From: Geobacter sulfurreducens PCA
GTDB lineage: Bacteria > Desulfobacterota > Desulfuromonadia > Geobacterales > Geobacteraceae
Direction of reading: 5' to 3'
DNA: 32,000 nt
Assembly: GCF_000007985.2 (NCBI RefSeq)
Contig: NC_002939.5
Location: 1,050,001 to 1,082,000, forward strand
Part shown: one piece after another, positions 1 through 32,000 of the stretch
How positions within the stretch are numbered: position 1 is the first letter of the stretch
Layout: every line of letters begins with the position of its first letter
Translations under genes and position numbers: made by a program
Notes under the pieces: generated by a model
Database searches by the model: none
The model's input: the letters and a program-made list of their open reading frames with translations, nothing else
What the model was told of the DNA's origin: nothing

Positions 1-810
1 CGGCTCGAGCCCGTTCACACCCTGGACGACATCGTCCTCCCGGCCCTCCAGATGGCCCAGTTGCGGGAGATCTGCGCCCAGGTCCGCTACCGGCACCTGG
101 TTTTCGGCCAGTGGGGATTCGACCGGAAGCTCTCCTCGGGCAAGGGGCTTACGGTTCTCTTTACGGGGCCTCCCGGCACGGGCAAGACCATGGCCGCCGC
201 GGTGATTGCCCGCGAACTGGGGTTGGAGCTCTACCGGATCGATCTCTCCCAGGTGGTGAGCAAGTACATCGGCGAGACGGAGAAAAACCTGGAGCGCATC
301 TTCGCCGAGGCGGAGACCGCCGGCGCCATCCTGTTCTTCGACGAGGCCGACGCCCTGTTCGGCAGGCGTTCCGAGGTGAAGGACGCCCACGACCGTTATG
401 CGAATATTGAAATCGGCTACCTGCTCCAGCGGATGGAGGAGTACAGCGGCATCTCCATTCTGGCCACGAATCTCCGCCAGAACCTGGACGAGGCCTTCAC
501 CCGCCGCATCCGGATCGTGGTGGAGTTCCCCTTTCCCGACGAGGAATACCGGGAAATGATCTGGCAGCGCATCTTCCCGCCGGAACTTCCCGTGGGGGAC
601 GATGTGGACCTGGGATTCCTGGCCCGCCGGTTCAGAATCTCCGGGGGGGATATCAGGAACGTGGCCCTGGGCGCGGTCTTTTTCGCGGCCGAGGAGGGGC
701 GGCCCCTGGCCATGGCGCACCTGGTCCGCGCCCTGGGCAGGGAGTTGCGCAAGACGGGAAAACCGTGCACCAGGGAGGAGTTCGGAGACTATCTGGAGAT
801 GCTGGCGTGA
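1..810 (+). CDS. AAA+ ATPase of the contractile injection system (Afp15/Pvc15-like), 5' end cut by the window edge
   Basis: The frame is open from nt 1 (RLEPVHTLDDIVLPALQ precedes the first Met at 52). Walker A GPPGTGKT, Walker B ILFFDEADALF, CDC48/FtsH-type AAA core. It lies directly upstream of the DUF4255 cap gene, as in eCIS loci. Confidence 0.9.
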   Translation, partial: RLEPVHTLDDIVLPALQMAQLREICAQVRYRHLVFGQWGFDRKLSSGKGLTVLFTGPPGTGKTMAAAVIARELGLELYRIDLSQVVSKYIGETEKNLERIFAEAETAGAILFFDEADALFGRRSEVKDAHDRYANIEIGYLLQRMEEYSGISILATNLRQNLDEAFTRRIRIVVEFPFPDEEYREMIWQRIFPPELPVGDDVDLGFLARRFRISGGDIRNVALGAVFFAAEEGRPLAMAHLVRALGRELRKTGKPCTREEFGDYLEMLA

Positions 811-823
811 CAGGGATGGAGCC

Positions 824-1420
824 ATGAGCGACTACACGGTGATTGCCGATATCGGGGCCACGCTGATCGGCCTGCTGCGGGAGAGCATGGGCGACCTGCT
901 GTCCGCCGACGCCATCGCGCTTCTCTCTCCGGCGGAGCTGGAAGGGCAGGACATCCGCCTGACCCTCTTCCTCTATGCCGTGAGCGAGAATCCGCACCTG
1001 AAGAACGCCCCGGCCCCGCCGGCTTCGCCGGGTATCCGCCGGGCCCCGCCGCTCCACCTGGACCTTTCCTACCTGCTCACGGCCCACGGCTCACGGCTCA
1101 TCACCGACCGGACCGAACGCTCCTTGGAGGAGCACCGGATCCTGGGGCGGGCCATGCGGGTACTCTACGATAACTCACTGCTGACGGGATCGGTCCTGAA
1201 GGGCGGTCTGGCCGGATCCACGGCCCAGTTCCGGGTGAATCTCCAACCCCTTGCCCTGGACGACCTGTCCAAGATATGGACTGCTCTGCCCAACAACGCC
1301 CTCAAGGCATCGGCAGGGTACCAGGTGACCCCGGTGGCCATTGATTCCACCCGGTCCACCGGCGGGAAACCCGTGGTGGAGAGGACCCTGGAGTACTACC
1401 AGAAAGGGGCCGGGTTATGA
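824..1420 (+). CDS. DUF4255 (Pvc16_N / Afp16-like) tail terminator-cap protein
   Basis: ATG at 824 inside ORF 602..1420. The N-terminus MSDYTVIADIGATLIGLLRESM... and LHLDLSYLLTAHG ... YQVTPVAIDS match my recollection of the DUF4255 family. The upstream part of the ORF overlaps the ATPase gene and is discarded. Confidence 0.8.
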   Translation: MSDYTVIADIGATLIGLLRESMGDLLSADAIALLSPAELEGQDIRLTLFLYAVSENPHLKNAPAPPASPGIRRAPPLHLDLSYLLTAHGSRLITDRTERSLEEHRILGRAMRVLYDNSLLTGSVLKGGLAGSTAQFRVNLQPLALDDLSKIWTALPNNALKASAGYQVTPVAIDSTRSTGGKPVVERTLEYYQKGAGL

Positions 1421-2265
1421 CCGAGGCAGTGATGCTCCAGCCGCCCGACCGGTCCGTGAGCCGCCTTTCCTTCGCGATGCGGCTGGTGGATGACTTCGCG
1501 CCGGAGCGGGAGCCTCCGGCCGGGGTAGCGGTGACGCTCACGGGAGGCGGGACCCAGGGCATTCGCAACCCCGGCGGGTGGCACCTCTTCATGGATCTGC
1601 CGCCGGGAACGTACCGGGTGAGTGCCCGGTCAGAGCTCTACCTGGCGGAGGAGAAGGAGATCGACACCGCGCTGCTGGATCCCGGCCTGCCGGTGGTGGA
1701 GCTGCTGCTTAAGCCGTCCGCTGCCTACCCGTTTCCACCCGGAACCACGCTGGTCCGTGGCGTGGTGAGGAACGAAGCGGGGCAGGACGTGCCGGATGCC
1801 CGGGTGGAGGCGGTTCCCTGGATGCCGGTGCCATCGGTGAAGGGGCGGGTGCGGCAGGGTGGCGCCCAGGCGGGCCAGCCGACCATCCGCCTTGAGCACC
1901 TGTCGGGAGGACTGGCCGCGGGCGACATGCTGCTGGTCAGGGATGGAGACCCCTCCCGCCAGGAGATCGTCCGGATCGCGGCGCCGCTGCCGTCCAACGC
2001 CTCGCAGCCGTTCACCCTGGCGGCGCCGCTCCGTTTCGGCCATGCCGCGGGCACCTCGGTCCACCTTCTGGCGGCTGCCGCGCCCTTCACCACCGCCACG
2101 GCCGGCACCGGGGAATTCGTTGTCTACCAGAGGAACGCATCCGCCCGGCTGTTCGTTATCAGGCTCAGTACGAGCGTAGCGGGATACCTGCCGGACGAGC
2201 GGGATCTGGAGATCGCCGAGGGTACGACCCAATCTGTGGGAGTGATCAGCCTGCACCAGCTCTGA
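1417..2265 (+). CDS. Hypothetical eCIS-associated protein (CarboxypepD_reg/PEGA-like beta-sandwich features)
   Basis: ATGA stop/start overlap with the cap gene at 1417-1420. PPGTYRVSARSELY..EEKEI resembles carboxypeptidase-regulatory-like folds. The C-terminal half weakly resembles the sheath insert repeat. Confidence 0.6.
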   Translation: MTEAVMLQPPDRSVSRLSFAMRLVDDFAPEREPPAGVAVTLTGGGTQGIRNPGGWHLFMDLPPGTYRVSARSELYLAEEKEIDTALLDPGLPVVELLLKPSAAYPFPPGTTLVRGVVRNEAGQDVPDARVEAVPWMPVPSVKGRVRQGGAQAGQPTIRLEHLSGGLAAGDMLLVRDGDPSRQEIVRIAAPLPSNASQPFTLAAPLRFGHAAGTSVHLLAAAAPFTTATAGTGEFVVYQRNASARLFVIRLSTSVAGYLPDERDLEIAEGTTQSVGVISLHQL

Positions 2266-2343
2266 TCCTGAATCCGGCAATGCTCAACTGCCGAATAGAG
2301 GCTGATTGATCATAGGGGAACACACTGAAAGGAGGAATACGCG

Positions 2344-4326
2344 ATGCCCGAATATCTGTCGCCCGGAGTGTACGTTGAGGAGTTCGAAATCGGCGCTAAG
2401 CCCATCGAGGGGGTGAGCACCAGCACGGCGGGCTTCCTGGGGGAAACGGAGCGGGGACCCACGGTGCCGCGGCTGGTCACCAGCTGGCTGGAGTACCAGC
2501 GGGTTTTCGGGAGCTACCTGGGATCGGACAAGTACCTTCCCTACACGGTCCAGGGGTTCTTTGACAACGGCGGGAAGCGCTGCTATGTGGGGCGGGTCGT
2601 CAAGGCGGGGGATGCGGCCGCCACGGCGGCCACCGTGAAACTTACGGCCGGCGCGGCCAACGCCCTCACCGTCACTGCCATCGGCGAAGGGGCCTGGGGC
2701 AACAGGGTGGCCGTGAAGGTGAGCCCCGGGAGCCTGTCGGGGTTCAGGCTGAGCGTCTATTACTGGAAATCAGCCCCCACCGCCCTGTTTGACCCGGACT
2801 TCGACCAGAAGGCGAACCCTCGCCCCACGGCGGTGGAGATCTACGACAACCTGTCGGTGGACGAGGCGTCTCCCGACTACTACGACAAGCGGGTGAACGC
2901 GGTTTCCAGCCTGGTCCGGCTCGGCAGGCTGGCCGGCGACACGGGGGGCGCCCCCGACGCCAAGGCAGGGCATATGGGTACGGCCCAGTCCGGTGCCGCT
3001 TCCACCATCACCCTGGCCAGCACCGCCTCGGCCACGGATGACGCCTACAACGGCATGCAGGTCTGGATCGTCGACAAGACCGGCAAGGGGCAGGTCCGCA
3101 CCATCTCCGACTACGTGGGCTCGACGCGGGTGGCCACGGTGAGCGCCGCTTGGACGACCCAGCCCGACAGCACGTCGGTTTACTACGTTTCGTCAGTTGC
3201 TTCGCTCGCCGGAGGGGGGGACGTGCTGGCCCAGCAGGGTACGGCCCAGGCCGGGGCCGCCTCCACCATCACCCTGGCCGCCGGCGCTTCGACCGTGAAC
3301 AATGCTTACAACGGCATGGCCGTCGAGATCCTTGCCGGCACCGGGCTGGGGCAGAAGCGGACAATCTCCGGGTACGTGGGCTCGACGCGGGTGGCCACGG
3401 TGAGCGCCGCCTGGACGACCCAGCCCGACGCCACGTCGGTCTACCGGATCACCCCGTCGCTCATCCTCTCCGACTACGAGCGGGGCGATACGGATTCCCC
3501 CGGCAACCGCAAGGGACTTACCGGATTCAAGGAGATCGACGACATCTCCCTCGTGTATGCGCCCAACGCCCAAGGGGTGGCTGGGCTGCCCGGTTCCCTC
3601 ATCACCCACTGCGAGAACCTCAAGGACCGGTTCGCCATCATTGACGCGGCCCAGGGCTCTACCGTCTCGAACCTCTCGCCCCGCGACACCAACGAATCCA
3701 AGTATGGCGCATTCTACTATCCGTGGCTCAAGGTCATCGACCCCGAGGCAGGGGTGCAGCGCCTGGTGCCGCCCGGAGGCCACGTGGCGGGGATCTACGC
3801 CCGCAGCGACACTGAGCGGGGTGTGCACAAGGCCCCGGCCAACGAGAAGGTGAACGGCGCCGTGGATCTGGAGTTCCCCATCACCAAGGGGGAGCAGGAC
3901 GTGCTGAACCCCCGCGGGGTCAACGTTATCCGTGCCTTCCCCGGCAGGGGGATCCGCGTCTGGGGCGCCCGCACCCTCTCCAGCGACCCGCTCTGGAAGT
4001 ACGTGAACGTCCGGCGACTCTTCATCTTCCTGGAGGAGTCCATCGACGAGGGGACCCAATGGGTGGTGTTCGAGCCCAATGACATCCCGCTCTGGGCCCG
4101 GGTCAGGCAGACCATCGTCCAGTTCCTGACCGGCGTATGGCGCACCGGCGCCCTGGCCGGAGCCACCCCGGAAGAGGCGTTTTTCGTCAAGTGCGACCGG
4201 ACCACCATGACCCAGGACGACATCGACAACGGCCGGCTGATCTGCGTGATCGGCGTGGCTCCGGTTAAGCCAGCGGAATTCGTGATTTTCCGCATCGCCC
4301 AGTGGACCGCCGGGGCCAAGGGGTAG
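2344..4326 (+). CDS. Contractile tail sheath protein (Afp2-4/Pvc2-like)
   Basis: Strong RBS AAAGGAGGA 8 nt upstream. N-terminus MPEYLSPGVYVEE and C-terminal GVNVIRAFPGRGIRVWGARTLS...LWKYVNVRRL are hallmark phage sheath motifs. 660 aa, with an internal duplicated insert. Confidence 0.93.
   Translation: MPEYLSPGVYVEEFEIGAKPIEGVSTSTAGFLGETERGPTVPRLVTSWLEYQRVFGSYLGSDKYLPYTVQGFFDNGGKRCYVGRVVKAGDAAATAATVKLTAGAANALTVTAIGEGAWGNRVAVKVSPGSLSGFRLSVYYWKSAPTALFDPDFDQKANPRPTAVEIYDNLSVDEASPDYYDKRVNAVSSLVRLGRLAGDTGGAPDAKAGHMGTAQSGAASTITLASTASATDDAYNGMQVWIVDKTGKGQVRTISDYVGSTRVATVSAAWTTQPDSTSVYYVSSVASLAGGGDVLAQQGTAQAGAASTITLAAGASTVNNAYNGMAVEILAGTGLGQKRTISGYVGSTRVATVSAAWTTQPDATSVYRITPSLILSDYERGDTDSPGNRKGLTGFKEIDDISLVYAPNAQGVAGLPGSLITHCENLKDRFAIIDAAQGSTVSNLSPRDTNESKYGAFYYPWLKVIDPEAGVQRLVPPGGHVAGIYARSDTERGVHKAPANEKVNGAVDLEFPITKGEQDVLNPRGVNVIRAFPGRGIRVWGARTLSSDPLWKYVNVRRLFIFLEESIDEGTQWVVFEPNDIPLWARVRQTIVQFLTGVWRTGALAGATPEEAFFVKCDRTTMTQDDIDNGRLICVIGVAPVKPAEFVIFRIAQWTAGAKG
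2977..3450 (+). repeat. In-frame tandem duplication (two 71-aa units, period 261 nt) inside the sheath gene
   Basis: Unit 1 is 2977-3189 and unit 2 is 3238-3450. By hand count, 53 of 71 aa are identical. There is a 38-nt exact DNA match (3112-3149 vs 3373-3410, tacgtgggctcgacgcgggtggccacggtgagcgccgc), while the centres of the units have diverged. Confidence 0.85.
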
Positions 4327-4366
4327 GGCGCCGCCGAACTAAGACTATCTCAAGGGGGATGACCAT

Positions 4367-4804
4367 ATGGCCGGCAGAAAAGATCCATACCGCAATTTCA
4401 GATTTCTCGTGGAGATCGACGGCATCGTTCAGGCCGGATTCAGCGAGGTGACCGTGCCCGATACCTCCACCGACGTGGTGGAGTACCGGGAGGGGAGCGA
4501 GGAGCCGCGCCTGCGCAAGCTCTCGGGACTCAACAAGTTCGGCAACGTGACCCTGAAATGGGGCACTACCGATTCGCTGGAGTTCTTCAACTGGCGCAAG
4601 CTCGTCATGCAGGGAAAGATGAAGGACGCACGCAAGAACATGGCCGTGATCCTCATGGACGAGGAGGGAAATCCTGCGGCACGGTGGGAGTTCGAGAACG
4701 CCTGGCCGAACAAGTACGATCCGGCGGACCTCAATGCCAAGGGGAACGACGTGGCCATCGAGAGCGTGGAGATCGTCCACGAGGGAATGAAGCGCGTGAG
4801 CTGA
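4367..4804 (+). CDS. Tail tube protein 1 (T4 gp19-like / Afp1-like)
   Basis: RBS AAGGGGGA. DPYRNFRFLVEIDGI.QAGFSEV...VVEYREG is the conserved phage tail tube (gp19-family) signature. Confidence 0.9.
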   Translation: MAGRKDPYRNFRFLVEIDGIVQAGFSEVTVPDTSTDVVEYREGSEEPRLRKLSGLNKFGNVTLKWGTTDSLEFFNWRKLVMQGKMKDARKNMAVILMDEEGNPAARWEFENAWPNKYDPADLNAKGNDVAIESVEIVHEGMKRVS

Positions 4805-4820
4805 TCAATGAGAAAGGTGG

Positions 4821-5189
4821 ATGACCATGGCGTTTCAGACCGAATTTGAATTTACCCTTCCCAAGGGGTACGTGGACGGCGAGGGGAACCTTCACCGTCA
4901 GGGGATCATGAGGCTCGCCACCGCGGCCGACGAGGTCCTCCCCCTGAAGGACCCCCGGGTCCAGCAGAACCCGGCCTACCTGACCGTGATCCTGCTCTCC
5001 CGGGTCATGGTCAAGCTGGGGAGCCTGCCGGAGGTGAATCCCCGCATCGTGGAAGGGCTCTTTGTTTCCGACCTGTCGTACCTGCAGGAGTTCTACCGGC
5101 AGATCAACGACGGCGGCGCGGCCCAGGTGAAGGCCGTCTGCCCACGCTGCGAGCACGCCTTCACCATGGAGCTCGCCCCGGGGGAATAA
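4821..5189 (+). CDS. gpE-like tail assembly chaperone (start may be the second ATG at 4827)
   Basis: It sits between tube and tape-measure-like genes. The pattern REPT-like RLATAADE...L..V.P.IVEGLFVSDLSYLQEFY resembles the P2 gpE / Mu gp41 chaperone family. C-terminal CPRCEH. SD AAGGTGG is better spaced for 4827. Confidence 0.6.
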   Translation: MTMAFQTEFEFTLPKGYVDGEGNLHRQGIMRLATAADEVLPLKDPRVQQNPAYLTVILLSRVMVKLGSLPEVNPRIVEGLFVSDLSYLQEFYRQINDGGAAQVKAVCPRCEHAFTMELAPGE

Positions 5190-5227
5190 CGGGCTACCCC
5201 CTCGATCGCATCTACGAGGAGGTAGCC
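5177..5227 (+). promoter_or_regulatory. Candidate -1 programmed ribosomal frameshift cassette (slippery heptamer plus stem-loop)
   Basis: Zero-frame codons are GCC CCG GGG GAA TAA. The heptamer C CCG GGG (5177-5183) fits X XXY YYZ. After an 8-nt spacer there is a hairpin: 5192-5198 pairs with 5221-5227 (7 bp), one mismatch, then 5200-5204 pairs with 5215-5219 (5 bp), with a 10-nt loop. Confidence 0.4.
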
Positions 5228-5365
5228 TTCATCGCCTATTACCTGCACTGGCCCCATGACGAGATCATGGGGATGGAGCATCGGGACCGGCGCCGGTGGT
5301 GCGAGGAAATATCGCGGATCAACCGGTCCGCCAACGCCGATGCCACGAGCATCGCTGATCTGTAG
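5186..5365 (+). CDS. Small conserved eCIS protein / -1 frame extension of the chaperone (no canonical start codon)
   Basis: The -1 frame reads (I)TGYPLDRIYEEVAFIAYYLHWPHDEIMGMEHRDRRRWCEEISRINRS... up to TAG at 5363-5365. It resembles a small protein I recall between tube genes of eCIS loci. There is no ATG/GTG/TTG upstream of the conserved part. The only start candidates are ATA at 5186 (overlapping the TAA as ATAA) or a frameshift fusion. Confidence 0.5.
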   Translation: MTGYPLDRIYEEVAFIAYYLHWPHDEIMGMEHRDRRRWCEEISRINRSANADATSIADL

Positions 5366-5418
5366 CGGAACGACGCGGGTCCCGGAGTCGCCGGCCGGCC
5401 CGCGGCGCGGGGAAGGAT

Positions 5419-5859
5419 ATGCCCATGGCGCTCGACAACAGAAAAGATCCCTACGGCGCCTTTCGCTTTCTGGTGGAACTGGAAGGGCTGGTGGTGGGCG
5501 GTTTCGCCGAGGTCTCCGGACTTCAGGCCGAAACCGAGGTGGAGGAGTACCGGGAAGGTGGGGTCAATGAGCATCCGCACAAACTGCGGAAGATCACCCG
5601 TTACCCCAACCTGGTGCTCAGGCGGGGGATCACCGACTGCCGGGTCCTCTGGGAATGGTACCGGGACGTGATCGCCGGTACGGTGTCCCGCCGGAATGGT
5701 GCGGTGATTCTTATGGACAGGGAGGGAAATCCCGCCTGGCGCATGGAGTTCTCCGGGGCCTATCCGGTCAAGTGGGAAGGGCCGGAACTGAAGGCCGACG
5801 GCAATGCCACGGCCATTGAGAAGGTGGAGCTGGTGCACAACGGGCTGAAGGTGGAGTAA
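5419..5859 (+). CDS. Tail tube protein 2 (gp19-like paralogue / Afp5-like)
   Basis: RBS GGAAGGA. DPYGAFRFLVELEGLVVGGFAEVSGL...VEEYREGG is paralogous to tube 1. Confidence 0.9.
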   Translation: MPMALDNRKDPYGAFRFLVELEGLVVGGFAEVSGLQAETEVEEYREGGVNEHPHKLRKITRYPNLVLRRGITDCRVLWEWYRDVIAGTVSRRNGAVILMDREGNPAWRMEFSGAYPVKWEGPELKADGNATAIEKVELVHNGLKVE

Positions 5860-5862
5860 CCC

Positions 5863-7053
5863 ATGACCCTTGCCGAGCGGATCACGGAAAGATGCAGCTG
5901 GCGGAGAGCGGCCGGCCGTCGCGGTTGCCCCGGTACGGTTTCGCTGCTTACACCCGAGCGGCTGATGGGCCGTTACCTGCGGGGGCCCATGACGCTTACG
6001 CCGGTGCCGCTGGTGCATCCGGGGCGGACCGGGCGCCTTGACCTGAGCCTGTCGCTCCGGTTCTTCTGGCAGACGAATGGTTCTCTGGTCATGGGACGAC
6101 CCACAGGAGAGCTGCCGGTTTCCAGTGTGTTGCGACACGGCGGAACAGCGATGGCGCCAGCGGGTCCGGTTGAACAGGGGCCGGGTGCATCGGCCGCCGG
6201 CAGGGGGAGTGATACGGCAGCCCGCTTTGTCCATTCTGCCGGCGGTCTGCCCCGTTGCCTGGACGGGGAGATACTACGCACCATCCTCGGCAGGTTTGAA
6301 GACGTGAGGGTACGGGATCTGGGGCCGGGACGGCGGGAAGATGGCCGGAACCACCGGCAAGATAGGGATTCATTCTCACGGGCGGCGATAGTGGGGATGG
6401 TTACCATGTCGACGTCCGGCTGGGGCAGGATTCTGCCGGCTCACCGTCGTGAACAGTCCGTAGGGGGGAACGTTTTCCCGCACCGGGCCGTCCGCATGAT
6501 GCGGCGTACACCCGCCGGAGTAGCCGCAACTCAGCCCCTGGGTGAAAAGAGCCACGCCAGTGGGGATCATCCGGCAGTCGTGTCGGGGCGGTCTTTCTCC
6601 GCCGGGCAGCGGTTGTCGGCGCCACGGACCCGGCTGATTGGCACGGTCCGGCCCCTCGGTGGCCTTGCTGCCATGGGAAAGCGCAGCGGCTCCGCAGGGG
6701 GGCCGGCAAGAGTCGGTACGGCCTCCCTGCCGGAGAGGGGGACGGTTGCCGGTTCAGCTGCCATGGATCAGCGCCGGCGGGGGATGGTGTCTCCGGTGCC
6801 CGCCGACGCTTTGGAGAAAGAACTTGTCCTGACCCACGCGATGGCCGGCCCCGTGAGCCGGTCGGCCCTTGTCTCCCGCCCTCCGGCAGCCGTGCCGGCT
6901 AACGCTGTGCCCTTTGCCGGGCCGGTGGCGGCGGAGACGGGGCGGGTGGCGCGGGCACCGGCTGCCGCAGTGGATGTGAATCGGCTGGCCGACGAGGTCT
7001 GCCGGGTGATCGAACGGAGACTCGTCACCGAACGGGAACGGCGGGGACGATGA
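5863..7053 (+). CDS. Putative tape-measure-like / tube-lumen protein (R/G/A/P-rich, predicted disordered)
   Basis: ATG lies 3 nt after the tube 2 stop, and the ORF ends 15 nt before the LysM gene. Position matches the P2-type order tube-chaperone-tape measure. Only the C-terminus VDVNRLADEVCRVIERRLVTERERRGR looks structured. Third-position codon usage is less GC-biased than in its neighbours. Confidence 0.5.
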   Translation: MTLAERITERCSWRRAAGRRGCPGTVSLLTPERLMGRYLRGPMTLTPVPLVHPGRTGRLDLSLSLRFFWQTNGSLVMGRPTGELPVSSVLRHGGTAMAPAGPVEQGPGASAAGRGSDTAARFVHSAGGLPRCLDGEILRTILGRFEDVRVRDLGPGRREDGRNHRQDRDSFSRAAIVGMVTMSTSGWGRILPAHRREQSVGGNVFPHRAVRMMRRTPAGVAATQPLGEKSHASGDHPAVVSGRSFSAGQRLSAPRTRLIGTVRPLGGLAAMGKRSGSAGGPARVGTASLPERGTVAGSAAMDQRRRGMVSPVPADALEKELVLTHAMAGPVSRSALVSRPPAAVPANAVPFAGPVAAETGRVARAPAAAVDVNRLADEVCRVIERRLVTERERRGR

Positions 7054-7068
7054 GGGGAGGTGCGGGGC

Positions 7069-7686
7069 ATGGCCCTTGAGAAGGCAAAGCTCGTGAACGC
7101 CGACACCGGCGAGGAGGTGGCGGTCCTGTTCAATCCCACCGAGTACGCGGTGGAAAAGGGGAACCAGTACGCGGAAATCGCCATCCCCGGGCTGGAGGCG
7201 CCGTTGCTCCAGTTCAGCCGGGGAACTGCCCGTACCCTGACCATGGATCTCTTTCTCGATACCTCTGAGACGGGGCAGGATGTGCGGGTTCACACCAAGC
7301 GGATCACCTCGTTCCTGGACATCGATCCCGAGACCCATGCCCCGCCCGTCTGCCGCTTCGTCTGGGGAGGCGGCGAGAGCTTCACCGGCGTGCTGGAGCG
7401 GGCCACCCAGCGGTTCACCATGTTTCTGGCCGACGGGACCCCCGTGCGGGCCACGGTGGGGGTGGCGCTGAAGGAGTTCCGGACCGGCCTCAACCGGGAA
7501 AAGCCGCTCCAGTCGCCGGACCGGACCAAAGTAAGAACCATGGGGGAGGGTGACAGTCTCTGGCTTCTGGCTGCCCGGGAATACGGGGACCCGGCCCAGT
7601 GGCGGTTCATCGCCCGGGAGAGCGGCATCGTCAATCCGCGGCGGGTGAAGGCCGGCACCGACCTGGTCATTCCCCCCATCGAGTGA
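7069..7686 (+). CDS. LysM-domain CIS tube-initiator / baseplate hub protein (Afp7-like)
   Basis: ATG at 7069 with GAGGGGAGG upstream (the track start at 7060 is a GTG). The N-terminal tube-like fold is followed by a C-terminal LysM: GDSLWLLAAREYGDPAQWRFIARESGIVNPRRVKAGTDLVIP. Confidence 0.85.
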   Translation: MALEKAKLVNADTGEEVAVLFNPTEYAVEKGNQYAEIAIPGLEAPLLQFSRGTARTLTMDLFLDTSETGQDVRVHTKRITSFLDIDPETHAPPVCRFVWGGGESFTGVLERATQRFTMFLADGTPVRATVGVALKEFRTGLNREKPLQSPDRTKVRTMGEGDSLWLLAAREYGDPAQWRFIARESGIVNPRRVKAGTDLVIPPIE

Positions 7687-7689
7687 GCC

Positions 7690-8778
7690 ATGGCCGATGA
7701 AACGATCAGTCTCGATTACTATGCGCCCCGCTTCCGGGTTGAGATCGACGGCGAGACGATCCCCCAGGACGGGATCGTGAGCGTGGAGGTGGACGAGACC
7801 CTCGATGCTCCGGCCATGGTGTCGCTGGCCTTCAACGAGACCCTCGACCCCCGCAGCCAGACCTTTGCCTGGCTCGATAACCCGAAGCTGGTGCCCGGTG
7901 CGGAGGTGAAGGTCTTCCTCGGCTATACGGGGCGGGCGGTGCCGGCTCCAAAACCCCTCTTCGAGGGGAGACTCCATACCCTGACCCCGGCGTTCCAGAA
8001 TTCGGGCGTCCCCTCGCTCATGGTGCAGGGGTATGACCATTCCCACGGTCTCCAGAAGGTCAAGAGCCACTTCTCCCGGACCAATGCCCGGGCCAGTGAC
8101 GCCGCCTCCGAGATCGCCCGGTTGAACGGCCTCGACGCCTCGGGGGTGGAGGCAACCGCTACGGTCCATCCGAGCATCCGGCAGGGGGAGGACGAGGTGG
8201 ACCTGGAGTTTCTGCGGCGCCTGGCGCGGGACTTGGGCTTCGAGGTGTTTGTCCGGGGCAAGGCCCTCATGTTCCGTACCCCGGCGGACGAGGAAACGGA
8301 ACTGCTCACCTTCCAGTGGGGCCGCAACCTCGTCAGCTTCACCCCACGCCTGTCCACCTCCGCCCAAGTGAGTGAGGTGCGGGTCAGGGGGTGGAATCCG
8401 GCCACCAAGGAGCGGATCGAGGGGAAGGCTACGGTTGCCGATCTGAAGGGGCTTGCCGGTGGCGTGAGCGGTGCCGAGCAGGCAGGGTCCGGGGGAGAGC
8501 CGGTGGTCCGCAGCATCGAGGACCGGCCCGTGTTTTCCCGGGAAGAGGCCGACGCCCTGGCCCGCGCCGAGCTCAACCGCCTCAATGACGGCTTCATCAC
8601 CGGCACGGGGGAGACCATCGGGATGCCGGAGCTCAGGCCGGGGATTACCGTGGCCATCCAGGGGATCGGCACGCGGTTCAGCGGCAGGTACTACGTGAAG
8701 GGGGCGCGGCACAGCCTGGGGGACTCGGGCTACCGGACCACTTTCGAAGTGAGGAGGAACGCCCTTGGGTCTCTATGA
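7690..8778 (+). CDS. Phage late control gene D (gpD / gp27-like) baseplate hub protein
   Basis: 362 aa. YAPRFRVEIDG...LGY...GYDHSH...LEFLRRLARDLGFEVFV...RYYV..ARHSL resembles the Phage_GPD family (N-terminal part of VgrG/Afp8). Confidence 0.85.
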   Translation: MADETISLDYYAPRFRVEIDGETIPQDGIVSVEVDETLDAPAMVSLAFNETLDPRSQTFAWLDNPKLVPGAEVKVFLGYTGRAVPAPKPLFEGRLHTLTPAFQNSGVPSLMVQGYDHSHGLQKVKSHFSRTNARASDAASEIARLNGLDASGVEATATVHPSIRQGEDEVDLEFLRRLARDLGFEVFVRGKALMFRTPADEETELLTFQWGRNLVSFTPRLSTSAQVSEVRVRGWNPATKERIEGKATVADLKGLAGGVSGAEQAGSGGEPVVRSIEDRPVFSREEADALARAELNRLNDGFITGTGETIGMPELRPGITVAIQGIGTRFSGRYYVKGARHSLGDSGYRTTFEVRRNALGSL

Positions 8779-9421
8779 TCTGCTCGACGCGGAAGGCAAG
8801 GACGACCAGAAGGGGAAATCACCGGGCGTAGCGGTGGGTGTCGTCGCCGACAACCAGGATCCGGAGGGGATGGGGCGGGTCAAGGTGCGGTTTCCCTGGA
8901 AGGACGATGCGGACGAGAGCACCTGGGCCCGGGTGGTAACCCCCATGGCCGGCAAGGGGCGCGGCCTCTGGTTTCTCCCCGAGGTGGGGGACGAGGTGCT
9001 CGTGGCCTTCGACCACGGCGACGTGCAGCATCCCTACGTGCTCGGCAGCCTCTGGAACGGCACCGATACCCCGCCGGGGGACAACGGCGACGGCAACAAC
9101 AATATCCGCAAGATCACCTCCCGCAGCGGCCACGAACTGGTCTTCGACGACACGTCCGGGGCGGAAAAGGTGGTGATCAGGACCAAGGCGGGCCACGCCA
9201 TCACCCTGGACGATGCGGGCGGCGGCGAGAAGATCGAGATCAAGGACAAGAGCGGTTCCAACAAGCTGGTGATCGATTCGGCCCAGAACAGCATCGGTAT
9301 CGAGAGCTCCATGAAGCTCACGATCAAGGGGCAGATGGTGGAGATCCAGTCGGACGCCAACATGACCCTCAAGGCCGGGGCCGTCATGACCATCCAGGGG
9401 TCGATGGTGAAGATCAACTGA
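8765..9421 (+). CDS. Spike protein, gp5/gpV OB-fold plus beta-helix (C-terminal part of VgrG/Afp8)
   Basis: TTG start 7 nt after a GAGGAGG RBS, with a 14-nt overlap of the gpD-like gene. GVVADNQDPEGMGRVKVRFPW...WARV..PMAG..RG.WFLPEVGDEVLVAFDHGD...PYVLGSLWN is the Phage_base_V/VgrG OB-fold. It is followed by repetitive beta-helix strands. Confidence 0.85.
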   Translation: MGLYDLLDAEGKDDQKGKSPGVAVGVVADNQDPEGMGRVKVRFPWKDDADESTWARVVTPMAGKGRGLWFLPEVGDEVLVAFDHGDVQHPYVLGSLWNGTDTPPGDNGDGNNNIRKITSRSGHELVFDDTSGAEKVVIRTKAGHAITLDDAGGGEKIEIKDKSGSNKLVIDSAQNSIGIESSMKLTIKGQMVEIQSDANMTLKAGAVMTIQGSMVKIN

Positions 9422-9451
9422 AATCCTTCGCGGTGTCGGGGGAGATGGGGC

Positions 9452-9602
9452 GGGAGGCGGCGGGGCTCCCGCTCCGGAAAAATCCAAGCGTCACCGGCGG
9501 TGGTCATGGAGCCGTCATCGCGGGTGCCAGTGCTTTCCCTGCGTAAGAGGATGTGGTGGTTTTCTGCGGGATTTTTCCTCCGCGGGAGCCCCGCCGCCTC
9601 CC
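9452..9602. repeat. 151-nt element bounded by 34-nt near-perfect inverted repeats (31/34) in the spike-PAAR intergenic region
   Basis: Arm 1 is 9452-9485 (gggaggcggcggggctcccgctccggaaaaatcc). Arm 2 is 9569-9602 (ggatttttcctccgcgggagccccgccgcctccc). They are reverse complements except for 3 central positions, and are separated by an 83-nt spacer. Confidence 0.7.
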
Positions 9603-9652
9603 TGGAACAAGAGGCGGCTGTTTGTTGGAAAATCAGTTTGAAGGAGATTTTC

Positions 9653-9949
9653 ATGCCGATGGCGGCACGGACAGGAGATATGACATCCCACGGCACTCCC
9701 CTGGGGCCGGGGCCCGGCTGCGCCACGGTGCTCATCGGCGGCATGCCGGCCTGGCGGGCGGGGAGCGATTTTCACGCCTGCCCGCTCATGAATCCGGGGC
9801 CGTCGCCCCACGTGGGGGGGACAGTGGCGGCGGGGAGCGCCACGGTTTTGATCGGCGGCCTGCCGGCGGCCCGGCAGGGGGATTCCATCGTGGAGTCGGG
9901 GCCGCCCAACAGCATTACCCTGGGGTGTCCCACGGTGATGATCGGATAG
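9653..9949 (+). CDS. PAAR-domain spike tip protein (Afp10-like)
   Basis: ATG at 9653 with RBS AAGGAG 7 nt upstream. MPMAARTGD..HG...GPG..TVLIGGMPA.R.GD...C...GP..H.GG.V..GS.TVLIGGLPAARQGD is a typical PAAR repeat architecture. The longer ORF from 9500 is rejected. Confidence 0.85.
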   Translation: MPMAARTGDMTSHGTPLGPGPGCATVLIGGMPAWRAGSDFHACPLMNPGPSPHVGGTVAAGSATVLIGGLPAARQGDSIVESGPPNSITLGCPTVMIG

Positions 9950-9959
9950 GGAGGGCGCA

Positions 9960-10361
9960 GTGACCAAGGCCAGAGAATTCCTGGGCACGGGATGGAAGTT
10001 TCCGGTGGCGGCGGGGGCGGATGGCGCCATGGTCCTCTCTTCGGCCGAAGAGGACATCGCCGAGTCGATTCGCATCATTCTCGGCACTGCCCGGGGAGAG
10101 CGGGTCATGCGCCCCGATTTCGGCTGCGGCATCCACGACCGCGTCTTCTCGGTGATCAACACCACCACCCTGGGACTGATCGAGAACGAGGTGAAGGAGG
10201 CCCTTATCCTGTGGGAACCCCGGATCGAGCTGTTGTCCGTGACCGCCTCACCCCGGGAGGCGGCCGAGGGAAGACTCCTGATCGATATCGAATACCGGGT
10301 GCGGAGCACCAACACCCGGTTCAACCTGGTGTACCCGTTCTATCTGAAGGAAAGCGCGTGA
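9960..10361 (+). CDS. GPW/gp25-family baseplate wedge protein (Afp9-like)
   Basis: GTG start after GGGAGGG. FLGTGWKFP....G.......EEDI.ESIRIILGT..GERVMRPDFG..I.D.VF matches the gp25 family. Confidence 0.9.
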   Translation: MTKAREFLGTGWKFPVAAGADGAMVLSSAEEDIAESIRIILGTARGERVMRPDFGCGIHDRVFSVINTTTLGLIENEVKEALILWEPRIELLSVTASPREAAEGRLLIDIEYRVRSTNTRFNLVYPFYLKESA

Positions 10362-10380
10362 CATCGAGGTGCGAACTGCC

Positions 10381-13300
10381 ATGAATGCCGATCTCCCCTT
10401 GATAGACGGCCGTACGGCCGCGGATGTGGTCGAGAAGATTCGCGCCACCGCGCCATTCTATGTGCCCGAGTGGAGCGGCGGTGTCGACGGCGATGCGGGA
10501 AGTGCCCTGACCGGCGTCTTCGGCGACATGGTGGTGGAGGTGCTCCAGCGGCTCAACCGTGTGCCCGAGCGCCATCTGGCCGCGTTTCTGGAAGTGCTGG
10601 GGTTGCGGCTCCTGCCGCCCCGGCCGGCCGAAACCGTGGTGGTCTTCACCCTGGCCAAGGATGCGGACCGAAGCGCCCTCGTCGCGTCCGGCACCCAGGT
10701 CATGGCGGAAAAGACTACGGACCACCCGGAACTCCTCTTCGAAACCGACGAGAACGTGCTGGCCGTCCCGAGCAGGATCACGGCCCTCTACAGCACCATC
10801 CCCGATACGGCGGGCGGGAGGGAGAAGGTCTTCGGCCACACGGAGGCGTGGACCGCGGGAAGCTCCTTTACGATCTTCCACGGCACCGAGAACCTCCAGG
10901 AGCATGCCCTCTATCTGCGGCAGACCGGGCTCTTCACCGTGCGGAGCGGCGTGGAGATCCACCTGTCCGGCGTGCCGCGGGCGCTGGCCGACCAGGTTGC
11001 CTGGAGCTACACCGATGCCGACGGCCGGGAGACGCTGTTCGGGGCGAGATTCGATGGTGCCGGCGGCACGCTCATTCTCTCCACCGGGGCAGGTCGGCCG
11101 GAACTGGGCCGGTGCGTGGTGAACGGCATCGACGGCATTTGGCTCAAGGGGGTGCCGAAGGTAGGTGCCGACGGCACGACTGCCCTGGCGCGGGTCAAGG
11201 ACGCCGTGCTCCGCACCGTGGTGGGGGTCGGCACCAGGTCGCTTCCCACCGCGGTGATTCACCCTGACGTGGCTTTTGCCGGCGATGTTCCCCAGGACCT
11301 CACCGTGACTGCCGGTGGCGATTTCATCCGGAACCTCCTCCCTTTCGGCGACAAGCCCATGCCACTGGCCGCCTTCCACCTGGCAAGCCGGGAGGTCTTC
11401 TCCAAGAGGGGGGCCAGGATTACCCTCCGCATTACCTGCGCCACGGACCTTGACGTGCCCATCGAGCGGGTCCAGGGGATCGGCGCCGTCTTCTCGGCCC
11501 GGCTCAGGGGAGCGGGCATTGCCACGGCCGGTGAACTCCTGTCCCGGTCCGACGCCCAGGTTGCCGGGATAATCCGGGCTCCCGGCAGCGCTCGCCCGGC
11601 TTCCTCCTACCTGCTCCGGGCCAGGAATATCCGCGAAGCCACGGCCAAGGCCTATTACGACAAGACCGGAGCGGTCAGCTACCGGTCAGGCCGTGCTGCC
11701 GCGCTGGGGCCGGGCCTGTCATGGGAGTACTGGAACGGGACCGGCTGGTGTGCCATCAGCGACGTGACCGACAGCACCGGCGGCCTCCTGGCCACCGGCG
11801 AGGTGACCTTCACCTGCCCCGCCGACATGGCGGAGGTGGAGGTGAGCGGCCAGCGGAACTGGTGGATCCGGGTCCGGCTCTCTTCCGGCGATTATGGCCG
11901 GGAGTTCGAGATCGTAAACGGCCAGGCCGTGGCGGCCGGCTTCACCCCGCCGCGCCTGGGGCGCATCACCCTCTCCTGGGACGGCACCGATCCCTCGGCC
12001 ATGGGTGAGCCCGATTCTATCCTGACGCGCAATAACCTGGAGTGGGACGACGGTCTTGCCGTGCTGCGCACGGGCGCGGTCTTCCGGCCGTTCCGCCCAC
12101 TGGCCGACCTGCGCCCCGCCTTCTACGCCGGCTTCGACCGCCCCCTGGCCAAGGGGCCCATCGGCCTCTACCTGGATCTGGCCGAAATCGATTATGCCCG
12201 CGACTTCAGGCCCAGGGTGCAGTGGGAAGTCTATGACGCCGGAGCGTGCGAGTGGTTGAGGCTCGATGCGGAGGACGGCACAGCCGGCCTCACCCGTGCC
12301 GGCATCGTCCGTGTCGTGGTGCCCGAGGGGGGCGTTCCGGCACCGCTCTTCGGCACGCGGCTTCACTGGCTCCGGGCGGTGCTCGTGGCAGGGGAGTACG
12401 CCCCCACGGCCCTCGGCGCCGGTCTTCCCTACCGGCTGCGCCGCGGCTACCTGAACATCCCCCGCATCATCGGCAGACCGGCCCACCTGAAGGGGAGCAT
12501 CCTCAATCCGGCCCGGTGGCGGTCGTGGCGGCAGCTTCCCTCCAACAGCCCCCCCATTGCCCGGGGCATCTACCTCAATGCCGCCCGGGCCCTGCAGCTC
12601 ACCTCCGTGAGGAACGAGCGGCCGGGATCGGGGAACGGGCTGCCGGACCAGAGTTTCACCCTTGCCCGGAAGCCGGTTTTCGACGACCAGGTCTGGGTCA
12701 ACGAGTTCGGGCTCATTTCCGCCGCAGAGCTGGATCGCCTCGCCGCAGACGCTCCCGGTCGGGTCAGCCGGGTGACTGACCGGGAGGGACGGGTGAGCGA
12801 AGTCTGGGTGCGGTGGGAAGGGCGCGACGACCTCCTGGCCTCGGGGCCGCTAGACCGGCACTACGGCATCGACCGGAGCAGTGGTCTCGTCTCCTTTGGC
12901 AACGGGAAAAGGGGCCGGGTGCTGCCTGCCGGAACGAACAACGTCCGGGTCAGCTACCGCACCGGCGGAGGTGCTGCCGGCAACCTCGGCTGGGGGGCGA
13001 TTGCCCGCATGCGGACCGGCATCCCCTTGGTGGACAAGGTCGTCAATCCCGGCCCCTGCGGAGGCGGGGTCGAGGGGGAGGATATCTCCGCCCTCTACCG
13101 GCGGGGCCCCCAGAGCCTGCGGCGCCGCGACCGGGCCGTGACCGTTGAGGACTACGAGGGCCTGATCAGGGAGCAGTTCCCCGGTATGGCCCTGGTCAAG
13201 TGCCTCCCCGTGTGCGATGACCGGGGCATGACCCGCACGGGATGGCTGACGGTGATCATCGTGCCGCGCGCGGCCGATGACCGGCCCATCCCCTCGGCGG

Positions 13301-13740
13301 CCCTGCGCCGGCGGGTGGAGGAGTTTGTCGCCGGTCACGGCGCCAACGTAGTGACCGCCCCCTGCCATGCCGTGGTGACCCGGCCGTCCTACGTGCGGGT
13401 GTCGGTTGATGCCGCCCTGGTGCCCCGCAGCCTCGACCAGGCCCCCGCCGTGGAGACGGCGGCCCTTGCCGCTCTCGGGCGGTTCCTCCATCCCCTGACC
13501 GGCGGGTGGGACGGCGGAGGGTGGCCCTTTGGCCGCCTGGTCTGCCATTCGGACCTCTACCGCTTGCTGGAGGAGATCGAAGGGGTTGATCGGGTGGCAA
13601 GCATGGCGGTAACGGCCGTCGATGAAATGGGACGTCGGATGGAGCTTGGCGAGGCGGATGAGTTGACGCGGCCGGTGGACCCCTATCTGCTCGTTTCCAG
13701 CGGAGACCATCGGGTCGCGGCACGGGCCGGCGACGTATAG
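10381..13740 (+). CDS. Large Baseplate_J-like baseplate protein (Afp11-like) with an inserted helix-hairpin-helix module
   Basis: ATG at 10381 with GAGGTG 10 nt upstream. The C-terminal third (RVSYRTGGGAAGN...VTVEDYEGLIREQFP...GWPFGR.V..SDLY..LE.IEGVD) is Baseplate_J-like. The insert at 11458-11660 contains VQGIGAVFSARLRGAGIATAGELL. Confidence 0.85.
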   Translation: MNADLPLIDGRTAADVVEKIRATAPFYVPEWSGGVDGDAGSALTGVFGDMVVEVLQRLNRVPERHLAAFLEVLGLRLLPPRPAETVVVFTLAKDADRSALVASGTQVMAEKTTDHPELLFETDENVLAVPSRITALYSTIPDTAGGREKVFGHTEAWTAGSSFTIFHGTENLQEHALYLRQTGLFTVRSGVEIHLSGVPRALADQVAWSYTDADGRETLFGARFDGAGGTLILSTGAGRPELGRCVVNGIDGIWLKGVPKVGADGTTALARVKDAVLRTVVGVGTRSLPTAVIHPDVAFAGDVPQDLTVTAGGDFIRNLLPFGDKPMPLAAFHLASREVFSKRGARITLRITCATDLDVPIERVQGIGAVFSARLRGAGIATAGELLSRSDAQVAGIIRAPGSARPASSYLLRARNIREATAKAYYDKTGAVSYRSGRAAALGPGLSWEYWNGTGWCAISDVTDSTGGLLATGEVTFTCPADMAEVEVSGQRNWWIRVRLSSGDYGREFEIVNGQAVAAGFTPPRLGRITLSWDGTDPSAMGEPDSILTRNNLEWDDGLAVLRTGAVFRPFRPLADLRPAFYAGFDRPLAKGPIGLYLDLAEIDYARDFRPRVQWEVYDAGACEWLRLDAEDGTAGLTRAGIVRVVVPEGGVPAPLFGTRLHWLRAVLVAGEYAPTALGAGLPYRLRRGYLNIPRIIGRPAHLKGSILNPARWRSWRQLPSNSPPIARGIYLNAARALQLTSVRNERPGSGNGLPDQSFTLARKPVFDDQVWVNEFGLISAAELDRLAADAPGRVSRVTDREGRVSEVWVRWEGRDDLLASGPLDRHYGIDRSSGLVSFGNGKRGRVLPAGTNNVRVSYRTGGGAAGNLGWGAIARMRTGIPLVDKVVNPGPCGGGVEGEDISALYRRGPQSLRRRDRAVTVEDYEGLIREQFPGMALVKCLPVCDDRGMTRTGWLTVIIVPRAADDRPIPSAALRRRVEEFVAGHGANVVTAPCHAVVTRPSYVRVSVDAALVPRSLDQAPAVETAALAALGRFLHPLTGGWDGGGWPFGRLVCHSDLYRLLEEIEGVDRVASMAVTAVDEMGRRMELGEADELTRPVDPYLLVSSGDHRVAARAGDV

Positions 13741-13763
13741 CACCATGCGGGAGTGAGAGCGTT

Positions 13764-15797
13764 ATGCCCATAGTACCGATACCGGATCTTGACGACAAAC
13801 GATACGCCGACCTGGTGCGGGAGGCAGTGGCGAGCCTTGCGGTGCGCGCACCGGCGTGGACCGACCACAACGCATCGGACCCGGGGATCACATTGGTGGA
13901 GCTCTTCGCCTGGCTGGCGGAGATGCAGATCTACGGGCTCAACTGCCTTACCCCCGACCACTACCGGACCTTCCTCCGTCTCGTGGGTATCCGGCCGGTT
14001 CCGGCAGTGCCCGCCACCGTGGCCCTGACCCTCTCATCCACCGCCGGACGGGAGTTGATGATCCCGCGAGGTACGCGCCTCACGGCCGAGACGGGAGGGG
14101 AACCCCTTCCCTTCGAGACGACGGCCGACCTGTTCCTGCTGAACAACCGGATCGCTGCCGTCATCAGCGCCTGGGGCGGCGGCTTCCGCAATGTCACCGA
14201 TGCCAATGCCCGCGATGCCTTCTTTTTCCCTGCCTTCGGCGAGCAGCCGGCACCGGGGGGCACGCTCCTCATCGCCTTTGAGCGGATGCTTCCGGCAGGG
14301 CGGGAGGTGCGCCTCGCCATCGATCTCTACGAAGCAGACCTGCCCCCCGTGGGTGCCCACCGGGGCGAACCGGCCGCCGTCGTACCCCCGGTGGATCTGG
14401 TCTGGGAGTATTCCACGGAGGCCGGTTACCGTCGGCTCGATCTGCTGGAGGACGGCACCACCGGCCTGACCCGCTCCGGACAGATTCTCTTTTCAGTGCC
14501 TGCCGACATGACGGCGACCACCTCGCCTTACCTGCCGGCAACGGTGCCTGCGCCGCGCTTTCCCATGATCCGCTGTCGCCTGCCGGAAGAGAGCACCGCC
14601 GTGCCGCTGCCTTCCGAGGGTCTGTCGGCATGCCGCCGCGCCGCCGCCCGGCAGGGGACGGGCTTCTATGAGATACCTCCGCGCATCGACTCCATCCGCC
14701 TCAATACGGTGACGGCGCGCCAAGCGGTATCGGTGGTGGACGAGAACCTTGTCTCTTCATCCGGCACCGACTGGGGCAATGGCATGCCGGGACAGGTAGT
14801 TTCCCTTGCCCGGCGGCCGGCCATGGAGGGGAGCCTCAGGGTCAGGGTCCTGACCGGCACCGATTGGGAAGAGTGGGCCGAACGCGACAACCTGGACGCC
14901 TCGGGGCCCACGGACCGGCATTTCGTACTCGACCCGGCGGTCGGTACCATCCTTTTCGGTGATGGCCGCAACGGGCGGGTTTTGCCGGAGGGGGCTCGGG
15001 TGCGGGCCGACTACCTGTCAGGCGGGGGCGCGGCGGGAAACCTGAGGCCCCTGGCATCGTGGCGCTTCGATGATCCCCTGCTGGCGGACCTTGCCGCGCG
15101 CAATGACGCGTCCGCCAGCGGCGGCAGAGACGCCGAGCCGCTCGAGGAGGCCATTGCCCGCGCCCCCCTGGAACTGCGGGAGGTGGACCGGGCCATAACC
15201 TCCGATGATTTCGAGTATCTGGCGCTGAATACCCCCGGTCTCCGGGTGGCCCGCGCCCGGGCGCTTCCCCTCTGGGAGCCGGAAGCGCCGGAGGATCGTC
15301 CTGTGCCGGCCACGGTGACCGTGGTCGTGGTCCCCTGGTCCTTTACCCCGCGGCCGTATCCCGGCCCACGGTTCCTGCGCGCGGTGTGCGACCACCTGGA
15401 TCGCCACCGGCTGGTGACGACCCGCGTCAGGGTGATCCCTCCCCTCTACGCGCAGGTGACGGTCAGAACACGGGTCAGCGCCGGTGAAGGGGTACGTCCC
15501 GAGGAGTTGCGAGCGCGGGTGGCCGAACGGCTTCTGGAGTTTCTTCATCCCCTGAAGGGGGGTGAGGACGGGACGGGGTGGCCTTTTGGCAGAGGGGTCT
15601 ACCGTTCGGAGATCATTGCAGCCATCAGGGAGGTGAGCGGTGTGGAATGCGTGCTGGAGACGACGCTTTCGGGCGATACGTGCACGCGGGTCGACGGCGA
15701 GGGCAACCTGATGATAGACCGGGACGCCCTGGTCTATTCCGAACGGCACGAGGTGGACGTGACTGCCCGCTCCGGCCGGTGCACCGTCACGTACTGA
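13764..15797 (+). CDS. Second Baseplate_J-like baseplate protein (paralogue of the preceding gene)
   Basis: N-terminus DKRYADLVREA...APAWTDHNASDPGITLVELFAWLAEMQIYGLN. C-terminus ADYLSGGGAAGN ... ITSDDFEYLALNTPG...GWPFGRGVYRSEIIAAIREVSGVE parallels the C-terminus of the 10381..13740 product. Confidence 0.8.
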   Translation: MPIVPIPDLDDKRYADLVREAVASLAVRAPAWTDHNASDPGITLVELFAWLAEMQIYGLNCLTPDHYRTFLRLVGIRPVPAVPATVALTLSSTAGRELMIPRGTRLTAETGGEPLPFETTADLFLLNNRIAAVISAWGGGFRNVTDANARDAFFFPAFGEQPAPGGTLLIAFERMLPAGREVRLAIDLYEADLPPVGAHRGEPAAVVPPVDLVWEYSTEAGYRRLDLLEDGTTGLTRSGQILFSVPADMTATTSPYLPATVPAPRFPMIRCRLPEESTAVPLPSEGLSACRRAAARQGTGFYEIPPRIDSIRLNTVTARQAVSVVDENLVSSSGTDWGNGMPGQVVSLARRPAMEGSLRVRVLTGTDWEEWAERDNLDASGPTDRHFVLDPAVGTILFGDGRNGRVLPEGARVRADYLSGGGAAGNLRPLASWRFDDPLLADLAARNDASASGGRDAEPLEEAIARAPLELREVDRAITSDDFEYLALNTPGLRVARARALPLWEPEAPEDRPVPATVTVVVVPWSFTPRPYPGPRFLRAVCDHLDRHRLVTTRVRVIPPLYAQVTVRTRVSAGEGVRPEELRARVAERLLEFLHPLKGGEDGTGWPFGRGVYRSEIIAAIREVSGVECVLETTLSGDTCTRVDGEGNLMIDRDALVYSERHEVDVTARSGRCTVTY

Positions 15798-15812
15798 CAC
15801 GGGAGACACGGC

Positions 15813-17822
15813 GTGGAAGACAACGAGTACACCATAATCCATGTGGCGAGCGGCGAGGCATGGGCCGCCGGGGCAGCCACCAACGGCCTGGTGGCCGTGG
15901 GAGACGGCGGACTGGCACTGGCCGGCGAGATGGTGCACGGCCTCGACCGCCGTCTGGGGCTCGCGGGACGCATCCGCCCCGACGCCCTGGTGGCTGATCG
16001 CTGCGGAACGCTGATCATGCTGGCCGGCGAGCGCTTCTATCGTCTGGACCCCATGTCCGGCCGACTGGAGCGGATACCCTGTCTCGGCGGCAGGGGGGAC
16101 AGGGCGGGGGAACTGAGTGGACCCCGGGCCATGGCTCTGGGGAGCCGCAATCTCTACGTGGCCGATACGGACAACAACCGGGTCTGCGTCTTTGCCACGG
16201 TTAACTGGCAGGTGCGCCGGTTTATCGGAGCCGAGAACCCGGCAGGGGAACCGGCGGCCGGAACCGGTCCGGGGGAGTTCGACCGCCCCCTGGATCTGGC
16301 GGTGGACCCCTGCGACAACCTCTATGTGCTCGATGCCGGCAACCGGCGCATCCAGCGTTTCGATTACCATGGCGAACCCGTGCCCCATGTGCCCCCCTTC
16401 GGCGCCGACCGGCTGAAGCAGCCGGTGGCGCTGGCGCTGGGCCCGGCTCCCTCCCCGTCCGGCGGGGGGGCCCTGGTCCACTGCCTCGATACGGGGCTCA
16501 CCGCCATCGTTACCTTTGACGACCAGGGCCGGTTCCTGGGCACCGTCGGCCTGGACGACCTCGGCTTCGAGCCTGCCGGTCTGGCGGTGGACGCCGACGG
16601 CAAATGGTACGTCTCTGATCGGGAGCGGTTCATCTATGCCATCAGGTCGGCAGGTGACTGGAGCCCTCTGGAGGAGTACGAGGGGAAGGCCCTGCGGCTG
16701 TTCGCCGGTCCCGGCGGGGAGTTTTACGCCCTGGAAGATGGGGAGGTGGCCCGCCTCACCCGTCGCCGTCGCTATCCGCCGGCAGGCTCGTGGACCGGCA
16801 GCGGCCCGGTAACGGGCATCTACACTTCCCGCTCATTCGATACCGGCGACGGCCGCCTCTTCTGGCACCGGGTGACGCTGGACGCGACGGTCCCCCCAAA
16901 GACCCAGGTGCGACTTTCCTACTTCATCTACGAAACCGGCCGCGATCCGGAGCTCCTGCCGGCCGACGGCGAGTGGCGAAGTTTCCCGTCCAATCCGGCC
17001 GACGCCCTTTTTGAGCGGAAGGAGGGACGGTATCTGAGGGTGCGCCTGGAACTGATCTCCGAAGACCGGCATGCCACCCCCACAGTGGTGAGCCTCCGCC
17101 TCCAGTTTCCCAAACAATCGTATCTCCGCTACCTTCCGGCCGTCTTCCAGGACGACGAGCGGGGGCGTGATTTCCTGGAGCGGTTTCTTTCCCTGTTCGA
17201 GAGCGTCCTTTACGACCTGGAGCGCGAAATATTCACGACCCGGCGCTATGCCGACCCCTGTGCCGTACCGGCCGGCTTCCTTCCCTGGCTCGCCTCGTGG
17301 CTGGCGCTCCCCGATGCGGACCAGTGGCTCGAAGATGGCGGGGCACGGCTGCGCACACTGATCGCCCGGGCCAATGAGCTGTACCGTTGTCGGGGCACCC
17401 GGGGTGGACTGGCGGAACTCATCACTCTTTACACCGGCAAGGAACCGTGGATTGTGGAGGCGTTCCAGTTGGACCGCATCCGGGGCCGGAGCGAGTGGCG
17501 CGAAACCATGAGGCTCTTCGGGGAAGATCCCTACCACTTCACGGTTCTCCTGCCGCCGGGCGGCGCAGGGAGGACCGAAACCGTAAAGCGGATCGTGGCG
17601 CGCGAGCGCCCGGCCCACACCTGTGCCACGGTAGTTGCCCTGGAGAACCTGTTCCGGCTTGGGGGGCACACCTACCTGGAAGTCAATACCAACCTGAACC
17701 AGCCCCTCTTTGCCCTGGAGACCTCCTCGTCGCTCGCCCGGCAGACCTATCTGGCCGACGGCGAGAAGGCGGGGCAGGCGCAGGTCCGGGCGCGACAGGG
17801 CATGGATACATTGTTTGAGTGA
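15813..17822 (+). CDS. P2 gpI-like tail/baseplate protein (Afp12-like) with N-terminal NHL-repeat beta-propeller
   Basis: GTG start 6 nt after GGGAGA. NHL-type repeats: NLYVADTDNNRVCVF, NLYVLDAGNRRIQRFD, KWYVSDRERFIY. The C-terminal LRYLPAVFQDDE...FLERFLSLFESVL..LE.EI......ADP...P..FLPWLASWL.L......W......R.LI..A.ELY..RGT..GL matches the phage tail protein I domain. Confidence 0.8.
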   Translation: MEDNEYTIIHVASGEAWAAGAATNGLVAVGDGGLALAGEMVHGLDRRLGLAGRIRPDALVADRCGTLIMLAGERFYRLDPMSGRLERIPCLGGRGDRAGELSGPRAMALGSRNLYVADTDNNRVCVFATVNWQVRRFIGAENPAGEPAAGTGPGEFDRPLDLAVDPCDNLYVLDAGNRRIQRFDYHGEPVPHVPPFGADRLKQPVALALGPAPSPSGGGALVHCLDTGLTAIVTFDDQGRFLGTVGLDDLGFEPAGLAVDADGKWYVSDRERFIYAIRSAGDWSPLEEYEGKALRLFAGPGGEFYALEDGEVARLTRRRRYPPAGSWTGSGPVTGIYTSRSFDTGDGRLFWHRVTLDATVPPKTQVRLSYFIYETGRDPELLPADGEWRSFPSNPADALFERKEGRYLRVRLELISEDRHATPTVVSLRLQFPKQSYLRYLPAVFQDDERGRDFLERFLSLFESVLYDLEREIFTTRRYADPCAVPAGFLPWLASWLALPDADQWLEDGGARLRTLIARANELYRCRGTRGGLAELITLYTGKEPWIVEAFQLDRIRGRSEWRETMRLFGEDPYHFTVLLPPGGAGRTETVKRIVARERPAHTCATVVALENLFRLGGHTYLEVNTNLNQPLFALETSSSLARQTYLADGEKAGQAQVRARQGMDTLFE

Positions 17823-17943
17823 ACCTGAAACCGGCAGGCGACGGAAGCCTTTGGAACGAGCGGGCCCAGGAGCAGCGGAACCAGGCCGTTTGAACGGAGA
17901 GGGTCATGTTGCCTGACGAACAGATGAATAAAAGGAGGACGCC

Positions 17944-19830
17944 ATGTCGAACGACCGCACCCTGAGCCCATTCCAGAGAAACCTCTATTTTTACGGCAAG
18001 CTGATGACAGTCCGGGACTTCGAGATGGAGCAGTCCTACCTGAACGGCAAGCGCCACCTGATCAACAGGATGGTGCTCGGCACTGGAGCGGTATGCGGCC
18101 TTGAGGTGACCGCCTCCTGGGACGAGTCGAAAAAGACTGTCGCGCTCAGTGTCGGCGAAGGTGTGGCCATTGACTGCGGCGGCCGGGAGATCGTGGTGGA
18201 CAGACCCTCCGCCGTCACCTTCGAGCCGGCCCCGGATGTCACGTCCTACTGCCTCTGGCTGAGCCGGGAGGACTGCCGCATTGAACCGGCTCCGGCCCCC
18301 ATGGCCGACAGCGGCAACGCCTGCGGCGAAACCTGCTGCTACAGCCGGGTGCGGGAGGATTTTTCCCTGGCCGTGCAGAAATGGGATGGCCCGGTCCCGT
18401 CGGTTGACGACGCCTGGTCCGGCCTCTTCACCACGGAGACGACCGATAGTCGGGCGGACATCCGGGCTCTGTTGAAGGCCCACTTCGACCGGATTCTGGC
18501 CGGCTGCCCTGCCTGCGGGGAGCCCTGCCGGGTGCCGTTGGCCCTGGTGATACGCAAGGGAGGTGCCTGGAGCGGCACCCCGGACATCATCCAGAACATC
18601 GTCGTGCACACCAATCCTGAACTATTCGAGATGATTCGCCGCCACCTGACCGACCTGGGCAACCCCCATATGACCACCGCAGCCCAGGTGGGAGCGCTGA
18701 AGAGCGTGGACGGGGTCGAGAATCCGGGCGGCAACGTGGACCTGGTGGCGGCAAACGCCGTCCAGATCACGCCCAACACCACCGCCAGGACCATCACGAT
18801 CGGTGAGAGCCATTCGGGGGTCACCGGCAACCCCCACAACACCCGGCACGAGCAGACCGGTCCGGCCTGTGTTGACCCCGCAAGTGACGATACCACCTGC
18901 GATAAGCACGTCTCCAACGCCAATGCCATGCGCTGGAACCGCTCTCTGGCAGGGCTCACCGTGAACGGCGGCAGCCTTGTCGTCAATCCCGGCGCGGCCA
19001 TCGACCTGGCAGCCGGACAGAATGTGACCCTGGCCGCCGATCCCGCCGGCAAGAAGATCACCATCAGCGCCGCAGGCGGCGGAGGGGCCTCGGCCCGCAC
19101 GGGGCGGATCTCCATCACGACCAATTCCGACGGCGTAGGCACGGCGCGGGTTACCTCCGGGTTTGACGATAATCTCTTCTGCGTGCAGGTAGGCATAGAT
19201 TACGGTGAGCACGTGGAATACGGTTCGGTCCTCCGCTATGCCGGCCAGACGGCGTTCATCACGGTGCGGGTGCTCAGGTACCAGGACGTCGGAAGCTTCG
19301 ATATCATGTTCTCCGCTCCGGGGGTCGGCCAGCGCACGCTGTCTCTGCGCTGGGTCGCCATCCCGGCCGTTGCCGTTGCGGAGCCGACAATAACCGTGAC
19401 GTCTCCCACCGTTACGGTTACCTCGCCCACATTCACCCTCACGCAACCGACCTTTACCATGACGCAGCCCACGTTTACCCTGACCCGCCCGACCTTCACC
19501 ATGACCGCGCCAACGCTCACGATGCCCACTATCCCAACCATGACCATCCCGAGCGTAACCATCCACGGCCCGATCATGAGTGGTCCCGGAACAGTGGAGG
19601 CCCCCACGGTGATCGTTCCCCCCGGTAAGAGCACGCAGTCTCCGCACCTGACGGACGTGAAGGGGATCGGGCCGGCCTTGGCCGGGAAACTGACGGCAGC
19701 CGGCATCTCGACCATTGCCGATCTTGCGGCCGCCTCCGTCAATGCCGTGGCGGCCGCCCTGGGTGTCAGCGATCCCGCTCGGGCGCGCGGTTTTATCGAC
19801 GCGGCCAGGAAATTGGCTAAAAAACGATGA
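17944..19830 (+). CDS. Tail-fibre-like protein (Afp13 position) with Thr-rich heptad repeats and C-terminal helix-hairpin-helix
   Basis: Strong RBS AAAGGAGGA. Fibre-type motif GNPHMTTAAQVGA plus a second GNPHNTRHEQ. Heptad array at 19384-19551. C-terminus VKGIGPALAGKLTAAGISTIADL. Confidence 0.7.
   Translation: MSNDRTLSPFQRNLYFYGKLMTVRDFEMEQSYLNGKRHLINRMVLGTGAVCGLEVTASWDESKKTVALSVGEGVAIDCGGREIVVDRPSAVTFEPAPDVTSYCLWLSREDCRIEPAPAPMADSGNACGETCCYSRVREDFSLAVQKWDGPVPSVDDAWSGLFTTETTDSRADIRALLKAHFDRILAGCPACGEPCRVPLALVIRKGGAWSGTPDIIQNIVVHTNPELFEMIRRHLTDLGNPHMTTAAQVGALKSVDGVENPGGNVDLVAANAVQITPNTTARTITIGESHSGVTGNPHNTRHEQTGPACVDPASDDTTCDKHVSNANAMRWNRSLAGLTVNGGSLVVNPGAAIDLAAGQNVTLAADPAGKKITISAAGGGGASARTGRISITTNSDGVGTARVTSGFDDNLFCVQVGIDYGEHVEYGSVLRYAGQTAFITVRVLRYQDVGSFDIMFSAPGVGQRTLSLRWVAIPAVAVAEPTITVTSPTVTVTSPTFTLTQPTFTMTQPTFTLTRPTFTMTAPTLTMPTIPTMTIPSVTIHGPIMSGPGTVEAPTVIVPPGKSTQSPHLTDVKGIGPALAGKLTAAGISTIADLAAASVNAVAAALGVSDPARARGFIDAARKLAKKR
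19384..19551 (+). repeat. Eight tandem 21-nt (7-aa) repeats, consensus P-T-[FIVL]-T-[VLM]-T-x, within the fibre gene
   Basis: PTITVTS PTVTVTS PTFTLTQ PTFTMTQ PTFTLTR PTFTMTA PTLTMPT IPTMTIP. The DNA units differ at synonymous positions, so this is an old, protein-level repeat. Confidence 0.85.
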
Positions 19831-21092
19831 ACGTTGTATTCGTCCATCCTTCCTATCCGAACCAGTTCACCGGGATAGCCAACGCTCTTTCCCGGAAAAG
19901 GGGGTGGGAGTGTGCCTTTCTGGTGGATCGGGCGTTCACCGGGCAGATCCGCCGGGACAAGCCCCCTGTCGCCTACTACGGGTACGGGGAGGAGGCATCG
20001 CCCCTGTCGGGGACCTACTACACCCGCTGCATCGAGGAGGGGGCGCGCCGGGGCAAGGCCATCGTGGAGGCCCTGGCGCACATCCATGCCTCGACCGGCA
20101 TCGACGCCGTGGTGGGGCACGCATCCTTCGGGGCAACCCTGTTCGTTCGGGAGATTCTCGCTATCCCTGTGGTCTCCTATGTGGAGCTGCCCGGATACCA
20201 TCCGGCCTTCTGCCGGGATGAATTCCCGGGCCGGTATCCCCAGAGCCTTATGGACGTGGCCCTGCGCTCTCTTATTCATTCGAGTGTGATTCATTCGGAT
20301 CTCTGCGTGGTTCCCTCCGCCTACGCCCGCGACCTGTTCCCACCAGAGCTTCGCAACAAGGTACGGGTCCGGATGGAGGGGTTTGCCCTGCCTCCCCCGG
20401 CAGGTGACCGGGAGGCTCTGCGGCGTGAACTGGGCATAACCGGGAACGGGCCGGTCATCGGCTTTGCGGGCAGGACCCTGGAGGCGGTGCGGGGCTTCGA
20501 CGTGTTTGTCCGGGCCGTCGGCAGGATTCGTGCCGTCCGCCCCGACGCACACTTCCTCGTCGTTGGCGATGAGACGAGCATCTACGGCAACGAAGCATCC
20601 TACCTGGGGGGGGCCTCGTTCAAGCAGCATGCCCTCCGGCAGGAAGGAATGGAGGATGAGGAGTTCATCTTCCGGCCCTTTGTCCCCCACGACCAGTTCG
20701 TGCGCTACCTCCAGGCCATGGATGTCATCCTGTTTCCCTTGTTCGAGGGGGCGGCCAACTGGGGACTGTTCGAGGCCATGGCCGCCGGCGTGCCGGTGAT
20801 TGCCTCCCGGCGCTGCTTTATCCCCGAGGTGATCGAGGACGGGCGCGACGGGATCCTGCTGGATGCCGCGGACGCAGAAGGGTTCGCGGCCGCGGCCCTG
20901 GCGCTGCTGGAAGACAGTGCCCGCGCCGAGGCCATGAGCCGGGCCGGCCGGCAGAAAATTGCCCGATCGTTCTCCGTAGAGCGGGCCGCAAGCGGCTATG
21001 CCGCCATTATTCGTGAGGCGATACGCCGTCACGGCAGCGGAGCACGAAACCCTTACTGCGGGCGGGAACGGGGCATCTGTCCTGCGGCATGA
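19827..21092 (+). CDS. Glycosyltransferase, GT-B fold (GT4 / Glycos_transf_1-like)
   Basis: ATGA overlap with the fibre gene stop at 19827-19830. C-terminal FPLFEGAANWGLFEAMAAGVPVIAS......E.I.DG..G.L carries the E-x7-E retaining-GT signature. Confidence 0.85.
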   Translation: MNVVFVHPSYPNQFTGIANALSRKRGWECAFLVDRAFTGQIRRDKPPVAYYGYGEEASPLSGTYYTRCIEEGARRGKAIVEALAHIHASTGIDAVVGHASFGATLFVREILAIPVVSYVELPGYHPAFCRDEFPGRYPQSLMDVALRSLIHSSVIHSDLCVVPSAYARDLFPPELRNKVRVRMEGFALPPPAGDREALRRELGITGNGPVIGFAGRTLEAVRGFDVFVRAVGRIRAVRPDAHFLVVGDETSIYGNEASYLGGASFKQHALRQEGMEDEEFIFRPFVPHDQFVRYLQAMDVILFPLFEGAANWGLFEAMAAGVPVIASRRCFIPEVIEDGRDGILLDAADAEGFAAAALALLEDSARAEAMSRAGRQKIARSFSVERAASGYAAIIREAIRRHGSGARNPYCGRERGICPAA

Positions 21093-21163
21093 CCGGTCCG
21101 TCTCCGTTGTACTCTCCTATCCTGGGCTCTCCCCGCGGGAGCAACCAGTAGCCGGGGACATCC

Positions 21164-24106
21164 ATGACATCTCAGAAAGCCGGACCGAAACCGATCAACA
21201 CAGCCAGGCGCCCGGAGCGACCCGCTCCGGTTCCGTCGCCGGCCCGGTCCGGCACGCCTGCCGGCCCGGTCCGACAGCTCCAGCAGACCATCGGTAACCG
21301 TCGAACGGGAGAGATGCTCAAGGCTGCGACCGCAGCCGATGCCACGGGGGAGACTGCCCCCGGCGTCATGGAGCTGAAGGGGATGCCCACCTTTGTGCCG
21401 CCCCCGCCCATTGCCGACTTCCTGAAGGAACGCACGCGAGGGAACGTCAATGTCCGGTTCGGCAGCCTCGCGGCCGGTCAGCTGGAGGTCCGCCGGGTCG
21501 GGCAACGTTACTCCGTGCGCGAACAGGCAATCCCCCTGACTCACCCCCTGTTCACGGGTGCCCTCGCCCCCTCTCTCCTTGTGGCGGTCGGCGACGGCGG
21601 AAAGATCCGGGGCCGGGTGGGCTTCGACGGGGGAAAAGGGAATCTCGCCGTACTGATCCGTAAGTCCCCTGACTTGGTGGGGCTCGGTGCCCTTGACCTG
21701 AGCCGGCTCGGCTCAGCGATCAATACCCTGGAGAACGGTGCCCTCCATCTGGGAATCAAGGGCACGCCGATCCGGATGGGAGGGGCGTTTACCGGTACCC
21801 TCACCCTTGAGGCGGTCAACGAGGCGATCACCTTTGAAGGGAGCGCGGCTGTGACCGTGCGGGGGCTCGCTTCGGGCAGCCTGGAGCTGAAACGGTCCAC
21901 CGAAGGGATCGTCACCGGTACGGCCACGGTGGGGCTCACTCTGCCCAAGGGGTTCTCCGGCAACGTGGCAGTGGGGTGGGACGGCCGGGCCATTACGGGT
22001 GAGGGTAAGGTCGGCTATACGGGGGAGAAGTTTTCCGGCGAGGTCCTCCTTCGTCTCATGGAAAAGGGGGCGGCGGCCCGACTCGAAGCCGCCAACACGG
22101 CCCCGGAGCGAACACCTGCACCGGCAGCCACGGTTGGTCCGCGTAGCGACAAGGTCGACTACGTGGTCTTCGGCGAGGGGGACCTTACCTTTGCCTTTAC
22201 CGACTGGCTGAACGGAACAGCCCACGTCATCGTCGACCCCCGGGGAAACCTCACCGTAATCGGCAAGATCACCCCCCAGAAAGAGTTCATCCTCTTTCCC
22301 CAGAAGGACTTCAACAAGGATCTCTTCAAGGTGGAGGCCCGGGCCTCCTACGGCATTCCCGTGGTGGGAAACATCTTCATTTTTGCCAACGTGGGGATGG
22401 GTGCCTTTGCCAAGCTTGGTCCGGCCAAGTTCTACAATATCGTGGTGGAGGGGACCTACTCCACCGACCCGAAAAAGGCGCAGAACTTCACTATCCAGGG
22501 GAGCCTCAATATCTCCGCCGCGGCCGGTCTCCGGCTCCGGGGCGAGGCCGGTGCCGGGCTCGAAATCCTGTCCCACGACATAAAGGCCGGCGCCGGCGTC
22601 AACGCCCTGGCCGGAATCAGGGGGTACGCGGAGGCGACGCCTGTCATCGGCTATCGGGAAAAAGGTGCCGAAGGAGAGGACAAAAAAGGGGAGTTCTTCA
22701 TCCGGGGCGACATGGAGATCGCGGCCCAGCCGTTCCTGGGGCTGTCGGGTGACCTTTTCGTGGAGATCGATGCCCCGTGGTGGTCGCCCGTCCCCGACAA
22801 GCGGTGGACCTGGCCCCTGGGGGGGAAGGAGTGGCCCATCGGCGGCAGTTTCGGCGTCGGCGCCACGGTGGATTACGTCTTCGGCTCCAGCCAAGCACCT
22901 TCTGTCGAGTTCAAGCCGGTGGAGTTTTCCGCTGAGAAGTTCATGACCGATCTCTACAGCGACAAGGCTACGGGAGGCTCCGGCGACAAGGGAGAGAAAA
23001 AGGGGGCGTGGAAGGAAAAGAATACCAGGGCGGCGGAGCCGCCGCCAAAGCAGGCGAAGAAGGGGGCGGCCCAGGAGGGAGAGGCGCCGAAACAATCTCC
23101 GGCAAAGGCCAGGGTTACGCCTGGAGGGCCCAAAAAAGCCAAAAAGCCTGCCGACCCCAACGCCCGGACCGCCGACGGCAAGACTGTTCGGCAGTATCAG
23201 GCGGAGGCAGAAAAAAGGGGGAAGAGACCGGGGGCGAAGGAGCCGGAAAAGAAGGCCGACAAGCCTGCAACCGACGTTGCCGCGCGCATGGGGCGGGTAA
23301 AGACGGCCCTGGATCAGGCCTTGGCCTATGCGGAGAAGACGGGGATTGGCCTCAACGAGCTCAATACCGTCCTGAAATCGATCCGTCGCCGCAAGGAGTA
23401 CGGTCTCAAGGAACTCAAGGCCCGGGACGGCGGCGAGAATTGGATCGTGGCGGCTACCCTCAATCCCACCCAGGATCTCAAGACCGTCAAGAAAAAGGGG
23501 AAAGCTGCCGCGGCAGGGGACCTCTACTATGAAAAGCCGTTCCCCATCCCTTCATACAAGGAGCACGCAGGGGCGGGCGCAAAGCACAAAACCCTCTATA
23601 CGGGACGGGCCAAGGCCGATAAGCTGTTCCATGAAAAAAGGGACCGCAAAACAGGTCAGGTCGGCAAGTGGGAATCCTGGGCGAGGCAGAACCTGAGCGA
23701 GCCCCTCAAGAAGAAAGCCGCTGACCTGGGCATGAGCGACCGGGATATCGTGCGCCCCCGTTTCAACCGGGCCGGGGAGAAGATGACCTTCCACATCGAT
23801 CATATCGTCGAATACCAGCTCCAGGGGGACGACGAGACTGAAAACTACTGGATGCTCCGGGGATCGGAAAATAGCAGTTCGGGCTCCACGCTCAAGGCCG
23901 CCATCGCGGCGGTCCGCACGGAGAGCGACAAGAAGCGTAAAGAGGACGGCCAGCCAGCCACGGTCAAGATATTCTTCAAAAATCCGGTTCTGGAAGGAAA
24001 CGCCGAAGATACCATCTACTGGAGGAAGTCGGAGATCAAGAAGGGCGATCACATCGCAGCGTACGAGAAACACCGCGACAGTTTGAAGAATCAGCTGAAG
24101 GAGTAA
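21164..24106 (+). CDS. Putative eCIS cargo/effector: disordered N-terminal leader with LQxTIGN motif, beta-rich middle, Lys-rich linker, C-terminal His-Me (HNH-like) nuclease motif
   Basis: Last gene of the + strand array. VRQLQQTIGNRRTGEML (21278-21319) resembles the LQRTIGNxAxxxLL motif at the N-terminus of DUF4157/eCIS-associated proteins. FHIDHIVEYQLQGDDETENYWMLRGSENSSSGSTLK shows a D-H...N...N...K spacing. Confidence 0.7.
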   Translation: MTSQKAGPKPINTARRPERPAPVPSPARSGTPAGPVRQLQQTIGNRRTGEMLKAATAADATGETAPGVMELKGMPTFVPPPPIADFLKERTRGNVNVRFGSLAAGQLEVRRVGQRYSVREQAIPLTHPLFTGALAPSLLVAVGDGGKIRGRVGFDGGKGNLAVLIRKSPDLVGLGALDLSRLGSAINTLENGALHLGIKGTPIRMGGAFTGTLTLEAVNEAITFEGSAAVTVRGLASGSLELKRSTEGIVTGTATVGLTLPKGFSGNVAVGWDGRAITGEGKVGYTGEKFSGEVLLRLMEKGAAARLEAANTAPERTPAPAATVGPRSDKVDYVVFGEGDLTFAFTDWLNGTAHVIVDPRGNLTVIGKITPQKEFILFPQKDFNKDLFKVEARASYGIPVVGNIFIFANVGMGAFAKLGPAKFYNIVVEGTYSTDPKKAQNFTIQGSLNISAAAGLRLRGEAGAGLEILSHDIKAGAGVNALAGIRGYAEATPVIGYREKGAEGEDKKGEFFIRGDMEIAAQPFLGLSGDLFVEIDAPWWSPVPDKRWTWPLGGKEWPIGGSFGVGATVDYVFGSSQAPSVEFKPVEFSAEKFMTDLYSDKATGGSGDKGEKKGAWKEKNTRAAEPPPKQAKKGAAQEGEAPKQSPAKARVTPGGPKKAKKPADPNARTADGKTVRQYQAEAEKRGKRPGAKEPEKKADKPATDVAARMGRVKTALDQALAYAEKTGIGLNELNTVLKSIRRRKEYGLKELKARDGGENWIVAATLNPTQDLKTVKKKGKAAAAGDLYYEKPFPIPSYKEHAGAGAKHKTLYTGRAKADKLFHEKRDRKTGQVGKWESWARQNLSEPLKKKAADLGMSDRDIVRPRFNRAGEKMTFHIDHIVEYQLQGDDETENYWMLRGSENSSSGSTLKAAIAAVRTESDKKRKEDGQPATVKIFFKNPVLEGNAEDTIYWRKSEIKKGDHIAAYEKHRDSLKNQLKE

Positions 24107-24119
24107 TCGGCCGGGAAGA

Positions 24120-24515
24120 TTACCCCACCCGGAACATGGTCACTTCGGCCTCGGCCATGACCCGTCCGTCCAGTTCGACCCACCCCTTCACATCCACCAG
24201 GCGGCGCCGTTCGCCCGTCACCTGACCGATTACCGTTATCTCTGATCCGGTGGGTACCGGTTCGCGGTAGCGGAGGCGCAGCTCGCTGGTCACTATCTGG
24301 AGTCCGCTCGCCATGCAGGCTTGCGCGCAGATCTCGTCCAGCAGGGCCGAGATGATGCCGCCGTGGGTCACCCCCTGCCATCCCTGGAAGACCTCCGGGA
24401 TTCGAACGCGCGTCTCGGCGCGCCGCTCGTGAGGGTCGGTGACGAATTCCGCCTTGAGTCCGATGGGGTTGTCCTTGCCGCAGATGAAGCAGCGGCCGTC
24501 GTCGATGACTTGCAT
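24120..24515 (-). CDS. PaaI-family hotdog-fold thioesterase
   Basis: MQVIDDGRCFICGKDNPIGLKAEF...GWQGVTHGGIISALLDE is typical of the family. ATG at 24515 is preferred over 24557 or 24542 by homology-like N-terminus and an AGGA-type SD. Confidence 0.8.
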   Translation of the reverse strand: MQVIDDGRCFICGKDNPIGLKAEFVTDPHERRAETRVRIPEVFQGWQGVTHGGIISALLDEICAQACMASGLQIVTSELRLRYREPVPTGSEITVIGQVTGERRRLVDVKGWVELDGRVMAEAEVTMFRVG

Positions 24516-24587
24516 GGTTCCTGATCCTTTGTCTGCGTCCATCCGGCGCCCCGGCACACGGGCCCGCTACCATTGACCGATACGCGC

Positions 24588-24620
24588 AAAAACGCCCCCG
24601 GCCGCAGGAGGCCGGGGGCG
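24588..24620 (-). terminator. Rho-independent terminator downstream of the fumarate hydratase gene
   Basis: A 10-bp GC stem (24593-24602 cgcccccggc pairs with 24611-24620 gccgggggcg) and an 8-nt loop. On the minus strand it is followed by TTTTT (24588-24592). Confidence 0.75.
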
Positions 24621-24636
24621 TGGTGGGCTTCAGTGC

Positions 24637-26262
24637 TTACAGACCCAGTTGCTTGAAGAAGTCGTTCCCCTTGTCGTCCACAAGGATGAAGGCCGGGAAG
24701 TTTTCCACTTCGATCTTCCAGACCGCTTCCATCCCCAGTTCGGGGAAGTCGATGCACTCGACCTTCTTGATGTTCTCCTCGGCAAGAACCGCGGCCGGGC
24801 CGCCGATGGAGCCCAGGTAGAACCCGCCGTACTTCTGGCAGGCATCGGTCACCTGCTGGCTGCGGTTCCCCTTGGCGATCATGATCATGGATGCGCCCTT
24901 GGACTGGAGGAGATCCACGTAGGAGTCCATCCGGCCGGCGGTGGTGGGGCCGAAGGAGCCGGAGGGCTTGCCAGCCGGGGTCTTGGCCGGTCCCGCGTAG
25001 TAGATCGGGTGGTTGAGCAGGTACTCGGGCACCGGCTTGCCGGCGTCGATGATCTCCTTGAACTTGGCGTGGGCGATGTCGCGGCCGACCACGATGGTAC
25101 CGTTCAGGAGCAGCGGCGTTGCAACCGGGTACTTGCTGAGCTCGGCGAGGATTTCCTTCATGGGGCGGTTCAGGTCGATCTTGACGCCGTGCTCGTGCTT
25201 GCCGCGGTACTGCTCGGGGATGAGGCGGCCCGGATTGCGGTCGAGCTCTTCCACGAAGAGGCCGTCCCTGGTGATCTTCGCCTTGATGTTGCGGTCGGCG
25301 GAACAGGAGACCGCCATCCCCACGGGGCAGGAAGCGCCGTGACGCGGAAGCCGGATGACCCGGACGTCGTGGGCGAAGTACTTGCCGCCGAACTGGGCGC
25401 CGATGCCGAGCTTGTAGGCGGCCTGGAGGAGTTTCTCCTCAAGCTCCACATCGCGGAACGCCTGGCCGTGCTCGTTCCCCTGGGTGGGGAGTGCGTCCAG
25501 GTACTTGGCCGAGGCAAGCTTGACGGTCTTCATGCACTGGTCGGCGGAGCAGCCGCCCACGACCACGGCGATGTGGTAGGGCGGACAGGCGGCGGTGCCC
25601 AGGTACTTCATCTTGTCCACGAGGAACTTTTCAAGCTTCTCGGGGGTGAGCAGCGCCTTGGTCTCCTGGAAAAGCATGGTCTTGTTGGCGGAGCCCCCAC
25701 CTTTGGCCATGAAGAGAAACTTGTAGGCATCGCCGTCCACGGCCTGGATCTCGACCTGGGCCGGGAGATTGGTGCCGGTGTTGATCTCGTCGTACATGTT
25801 GAGGGCAACGGTCTGGGAGTAACGGAGGTTCTCCTCGGTGTAGGTCTTGTAGACCCCCTTGGAGAGGTATTCTTCATCCTTGCCGCCGGTCCAGACCTGC
25901 TGGCCCTTCTTGGCGATGACGGTGGCGGTGCCGGTATCCTGGCAGATGGGAAGCTCGAAGTTGGCGGAGATCTCGGCGTTGCGCAGGAATGCGAGGGCCA
26001 CGCCCTTGTCGTTCATGGACGCTTCCGGGTCGCGCAGGATCTTCGCCACCGACTCGTTGTGCTCGGGGCGCAGCAGGAAGGATACATCGCGCATCGCCTC
26101 GTTGGCGAGGATGGAAAGCGCCTCGGGGCAGACCCGCAGCACTTCCTTGCCGGCGAACTGCTCGACCGTGACATGTTTCTCGGATCCCTCGATCTTGCGG
26201 TACTTCGTCTCATCTTTGCCGAGGGGGAAAGGGTCCTGGTAGACGAACGGCTTGGTGGACAT
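24637..26262 (-). CDS. fumB: Class I fumarate hydratase (FumA/FumB family, Fe-S dependent)
   Basis: 541 aa, nearly colinear with my recollection of E. coli FumA/FumB (KPF.YQ.PFPL..D.T.Y...., [39 protein letters not shown]). RBS AAAGGAGA. The sequence cannot separate fumA from fumB; the symbol follows my memory of Geobacter annotation. Confidence 0.93.
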
Positions 26263-26647
26263 CGCGTGCTCTCCTTTCGATCATGGGCTGACGGCCGGGG
26301 ATGCAGGGTCGGGCGGGAATCGTTATACGCTCCGGGCCATGCTGTCCGCGTAAGTGTATACAGTATACGGCGGGATTTTATTGAAAAATTCTCAGTTTGT
26401 CGAGCAAGAAAGTGCAGGGGGAGAAAATGCGGAATTTTTTCATGAAACAATTAAATGTTTTTTCGGACGTGTCGATAAGGATTCCCAAGGGAGCGAGACC
26501 CCGTCCGTGAAGCAGGTGGCGGCAGGGTGCGGTTGCAGCGGACCGATTTCCTGATATCGTTATCACGTTGTGATGGTGCCGCAATACACGGCTGATACTG
26601 TGATGTAATGCGGCGAAAACAACATACCCGTCGGGAGGATGAGAGCG

Positions 26648-26827
26648 ATGAACATGCAGCAAGTCAAAGAGATTGCCAAGCAGCGAGGGATCAAGGCCGG
26701 TTCCATGAAAAAGGCGGAACTCGTCCGTGCAATCCAGTCGGATGAGGGGAACGAAGCGTGTTACGGGACCAACCGCGCCGACTCGTGCGGGCAGGATAGC
26801 TGTCTCTGGCGCGACGACTGTAACTGA
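26648..26827 (+). CDS. Small SAP / Rho_N-like domain protein with Cys-rich C-terminus
   Basis: MNMQQVKEIAKQRGIKAGSMKKAELVRAIQ is a SAP/Rho-N helix-extended-helix motif, followed by C..........C.....C.WR.DC. RBS GGGAGG lies 9 nt before ATG 26648 (the ATG at 26639 abuts the SD). Confidence 0.65.
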   Translation: MNMQQVKEIAKQRGIKAGSMKKAELVRAIQSDEGNEACYGTNRADSCGQDSCLWRDDCN

Positions 26828-26850
26828 CCGTCCGCGACTGCGTCCCGGTC

Positions 26851-26875
26851 AAGCCGGCACAGCCGGCTTTTTTCA
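26851..26875 (+). terminator. Rho-independent terminator after the small SAP-like gene (may also serve the convergent mutM)
   Basis: Stem aagccggc (26851-26858) pairs with gccggctt (26862-26869), with a 3-nt loop, and runs into a T tract (tttttt). The mutM stop codon (26873-26875) abuts it. Confidence 0.7.
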
Positions 26876-27688
26876 TTTCTGGCAGACGGGGCAGAACCAG
26901 GTTGAGCGGTTGCCGAGCCGGATCCGGGCGATGGGCGTGCCGCAGACCGTGCACGGTTTGCCGGTCTGTCCGTAGACGGCCGGATTGATGCGGAAATACC
27001 CCGAAGGAACCTCGGTCGCGATGAATTCGTGGAGGGTTGTATCTCCTTCGGCAATGGCGTCGCGCAGCACATCCCCGACGGCGGTTGCCAACGTGGCGCA
27101 GTCTTCCTCAGAGAGTGACCCCGCGGCGCGTTCGGGATGGATGCGCGCCCGGAACAGGGCCTCATTGGCGTAGATGTTCCCCACGCCGACCACGATCCGG
27201 TTGTCCATGAGCAGAAGCTTGATGGCGGCATTCCGCTTCCGGCTGCGCGAGAAGAGATAGCTCCCGTTGAACAGGGGCGGGAAAGGCTCCGGCCCCAGTT
27301 GTGCCAGTAGCGGGTGGGCAAGGGGATCGCTGCCGGTCCAGAGGACGAGCCCGAATTTGCGCGGATCCCTGAAGCGGAGGGTGCGGCCGTCGTCCAGGAC
27401 CAGGTCCAGGTGGTCGTACTTTCCCGGCGGACTGCCTGCCGGAGCGACCCGGAGCGTGCCGGTCATCCCCAGGTGGATAATGGCCGTGCCGTCGCCGCAG
27501 CGCAAGAGGAGATACTTGGCCCGGCGCTCCACCCGTTCGATGACCCTGCCGGTGAGCCGCTCGCCCAACTCGGGGGGAATCGGCAACCGCAGCTTGGCTG
27601 CCCGGGCCGTGACCGCCGTCACCCGCCGCCCGGTCACATGGGGCGCGATCCCCCGCAGGGTTGTCTCCACTTCCGGCAACTCCGGCAT
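26873..27688 (-). CDS. mutM: Formamidopyrimidine-DNA glycosylase (Fpg/MutM)
   Basis: N-terminal catalytic MPELPEVE, H2TH region, and C-terminal zinc finger CTVCGTPI......R.T.FCPVCQK. Confidence 0.93.
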   Translation of the reverse strand: MPELPEVETTLRGIAPHVTGRRVTAVTARAAKLRLPIPPELGERLTGRVIERVERRAKYLLLRCGDGTAIIHLGMTGTLRVAPAGSPPGKYDHLDLVLDDGRTLRFRDPRKFGLVLWTGSDPLAHPLLAQLGPEPFPPLFNGSYLFSRSRKRNAAIKLLLMDNRIVVGVGNIYANEALFRARIHPERAAGSLSEEDCATLATAVGDVLRDAIAEGDTTLHEFIATEVPSGYFRINPAVYGQTGKPCTVCGTPIARIRLGNRSTWFCPVCQK

Positions 27689-27743
27689 CTATCCTCCCGC
27701 TGATCCGCATTATTCCGGCGCGCCGCCGGCCCGGTCAAAACGG

Positions 27744-27773
27744 TTGACCCGGACCGGCGGCGCAGGGTATAGT
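27744..27773 (+). promoter_or_regulatory. Candidate sigma70-type promoter for dnaB
   Basis: TTGACC (27744-27749), 18-nt spacer, TATAGT (27768-27773), about 45 nt upstream of the dnaB ATG. It lies in the divergent intergenic region with mutM. Confidence 0.45.
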
Positions 27774-27819
27774 ACCCCTTCCTCCGACTCACATCCAGCG
27801 TTTCTTCCCAAGGCAGGTC

Positions 27820-29190
27820 ATGTCCGCGGTCGATCTGAGAAAAGTTCCTCCCCAGAGCATTGAAGCCGAGATGTCGATTCTCGGCGGCGTGCTCCTCGAT
27901 AACGAGGCGATCAACCGCTGTCTGGAGTTGATCGAGGCCGACGATTTCTATCGCGAGTCCCACCGCAAGATATTCCGGGCCATGATCGACCTATCCAACC
28001 GGAGCGAGCCCTGCGACCTGATCACCCTCACGGACATGCTCAAGCGCAAGGGAGAGCTGGAGGAGGTGGGGGGCGGCGCCTATCTTGCCACCCTGGTGGA
28101 CTATGTCCCCACTGCCGCCAACATCGCCTACTACTGCCGGATCGTGAAGGAGAAGTCGGTAACCCGGCGCCTCATCACCGCCGCCACCGACATCGTCACC
28201 CGCGGCTATGACGAGGAGACCACGGTGGACGAGCTTCTGGACGGCGCCCAGAAGACCATCTTCGAGATTTCCGAGAACAAGCTCCGCCCTGCTTTCACCC
28301 CGGTGGGCACCATCCTCAAGGATACCTTCAAGAGAATCGAGACCCTCTACGAAAAGAAAGAGCACGTAACCGGCGTCCCCACCGGGTTCTACGACCTGGA
28401 CAAGATGACCGCCGGTTTCCAGCCGGGCGATCTCATCATCATTGCCGGCCGCCCCTCCATGGGCAAGACGGCCTTTTCCCTCAATATCGCCCAGTATGCC
28501 GCGGCCCATGCCGATCCGCCCCTGCCCGTGGCCGTGTTCTCCCTGGAGATGAGCAAGGAATCCCTGGTTATGCGTCTGCTCTGCTCCGAGTCGCGGGTTG
28601 ATGCCAGCCGCCTGCGGACCGGTCACCTGGTGGACACCGACTGGCACAAGCTGACCCACGGGGCCGACAAGCTTTCCAAGGCCCGGCTCTACATCGACGA
28701 TACCCCGGCCATTCCGGTGCTGGAGATGCGGGCCAAGGCCCGGCGCCTCAAGGCGGAGAACGGCCTCGGCATGATCGTGGTGGACTATCTCCAGCTCATG
28801 CGCGGCTCCAGTCAGGAGTCACGCCAGCAGGAGATCTCGGAAATCTCCCGCTCCCTCAAGGCCCTGGCCAAGGAGCTGGACGTGCCGGTGGTGGCGCTCT
28901 CCCAGCTCAACCGGAGCCTGGAAAGCCGCACCGACAAGCGCCCCATGATGAGCGACCTGCGGGAATCGGGGGCCATAGAGCAGGACGCCGACGTGATCAT
29001 GTTCGTGTATCGCGACGCTGTCTACTGCGATGACTGCAAGAAGCGCGACGGTTCCTGCACCAAGGGGCACGAGAAGGACGCCGAGATCATTATCGGCAAG
29101 CAGCGTAACGGCCCCATCGGCTCCGTCAACCTGCTGTTCAACGGCGAATTCACCAAGTTCGAAAATATGGAGAAGCATCATGATTACTAA
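27820..29190 (+). CDS. dnaB: Replicative DNA helicase DnaB
   Basis: PPQSIEAEMSILGG.LLDNEA, Walker A GRPSMGKTAF, and IVVDYLQLM...QEISEISRSLKALAKEL.VPVVALSQLNRS.E.R.DKRP..SDLRESG.IEQDADV are textbook DnaB motifs. Confidence 0.95.
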   Translation: MSAVDLRKVPPQSIEAEMSILGGVLLDNEAINRCLELIEADDFYRESHRKIFRAMIDLSNRSEPCDLITLTDMLKRKGELEEVGGGAYLATLVDYVPTAANIAYYCRIVKEKSVTRRLITAATDIVTRGYDEETTVDELLDGAQKTIFEISENKLRPAFTPVGTILKDTFKRIETLYEKKEHVTGVPTGFYDLDKMTAGFQPGDLIIIAGRPSMGKTAFSLNIAQYAAAHADPPLPVAVFSLEMSKESLVMRLLCSESRVDASRLRTGHLVDTDWHKLTHGADKLSKARLYIDDTPAIPVLEMRAKARRLKAENGLGMIVVDYLQLMRGSSQESRQQEISEISRSLKALAKELDVPVVALSQLNRSLESRTDKRPMMSDLRESGAIEQDADVIMFVYRDAVYCDDCKKRDGSCTKGHEKDAEIIIGKQRNGPIGSVNLLFNGEFTKFENMEKHHDY

Positions 29191-29989
29191 CATTCATCCG
29201 ACTGCCCACATAAGCCCCTCCGCCACCATTGCCGACGGCGCGGAAATCGGCCCCAACGTCATCGTGGGAGATCACTCCTCCATCGGCGCCGGCACCAGGG
29301 TGATGGCCAACGCCGTTATCGGTCCCTGGACGCAGATCGGCGAGAACAATGTCATTCACTTCGGCGCCATCGTCGGTCACGACCCCCAGGACTTCGGCTA
29401 CAAGGGGGAGGAGAGCTGGACTATCGTCGGCAACGGCAACGTGATTCGCGAGTATGTCACCATTCACCGGGGTAACCGGCCGGGGACGAAAACGATGATC
29501 GGCAGCAATAACCTGTTCATGGCCCATTCCCACGTGGCCCACAACTGTGAGCTGGGGAGCAATATCATCCTGGTGAACGGCGCCCTCCTGGCCGGACACG
29601 TGGTGGTGGAAGACCGGGTCATCATTTCCGGTAACAGTGTGGTGCACCAGTTCTGCCGCATCGGCACCTTTGCCATGATGCGGGGGCTGTCCCGCTCGTC
29701 CCGCGACGTGCCTCCCTTCTGCATCATGGACGACACCCATACGGTGAAGGCGCTGAACCTGGTTGGCCTCAAGCGCAACGGTTTCGACCAGTCCCGCATC
29801 CGGGCGCTCAAGAACGCCTTCAAGCTCCTGTTCCTCTCGGGTCTCAACATGCAGAATGCCCTGGCAGAGGTGGAGCGCTCCCTCCACATCACCGATGATG
29901 TCCGCTACCTCATTGACTTCATCAAGTCGGCCAAGCGCGGCGTCTGTTTCGGTCGCGGCCTGATCGTGGATGTGGAGGATAAAGAGTAG
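29180..29989 (+). CDS. lpxA: Acyl-ACP--UDP-N-acetylglucosamine O-acyltransferase (LpxA-like)
   Basis: ATG at 29180 (11-nt overlap with the dnaB end). N-terminus IHPTA.I.P.A.I......IGP...IG, hexapeptide left-handed beta-helix repeats, and an LpxA-type helical C-terminus GLKR.GF...RI.ALK.AFKLLF. Confidence 0.8.
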   Translation: MITNIHPTAHISPSATIADGAEIGPNVIVGDHSSIGAGTRVMANAVIGPWTQIGENNVIHFGAIVGHDPQDFGYKGEESWTIVGNGNVIREYVTIHRGNRPGTKTMIGSNNLFMAHSHVAHNCELGSNIILVNGALLAGHVVVEDRVIISGNSVVHQFCRIGTFAMMRGLSRSSRDVPPFCIMDDTHTVKALNLVGLKRNGFDQSRIRALKNAFKLLFLSGLNMQNALAEVERSLHITDDVRYLIDFIKSAKRGVCFGRGLIVDVEDKE

Positions 29990-30074
29990 GGCGCCGCCTG
30001 CCCGGCTCATCCTCCGGAACCGACCGGCCCCGGCGGCTGGACGTCAGTACCCATTACGAATCGAGGAATCAATC

Positions 30075-31382
30075 ATGACCACATACACTCCGCTCCGTGA
30101 CGTTCCCGCTGCTGCCGGCTACGGTCCCGGCGACGTTTTCGTCCTCTTCGGCGAACTGTTCGGCCGCGGCTACGCCAACGGCATCGTTGACGAGGCTCGG
30201 AAAGCCGGCATGACCATTATCGGCGCCACGGTGGGCCGCCGTGACAACAACGGGCCGTTGCGCCCTCTCACCGCCGAAGAACTGGCCGAAGCCGAGGCGA
30301 ACCTGGGGGGGAAGATCATTAATGTCCCGCTGGAAGCCGGTTTCGATCTGGAGCCTGCCGGCGACGGGCTCACCCCGGTCGACCGCCTCAAAGGGGTGAA
30401 GCCCGAGACCGTAGCCACAACCGCTCTTGATATGGCCGCCATTGAGGAGTCGCGCCAGAAGGGGCTTGCCCGCTTCCGGGGCAACCTGGCCGATTTCGCG
30501 CGGGAGCTCGACGGGCTCGTGCCATCGGGGGCCAATCTCCTGATCGTGCACACCATGGCTGGCGGCATTCCCCGCGCCCGGACCCTCATGCCGCTTCTCA
30601 ACCGCGTGTTCAAGGGACAGGGAGACCGCTTCCTCTCCTCGGAGCTCTTCTGGAACTCCGACGTGGGTCGGCTGTGCAGTCTCTCCTTCGACGAGGTGAC
30701 CGCCGACACCTTCGGCGCCCTTGTGGACGCCACTGCCTCACTGCGGGCGCGGGTGGAGGTCGCCGGCGCCAGGGTCTCCTACGCAGCCTACGGCTACCAT
30801 GGCTGCGAGGTACTCATCGGCGGCGAATACCGGTGGCAATCCTACACTCCCTATCTGCAGGGATGGGCCAAGATCCGCCTTGAGGAATGGGCCTGCCGGG
30901 TTTGGCAGCAGGGTGTGAAGGCTACGGTCTACAATTCGCCGGAGATCCAGACGAATTCCAGCGCTCTGTTCCTTGGGGTTGAACTTTCTCTGTACCCGTT
31001 GCTGGCTGCCCTTGCGCGAGAGGGTGGCTCCTCGGCGGCAGCCGGCATCCGCGCCGCCTGCCAGGCGCTGCTCAGGGAAGGGGAAACCATGGATGCCGTG
31101 TTGGCCCAGGCCGATGCCTACCTTGCTTCTCCGGTTCTGGCATCCTTCGGCAAACTGGAAGAGTGGCCCCGCCATAACACGCCGGATCAGGCCGCCCTGA
31201 TGCTCACCGCGTCGGACGCGCTCATGACCATGAACGCCGATCCCAAGAACATCGTTTGCGCAGAGCTTTCCAAGGCGGTTTTCCAGGCAGTGGGCCAACT
31301 CATGTTCGATCACTCCTGGGTGCCCCAGGCACCGGTCCTCTGGCTCAATCACGACGTGATTGCGCGAAGGCTTGCCGTCTGA
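30075..31382 (+). CDS. Conserved-looking hypothetical protein, 436 aa, function unknown
   Basis: ATG at 30075 with GAGGAA 7 nt upstream. GC3-rich codon usage like its neighbours, and a hairpin follows. I do not recognise a family. Confidence 0.6.
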   Translation: MTTYTPLRDVPAAAGYGPGDVFVLFGELFGRGYANGIVDEARKAGMTIIGATVGRRDNNGPLRPLTAEELAEAEANLGGKIINVPLEAGFDLEPAGDGLTPVDRLKGVKPETVATTALDMAAIEESRQKGLARFRGNLADFARELDGLVPSGANLLIVHTMAGGIPRARTLMPLLNRVFKGQGDRFLSSELFWNSDVGRLCSLSFDEVTADTFGALVDATASLRARVEVAGARVSYAAYGYHGCEVLIGGEYRWQSYTPYLQGWAKIRLEEWACRVWQQGVKATVYNSPEIQTNSSALFLGVELSLYPLLAALAREGGSSAAAGIRAACQALLREGETMDAVLAQADAYLASPVLASFGKLEEWPRHNTPDQAALMLTASDALMTMNADPKNIVCAELSKAVFQAVGQLMFDHSWVPQAPVLWLNHDVIARRLAV

Positions 31383-31386
31383 TCGC

Positions 31387-31419
31387 GACCTTTTCCGTCA
31401 TTGGACGACGGAAAAGGTC
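31387..31419 (+). terminator. Candidate terminator hairpin just after the 30075..31382 gene
   Basis: A 13-bp perfect stem, gaccttttccgtc (31387-31399) pairing with gacggaaaaggtc (31407-31419), and a 7-nt loop, 5 nt after the stop. No clean U tract follows, so it is not a canonical intrinsic terminator. Confidence 0.5.
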
Positions 31420-31499
31420 ACCTTGCGGTCGTTCTTGTTCGTCGCGCTCTCGCTTGAATAGGGGGTTTCAAAAGGGGAACAATACTGTTACTTGAATGG

Positions 31500-31532
31500 T
31501 ATGCGGTTTGCATGACACATGCAAACCGCATA
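31500..31532. promoter_or_regulatory. 15-bp perfect palindrome/hairpin immediately 5' of the riboswitch candidate
   Basis: tatgcggtttgcatg (31500-31514), aca, catgcaaaccgcata (31518-31532). It could be an operator or an RNA hairpin. Confidence 0.5.
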
Positions 31533-31536
31533 TCGT

Positions 31537-31623
31537 TGATACACGACAATACTAAACCATCCGCGAGGGTGGGACGGAAAGCCCACAGGGTCTCTCTGAG
31601 ACAGCCGGGATGCCGAAATGTCA
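31537..31623 (+). ncRNA. Candidate GEMM-I class cyclic-dinucleotide riboswitch (c-di-GMP-I / cGAMP-type)
   Basis: AAACC (31554-31558). Hairpin AUCC-GCGA-GGGU (31559-31570, GNRA loop). GGGACGGAAAGCC (31571-31583, vs GGGACGCAAAGCC in V. cholerae Vc2 as I recall it). Second helix GUCUC-UCU-GAGAC (31590-31602) and CAGCCGGGAUGCCGAAA (31602-31618). A closing stem is possible between 31537-31541 and 31619-31623. It lies 58 nt upstream of a gene with a signal-peptide-like N-terminus. Confidence 0.55.
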
Positions 31624-31680
31624 GCACGACGACGTTCGGCCCCGGCTTGCTCTTTATCCGGTGCCGGAAGGAGACGAGCC

Positions 31681-32000
31681 ATGGGAGTTTCTCGGGAGTG
31701 TTGTCGCAGATGGGGCAAGGCCGTTGTTGCGCAGGTTGTACTGTTCGTCGTTGCCGTTGTGGCGATACCGGCGCTGGCGGACTCAATCCCCGCTTACCTC
31801 GCATCGGCCACCAGCCATGATTCTCCGGCTATAGTTTCTCCTCCTCCCGCTTCACCCGCCTCCCAATCGGAAAATGCCACCTTTTTCAGCATATCAGCCA
31901 GCCCAACCGGCGATGTGACGCTCAACTGCGGCGGTGTTCCCGTTGAAATCGGCTACACGGATCTCGCCCCCCATGACGAAATCCGGGAGCAGAGCCAGCG
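31681..32000 (+). CDS. Hypothetical secreted/membrane-anchored protein, 3' end cut by the window edge
   Basis: ATG at 31681, 6 nt after GGAAGGAGA. MGVSRECCRRWGKAVVAQVVLFVVAVVAIPALADS looks like a signal peptide or anchor. The frame stays open to nt 32000; it is absent from the ORF track because no stop is reached. Confidence 0.55.
   Translation, partial: MGVSRECCRRWGKAVVAQVVLFVVAVVAIPALADSIPAYLASATSHDSPAIVSPPPASPASQSENATFFSISASPTGDVTLNCGGVPVEIGYTDLAPHDEIREQSQ

Follow-up and report, generated by a model that had tools for sequence, protein, structure and literature searches.

A complete contractile injection system gene set of the Afp/PVC superfamily on the chromosome of Geobacter sulfurreducens

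The first 24,106 nt of the window analysed here (a 32,000-nt stretch of Geobacter sulfurreducens DNA) correspond to a chromosomal contractile injection system (CIS) operon, GSU0972-GSU0992. Its CIS gene set is complete, belongs to the Afp/PVC superfamily and is neither that of a prophage nor that of a type VI secretion system (T6SS). A preliminary description of this DNA, made from the letters alone, had recognized a Geobacter-type host, which is indeed the source, and about 20 collinear genes. The ORF listing gives 21, all on the + strand (as are the features below unless stated otherwise), in an unbroken series from nt 1 to 24106. The set was also said to lie entirely within these limits; however, the operon starts about 1.4 kb 5' of nt 1 and only the 3' part of the ATPase gene is inside the window. 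The stop/start overlaps noticed at 1417, 8765 and 19827 are present (1417-1420, 8765-8778 and 19827-19830), together with a fourth at 5186-5189. Intergenic gaps, given as 0-120 nt, are of 3-121 nt, with the sole exception of the 231 nt separating the spike and PAAR genes (9422-9652, taking the ATG at 9653 as the PAAR start codon).

Upstream, an identical contig carries genes encoding an RF-1-domain protein, a repeat protein, an S41 peptidase and an InlB-repeat protein, whereas thioesterase, fumarase, Fpg, DnaB, LpxA and FabMG genes are found downstream. Housekeeping genes alone occupy the 9 kb upstream and 8 kb downstream: neither flank has capsid, terminase, integrase, lysis or T6SS genes, and no scan gave a match to TssB/C/K/M or ClpV profiles. 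Genes for release, such as a holin or an endolysin, are likewise missing. Most of the operon (1-23000) has a G+C content of 64-69%, against 61-64% for the 3' end of the cargo gene and the flanking genes, a contrast that suggests horizontal acquisition.

The gene roles initially proposed all pass profile tests (Pfam, NCBIfam, PHROG). The Cis15/Afp15-like AAA+ ATPase GSU0972 has its C-terminal 269 of 743 aa in the window (1-810; Pfam AAA 4e-29), and the full-length protein, from the identical contig (L002), has an N-terminal winged-helix domain (WHD 4e-60, AAA 3e-31). It is followed by the DUF4255/Pvc16_N tail-terminator cap Cis16 (GSU0973, 824-1420; Pvc16_N 5.7e-44) and by an accessory protein whose beta-sandwich domain is carboxypeptidase-regulatory-like (GSU0974, 1417-2265; CarboxypepD_reg 1.4e-7, 0.1 bit under the curated Pfam cut-off). 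GSU0974 is conserved and clade-specific: in most of the related loci checked it likewise follows Cis16, its archaeal homologues are limited to the N-terminal third and none was detected in Halogeometricum borinquense. The sheath Cis2 (GSU0975, 660 aa, 2344-4326; Phage_sheath_1 1e-21, Phage_sheath_1C 5e-18) carries an insert of two 87-aa tandem repeats (2944-3465), 72% identical across 74 aligned residues. This insert, first viewed as special to the locus, recurs in sheaths of relatives (loci L011-L017, L022 and L023); the nearest of them, including a Methanoperedens MAG, also hold two copies. Two tube-family proteins, the inner tube protein Cis1a (GSU0976, 4367-4804) and Cis1b (GSU0979, 5419-5859), match Phage_T4_gp19 (2.9e-48 and 1.2e-45). 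The tape-measure-like protein GSU0980 (396 aa, pI 11.7, 5863-7053) matched no profile and is assigned from its position and from a C-terminal motif, ...VD[IV]N.[IL].[DE]QVY..[IL]ER[RK][IL].[IM]E[RK]ERRG, present here and kept by the genes at this position in most related loci, although their products range between 280 and 1688 aa.

The baseplate genes come next. GSU0981 (7060-7686) is a Cis7/Afp7-like tube initiator (Pfam CIS_tube 1.2e-31) with a C-terminal LysM part matched by PHROG 380. All the families that the preliminary description had named for checking match, but Phage_GPD does so weakly: the gp27/gpD/VgrG-like hub Cis8a (GSU0982, 7690-8778) scores 0.0019, under the cut-off, with VgrG_rel at 1.4e-45 (likewise under the curated cut-off of this NCBIfam model) and PHROG 52, 'tail protein', at 8e-35. 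The gp5-like OB-fold spike Cis8b (GSU0983, 8765-9421; Phage_base_V 1e-31, weak Gp5_trimer_C) precedes the PAAR spike tip Cis10 (GSU0985, 9653-9949; PAAR_motif 1.1e-17) and the gp25-like sheath initiator Cis9 (GSU0986, 9960-10361; GPW_gp25 5e-28), whose crystal structure has been solved (PMC3352280; PDB 2IA7, matched at 9e-85 over residues 1-133). Two baseplate wedge proteins follow, Cis11a (GSU0987, 1123 aa, 10369-13740; Baseplate_J 4.7e-11, TIGR02243 1.8e-70, Baseplate J-like protein of PDB 9GTP 5e-50) and Cis11b (GSU0988, 677 aa, 13764-15797; Baseplate_J 1.1e-16, TIGR02243 4.7e-239 over its full length), then the gpI-like Cis12 with an N-terminal NHL beta-propeller (GSU0989, 15813-17822; NHL 1.7e-13, Tail_P2_I 7e-10, tail_TIGR02242 3e-52 and a partial CIS12_fam match at 1e-70).

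The initial gene list had overlooked a DUF6760 reading frame (GSU0978, 5186-5365; PF20546 on the called gene) located between a 122-aa gene and the second tube gene. The zero-frame product of the former, GSU0977 (4821-5189), resembles a tail assembly chaperone (PHROG 508, 2e-4); its homologues carry the PGAP name 'phage tail assembly protein' and it is 59-75% identical across the 16 related loci tabulated. The DUF6760 frame has a conserved N-terminus without a start codon: its first codon is ATA and its first in-frame ATG lies about 80 nt downstream. A candidate signal for -1 programmed frameshifting (5177-5227) comprises the slippery heptamers C CCG GGG (5177-5183) and G GGG GAA (5180-5186), a 5-nt spacer and an 11-bp hairpin (5192-5227). 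The -1 frame holds DUF6760 in 71/71 loci, the heptamer is conserved, and the hairpin positions pair at 95.8%, against 31-63% in slid controls, with double changes at 5 of the 11 pairs. We propose that frameshifting would yield a GSU0977-DUF6760 fusion of about 181 aa with DUF6760 as a C-terminal extension, in the manner of phage G/GT. In 12 of 72 loci, an ATG at the junction could allow independent initiation of DUF6760. The present analysis thus adds, for the 'chaperone' gene of this CIS, a conserved candidate signal in which a slippery heptamer precedes a covarying hairpin.

The last three genes encode a fibre, a glycosyltransferase and a putative cargo, an order that recurs in the related locus L090. 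The Cis13-like fibre GSU0990 (17944-19830; CIS13_fam 3.6e-38 on aa 7-248, HHH_5 6.8e-9) has a conserved baseplate-anchor region at its N-terminus, then a Pro/Thr repeat, and ends in a helix-hairpin-helix (HhH) domain. In the Cis13 family, the N-terminus is constant while C-termini are exchanged (collagen, Peptidase_S74, Peptidase_G2, PT repeat and HHH domains), as is the case for receptor-binding fibres. HhH is a DNA-binding fold, unusual at the tip of a fibre that binds cell surfaces. The start of the GT4 glycosyltransferase gene GSU0991 (19827-21092; Glyco_trans_4_3 5.7e-28, Glyco_trans_1_4 1e-26) overlaps the stop codon of the fibre gene.

GSU0992 (980 aa, 21164-24106), a putative cargo or toxin, comprises a disordered basic N-terminus (aa 1-60, net charge +7), a conserved all-beta carrier domain of 540 aa with very long hairpins (61-604), a Lys/Pro linker, a small helical domain and, at the C-terminus, a variable domain. 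The carrier is an orphan fold, since fold comparison gave no match. It matches 738 cluster representatives (302 with E<=1e-30) and is 40-67% identical among the 150 best, which include bacterial and archaeal MAG proteins. Members of this family have an optional N-terminal DUF4157 domain and exchanged C-terminal toxin domains (Endonuclea_NS_2, LHH, AID/APOBEC-type deaminase, Tox-REase-7), and in two other loci a member is encoded directly 3' of the CIS ATPase gene. Such C-terminal toxin domains combined with N-terminal DUF4157 are a signature of eCIS-associated toxins. GSU0992 thus falls in a large family of polymorphic toxins whose carrier domain is an orphan fold, a further addition of this analysis. 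The protein does look nuclease-like, as first suggested: its C-terminal domain is HNH-like, with HIDH at 877-880, by a weak match (Pfam E 0.05-0.06), with no PDB profile match and a low pLDDT in that region of the structure model. No immunity gene follows the putative nuclease gene here or in L090 and L009, which would be odd for an antibacterial toxin.

The locus is not new: it is eCIS operon 65544 of Geller et al. 2021. From gene content and best matches, it falls in lineage II; a pair of Baseplate_J genes alongside Cis12, Cis13 and PAAR fits subtype IIa as described by Chen 2019. The nearest solved sheath is Cis2 of Halogeometricum, clade IIa (9EZM, 4.6e-155, aligned solely at 1-186 and 373-656 of GSU0975), followed by 8BKY/9GTP (2e-124) and, farther away, Pvc2 and Afp3 (about 1e-52 to 1e-55). 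The H. borinquense cluster encodes homologues of 14 Geobacter CIS proteins (29-61% identity). Gene order is kept in 16 related bacterial and archaeal loci, apart from a different placement of the ATPase in two haloarchaeal ones, and no capsid, portal or terminase homologue was noted beside them. In RNA-seq data from others, expression of GSU0972-0992 as a whole is 4- to 10-fold higher in delta-GSU1771 and delta-csrA biofilms; in delta-fliW, GSU0972 is down. The operon is co-regulated with exopolysaccharide (EPS) genes in biofilm mutants, and transcriptome work counted GSU0991 among the EPS glycosyltransferases. The CIS operon figures in several transcriptome papers.

The analysis establishes what the genes are, their synteny, the lack of phage and T6SS genes and the family relationships, and others reported the operon-wide co-expression; the following mechanism is inferred. 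A baseplate made of Cis7, the Cis8a hub, the Cis8b spike, PAAR, gp25, Cis11a/b and Cis12 would bear the Cis13 fibres. The phage-type chaperone, in two forms (GSU0977 alone and the frameshifted fusion), would hold GSU0980, and together they would set tube length. Tube (Cis1a/b) and sheath would then polymerise and be closed by the Cis16 cap, while the AAA+ ATPase may aid assembly or load cargo. The cargo GSU0992 would be recognized via its basic N-terminus and carrier domain. Target binding by the fibres would trigger sheath contraction, driving spike, tube and cargo into the target cell, where the HNH-like domain probably cuts nucleic acid.

[quoted passage not shown] Since these closest solved systems differ in this way, mode of action is unreadable from gene content and the label 'extracellular' is unproven for Geobacter. 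We nevertheless consider a free particle released by lysing cells, i.e. a true eCIS, as the likelier mode, because the Cis13 family exchanges its C-termini as receptor-binding fibres do, because the operon encodes no multi-pass membrane protein and because the candidate Halogeometricum membrane anchor, present in three haloarchaeal loci, is without a counterpart both in the window and in the 9 kb preceding it (best E 0.48). The membrane-anchored or cytoplasmic state of the nearest characterised relatives, the absence of a release gene, the weak HNH assignment with its missing immunity gene and the unusual HhH tip argue against this explanation.

Possible, though rather unlikely, is a CIS that is not released and acts within the cell that makes it, either tethered to the cytoplasmic membrane and fired outward on contact, as in H. 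borinquense, or cytoplasmic and killing or remodelling the stressed producer, as in S. coelicolor or with the thylakoid-anchored CIS of Anabaena. The best solved matches, of sheath and Cis11 alike, and the 14 shared components point this way, as do the lack of lysis and immunity genes, an induction in dense biofilms where contact-dependent action fits, and the intracellular DNA available to an HhH tip. However, besides the missing anchor and multi-pass membrane protein, the Halogeometricum authors propose that clusters without the anchor may use a different mode. Furthermore, Geobacter is diderm, so that a tail anchored in the inner membrane must traverse the periplasm as well as the outer membrane, and genes for a TssJLM-type complex are absent; a canonical T6SS is already encoded elsewhere in the genome; and the C-terminal exchange of the fibre family is typical of target recognition.

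It is improbable that GSU0992 is a structural or matrix-associated component, with the glycosyltransferase and HhH fibre tying the particle to biofilm matrix (eDNA or polysaccharide) instead of prey. The high conservation and unmatched long-hairpin fold of the carrier, the absent immunity gene and the link with EPS genes would fit, but family members bear bona fide toxin domains and N-terminal DUF4157, and the DUF4157 proteins of Halogeometricum are toxic and secreted in a CIS-dependent manner. A decayed myovirus prophage or an R-type tailocin killing by membrane depolarisation without protein cargo is very improbable: the tail genes are phage-derived, the candidate chaperone frameshift and sheath-tube-chaperone-tape-measure order are as in P2-like tails and the G+C contrast suggests acquisition, but the ATPase, cap, LysM/CIS_tube initiator and cargo gene are foreign to R-type tailocins, there is no holin/endolysin cassette, integrase, repressor or att-like tRNA flank, and the same order recurs in 16/16 related loci checked.

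The wide spike-PAAR gap harbors a 151-nt element (9452-9602, no strand assigned) that was not found in related loci, where this gap is of just 14-25 nt (L011, L090). It is bounded by 34-nt inverted repeats whose arms are 91% complementary, and is predicted to fold at -99 kcal/mol (z -4.7).

In the ORF listing, a series of genes on the plus strand runs without a break over nt 1-24106 (GSU0972 to GSU0992). These genes have a third-position G+C of 0.71-0.90, no antisense gene was found in the operon, and stop and start codons of neighbouring genes overlap at 1417-1420, 5186-5189, 8765-8778 and 19827-19830. The remaining intergenic gaps measure 3-121 nt, with the sole exception of the 231 nt that separate the spike gene from the PAAR gene. 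The ATPase (GSU0972) is truncated by the window edge; in L002, an identical Geobacter contig that reaches upstream of nt 1, the complete protein of 743 aa comprises a winged-helix domain and a single AAA domain. Over its first 11.4 kb, the window shows 100% identity to MAG contig DPAK01000012.1 and 99.98% to strain KN400.

Profile searches matched the ATPase to AAA (E 4e-29), the cap (GSU0973) to Pvc16_N (DUF4255; 6e-44), the sheath (GSU0975) to Phage_sheath_1 and 1C (1e-21 and 5e-18) and the two tube genes (GSU0976 and GSU0979) to Phage_T4_gp19 (3e-48 and 1e-45). The initiator (GSU0981) matched CIS_tube and has a LysM tail (1e-31), the spike (GSU0983) matched Phage_base_V (1e-31), the spike tip (GSU0985) PAAR_motif (1e-17), the sheath initiator (GSU0986) GPW_gp25 (5e-28) and the two wedge genes (GSU0987 and GSU0988) Baseplate_J (5e-11 and 1e-16). 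Furthermore, matches were obtained for the gpI-like protein GSU0989 (NHL and Tail_P2_I, 2e-13 and 7e-10), the fibre GSU0990 (HHH_5, 7e-9) and the glycosyltransferase GSU0991 (GT4 families, 6e-28 to 1e-26). The hub (GSU0982) matches PHROG 52 at 8e-35 and the NCBIfam model VgrG_rel at 1e-45, a value under the curated cut-off of that model. NCBIfam also recognises the Cis12 and Cis13 family signatures, as well as TIGR02243 in both J-like proteins. The preliminary description had read the locus as an uninterrupted collinear operon for a contractile injection system (CIS) and had proposed profile HMM searches as a check; the ORF listing and the profile matches bear out this reading, all these searches having succeeded, with a weak match of the hub to Phage_GPD in Pfam (0.0019). 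With its sheath, tubes, baseplate set, cap and ATPase all present, the locus is a CIS of the Afp/PVC superfamily.

The same description was also correct on what the locus is not. The genes found upstream of the ATPase encode a divergent RF-1-domain protein, a 983-aa repeat protein, an S41 peptidase and an InlB-repeat protein: where capsid or terminase genes might have been expected, there are cellular genes only over 9.2 kb (L002). The region 3' of 24106 is ordinary chromosome, with, in order, a convergent 4HBT thioesterase, class I fumarase, Fpg/MutM, DnaB, LpxA and FabMG. No capsid, portal, terminase, replication, integrase, repressor or lysis gene occurs in these 9.2 kb upstream or in 7.9 kb downstream. 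A myovirus prophage is rejected, since no head or packaging genes are linked to the tail genes over this stretch, and so is an R-type tailocin, since there is no lysis cassette and an ATPase, a cap and a cargo are present. [quoted passage not shown] The canonical T6SS of G. sulfurreducens is located elsewhere (GSU0430 and GSU3165-3174). GSU0970, the 983-aa upstream protein, was considered as a paralogue of the 980-aa cargo and rejected, as it gave no BLASTP match and is a repeat/beta-propeller protein. Four genes before the ATPase, about 9 kb upstream of nt 1 (L002:1-888), lies a gene for a 350-aa membrane protein in which six or more hydrophobic segments are recognised and which has no match in Pfam.

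Work on electroactive biofilms and on direct electron exchange with methanogens has G. sulfurreducens as its model organism, and the 25-kb operon is among the most strongly induced gene blocks in hyper-biofilm mutants. RNA-seq data indicate that the whole block is upregulated 4- to 10-fold in delta-GSU1771 and delta-csrA biofilms, that GSU0972 is downregulated in delta-fliW and that the sheath gene is upregulated in anode biofilms. The locus is thus already present in several transcriptomes; it is also catalogued, and one of its protein structures is solved. Geller et al. 2021 listed NC_002939:1041859-1074108 of strain PCA as operon 65544 of extracellular CIS (eCIS) and found eCIS in 10 of 24 Geobacter genomes. 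For GSU0986, the homologue of gp25, a crystal structure was solved (PDB 2IA7), which served to model the T6SS protein TssE. Geobacter transcriptome papers give the operon genes as hypothetical or of unknown function. In the literature searched, the Geobacter particle was the subject of neither structural nor functional work; the preliminary description, too, knew of no functional CIS characterisation for Geobacter-type anaerobes.

PDB sequence searches gave as nearest solved relatives Cis2 of Halogeometricum borinquense (PDB 9EZM, sheath E 4.6e-155), the Streptomyces coelicolor CIS (PDB 8BKY and 9GTP, 2e-124) and then PVC, Afp, Anabaena tCIS and AlgoCIS (several PDB entries, 1e-47 to 1e-55). 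The Halogeometricum CIS was assigned to clade IIa, which had no other characterised member then (PMC11566945). Chen et al. 2019 described two Afp11 copies in IIa and IIc, and divergent Afp12/Afp13 kept in IIa and IIb. The Geobacter locus encodes no Afp6; its two Baseplate_J genes, Cis12, Cis13 and PAAR, together with the best solved sheath, would fit subtype IIa, an assignment by gene content and sheath match.

In a direct comparison, 14 Geobacter proteins had counterparts in the H. borinquense cluster, with 29-61% identity. These include two Cis11, Cis12, Cis13, PAAR, the chaperone with DUF6760, Cis16 and the ATPase, and the sheaths reach 60% identity in their C-terminal half. DUF4157-associated toxin genes adjoin the archaeal cluster. 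However, the Geobacter operon forms one unbroken unit with the ATPase first, whereas the archaeal cluster consists of two parts, its ATPase and cap being encoded on the opposite strand. GSU0974, the GT4 enzyme, the NHL domain of Cis12, the HhH fibre tip and the sheath repeat insert are Geobacter extras, and the host is a diderm bacterium instead of an S-layered archaeon. The cytoplasmic CIS-Sc of S. coelicolor (subclade IId; PMC10066040) is the second-best solved match for sheath (2e-124), gp25 (2e-35), Baseplate_J (5e-50) and Cis12 (1e-10). Streptomyces systems have one Cis11 and no conventional fibre, and that of S. coelicolor lacks PAAR and requires the membrane protein CisA (PMC10066040); in contrast, the Geobacter operon has two Cis11, PAAR and a Cis13 fibre, and encodes no membrane protein. 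The model eCIS Afp (Serratia) and PVC (Photorhabdus), both of subtype Ia, share the core parts, i.e. tube, sheath, LysM initiator, VgrG-like hub, gp25, PAAR, Baseplate_J, gpI-like protein, fibre, tape measure, AAA+ ATPase and DUF4255 cap, as well as a 3' cargo gene whose product has a disordered N-terminal leader. They are much further off (sheath 1e-49 to 1e-55, gp25 1e-14 to 1e-16). In comparison with them, Geobacter has one sheath gene and not three, separate hub and spike genes, two Baseplate_J genes, ATPase and cap at the 5' end, a fibre that is not adenovirus-like, and the clade-specific extras GSU0974, chaperone and DUF6760.

Sheath relatives were sought by scanning one genome per species and keeping the best 80 loci. 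Most of these belong to methanogens, ANME archaea and haloarchaea. The closest bacterial sheaths among them come from Dissulfurispiraceae, a spirochaete MAG, Pelotomaculum and Desulfotomaculaceae, and the closest archaeal ones from Methanoperedens, Methanosarcina, Methanolobus, ANME-1/-2/-3, Bathyarchaeota and many haloarchaea. No other Geobacter species figures among the best 80 loci, which is weak evidence since G. sulfurreducens itself is not among them either. Among the loci examined, those of bacteria and of archaea other than haloarchaea keep the order ATPase, cap, GSU0974, sheath, tube, chaperone, DUF6760, tube 2, variable gene, Cis7, hub, spike, PAAR, gp25, Cis11a and Cis11b. The G+C content is 64-69% over most of the operon (1-23000) and 61-64% in the 3' end of the cargo gene and the flanking housekeeping genes. 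This contrast, and the position of the nearest relatives in other phyla and in archaea and not in other Geobacter species, suggest that the operon was acquired horizontally. Since its nearest relatives are archaeal (methanogens, ANME, haloarchaea) and the sole characterised member of the clade that we found is archaeal, the operon could be a tractable bacterial model for this clade.

Between the tube genes lies GSU0977, a 122-aa gene whose product matches PHROG 508 ('tail assembly chaperone') and whose homologues are named 'phage tail assembly protein' by PGAP. It is followed by the DUF6760 frame (GSU0978, 5186-5365), which begins with an ATA codon and has no start codon at its conserved N-terminus; the first in-frame ATG lies about 80 nt downstream, yet homology extends from the first residue. 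The DUF6760 frame is in the -1 frame in all 71 related loci (71/71), mostly with no start codon. GSU0977 ends with ...GCC CCG GGG GAA TAA, which contains at 5177-5186 the slippery heptamer G GGG GAA and the canonical C CCG GGG. Among 55 bacterial, methanogen and ANME loci selected by a GGCTACC-type motif in the DUF6760 frame, nearly all have a zero-frame G GGG GAA (or G GGG GGA, or G GGG GGG). The heptamer lies one codon further from the stop in seven loci, mostly from Firmicutes, as well as in Streptomyces and in Nostoc; therefore, the heptamer and not the stop codon is the conserved element. Haloarchaeal-type loci have the canonical G GGA AAY (15 of 17, and pHBOR03 of H. borinquense), located 7-19 nt before the stop, most often 16; in Halogeometricum it reads G GGA AAT, in contrast to the Geobacter G GGG GAA.

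Five nt past the heptamer starts an 11-bp hairpin (5192-5227). Its pairing is kept in 95.8% of the cells of a gapless alignment of 52 sequences, against 31-63% with a slid partner. Double changes occur in five pairs, and the covariation score was reached by none of 500 shuffles. In Streptomyces, a perfect 8-bp stem of different sequence is possible by inspection at a similar position (GUACGCGG...CCGCGUAC). ATGA occurs at the junction in 12 loci, where independent initiation is therefore possible, and the commonest heptamer, G GGG GAA, is non-canonical in that a G-U pair is needed in the A-site after the slip. The signal was compared across the related loci L011-L089 and L106-L108, and is also present in the Halogeometricum cluster, Streptomyces clavuligerus and Nostoc. 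These features point to a candidate programmed -1 frameshift that would fuse GSU0977 to DUF6760 into a predicted protein of 181 aa.

The arrangement resembles lambda G/GT and P2 E/E' in the location of the gene between tube and tape-measure genes, the small acidic product, the -1 extension with no start of its own, the heptamer at the 3' end, the downstream hairpin and the PHROG match. Moreover, the G GGA AAY of the haloarchaeal copies is of the lambda type, and S. clavuligerus has the chaperone-DUF6760 pair with the same G GGG GAA as Geobacter. The -1 chaperone frameshift is said to be conserved across tailed phages, as Xu, Hendrix and Duda reportedly found in 2004. Unlike the phage examples, the putative Geobacter frameshift would operate in an injection system that is not viral, chaperone and tape measure are separated by a second tube gene, and the commonest CIS heptamer is non-canonical. 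The literature searched makes no mention of DUF6760 or of a chaperone frameshift in a CIS. If real, the signal matters for rebuilding lineage II systems in other hosts.

GSU0980 (5863-7053), located between tube 2 and Cis7, encodes a basic protein of 396 aa that matched no profile. The gene at this position encodes 280-1688 aa in most of the about 50 related loci compared (including L011-L085), and the products share a C-terminal motif, ...QVY..IERRIRIERERRG, of which VDVNRLADEVCRVIERRLVTERERRGR is the Geobacter version. The motif is also found in a haloarchaeal locus of Halogranum (L051). As a variable length with a fixed C-terminus is expected of a length-determining protein, GSU0980 is a candidate tape-measure-like protein. 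Afp14 homologues were reported to be generally absent from lineage II (Chen 2019) and from the Halogeometricum cluster (PMC11566945).

The sheath carries an insert (2944-3465) of two tandem 87-aa repeats that are 72% identical over 74 aligned residues and belong to no Pfam family. The insertion site corresponds to a flexible segment left unresolved in Halogeometricum Cis2 (PMC11566945). The repeat is also found twice in the sheaths of the closest relatives (L011-L017, L022 and L023), including a Methanoperedens MAG, and outside the sheath, in up to four copies, in three other loci (L040, L047 and L081). Since copies occupy non-sheath positions in these three loci, the repeat of about 74 aa behaves as a mobile decoration domain. 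GSU0974 keeps its place behind the cap gene in most of the related loci that were checked. The start of the GT4 gene overlaps the stop codon of the fibre gene, and the fibre has a Pro/Thr repeat; putative glycosylation of the fibre by the GT4 enzyme is a reasonable guess. Between the spike and PAAR genes, a 151-nt element (9452-9602) has 34-nt inverted repeats that are 91% complementary, and folds at -99 kcal/mol (z -4.7). No other copy of the 34-nt repeat is present in the window, and a metagenome scan returned single unpaired matches in unrelated contigs only, with no repeat family. Since related loci have 14-25 nt at this position, the element looks like a G. sulfurreducens-specific insertion, possibly MITE-like.

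The last gene, GSU0992, has no match in Pfam, NCBIfam or PHROGs. A homology search yielded more than 300 relatives, with 45-65% identity (BLASTP) over 59-92% of the query. Many of them have DUF4157 ahead of the conserved region and, behind it, Endonuclea_NS_2, LHH, an AID/APOBEC-type deaminase, Tox-REase-7 or other domains. The family has the architecture of polymorphic toxins, i.e. a conserved region with interchangeable C-terminal toxin domains. DUF4157 is an accepted marker of eCIS-associated toxins (EATs; PMC8213781, PMC11297309). GSU0992 retains the 'LQQTIGNR' motif that precedes DUF4157 in relatives but has lost DUF4157 itself.

The carrier domain (aa 61-604, window 21344-22975) is an all-beta domain of 540 aa. 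An exhaustive search with it retrieved 738 cluster representatives at the 50% identity level, 302 of them at E<=1e-30, and nearly all of the best 150 of the 738 match over nearly the full domain length. The family occurs in bacteria and archaea, usually between DUF4157 and a variable toxin domain. AlphaFold models predict a disordered, basic N-terminus of net charge +7, a carrier domain modelled with confidence (pLDDT 83) as all-beta with 27-residue hairpins, then a Lys/Pro-rich linker and a small helical domain, and a C-terminal domain of strand-strand-helix topology at pLDDT <70. There is no Pfam, NCBIfam or PHROG model for the carrier domain. Foldseek searches of the PDB and BFVD with the full-length and carrier-domain models gave nothing above TM 0.15, the matches being limited to generic long-beta-sheet proteins (LptD, porins, MACPF), and PDB searches with the single sequence, the family profile and the C-terminal-domain profile gave nothing relevant. 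The domain, for which no profile exists, is a marker for hundreds of cargo proteins and may serve the CIS field.

In the C-terminal domain, the motif D-H..E.Q..D..N.W.L..N..G is invariant in GSU0992 and 11 homologues. The domain matches Pfam HNH weakly (E 0.047-0.064), and we regard it as HNH-like and as a putative, unproven nuclease. No immunity gene follows the cargo gene, the only real ORF there being the convergent 4HBT thioesterase; likewise, no same-strand gene follows the toxin gene in the loci L090 and L009. In L090, a related locus, the order Cis12, HhH fibre, GT4 and toxin is preserved, and in two loci besides that of Geobacter a GSU0992 homologue directly follows the CIS ATPase. GSU0992 resembles EATs in its location at the end of the CIS operon, in its hydrophilic, disordered and positively charged N-terminus, and in having relatives with DUF4157 and exchangeable C-terminal nuclease or deaminase domains. 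It differs from EATs and polymorphic toxins by the lack of DUF4157, by a carrier domain with neither Pfam model nor fold match and by the absence of an adjacent immunity gene.

Besides its correct identification of the CIS, the preliminary description took the combination of ATPase and DUF4255 cap as defining an eCIS. This argument fails, since the Halogeometricum and Streptomyces systems carry both and yet are intracellular: the former is bound to the cytoplasmic membrane and kills in a contact-dependent manner (PMC11566945) and the latter stays in the cytoplasm (PMC10066040). Therefore, ATPase and cap do not decide the mode of action. We lean slightly towards release of the Geobacter CIS as a free particle. 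Action from inside the cell or by contact is less likely. It is the mode of the nearest relatives, and it is consistent with the absence of lysis genes from the operon and its flanks and with a fibre tip made of HhH, a DNA-binding fold. However, the Cis13-like family shows C-terminal swapping as in receptor-binding fibres: the first 250-380 residues are kept and the remainder is exchanged, for instance for PT repeats, HHH_5, Peptidase_S74, Peptidase_G2, collagen, CarboxypepD_reg or S-layer domains. This pattern agrees with the baseplate-anchor logic of the 2026 fibre catalogue.

Membrane attachment also bears on the choice between free release and action from within the cell. Against the latter, no membrane span is predicted in any operon protein. 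Upstream of the H. borinquense cluster, HBOR_RS17580 encodes six TM segments and a C-terminal domain of about 150 aa; from these traits and its position, matched to the description in PMC11566945, it is our candidate for Hbor_38620, the conserved 6-TM anchor. Its homologues were detected in three haloarchaeal loci (L084, L087 and L065), but none is found in the window or in the 9 kb upstream (best E 0.48, tblastn), so that in this respect Geobacter, over the 41 kb examined, differs from Halogeometricum. The Halogeometricum authors proposed another mode for anchor-less clusters (PMC11566945). The 350-aa membrane protein upstream of the operon (at least six predicted TM segments) was considered as an anchor and rejected, being unrelated in sequence to HBOR_RS17580.

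A broader proposal, which we consider unlikely when all its parts are taken jointly, is that the machine may differ both from free syringes directed at eukaryotes and from the classical T6SS. It would be a member of a family of injection systems that spans both domains and has been exchanged between anaerobic syntrophs (Geobacter, Pelotomaculum, Methanosarcina, Methanoperedens and ANME archaea), and its targets would be partner or competitor cells within dense aggregates of an electroactive or syntrophic kind. As further parts of the same proposal, it would deliver a polymorphic toxin whose 540-aa orphan-fold beta domain would carry the cargo or translocate it across the target membrane, and the frameshifted (-1) GSU0977-DUF6760 chaperone, of phage type, would be common to all lineage II systems as a component not described so far.

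As regards regulatory elements, a sigma-54 promoter ahead of the ATPase was rejected, matches being no commoner than in shuffled sequence, and Rfam searches of the operon gave no match to a known RNA family. Close to where the window ends on the right, a c-di-GMP-I (GEMM-I) riboswitch aptamer is present at 31541-31617 on the plus strand (Rfam 42.8 bits, gathering score 35); the gene that it would control lies beyond the window.

What the first reader, a model, noticed from the sequence alone, without database searches (positions are those of the whole stretch)
5177..5365. Candidate -1 programmed frameshift joining the gpE-like chaperone to a start-less conserved small ORF (P2 E/E+E'-like)
Seen: the ORF ending at TAA 5187-5189 is followed in the -1 frame by a 59-codon reading frame (GYPLDRIYEEVAFIAYYLHWPHDEIMGMEHRDRRRWCEEISRINRS...) with no ATG/GTG/TTG before its conserved-looking part. 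Two codons before the stop lies C CCG GGG (X XXY YYZ form). Eight nt downstream is a 12-bp interrupted GC-rich hairpin (5192-5227), the textbook spacing for a -1 PRF stimulator. Established: myovirus and siphovirus tail chaperones (lambda G/GT, P2 E/E+E') are made by a conserved -1 frameshift between the tube and tape-measure genes, and this pair occupies that slot. Inference: the locus may make both a short chaperone and a fusion reading ...MELAPG-GITGYPLDR.... Alternative: reinitiation at the non-canonical ATA in the ATAA stop/start overlap.
Basis: partly seen in the sequence, partly recalled or inferred. Interest (0 to 1): 0.7.

Follow-up and report, generated by a model that had tools for sequence, protein, structure and literature searches.

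The report
Frameshifted tail-chaperone gene in an injection-system cluster
In a phage-tail-like injection-system (eCIS) gene cluster, a small chaperone gene is followed by a start-less reading frame that is almost certainly joined to it by a programmed backward slip of the ribosome, and the same signal (a run of Gs plus an RNA hairpin) is kept in related clusters of many bacterial phyla and of archaea.

Summary
ORF 4827-5189 ends ...ELAPGE-TAA. The -1 frame (to TAG 5363-5365) has no ATG/GTG/TTG before its conserved part. C CCG GGG lies at 5177-5183 and a 13-bp hairpin at 5191-5228.

The upstream ORF matches a phage tail-assembly-chaperone family (PHROG 508, 20/20 homologues). The -1 ORF is Pfam DUF6760.

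- **Frame:** in 80/80 loci (79 related genome loci plus the window; many bacterial phyla and 21 archaea), DUF6760 lies in the -1 frame.
- **Slip site:** The Gly codon is GGG in 74/79 (15.9 expected). The preceding codon ends in G in 73/76 (29.5 expected).
- **Hairpin:** stem codons are fixed at synonymous sites (Val GTA 60/65, 13 expected), while flanking codons are not. Streptomyces builds a hairpin at the same place from different sequence.
- **Co-occurrence:** run and hairpin occur together (70 both, 7 neither). Both are lost where the two parts are fused in frame, or where DUF6760 has its own SD and ATG.

Verdict: a lambda G/GT- or P2 E/E+E'-type -1 frameshift, conserved in eCIS. Public annotation lists two separate genes, and I found no paper describing it. 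There is no experimental proof.

The parts
4827..5189 (+). Tail-assembly-chaperone-like ORF (0 frame). 120 aa from ATG 4827 (122 aa from ATG 4821). It ends in a C-terminal CPxC zinc-ribbon-like motif and ...ELAPGE, with stop TAA 5187-5189.
   Evidence: PHROG 508 'tail assembly chaperone' E 2e-4 for the window protein, matched by 20/20 aligned homologues, best E 1e-8. About 8000 homologues, several named 'phage tail assembly protein' by NCBI. Identical or 98-99% identical proteins with the same C-terminal end are called in other assemblies (P0005, P0007, P0008).
5177..5184 (+). Slip site. The heptamer C CCG GGG is at 5177-5183. The element conserved across loci is G GGG G at 5180-5184: the last base of Pro CCG, Gly GGG, and the first base of GAA.
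   Evidence: The Gly codon is GGG in 74/79 loci (15.9 expected from local usage, z 16.5). The preceding codon encodes 12 different amino acids yet ends in G in 73/76 (29.5 expected, z 10.8).
5191..5228 (+). Stimulatory RNA hairpin: 8 bp + 5 bp with a 1x1 mismatch and a 10-nt loop. It starts 7-8 nt after the heptamer and 4-5 nt after the GAA codon.
   Evidence: stability against two nulls. (88% of cells paired across 79 distinct sequences; 0/500 shuffles reach the observed covariation score). (stem codons fixed at synonymous sites, flanking codons at background). (Streptomyces/Kitasatospora and Burkholderia/Rhizobium build a hairpin at the same place from different sequence).
5183..5365 (+). 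DUF6760 reading frame (-1 relative to the chaperone ORF), as read after the slip: GGA ATA ACG GGC TAC ... to TAG 5363-5365. That is 60 codons, with base 5183 read twice. The frame has no start codon of its own.
   Evidence: Pfam PF20546, E 1.4e-16. A 98% identical Geobacter protein is annotated with a non-conserved upstream start.
4827..5365 (+). Predicted frameshift product, 179 aa: residues 1-119 from the 0 frame (through Gly GGG 5181-5183) plus 60 residues from the -1 frame. The junction is ...FTMELAPG-GITGYPLDR....
   Evidence: Inference from the parts above. The junction matches in-frame versions...PVGGVVGYPLED (P0011) and ...GLGGVIGYPLDR (P0010). AlphaFold2 gives a confident three-helix fold for the DUF6760 part only.
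4367..4804 (+). Tube protein gene immediately upstream (context).
   Evidence: Pfam Phage_T4_gp19, E 2.9e-48.
5419..5859 (+). Second tube protein gene immediately downstream (context).
   Evidence: Pfam Phage_T4_gp19, E 1.2e-45.
5863..7053 (+). 396-aa Arg/Gly/Ala-rich ORF with no family match. It is the only candidate for a tape-measure-like partner of the chaperone. This is unverified.
   Evidence: no Pfam, NCBIfam or PHROG match. Position only.

Best explanation
The pair 4827-5189 / 5183-5365 is the tail-assembly-chaperone gene of an extracellular contractile injection system (eCIS/PLTS), expressed like lambda G/GT or P2 E/E+E'.

Most ribosomes terminate at TAA 5187 and make the 120-aa chaperone. 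A fraction slips back one base while tRNA-Gly sits on GGG (5181-5183) and re-pairs with GGG at 5180-5182. In this window the slip may be tandem, with tRNA-Pro on C CCG. The hairpin at 5191-5228 favours the slip by resisting unwinding at the mRNA entrance. Those ribosomes continue in the -1 frame and make a 179-aa fusion carrying the three-helix DUF6760 domain at its C-terminus.

- **Shown here:** the sequence layout; conservation of the frame relation, the G run and the hairpin across bacteria and archaea; selection on synonymous sites; loss of both signals where the two parts are fused in frame or separately initiated.
- **Inferred:** that slippage occurs, and its efficiency; that the N-terminal domain binds a tape-measure-like protein; that DUF6760 plays the part of the lambda T domain by recruiting tube or hub.
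For: 1. **Frame.** DUF6760 is in the -1 frame in all 80 loci with a DUF6760 hit (79 of the 80 related genome loci plus the window), and in ten further plasmid/chromid loci.
2. **Slip site.** An in-phase run of at least 5 G occurs in 71/80. GGG is used for Gly in 74/79 (15.9 expected). The wobble base of the preceding codon is G in 73/76 (29.5 expected), across 12 different amino acids. That base is not translated in the -1 frame under any model, so this is a nucleotide-level constraint. One locus (L074) has the classical heptamer G GGA AAA at the same place and keeps the hairpin.
3. **Hairpin.** 88% of cells are paired across loci. Stem codons are fixed: Val GTA 60/65 (13.2 expected), Pro CCC 69/77 (16.9), Ala GCC 70/79 (22.3), Gly GGC 64/70 (23.6). 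The four codons just 3' of the stem sit near background (z 0.4-2.6). GTA is the rarest Val codon in the window, 16/345. In most loci the stem lies beyond the 0-frame stop, so dual coding cannot explain this. Actinobacterial loci keep G GGG GAA TCN TGA and form a hairpin from different sequence, e.g. GACGUACGCGA/UCGCGUACGUC.
4. **Co-occurrence.** Run and hairpin: 70 both, 7 neither, 3 discordant; Fisher p 9e-8.
5. **Loss where not needed.** In-frame fusions have neither signal: L084, L099/L100 (same protein on contigs from different sources) and L101. Brevibacillus and Tumebacillus loci with GGAGG + ATG also have neither.
6. **No dependable start.** 32/80 loci have no ATG/GTG/TTG at all before GYPL, and only 22/80 have one within 7 nt of the stop. 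Upstream ATG/GTG at -36/-45 are by-products of the 0-frame Cys codons. The codon at the supposed start position varies as an internal hydrophobic residue does: ATA 30, ATG 17, ATC 7, GTA/GTT/GTC 14, CTG/TTA/CTA/TTG 9, ATT 2, CCT 1.
7. **Archaea.** 19/21 archaeal loci carry both signals, and 13 of those have no start near the stop.
8. **Not an assembly error.** The same stop and layout recur in independent assemblies.
Against: - No protein, ribosome-profiling or reporter data exist. Everything here is comparative.
- DUF6760 can work as a separate protein in some lineages (Brevibacillus type). 22/80 loci have an ATGA or GTGA stop-start overlap, so coupled reinitiation is possible there and cannot be excluded for the window's ATAA.
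- G GGG G is not an established high-efficiency slip site. In half of the loci there is no canonical tandem-slip heptamer.
- Part of the G run is dual-coded (0-frame Gly; -1-frame Gly after the slip).
- The two highest-scoring 'natural fusions' (P0011, P0010) are the same locus type with 8 G instead of 7 and the hairpin intact. They could be homopolymer errors or variants and are not independent proof.
- Homology of the N-domain to P2 gpE or Mu gp41 is not significant. The structure model of that domain is poor, and Foldseek found nothing.
- The tape-measure partner is not identified.
Confidence: 0.8

Rival explanations
1. Termination-reinitiation (translational coupling). The ribosome terminates at TAA 5187 and restarts at the overlapping ATA (ATAA), or at ATG/GTG in other loci. 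DUF6760 is then made as a separate ~58-aa protein. The hairpin would keep initiation dependent on upstream translation.
For: - 17/80 loci have ATG at this codon with an ATGA overlap; Streptomyces has GTGA.
- NCBI annotates the Nostoc gene with an ATA start and a 4-nt overlap.
- Brevibacillus and Tumebacillus clearly initiate separately.
- In Burkholderia and Rhizobium the hairpin includes the ATG.
Against: - Only 22/80 loci have any canonical start within 7 nt of the stop.
- The stop position varies from 0 to 15 nt after the run in the 80-locus set, and lies as far as 31 nt past the start of the DUF6760 frame in the Ralstonia plasmid locus. The run and the hairpin stay fixed.
- The codon at the supposed start evolves like an internal I/V/L/M residue.
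- The G at the wobble position of the preceding codon has no role in this model, and the run ends 1 nt before the ATG/ATA, too close to act as a Shine-Dalgarno.
- The loci that do have SD + ATG are the ones that lost run and hairpin.
- In-frame fusions show that the single polypeptide is a natural form.
Confidence: 0.12
2. Transcriptional slippage. RNA polymerase adds one G in the G run, so a fraction of mRNAs encode the fusion in frame. The protein outcome is the same as with ribosomal frameshifting.
For: The conserved element is a homopolymer of 5-8 G. Database variants with one extra G give exactly the fused ORF.
Against: - Five G is shorter than the roughly 9-nt A/T runs I know of as efficient bacterial polymerase slippage sites (own knowledge, not checked here).
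- The run must be in a fixed codon phase: 66 of 71 runs of at least 5 G start at codon position 3. Phase matters for ribosomes, not for polymerase.
- A conserved hairpin 5-8 nt downstream is the ribosomal arrangement.
- L074 replaces the run with G GGA AAA, a ribosomal heptamer.
Confidence: 0.06
3. Artefact or decay. A 1-nt sequencing or assembly error, or a recent frameshift mutation, split a single gene in this window.
For: In-frame versions exist in databases. Homopolymer runs are error-prone.
Against: - The same two-frame layout is found in all 80 loci with a DUF6760 hit, the window included. These are species-level representatives and include complete genomes of cultured strains (Paenibacillus, Methanosarcina, Mitsuaria).
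- Identical or near-identical 120-122-aa proteins are called in other assemblies.
- Both frames are under purifying selection.
Confidence: 0.02

Closest known systems
Phage lambda gpG/gpGT and the conserved tail-chaperone frameshift of long-tailed phages (Xu, Hendrix & Duda 2004; from my own knowledge, and cited in the reference list seen)
   Same: A small gene next to the tube gene. The second ORF overlaps in the -1 frame and has no start of its own. There is a slip site a few codons before the stop. Two products share an N-terminus. In some relatives the two parts are fused or separate.
   Different: - This is not a phage: it is a chromosomal eCIS cluster with an AAA ATPase and a Pvc16-type cap.
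- No sequence match was found in 50,697 phage records.
- The slip site is G GGG G rather than G GGA AAG.
- A strongly conserved downstream hairpin is present; as far as I know, phage G/GT sites generally lack a defined stimulator.
- The C-terminal extension is a different family (DUF6760).
- A second tube gene lies between the pair and the putative tape-measure gene.
Phage P2 gpE / gpE+E' (and R-type pyocin equivalents)
   Same: Contractile-tail context. The gene order is tube, then chaperone pair. A -1 frameshift is annotated in the P2 record, 21 nt before the E stop.
   Different: The P2 slip site is T TTT TTG. The profile comparison of the eCIS family with gpE is not significant. The P2 pair directly abuts the tape-measure gene T.
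Phage Mu gp41 tail assembly chaperone (Pfam Gp41_Mu PF23746, Phage_TAC_7 PF10109; PHROG 508)
   Same: Weak but consistent sequence similarity. PHROG 508 is hit by all 20 aligned homologues (best E 1e-8). Gp41_Mu is hit by 7/20 below threshold. JGI names some homologues 'FluMu protein gp41'.
   Different: hhalign against Mu gp41 itself gives E 0.35. The eCIS proteins carry a C-terminal CPxC zinc-ribbon-like motif.
E. coli dnaX -1 frameshift signal (own knowledge)
   Same: Slip site followed by a stable stem-loop a few nucleotides downstream. In 48/71 orthologues an SD-like GGAGG/GAGGT also lies 13-20 nt upstream of the run.
   Different: The dnaX heptamer is A AAA AAG, and the shifted frame stops almost at once. 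Here the shifted frame adds a 60-residue folded domain. The window itself lacks the upstream SD-like motif.
Cis6/Afp6/Pvc6/Alg6 spike-plug protein of eCIS (PMC8894136, PMC12546770)
   Same: A small (~55-60 aa) helical protein encoded next to tube genes of eCIS clusters. It is essential for assembly in PVC.
   Different: No sequence similarity between DUF6760 and any PDB chain at E <= 10, although structures of Cis6/Pvc6-containing particles have been published. The gene position differs (before, not after, the second tube gene). Cis6 genes have their own starts.

Membership tests
Tail assembly chaperone with programmed -1 frameshift (lambda G/GT, P2 E/E+E' type) | Two overlapping ORFs, the second in the -1 frame and lacking its own initiation signal | tested here: met
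   Window: no ATG/GTG/TTG in the -1 frame before the conserved part. -1 relation in 80/80 loci, window included. 32/80 have no start at all; 58/80 have none near the stop.
Tail assembly chaperone with programmed -1 frameshift (lambda G/GT, P2 E/E+E' type) | Conserved slippery sequence in the overlap, in a fixed codon phase | tested here: met
   G GGG G in phase in 71/80. Synonymous-site tests give z 16.5 and 10.8. The window also fits X XXY YYZ (C CCG GGG), but that heptamer is not the conserved feature.
Tail assembly chaperone with programmed -1 frameshift (lambda G/GT, P2 E/E+E' type) | Gene pair located between the tube gene and the tape-measure gene | tested here: inconclusive
   It lies directly after tube gene 4367-4804. 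Downstream come a second tube gene and then a 396-aa ORF with no family match. The tape-measure identity is not established.
Tail assembly chaperone with programmed -1 frameshift (lambda G/GT, P2 E/E+E' type) | Sequence or structural homology of the N-terminal ORF to known chaperones | tested here: inconclusive
   PHROG 508 'tail assembly chaperone' in 20/20 members, best E 1e-8. Pfam Gp41_Mu and Phage_TAC_7 only below threshold. No NCBIfam hit. hhalign against Mu gp41 and P2 gpE not significant. AF2 N-domain pLDDT 50-66 and Foldseek empty.
Tail assembly chaperone with programmed -1 frameshift (lambda G/GT, P2 E/E+E' type) | Two proteins with a common N-terminus are actually made, in a set ratio, and both are needed for tail assembly | not testable with these tools
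   Needs proteomics, reporter assays and genetics. The S. coelicolor CIS papers list sco4251 as 'unknown function', detected in purified particles, with no mention of a frameshift. That sco4251 is the orthologue is my inference from gene order.
Pfam DUF6760 (PF20546) | Match to the family model above the gathering score | tested here: met
   60.7 bits against a cut-off of 27, E 1.4e-16, residues 10-58. 98% identical to a Geobacter 'DUF6760 family protein'.
Extracellular contractile injection system (eCIS / PLTS) cluster | Sheath, tube, Pvc16/Afp16-type cap, AAA ATPase, gp25/J/I baseplate, VgrG-like hub, spike and PAAR in one co-oriented cluster | tested here: met
   Pfam hits across 52-17822: AAA, Pvc16_N, Phage_sheath_1, Phage_T4_gp19 x2, CIS_tube, Phage_GPD (weak), Phage_base_V, PAAR, GPW_gp25, Baseplate_J x2, Tail_P2_I.
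Cis6/Afp6/Pvc6 spike plug | Sequence similarity to the plug proteins modelled in solved CIS structures | tested here: not met
   phmmer of the DUF6760 sequence against all PDB chains gives only chance hits at E >= 0.97.
Bacterial -1 frameshift cassette of the dnaX type | Stable stem-loop 5-9 nt downstream of the slip site, under selection as RNA | tested here: met
Bacterial -1 frameshift cassette of the dnaX type | Upstream internal Shine-Dalgarno-like stimulator | tested here: not met
   No GGAGG/GAGGT/AGGAG within 24 nt upstream of the run in the window. It is present in 48/71 orthologues, where it coincides with the coding of ...EVE....

The most novel reading that the evidence does not exclude
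The G GGG G + hairpin cassette is one -1 frameshift signal that works on both bacterial and archaeal ribosomes, and it has travelled with eCIS clusters across domains. That would make it the most widespread cellular (non-viral, non-IS) -1 frameshift in archaea. It would also reveal a lambda G/GT-like chaperone pair (chaperone and chaperone-DUF6760) as a so far unrecognised, ratio-controlled assembly factor of lineage-II eCIS, including the Streptomyces and methanogen/ANME systems.
Probability: 0.55. Interest if true: 0.7.

Novelty: new member of a known kind. Interest (0 to 1): 0.6.

Why it matters
Tail-chaperone frameshifting is a hallmark of long-tailed phages. It has not, as far as my literature searches show, been described for eCIS. 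RefSeq annotates the pair as two genes, sometimes with an ATA start or an upstream extension read from the wrong frame. Pfam lists the second part as a stand-alone DUF. The Streptomyces CIS papers treat the likely orthologue (identified only by gene order) as a protein of unknown function.

If the frameshift is real:

- Thousands of 'DUF6760 family protein' records have wrong N-termini, and the true product is a fusion.
- eCIS assembly would depend on a chaperone pair in a translationally set ratio. That matters for reconstituting and engineering these particles.
- The signal offers a compact, naturally cross-domain test case for -1 frameshifting on a G run, including in archaea, where few cases are known.

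Tried and rejected
- **PDB by sequence:** neither the DUF6760 sequence nor the chaperone profile gave anything but chance hits.
- **Structure:** AlphaFold2 of the conceptual fusion with a 48-sequence alignment gave mean pLDDT 65.6. Only the DUF6760 helices were confident. Foldseek against PDB found no match at E <= 0.001. There is therefore no structural link to gpG/gpE or to Cis6.
- **Profile comparison:** hhalign of the chaperone alignment against Mu gp41 and P2 gpE was not significant.
- **Other libraries:** NCBIfam gave no hit for either ORF. Rfam (E <= 10) found no known RNA family at 5000-5450.
- **Phage records:** tblastn of the fusion against 50,697 phage records found no match.
- **Natural fusions as proof:** I first took the ~175-aa database fusions as independent evidence. 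At DNA level P0011 and P0010 are the frameshift-type locus with one extra G and an intact hairpin, so I discounted them. I rely instead on L084, L099/L100 and L101. Several other 'fusions' (P0012, P0021, P0025, P0269, P0299, P0352, P0372) look like frame errors.
- **G run as Shine-Dalgarno:** rejected, because the spacing to the ATG/ATA is 1 nt.
- **Upstream GTG/ATG at -36/-45 as real starts:** rejected, because they are the -1 reading of the conserved NNG/NNA TGY Cys codons and give non-conserved N-termini.
- **Literature:** searches for DUF6760, for eCIS or contractile injection system plus frameshift, and for Afp6/Pvc6/Cis6 found no description of this frameshift.
Full report
**1. Observation**

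- The + strand ORF ending at TAA 5187-5189 reads ...CPRCEHAFTMELAPGE*. Its homologues start MAFQTEF, so the real start is probably ATG 4827 rather than 4821.
- From 5177 the -1 frame reads PGGITGYPLDRIYEEVAFIAYYLHWPHDEIMGMEHRDRRRWCEEISRINRSANADATSIADL* and stops at TAG 5363-5365.
- No ATG, GTG or TTG occurs in that frame from the previous stop (330 nt upstream) to the GYPL motif.
- C CCG GGG lies at 5177-5183 in X XXY YYZ phase.
- The hairpin (5191-5198/5221-5228 and 5200-5204/5215-5219) folds at -27.1 kcal/mol for 5184-5260, z -3.3.
- I also used a stricter null for a coding sequence: resampling synonymous codons from the window's own usage while keeping the peptide. Only 4 of 5000 resamples reach the observed -22.3 kcal/mol; the null is -12.4 +/- 2.8.

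**2. Context**

The window carries a complete eCIS/PLTS-type cluster on the + strand, in this order:

| Coordinates | Gene |
|---|---|
| 52-810 | AAA ATPase |
| 602-1420 | Pvc16_N cap |
| 1417-2265 | CarboxypepD_reg protein |
| 2344-4326 | sheath |
| 4367-4804 | tube |
| 4827-5365 | the pair in question |
| 5419-5859 | second tube gene |
| 5863-7053 | 396-aa ORF with no family match |
| 7060-7686 | CIS_tube/Afp7-like |
| 7690-8778 | gpD-like hub |
| 8765-9421 | gpV spike |
| 9500-9949 | PAAR |
| 9960-10361 | gp25 |
| 10369-15797 | two Baseplate_J proteins |
| 15813-17822 | P2 gpI-like protein |

A 98% identical DUF6760 protein is labelled Geobacter, so the window is probably from a Geobacter relative.

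**3. Identity of the two ORFs**

- The -1 ORF is Pfam DUF6760 (60.7 bits, cut-off 27).
- The upstream ORF has about 8000 database relatives. Most are 119-122 aa and end in x-G-E-stop, and several are named 'phage tail assembly protein' by NCBI.
- All 20 aligned members hit PHROG 508 'tail assembly chaperone' (best E 1e-8).
- Pfam Gp41_Mu and Phage_TAC_7 appear only below threshold.
- Direct profile comparison with Mu gp41 or P2 gpE is not significant.
- No phage record contains a detectable relative.

The protein is therefore a distant, eCIS-specific member of the tail-chaperone world. That is as much as the data support.

**4. Comparative test of the frameshift**

I fetched 80 loci from species-representative genomes. 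They include Bacillota, Acidobacteriota, Nitrospirota, Chloroflexota, Desulfobacterota, Spirochaetia, Verrucomicrobiae, Betaproteobacteria, and 21 archaea (methanogens, ANME, Methanoperedens, a Halobacteria MAG).

*Frame.* In all 80 loci with a DUF6760 hit (79 of the 80 fetched loci plus the window), DUF6760 lies in the -1 frame of the chaperone ORF. The one fetched locus without a hit, L066, is decayed (see section 9).

*Slip site.* The heptamer is not conserved. The codon before GGG is CCG, GCG, CAG, TTG, CTG, GTG, TCG, GAG, TGG and others.

- What is conserved is NNG GGG G. An in-phase run of at least 5 G occurs in 71/80.
- GGG is used for Gly in 74/79, against 15.9 expected from local codon usage.
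- G is the third base of the preceding codon in 73/76, against 29.5 expected.
- That wobble G is not translated in the -1 frame under any model. It is what lets tRNA-Gly re-pair one base back.
- Of the 71 loci, 35 have no canonical X XXY YYZ heptamer, 18 have C CCG GGG, and 22 have G GGG GGN.
- L074 has G GGA AAA instead of the run and keeps the hairpin.
- The 0-frame stop lies 0 to 15 nt after the run in these 80 loci, and further still in the Ralstonia plasmid locus. It is therefore not part of the signal.

*Hairpin.* The window's 13 pairs are formed in 88% of cells across 79 distinct sequences. The covariation score exceeds all 500 shuffles and all slid controls. The strongest evidence is at synonymous sites:

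| Codon | Observed | Expected |
|---|---|---|
| Val GTA | 60/65 | 13.2 |
| Pro CCC | 69/77 | 16.9 |
| Ala GCC | 70/79 | 22.3 |
| Gly GGC | 64/70 | 23.6 |

- The Phe, Ile, Ala and Tyr codons just 3' of the stem follow background usage (z 0.4-2.6).
- In most loci the stem lies beyond the 0-frame stop, so overlapping coding cannot explain this.
- Compensatory changes are visible: TAT pairs with ATA or ATG in L010, L015, L039 and L040.
- More distant loci from annotated plasmids and chromids keep the run but build the hairpin from different sequence. Streptomyces and Kitasatospora use, for example, GACGUACGCGA/UCGCGUACGUC. Burkholderia and Rhizobium use AUGAAGGCC/GGCCUUCAU.

*Co-occurrence and loss.*

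- Run and hairpin: 70 loci have both, 7 have neither, 3 are discordant (Fisher p 9e-8).
- Four of the loci lacking both have GGAGG + ATG in an ATGA overlap, i.e. a separately initiated DUF6760 gene (Brevibacillus x3, Tumebacillus).
- In-frame fusions also lack both. These are L084 (a 40-residue acidic linker), L099/L100 (the same 150-aa protein on contigs from NCBI and ENA) and L101 (inside a 42-kb eCIS contig).

So the two RNA-level features are present when, and essentially only when, two frames have to be joined.

*Start codons.*

- 32/80 loci have no ATG/GTG/TTG at all upstream of GYPL, and only 22/80 have one within 7 nt of the stop.
- The frequent GTG/ATG at -36 and -45 are the -1 reading of the two conserved Cys codons. 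They yield the non-conserved N-termini seen in database entries: MPPLRARLHHGARPGG..., MRCGRVFF..., MRVPFRGG....
- The codon at the would-be start varies as an internal hydrophobic residue does: ATA 30, ATG 17, ATC 7, GTN 14, CTG/TTA/CTA/TTG 9, ATT 2, CCT 1.

*Archaea.* 19 of 21 archaeal loci carry both signals, and 13 of these have no start near the stop.

**5. A caution about 'natural fusions'**

The highest-scoring ~175-aa fusions (P0011, P0010) have 8 G where frameshift-type loci have 7, and they keep the hairpin. They equal the predicted frameshift product. They may, however, be homopolymer errors, variants or cDNA, so I do not count them as independent evidence. Their junctions (PVGGVVGYPLED, GLGGVIGYPLDR) do match the predicted APGGITGYPLDR.

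**6. Mechanism**

The best-supported reading is a -1 ribosomal frameshift on G GGG G, stimulated by the downstream hairpin.

- tRNA-Gly slips from GGG 5181-5183 to 5180-5182. In this window the slip may be tandem with tRNA-Pro on C CCG.
- The spacer to the hairpin is 7-8 nt from the heptamer, or 4-5 nt from the GAA codon.
- The products would be a 120-aa chaperone and a 179-aa chaperone-DUF6760 fusion.
- By analogy with lambda G/GT, the shared domain would hold a tape-measure-like protein, and DUF6760 would dock it to tube or hub. This is inference only. DUF6760 is a confident three-helix unit in the model.

The efficiency, the exact slipping tRNAs and the binding partners are not shown.

**7. 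Rivals**

- *Reinitiation at ATA/ATG.* This is real in a few lineages and possible where ATGA or GTGA overlaps exist. It does not explain the phase-locked G run, the wobble G, the variable stop position, the I/V/L-type evolution of the 'start' codon, or the in-frame fusions.
- *Transcriptional slippage.* It would give the same protein. The fixed codon phase of the run, its short length, the downstream hairpin and the G GGA AAA variant all argue against it.
- *Sequencing error.* Excluded by the conservation of the layout.

**8. Novelty**

- Full-text searches found nothing on DUF6760 and no paper linking eCIS/CIS to a chaperone frameshift.
- The Streptomyces CIS studies list sco4251, which by gene order is probably the chaperone orthologue, as 'unknown function', seen in purified particles.
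- RefSeq annotates two genes, with an ATA start in Nostoc and GTG in Streptomyces.
- Cis6/Afp6/Pvc6, the known small eCIS 'plug', is unrelated in sequence.

The kind of mechanism is well known from phages. Its conserved presence in eCIS of bacteria and archaea, with a G-run slip site and a selected hairpin, appears to be undescribed.

**9. Limits**

- Only the best 80 of about 600 genome loci were available.
- The sequences are related, so the z-scores overstate independence. The background-level variation of neighbouring codons argues against simple shared ancestry.
- There are no expression data.
- Two odd loci were not resolved. L066 has a truncated DUF6760 and a broken run, and looks like decay. 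L095 (Kovacikia) shows the two parts in one frame separated by a stop, in an unannotated record.

Noticed in passing
L081/L082 6340-6400; L083 (P0010): Database 'fusion' proteins P0011 and P0010 come from loci with a run of 8 G where frameshift-type loci have 7. The hairpin is intact, and removing one G restores the usual stop (TGA in L083). These could be homopolymer sequencing errors, population or phase variants, or cDNA of slipped transcripts.
   Followed up: partly
L074 3345-3370 (uncultured Verrucomicrobiae): The G run is replaced by the classical lambda-like heptamer G GGA AAA in the same phase, and the GGCUACC/GGUAGCC hairpin is fully kept (7/7 and 5/5 pairs).
   Followed up: partly
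L087, L092, L093, L094 (Streptomyces, Kitasatospora plasmids), junction regions: Actinobacterial loci keep G GGG GAA TCN TGA. They form the downstream hairpin from unrelated sequence (codons T-Y-A pairing with A-Y-V) and have a GTGA stop/start overlap that PGAP uses as the start. This CIS lineage has been studied experimentally in S. coelicolor, where sco4251 is still listed as 'unknown function'.
   Followed up: partly
13-20 nt upstream of the G run in 48 of 71 related loci (not in the window, 5156-5179): An SD-like GGAGG/GAGGT motif, encoded by the conserved ...EVE..., sits at the distance where the dnaX internal Shine-Dalgarno stimulates -1 frameshifting. I did not test whether it is selected as RNA.
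   Followed up: no
P0001, P0003, P0004, P0006 (249-260 aa); P0241-P0247: Some relatives are tandem duplications of the chaperone domain in one polypeptide, each copy ending ...SPGE. P0006, P0063 and P0082 continue past ...GE as ...QATPSSASTRR, i.e. 0-frame read-through of the GYPL region where no stop intervenes.
   Followed up: no
L086 4366-4536 (Nostoc plasmid); P0121 (Geobacter): Public annotation copes with the missing start in two ways. It uses an ATA start with a 4-nt overlap, or it extends the protein upstream into the non-conserved -1 reading of the zinc-ribbon codons. Many DUF6760 entries therefore probably carry wrong N-termini.
   Followed up: partly
window 5863-7053: A 396-aa Arg/Gly/Ala-rich, probably disordered ORF with no Pfam, NCBIfam or PHROG match. 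Its helical-looking C-terminus is ...VDVNRLADEVCRVIERRLVTERERRGR. It sits where a tape-measure-like partner of the chaperone would be expected. Equivalent genes in relatives vary from 212 to more than 1000 aa.
   Followed up: no
L066 3340-3400; L095 (Kovacikia plasmid): L066 has a broken run (CGGGGCGGGG) and a DUF6760 frame truncated after 14 codons, followed by AT-rich sequence; it is probably a decayed locus. In L095 the two parts are in the same frame but separated by a stop 33 nt upstream, in a record without annotation.
   Followed up: no
window 15813-17822 and 17944-24106: The P2 gpI-like baseplate protein carries NHL repeats. Downstream come a 628-aa protein with a C-terminal helix-hairpin-helix domain, a GT4 glycosyltransferase and a 980-aa ORF with no family. 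These are possible cargo or accessory genes of the cluster. Housekeeping genes (fumarase, DnaB, an acyltransferase with hexapeptide repeats and an Acetyltransf_11 domain, FabMG) start at about 24.6 kb.
   Followed up: no
window 52-810 and 602-1420: The listed ORFs for the AAA ATPase and the Pvc16_N cap protein overlap by about 200 nt. The Pvc16_N match begins only at residue 84 of the second ORF, so its true start is probably near 810-850 and the overlap is an artefact of the longest-ORF listing.
   Followed up: no

What the first reader, a model, noticed from the sequence alone, without database searches (positions are those of the whole stretch)
22980..24106. Lys-rich histone-like linker plus C-terminal D-H...N...N...K His-Me finger motif, with no adjacent immunity-like gene
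Seen: about 100 aa of KKGA/KKAKKP/EKKADKP low complexity (22980-23275) is followed by a helical region and then FHIDHIVEYQLQGDDETENYWMLRGSENSSSGSTLK (DH at 23798-23803). No Cys zinc ligands are present. The next gene (24120-24515) is convergent, only 13 nt away, and is a housekeeping-type thioesterase. Established: the DH, N, N spacing is the HNH/EndoVII (His-Me finger) catalytic signature. Zinc-less variants named by conserved residues (for example a DHNNK-type) were described among polymorphic toxin domains. Lys/Ala/Pro-rich tracts bind DNA non-specifically. Inference: this is a DNA-targeting nuclease payload, and the missing immunity gene fits delivery to non-kin or eukaryotic targets.
Basis: partly seen in the sequence, partly recalled or inferred. 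Interest (0 to 1): 0.65.

Follow-up and report, generated by a model that had tools for sequence, protein, structure and literature searches.

The report
Injection-system cargo with HNH nuclease toxin
The flagged stretch is the tail of GSU0992, the last gene of a phage-tail-like injection machine in Geobacter sulfurreducens. It most likely carries a swappable DNA-cutting toxin of an unnamed HNH subfamily: a new example of a known kind of weapon, not a new kind.

Summary
ORF 21164-24106 (980 aa, no Cys) has a Lys-rich tract (aa 606-704), a helical module (705-793) and a C-terminal domain (794-980) holding D879-H880...N894...N903. The next gene is a convergent 4HBT thioesterase 13 nt away.

The window is Geobacter sulfurreducens PCA and the ORF is GSU0992. 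It is the last gene of a complete extracellular contractile injection system (eCIS) operon, GSU0972-0992. Its first ~780 aa recur in more than 130 proteins whose C-termini are swapped between nuclease, deaminase and other toxin families. It is therefore a polymorphic eCIS cargo.

The C-terminal domain belongs to an unannotated family. D, H, E, N and N are conserved or invariant, with the 14/9 spacing of the Cas9 HNH domain in 7enh. AlphaFold gives pLDDT 90 and a beta-beta-alpha core. All matches to HNH models are sub-threshold but in register.

The "DHNNK" label is not supported; the signature is DHxxE...N...N...G...R. The "histone-like DNA-binding linker" is not supported either. The tract is a conserved part of the constant carrier.

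No immunity gene is seen in eight related loci where the next gene could be read. This is already known for eCIS toxins. The toxin is a new member of a known kind. The 550-aa beta carrier domain is the less charted part.

The parts
52..21092 (+). Upstream eCIS (phage-tail-like injection system) operon, GSU0972-GSU0991. In order: AAA ATPase (cut by the window edge), Pvc16_N cap, sheath, gp19 tubes, CIS_tube, VgrG-like OB spike, PAAR, gp25, two Baseplate_J, NHL+Tail_P2_I, a fibre-like protein with a C-terminal HhH, and a GT4 glycosyltransferase.
   Evidence: Pfam hits. Locus tags come from the exact-sequence look-up and the tables in PMC10599522 and PMC11934962.
21164..24106 (+). GSU0992, 980 aa, annotated 'hypothetical protein'. 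A polymorphic eCIS cargo protein made of leader, beta carrier domain, Lys-rich linker, helical pre-toxin module and HNH-like toxin.
   Evidence: ORF. Exact match to AAR34319.1. No Pfam or NCBIfam hit on the whole protein. 130 homologues of the N-terminal part carry variable C-terminal toxin families.
21164..21340 (+). N-terminal leader, aa 1-59. It is hydrophilic, Pro/Arg-rich and probably disordered. It holds the motif LQQTIGN at aa 39-45 (21278-21298).
   Evidence: Sequence. The motif LQ[QR]xxGN occurs in the first 120 aa of 15 of 195 related proteins and only once elsewhere in them; several of these are eCIS_core (DUF4157) cargo. It is the only such motif in the window.
21341..22978 (+). 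Constant beta-rich carrier domain, aa 60-605. No named family.
   Evidence: 40-77% identity to 67 aligned homologues. 134 confirmed loci in GTDB species genomes, from many bacterial phyla and four archaeal lineages. AlphaFold pLDDT 88.9, all-beta, with strands up to 30 residues. No convincing fold match in PDB or BFVD.
22979..23275 (+). Lys/Ala/Pro-rich linker, aa 606-704, net charge +13. It is part of the constant region.
   Evidence: Composition. Conserved consensus KGKWxEKNSKAAxPPxK...GKPADPNAxTxxGKTVKQLQDEAxKKGKKP, majority-residue frequency 0.47-0.56. BLAST homology to most carriers runs through it.
23276..23542 (+). Helical 'pre-toxin' module, aa 705-793 (conserved core about aa 709-783). 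It is shared by carriers with different toxins, including a DUF4157-type carrier.
   Evidence: The exhaustive search gave hits covering only query residues 5-94, in proteins such as P0069, P0123, P0125, P0133, P0038 and P0046. The module is visible in P0031 and P0046, which carry PF13930 toxins, and in P0121.
23543..24103 (+). HNH-like toxin domain, aa 794-980. Conserved residues: P865, D879, H880, E883, N894, N903, G907, R918, W953, G961, H963.
   Evidence: 79 homologues at E<=1e-3. 33-sequence alignment A1. AlphaFold pLDDT 90.3, pTM 0.82. Weak, in-register matches to HNH models.
23789..23944 (+). Predicted beta-beta-alpha-metal core, aa 876-927. Strand 1 is FHIDH, ending in D879-H880. Strand 2 is YWMLR, just after N894. 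The helix begins at G900 and carries N903.
   Evidence: DSSP on the model: E83-87, E102-106, H107-134 in domain numbering. The H-to-N and N-to-N spacings of 14 and 9 equal those of the Cas9 HNH domain in 7enh_A.
24120..24557 (-). Convergent 4HBT thioesterase. Gene callers use 24120-24515 (131 aa). It is a housekeeping neighbour, not part of the system.
   Evidence: Pfam PF03061, E = 3e-11. The same gene order occurs in two near-identical contigs. Further downstream are fumarase, MutM, DnaB, LpxA-like and FabMG.

Best explanation
GSU0992 is a cargo (effector) protein of the Geobacter sulfurreducens extracellular contractile injection system.

Shown:
- It is the last gene of the eCIS operon, and published transcriptomes show it co-regulated with that operon.
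- Its first ~780 residues are a constant carrier: a leader with the LQxxGN motif, a ~550-aa beta domain, a conserved Lys-rich linker and a helical pre-toxin module.
- Its last ~190 residues are an exchangeable module. In related proteins this module is replaced by other toxin families.
- In GSU0992 the module belongs to an unnamed, eCIS-associated branch of the HNH / His-Me-finger superfamily.

Inferred, by analogy with Cas9 HNH and other one-metal beta-beta-alpha nucleases:
- H880 activates the attacking water.
- D879 and N903 hold a single Mg2+ or Mn2+ ion.
- N894 braces the hairpin.
- The domain therefore nicks or cuts DNA in the cell that receives it.

Inferred from what is known for PVC and Afp:
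- The protein is loaded into or onto the tube/spike with help from the operon's AAA ATPase, through its N-terminal leader.
- It is expelled when the sheath contracts.

The producer needs no neighbouring immunity gene for one of three reasons, and the data do not choose between them. The target may be a distant organism. The toxin may be kept unfolded or sequestered until loading. Or producing cells may lyse anyway to release the particles.
For: Context:
- The window carries a full set of eCIS genes directly upstream.
- An exact-sequence look-up identifies G. sulfurreducens PCA AAR34319.1, i.e. GSU0992.
- GSU0972-0992, including GSU0992, rise together by log2FC about 3-3.7 in two independent mutant transcriptomes (PMC10599522, PMC11934962).

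Polymorphism:
- 130 homologues of aa 1-605 carry C-termini from many families: PF13930, LHH, WHH plus colicin-DNase, AHH, GH-E, NucA_NucB, HNH_4, Ntox15, two deaminase families, DUF4157 and others.
- Homology to GSU0992 usually stops at aa 680-780.

Toxin family:
- 79 homologues were found at E<=1e-3.
- Conserved residues are P865, D879, H880, E883, N894, N903, G907, R918, W953, G961 and H963.
- AlphaFold pLDDT is 90.3, with strand-strand-helix exactly at the motif.
- A profile search of PDB gives as best hit a Cas9 HNH domain (7enh_A, E = 0.026), aligned DH on DH, N on N and N on N.
- With a 45-aa core profile, 9 of the top 10 PDB sequences are Cas9 HNH, Cas8f-HNH or McrA.
- 6 of 33 members hit Pfam HNH weakly and 3 of 33 hit HNH_4.
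- The relative P0130 passes the HNH gathering score, 22.8 against 21.4 bits.
- The non-significant Foldseek top list is led by HNH-type nucleases and an Rhs endonuclease toxin.

eCIS link of the toxin family:
- It sits behind eCIS_core/DUF4157 in P0121 and P0131.
- The same holds in six large proteins.
- All loci with readable context are eCIS loci.

Immunity: in L001/L077, L002/L083, L086 and L005 the toxin gene lies between the AAA ATPase and Pvc16 cap genes. The junctions overlap or are 3 nt wide, so there is no room for an immunity gene.
Against: - No HNH match for GSU0992 itself reaches significance. Pfam HNH gives E = 0.035 on the isolated domain and nothing on the full protein.
- Foldseek finds no significant structural neighbour (best E = 0.6, TM below 0.3). 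The fold call therefore rests on the local motif, the predicted secondary structure and in-register weak hits.
- Nuclease activity, toxicity, metal dependence, loading into particles and the target organism are all untested.
- The HNH-like domain also occurs internally in some 1000-2400-aa eCIS_core proteins. A terminal exchangeable toxin would not be expected in that position.
- The role of the extra conserved C-terminal W...G-[DE]-H motif is unknown.
Confidence: 0.75

Rival explanations
1. The C-terminal domain is an HNH-fold nuclease that acts inside the producer. It would degrade the producer's own DNA as part of programmed lysis that releases the particles, or of CIS-mediated self-killing as described for cytoplasmic Streptomyces CIS. 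It would not act on a foreign target.
For: No immunity gene lies next to any family member examined. Geller et al. raise lysis-coupled production as an explanation for missing immunity. Streptomyces CIS effectors mediate death of the producer.
Against: The carrier architecture and the swapping of C-terminal toxin types are the hallmark of delivered polymorphic toxins. The operon has a PAAR spike and a fibre-like gene, as expected for an outward-firing particle. Nothing in the window points to a lysis cassette.
Confidence: 0.1
2. The domain keeps the HNH scaffold but is not a toxin. It would be a nucleic-acid-binding or structural module of the carrier, or an inactive relic. GSU0992 as a whole would be a structural or assembly component of the eCIS.
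For: The beta carrier domain is extremely conserved and widespread. In some loci it sits between the ATPase and cap genes, like a core component. The HNH-like domain is internal in some large eCIS_core proteins. There is no significant HNH profile hit for GSU0992.
Against: The catalytic-type residues D, H, N and N are invariant or nearly so across 21-50% identity, which argues for retained chemistry. In sister proteins the same position holds bona fide toxin families such as colicin DNase, GH-E, AHH and deaminases.
Confidence: 0.08
3. One reading: a stand-alone DHNNK-type polymorphic toxin whose histone-like Lys-rich tract tethers it to DNA, independent of any injection machine.
For: The DH, N, N motif is present and Cys is absent. 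The tract is strongly basic, net +13. Most identifiable payloads in the family act on nucleic acids, so DNA affinity of the linker is not excluded.
Against: The signature differs from DH,N,N,N,K. No family other than HNH and HNH_4 recurred among the 33 members scanned against Pfam. The linker is constant across carriers with different payloads. The gene is embedded in and co-regulated with an eCIS operon.
Confidence: 0.05

Closest known systems
PVC/eCIS-delivered polymorphic toxins with HNH-fold payloads (Zhang et al. 2012, Biol Direct 7:18: Tox-HNH incl. Tox-HNH-CIDE, Tox-DHNNK, Tox-NucA; 'EATs' of Geller et al. 2021)
   Same: A constant N-terminal part with an exchangeable C-terminal toxin. 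Linked to a contractile injection gene cluster. Zinc-less HNH-type motif. An adjacent immunity gene is frequently absent. Close relatives of the same toxin domain sit behind the PVC-metallopeptidase / eCIS_core domain.
   Different: GSU0992 has no DUF4157/HExxH domain. Its constant part is a ~550-aa beta domain plus linker, which has no Pfam or NCBIfam model and which I did not see described in the eCIS papers I read. The toxin signature (DHxxE, N, N, G, R, W, G-H) is not the published DHNNK signature. It only matches the one-line 'DHxxE' description of HNH-CIDE.
Classical HNH endonuclease domain (Pfam PF01844 / PF13395), e.g. the Cas9 HNH domain, Cas8f-HNH, McrA
   Same: D-H at the end of strand 1, Asn before strand 2 and Asn on the following helix. 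The H-to-N and N-to-N spacings of 14 and 9 match the 7enh_A Cas9 HNH domain. The GGxD loop is present in family relatives and reads QGDD here. The predicted core is beta-beta-alpha.
   Different: Scores are below every curated threshold for this protein. The Pro after DHIV is replaced by an invariant Glu. There is no zinc-binding Cys. About 85 residues before the core and about 55 after it are conserved, and they have no counterpart in solved structures.
Endonuclea_NS_2 (PF13930) payloads found on sister carrier proteins
   Same: Same position on the same carrier. Same motif shape: [G/D]H-x5-GG-x5-N-x8-N.
   Different: Profile-profile comparison is not significant (hhalign E = 0.43). GH replaces DH.
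Colicin E7/E9-type DNases and T6SS/CDI HNH toxins with cognate immunity proteins
   Same: His-Me-finger DNase used as an inter-cellular toxin.
   Different: Those have an adjacent immunity gene and an HH...H metal site. Here no immunity gene is seen, in the window or in eight related loci where the next gene could be read. The metal ligands are D and N.
Pne1, the nuclease effector of Pseudoalteromonas MACs (as cited in Geller 2021)
   Same: A nuclease delivered by an extracellular contractile injection system.
   Different: No sequence comparison was made here. The resemblance is functional only.

Membership tests
HNH / His-Me finger (beta-beta-alpha-metal) nuclease superfamily | A beta-hairpin followed by an alpha-helix that carries the active site | tested here: met
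   AlphaFold model, pLDDT 90.3. Strands at aa 876-880 and 895-899, helix at 900-927. This is a prediction, not an experimental structure.
HNH / His-Me finger (beta-beta-alpha-metal) nuclease superfamily | A catalytic His at the end of strand 1, preceded by D or H, plus Asn/His residues on strand 2 and the helix, all conserved in homologues | tested here: met
   D879, H880 and N903 are invariant and N894 is at least 90% conserved in 33 sequences. D, H, N and N are invariant in the 23 core sequences. Spacing is 14/9, as in the Cas9 HNH of 7enh_A.
HNH / His-Me finger (beta-beta-alpha-metal) nuclease superfamily | A significant sequence-profile match to a curated HNH model or to a solved HNH structure | tested here: inconclusive
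   For GSU0992: no hit on the full protein, and HNH E = 0.035 (14.7 bits against cut-off 21.4) on the isolated domain. For the family: 6 of 33 hit HNH (best 4.7e-4), 3 of 33 hit HNH_4, and P0130 passes the cut-off. In PDB: Cas9 HNH at E = 0.026, and 9 of the top 10 core hits are HNH proteins at E 0.12-0.9.
HNH / His-Me finger (beta-beta-alpha-metal) nuclease superfamily | Whole-domain structural similarity to a solved member | tested here: not met
   Foldseek against PDB gives best E = 0.6 and TM below 0.3. The top hits are HNH-type nucleases or toxins, but none is significant. A small shared core inside a larger novel domain would behave this way.
HNH / His-Me finger (beta-beta-alpha-metal) nuclease superfamily | Divalent-metal-dependent nuclease activity | not testable with these tools
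   Needs a biochemical assay of aa 794-980, with and without D879A/H880A.
Tox-DHNNK (Zhang et al. 2011/2012; Pfam DUF1994 subset) | Conserved DH on strand 1, then N, N, (N) and K on the helix | tested here: not met
   DH, N894 and N903 are present. The next conserved positions are G907 and R918. K911 is not conserved and no third conserved Asn is seen.
Tox-DHNNK (Zhang et al. 2011/2012; Pfam DUF1994 subset) | A match to the family profile (DUF1994) or to the exemplar Dd586_1447 | tested here: inconclusive
   When the 33 members were scanned against Pfam-A at E<=10, no family other than HNH and HNH_4 was hit by more than one member. I could not confirm that DUF1994 is still a model in this Pfam copy. 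The exemplar sequence and the authors' alignments were not retrievable.
Tox-DHNNK (Zhang et al. 2011/2012; Pfam DUF1994 subset) | Association with SUKH, SuFu or Imm33 immunity genes | tested here: not met
   The genes downstream and upstream in the window are thioesterase, fumarase, MutM, DnaB, LpxA-like, FabMG and GT4. None is seen in related loci.
Tox-HNH-CIDE clade (Zhang et al. 2012) | DHxxE motif | tested here: met
   DHIVE, with E883 invariant in 33 sequences. This is the only published defining feature I could read.
Tox-HNH-CIDE clade (Zhang et al. 2012) | Specific relationship to the CAD/DFF40 and SphI nuclease domains | tested here: not met
   Neither CAD/DFF40 nor SphI appears among the PDB hits of the family profiles at E<=10, nor in Foldseek. 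HMMER may simply be too insensitive. HHpred was not available.
Polymorphic toxin system | A constant N-terminal region joined to C-terminal toxin domains that differ between homologues | tested here: met
Polymorphic toxin system | A cognate immunity gene immediately downstream | tested here: not met
   The next gene is a convergent thioesterase 13 nt away. In related loci the next gene is Pvc16_N, a glycosyltransferase or another eCIS_core gene. This exception is already documented for PVC/eCIS toxins.
eCIS-associated toxin / cargo (EAT) | Encoded in or at the 3' end of an eCIS operon and expressed with it | tested here: met
   Operon content. Co-regulation of GSU0972-0992 in two published RNA-seq studies.
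eCIS-associated toxin / cargo (EAT) | A hydrophilic, disordered N-terminal signal and/or a DUF4157 (eCIS_core) domain in cis or nearby | tested here: inconclusive
   The N-terminus is hydrophilic, Pro/Arg-rich and carries the LQxxGN motif shared with eCIS_core cargo. There is no DUF4157 in this protein or elsewhere in the window. No aromatic residue occurs in the first eight aa, unlike the Danov 2024 profile.
eCIS-associated toxin / cargo (EAT) | Physically loaded into particles and delivered | not testable with these tools
   Needs proteomics or cryo-EM of purified particles.

The most novel reading that the evidence does not exclude
The real novelty may lie in the constant part rather than in the HNH domain. 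The ~550-aa all-beta domain (aa 60-605) and its conserved basic linker would form a second, so far unnamed, universal eCIS cargo-carrier module. It would be an alternative to DUF4157. It has spread by horizontal transfer across more than a dozen bacterial phyla and several archaeal lineages.

Its unusually long beta-hairpins (28-30 residues) could mean one of two things. It may travel as an elongated body inside the tube. Or it may insert into the target membrane to pass the toxin through. The conserved KKxKK-type basic stretches could then act as a nuclear- or nucleoid-targeting signal for payloads that are almost all nucleases and deaminases.
Probability: 0.2. Interest if true: 0.7.

Novelty: new member of a known kind. 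Interest (0 to 1): 0.45.

Why it matters
GSU0992 is a 'hypothetical protein' in a heavily studied model organism. Its gene cluster has been reported as strongly induced in biofilm regulatory mutants 'with unknown function'. Reading the cluster as an eCIS, and GSU0992 as its nuclease-bearing cargo, gives those transcriptome results a concrete and testable meaning: Geobacter biofilms may deploy an injected DNase against neighbours or grazers.

More generally, this DHxxE-type HNH module is the commonest recognisable payload among the closest carrier homologues, about 20 of 120 by motif. No Pfam model captures it, so current eCIS toxin catalogues probably under-count it. The carrier domain is a further unannotated family with very wide distribution.

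Tried and rejected
- The word-indexed homologue search returned nothing with the C-terminal 276 aa. With the toxin alignment it returned one fragment. A 96%-identical protein (P0001) exists, so these negatives reflect the tool and are not evidence.
- The search for related loci could not use the 33-sequence toxin alignment. With the 2-sequence alignment it found no genome locus.
- Foldseek of the toxin model against PDB gave nothing significant.
- Foldseek of the carrier model gave LptD, MACPF and porin hits at E about 1e-4 to 1e-1, but with TM 0.15 and rmsd about 27 A. I treat these as generic long-beta-sheet similarity, not homology. BFVD gave nothing.
- hhalign of the toxin family against PF13930-type tails was not significant (E = 0.43).
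- I tried to obtain DHNNK or HNH-CIDE alignments from the supplements of Zhang 2011 and 2012. They are not held.
- I checked whether the carrier equals the Streptomyces effectors Sco4256-4258 or the tape-measure-like Sle1 effectors. By description it does not: those have a transmembrane or tape-measure-related architecture.
- A compositional break at the toxin boundary, as a sign of recent cassette exchange, was not found. GC3 is 0.77 against 0.80 for the carrier.
- The promoter/terminator scan around the gene was uninformative.

Full report
**1. The observation**

The region lies in one ORF, 21164-24106 on the + strand, 980 aa.
- aa 606-704 (nt 22979-23275) holds 21 Lys, 18 Ala and 12 Pro in 99 residues.
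- D879-H880 are encoded at 23798-23803, within FHIDHIVEYQLQGDDETENYWMLRGSENSSSGSTLK.
- The protein has no Cys.

The Lys enrichment is significant against the rest of the same protein (P = 2e-5). It is not a DNA-level repeat. The gene ends with TAA at 24104-24106. A convergent 4HBT thioesterase ends 13 nt later.

**2. Where it sits**

Pfam scans of the other ORFs show that 52-21092 is a complete extracellular contractile injection system (eCIS, PVC/Afp-like) operon. In order it encodes:
- AAA ATPase and Pvc16_N cap;
- sheath, two gp19 tubes and CIS_tube;
- VgrG-type OB spike and PAAR;
- gp25 and two Baseplate_J proteins;
- NHL+Tail_P2_I and a fibre-like protein;
- a GT4 glycosyltransferase.

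The ORF in question is the next and last gene. Everything downstream is housekeeping: thioesterase, class I fumarase, MutM, DnaB, an LpxA-like acyltransferase and FabMG.

An exact-sequence look-up identifies the window as Geobacter sulfurreducens PCA. The ORF is AAR34319.1, annotated 'hypothetical protein', and 38 near-identical copies exist in G. sulfurreducens, G. anodireducens and G. soli. In two published RNA-seq studies GSU0972-GSU0992 rise together, GSU0992 by log2FC 3.0-3.7, in delta-gsu1771 and delta-csrA biofilms. The authors call the cluster's function unknown (PMC10599522, PMC11934962).

**3. The protein is a polymorphic cargo**

The whole protein hits nothing in Pfam or NCBIfam. 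A search with aa 1-605 found 130 proteins of about 900-1050 aa, with 37-96% identity over that region. Their precomputed C-terminal Pfam domains differ from protein to protein:
- Endonuclea_NS_2 (8 proteins);
- LHH, AHH, GH-E, DNase_NucA_NucB, HNH_4 and Ntox15;
- WHH plus colicin-DNase;
- two deaminase families;
- DUF2380, DUF4157 and others.

BLAST shows that similarity to GSU0992 normally runs from aa ~60 to ~680-780 and then stops. The protein therefore divides as follows:
- leader, aa 1-59;
- constant beta domain, aa 60-605;
- Lys-rich linker, aa 606-704;
- helical pre-toxin module, aa 705-793;
- variable toxin, aa 794-980.

The linker is conserved in sequence, with consensus ...KGKWxEKNSKAAxPPxK...GKPADPNAxTxxGKTVKQLQDEAxKKGKKP. 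Its majority-residue frequency is 0.47-0.56, like the N-terminal half of the beta domain. The helical module recurs in front of unrelated toxins and in a DUF4157-type carrier. The Lys-rich tract is thus part of the carrier, not an accessory of this particular nuclease.

**4. The C-terminal domain**

An exhaustive phmmer search with aa 705-980 against 1.8 billion representatives found 79 proteins at E<=1e-3. One set matches only the pre-toxin module. The other matches aa ~805-975.

The best hit, P0121 (49% identity, E = 1e-52), is an eCIS_core (DUF4157) protein with the same toxin at its end.

An alignment of 33 members (A1, 21-50% identity) has these conserved positions:
- invariant: P865, D879, H880, E883, N903, G907, R918, W953, G961;
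- at least 90% conserved: Q832, W836, V878, N894, H963.

The signature is roughly VDHIVExQ...N[YF]ELLD..SN.SSG...R......W...EI..G[DE]H.

AlphaFold2 with this alignment gives pLDDT 90.3 and pTM 0.82. A strand ends in D879-H880, a second strand starts just after N894, and a long helix carries N903. This is a beta-beta-alpha arrangement.

Evidence that this is the HNH motif:
- The A1 profile's best PDB hit is a Cas9 HNH domain (7enh_A, E = 0.026). It aligns DH on DH, N on N and N on N, with identical 14- and 9-residue spacings.
- With a 45-residue core profile (A4), 9 of the top 10 distinct PDB sequences are Cas9 HNH, Cas8f-HNH or McrA, at E 0.12-0.9, all in register.
- 6 of 33 members hit Pfam HNH and 3 of 33 hit HNH_4, all below threshold. 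GSU0992's domain scores E = 0.035.
- One relative, P0130, passes the HNH gathering score.
- The Foldseek list against PDB is led by an Rhs endonuclease toxin, the Gme HNH nickase, NucB and Cas8-HNH. Nothing in it is significant (E>=0.6, TM below 0.3).

My reading is a divergent HNH core embedded in about 140 residues of family-specific structure.

A second, shorter variant occurs on about 14 sister carriers, with the motif DHVxExQxGGxDxxxNLWPL..S.N. It shares the core at hhalign probability 97% and E = 1.6e-11.

**5. Which named clade**

Zhang et al. define Tox-DHNNK by DH on strand 1 and N, N, (N), K on the helix. They typify it by Dd586_1447 and Pfam DUF1994. The present family keeps DH, N and N. 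It then has G907 and R918; K911 is not conserved. In the Pfam scan of the 33 members, only HNH and HNH_4 were hit by more than one member. I therefore do not file it under DHNNK.

The same paper says a 'DHxxE' motif characterises the Tox-HNH-CIDE clade, which is related to SphI and CAD/DFF40. E883 is invariant here, so that description fits. No link to CAD or SphI was detectable with the tools at hand. The clade assignment stays open. The superfamily assignment is the firm part.

**6. Link to injection systems, and immunity**

Every family member whose surroundings could be read lies in an eCIS context.
- L001/L077, L002/L083 and L086 are Thermodesulfobacteriota. The same carrier-plus-HNH architecture sits between the AAA ATPase and the Pvc16 cap genes, with overlapping junctions.
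- L005 has DUF4157 plus the toxin in the same slot, followed 3 nt later by a Pvc16 homologue.
- L007, L008 and L009 carry neighbouring eCIS_core, CIS_TMP, Pvc16_N and AAA genes.
- Six larger proteins carry the domain about 200 aa after an eCIS_core domain.

In none of the eight related loci where the downstream gene could be read is there a small conserved downstream gene that could encode immunity. In L009 the contig ends shortly after the toxin gene. This pattern is already described. Zhang et al. 2012 note that many PVC toxins lack adjacent immunity genes and suggest distant targets. Geller et al. 2021 call it an open puzzle and offer lysis-coupled production or DUF4157-mediated inactivation as explanations. 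By contrast, a membrane-anchored archaeal CIS does have toxin-immunity pairs.

**7. Mechanism proposed**

Shown:
- operon membership and co-expression;
- modular polymorphic architecture;
- conservation of a D-H/N/N site on a predicted beta-beta-alpha core.

Inferred by analogy with Cas9 HNH and other one-metal His-Me nucleases:
- H880 is the general base;
- D879 and N903 are metal ligands;
- N894 braces the hairpin;
- the substrate is DNA.

Inferred from PVC/Afp work cited: loading depends on the N-terminal leader and the AAA ATPase. The leader's LQ[QR]xxGN motif occurs in the first 120 aa of 15 of 195 related proteins, against once elsewhere in them. Only this protein in the window has it.

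**8. The carrier domain, outside the flagged coordinates**

aa 60-605 has no family name. tblastn confirmed 134 loci in GTDB species representatives at 39-65% identity. They come from Planctomycetota, Chloroflexota, Acidobacteriota, Pseudomonadota, Deinococcota, Nitrospirota, Bacillota, Cyanobacteria, Bacteroidota, Actinomycetota, Myxococcota, Thermodesulfobacteriota, and from Methanobacterium, Thor- and Bathyarchaeota and Haloferacaceae.

AlphaFold gives pLDDT 88.9 and an all-beta fold with strands of up to 30 residues. The Foldseek matches (LptD, MACPF pores, porins) have TM about 0.15 and are not credible as homology. The viral structure library gave nothing. This is the least charted element of the protein, and the novel-case reading rests on it.

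**9. Verdict**

- The nuclease-payload reading is supported at the level of fold family and genomic logic, but is untested biochemically.
- The DHNNK label and the histone-like linker idea are not supported.
- The missing immunity gene is typical of eCIS cargo, not special to this locus.
- The toxin is a new, unnamed member of a known kind.
- Interest is moderate. It is raised somewhat by the model-organism setting and by the unannotated, very widespread carrier domain.

Noticed in passing
window 21341-22978 (aa 60-605 of GSU0992); loci L010-L089: A ~550-aa all-beta domain with no Pfam or NCBIfam model. It is conserved at 39-65% identity in 134 genome loci, across a dozen bacterial phyla and four archaeal lineages. 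It acts as the constant part of many different toxin fusions. AlphaFold is confident (pLDDT 88.9) and predicts strands of up to 30 residues. There is no credible fold match in PDB or BFVD.
   Followed up: partly
window 21278-21298 (aa 39-45, LQQTIGN): An N-terminal motif LQ[QR]xxGN is shared with eCIS_core (DUF4157) cargo proteins. It occurs in the first 120 aa of 15 of 195 related proteins and only once elsewhere in them. It may be part of the loading signal. Many sister carriers lack it and start with a Pro/Ala-rich stretch instead.
   Followed up: partly
L001 6001-8799, L002 6001-8886, L005 868-3657, L077, L083, L086: In Thermodesulfobacteriota and one metagenomic locus the toxin-carrier gene sits between the AAA ATPase and the Pvc16 cap genes, with overlapping or 3-nt junctions. 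In Geobacter the ATPase and cap genes are adjacent and the carrier gene is at the 3' end, after a glycosyltransferase. The cargo gene has therefore moved within the operon.
   Followed up: partly
proteins P0158, P0179, P0177, P0181, P0170, P0130, P0155: The same HNH-like domain occurs internally, about 200 aa after an eCIS_core domain, in 950-2400-aa proteins with long uncharacterised C-terminal regions. P0130 and P0155 carry two copies of the DH-E motif, and P0130 also has two eCIS_core domains. An exchangeable terminal toxin would not be expected in that position.
   Followed up: no
window 19827-21092 (GSU0991) and 17944-19830 (GSU0990): A GT4 glycosyltransferase is encoded inside the eCIS operon, overlaps the stop of the fibre-like gene by 4 nt, and is co-induced with it. 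The fibre-like protein ends in a helix-hairpin-helix (HHH_5) domain and has Thr/Pro-rich 'PT[FL]T[LM]T' repeats. This hints that the fibre may be glycosylated.
   Followed up: no
window 10369-13740 and 13764-15797: Two consecutive Baseplate_J genes. The first is unusually large (1123 aa), and only its C-terminal third matches the family.
   Followed up: no
window 23276-23542 (aa 705-793): A conserved helical module (AxxALxYAEKTGIxLxELNxxLKSIxxxKEYG...W) lies directly before the toxin. It is shared by beta-domain carriers and DUF4157 carriers with different payloads. It is possibly a pre-toxin adaptor or a processing site.
   Followed up: partly
window 22979-23275: The conserved basic linker contains K[KR]x[KR] stretches: KKAK at aa 657 and KRGK at aa 684. 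The family consensus has KKGKKP. These resemble classical nuclear localisation signals. Most identifiable payloads on this carrier act on nucleic acids.
   Followed up: no
(tool behaviour): The word-indexed protein search missed a 96%-identical full-length homologue (P0001) when queried with the C-terminal 276 aa or with the toxin alignment. The exhaustive search found 79 relatives. Negatives from the indexed search are unreliable for this Lys- and charge-rich region.
   Followed up: yes
window 26639-26827: A 62-aa ORF with a Rho_N (SAP-like) domain (E = 3.5e-5) lies between fumarase and mutM. The same 59-aa gene is called in the near-identical contig L003.
   Followed up: no
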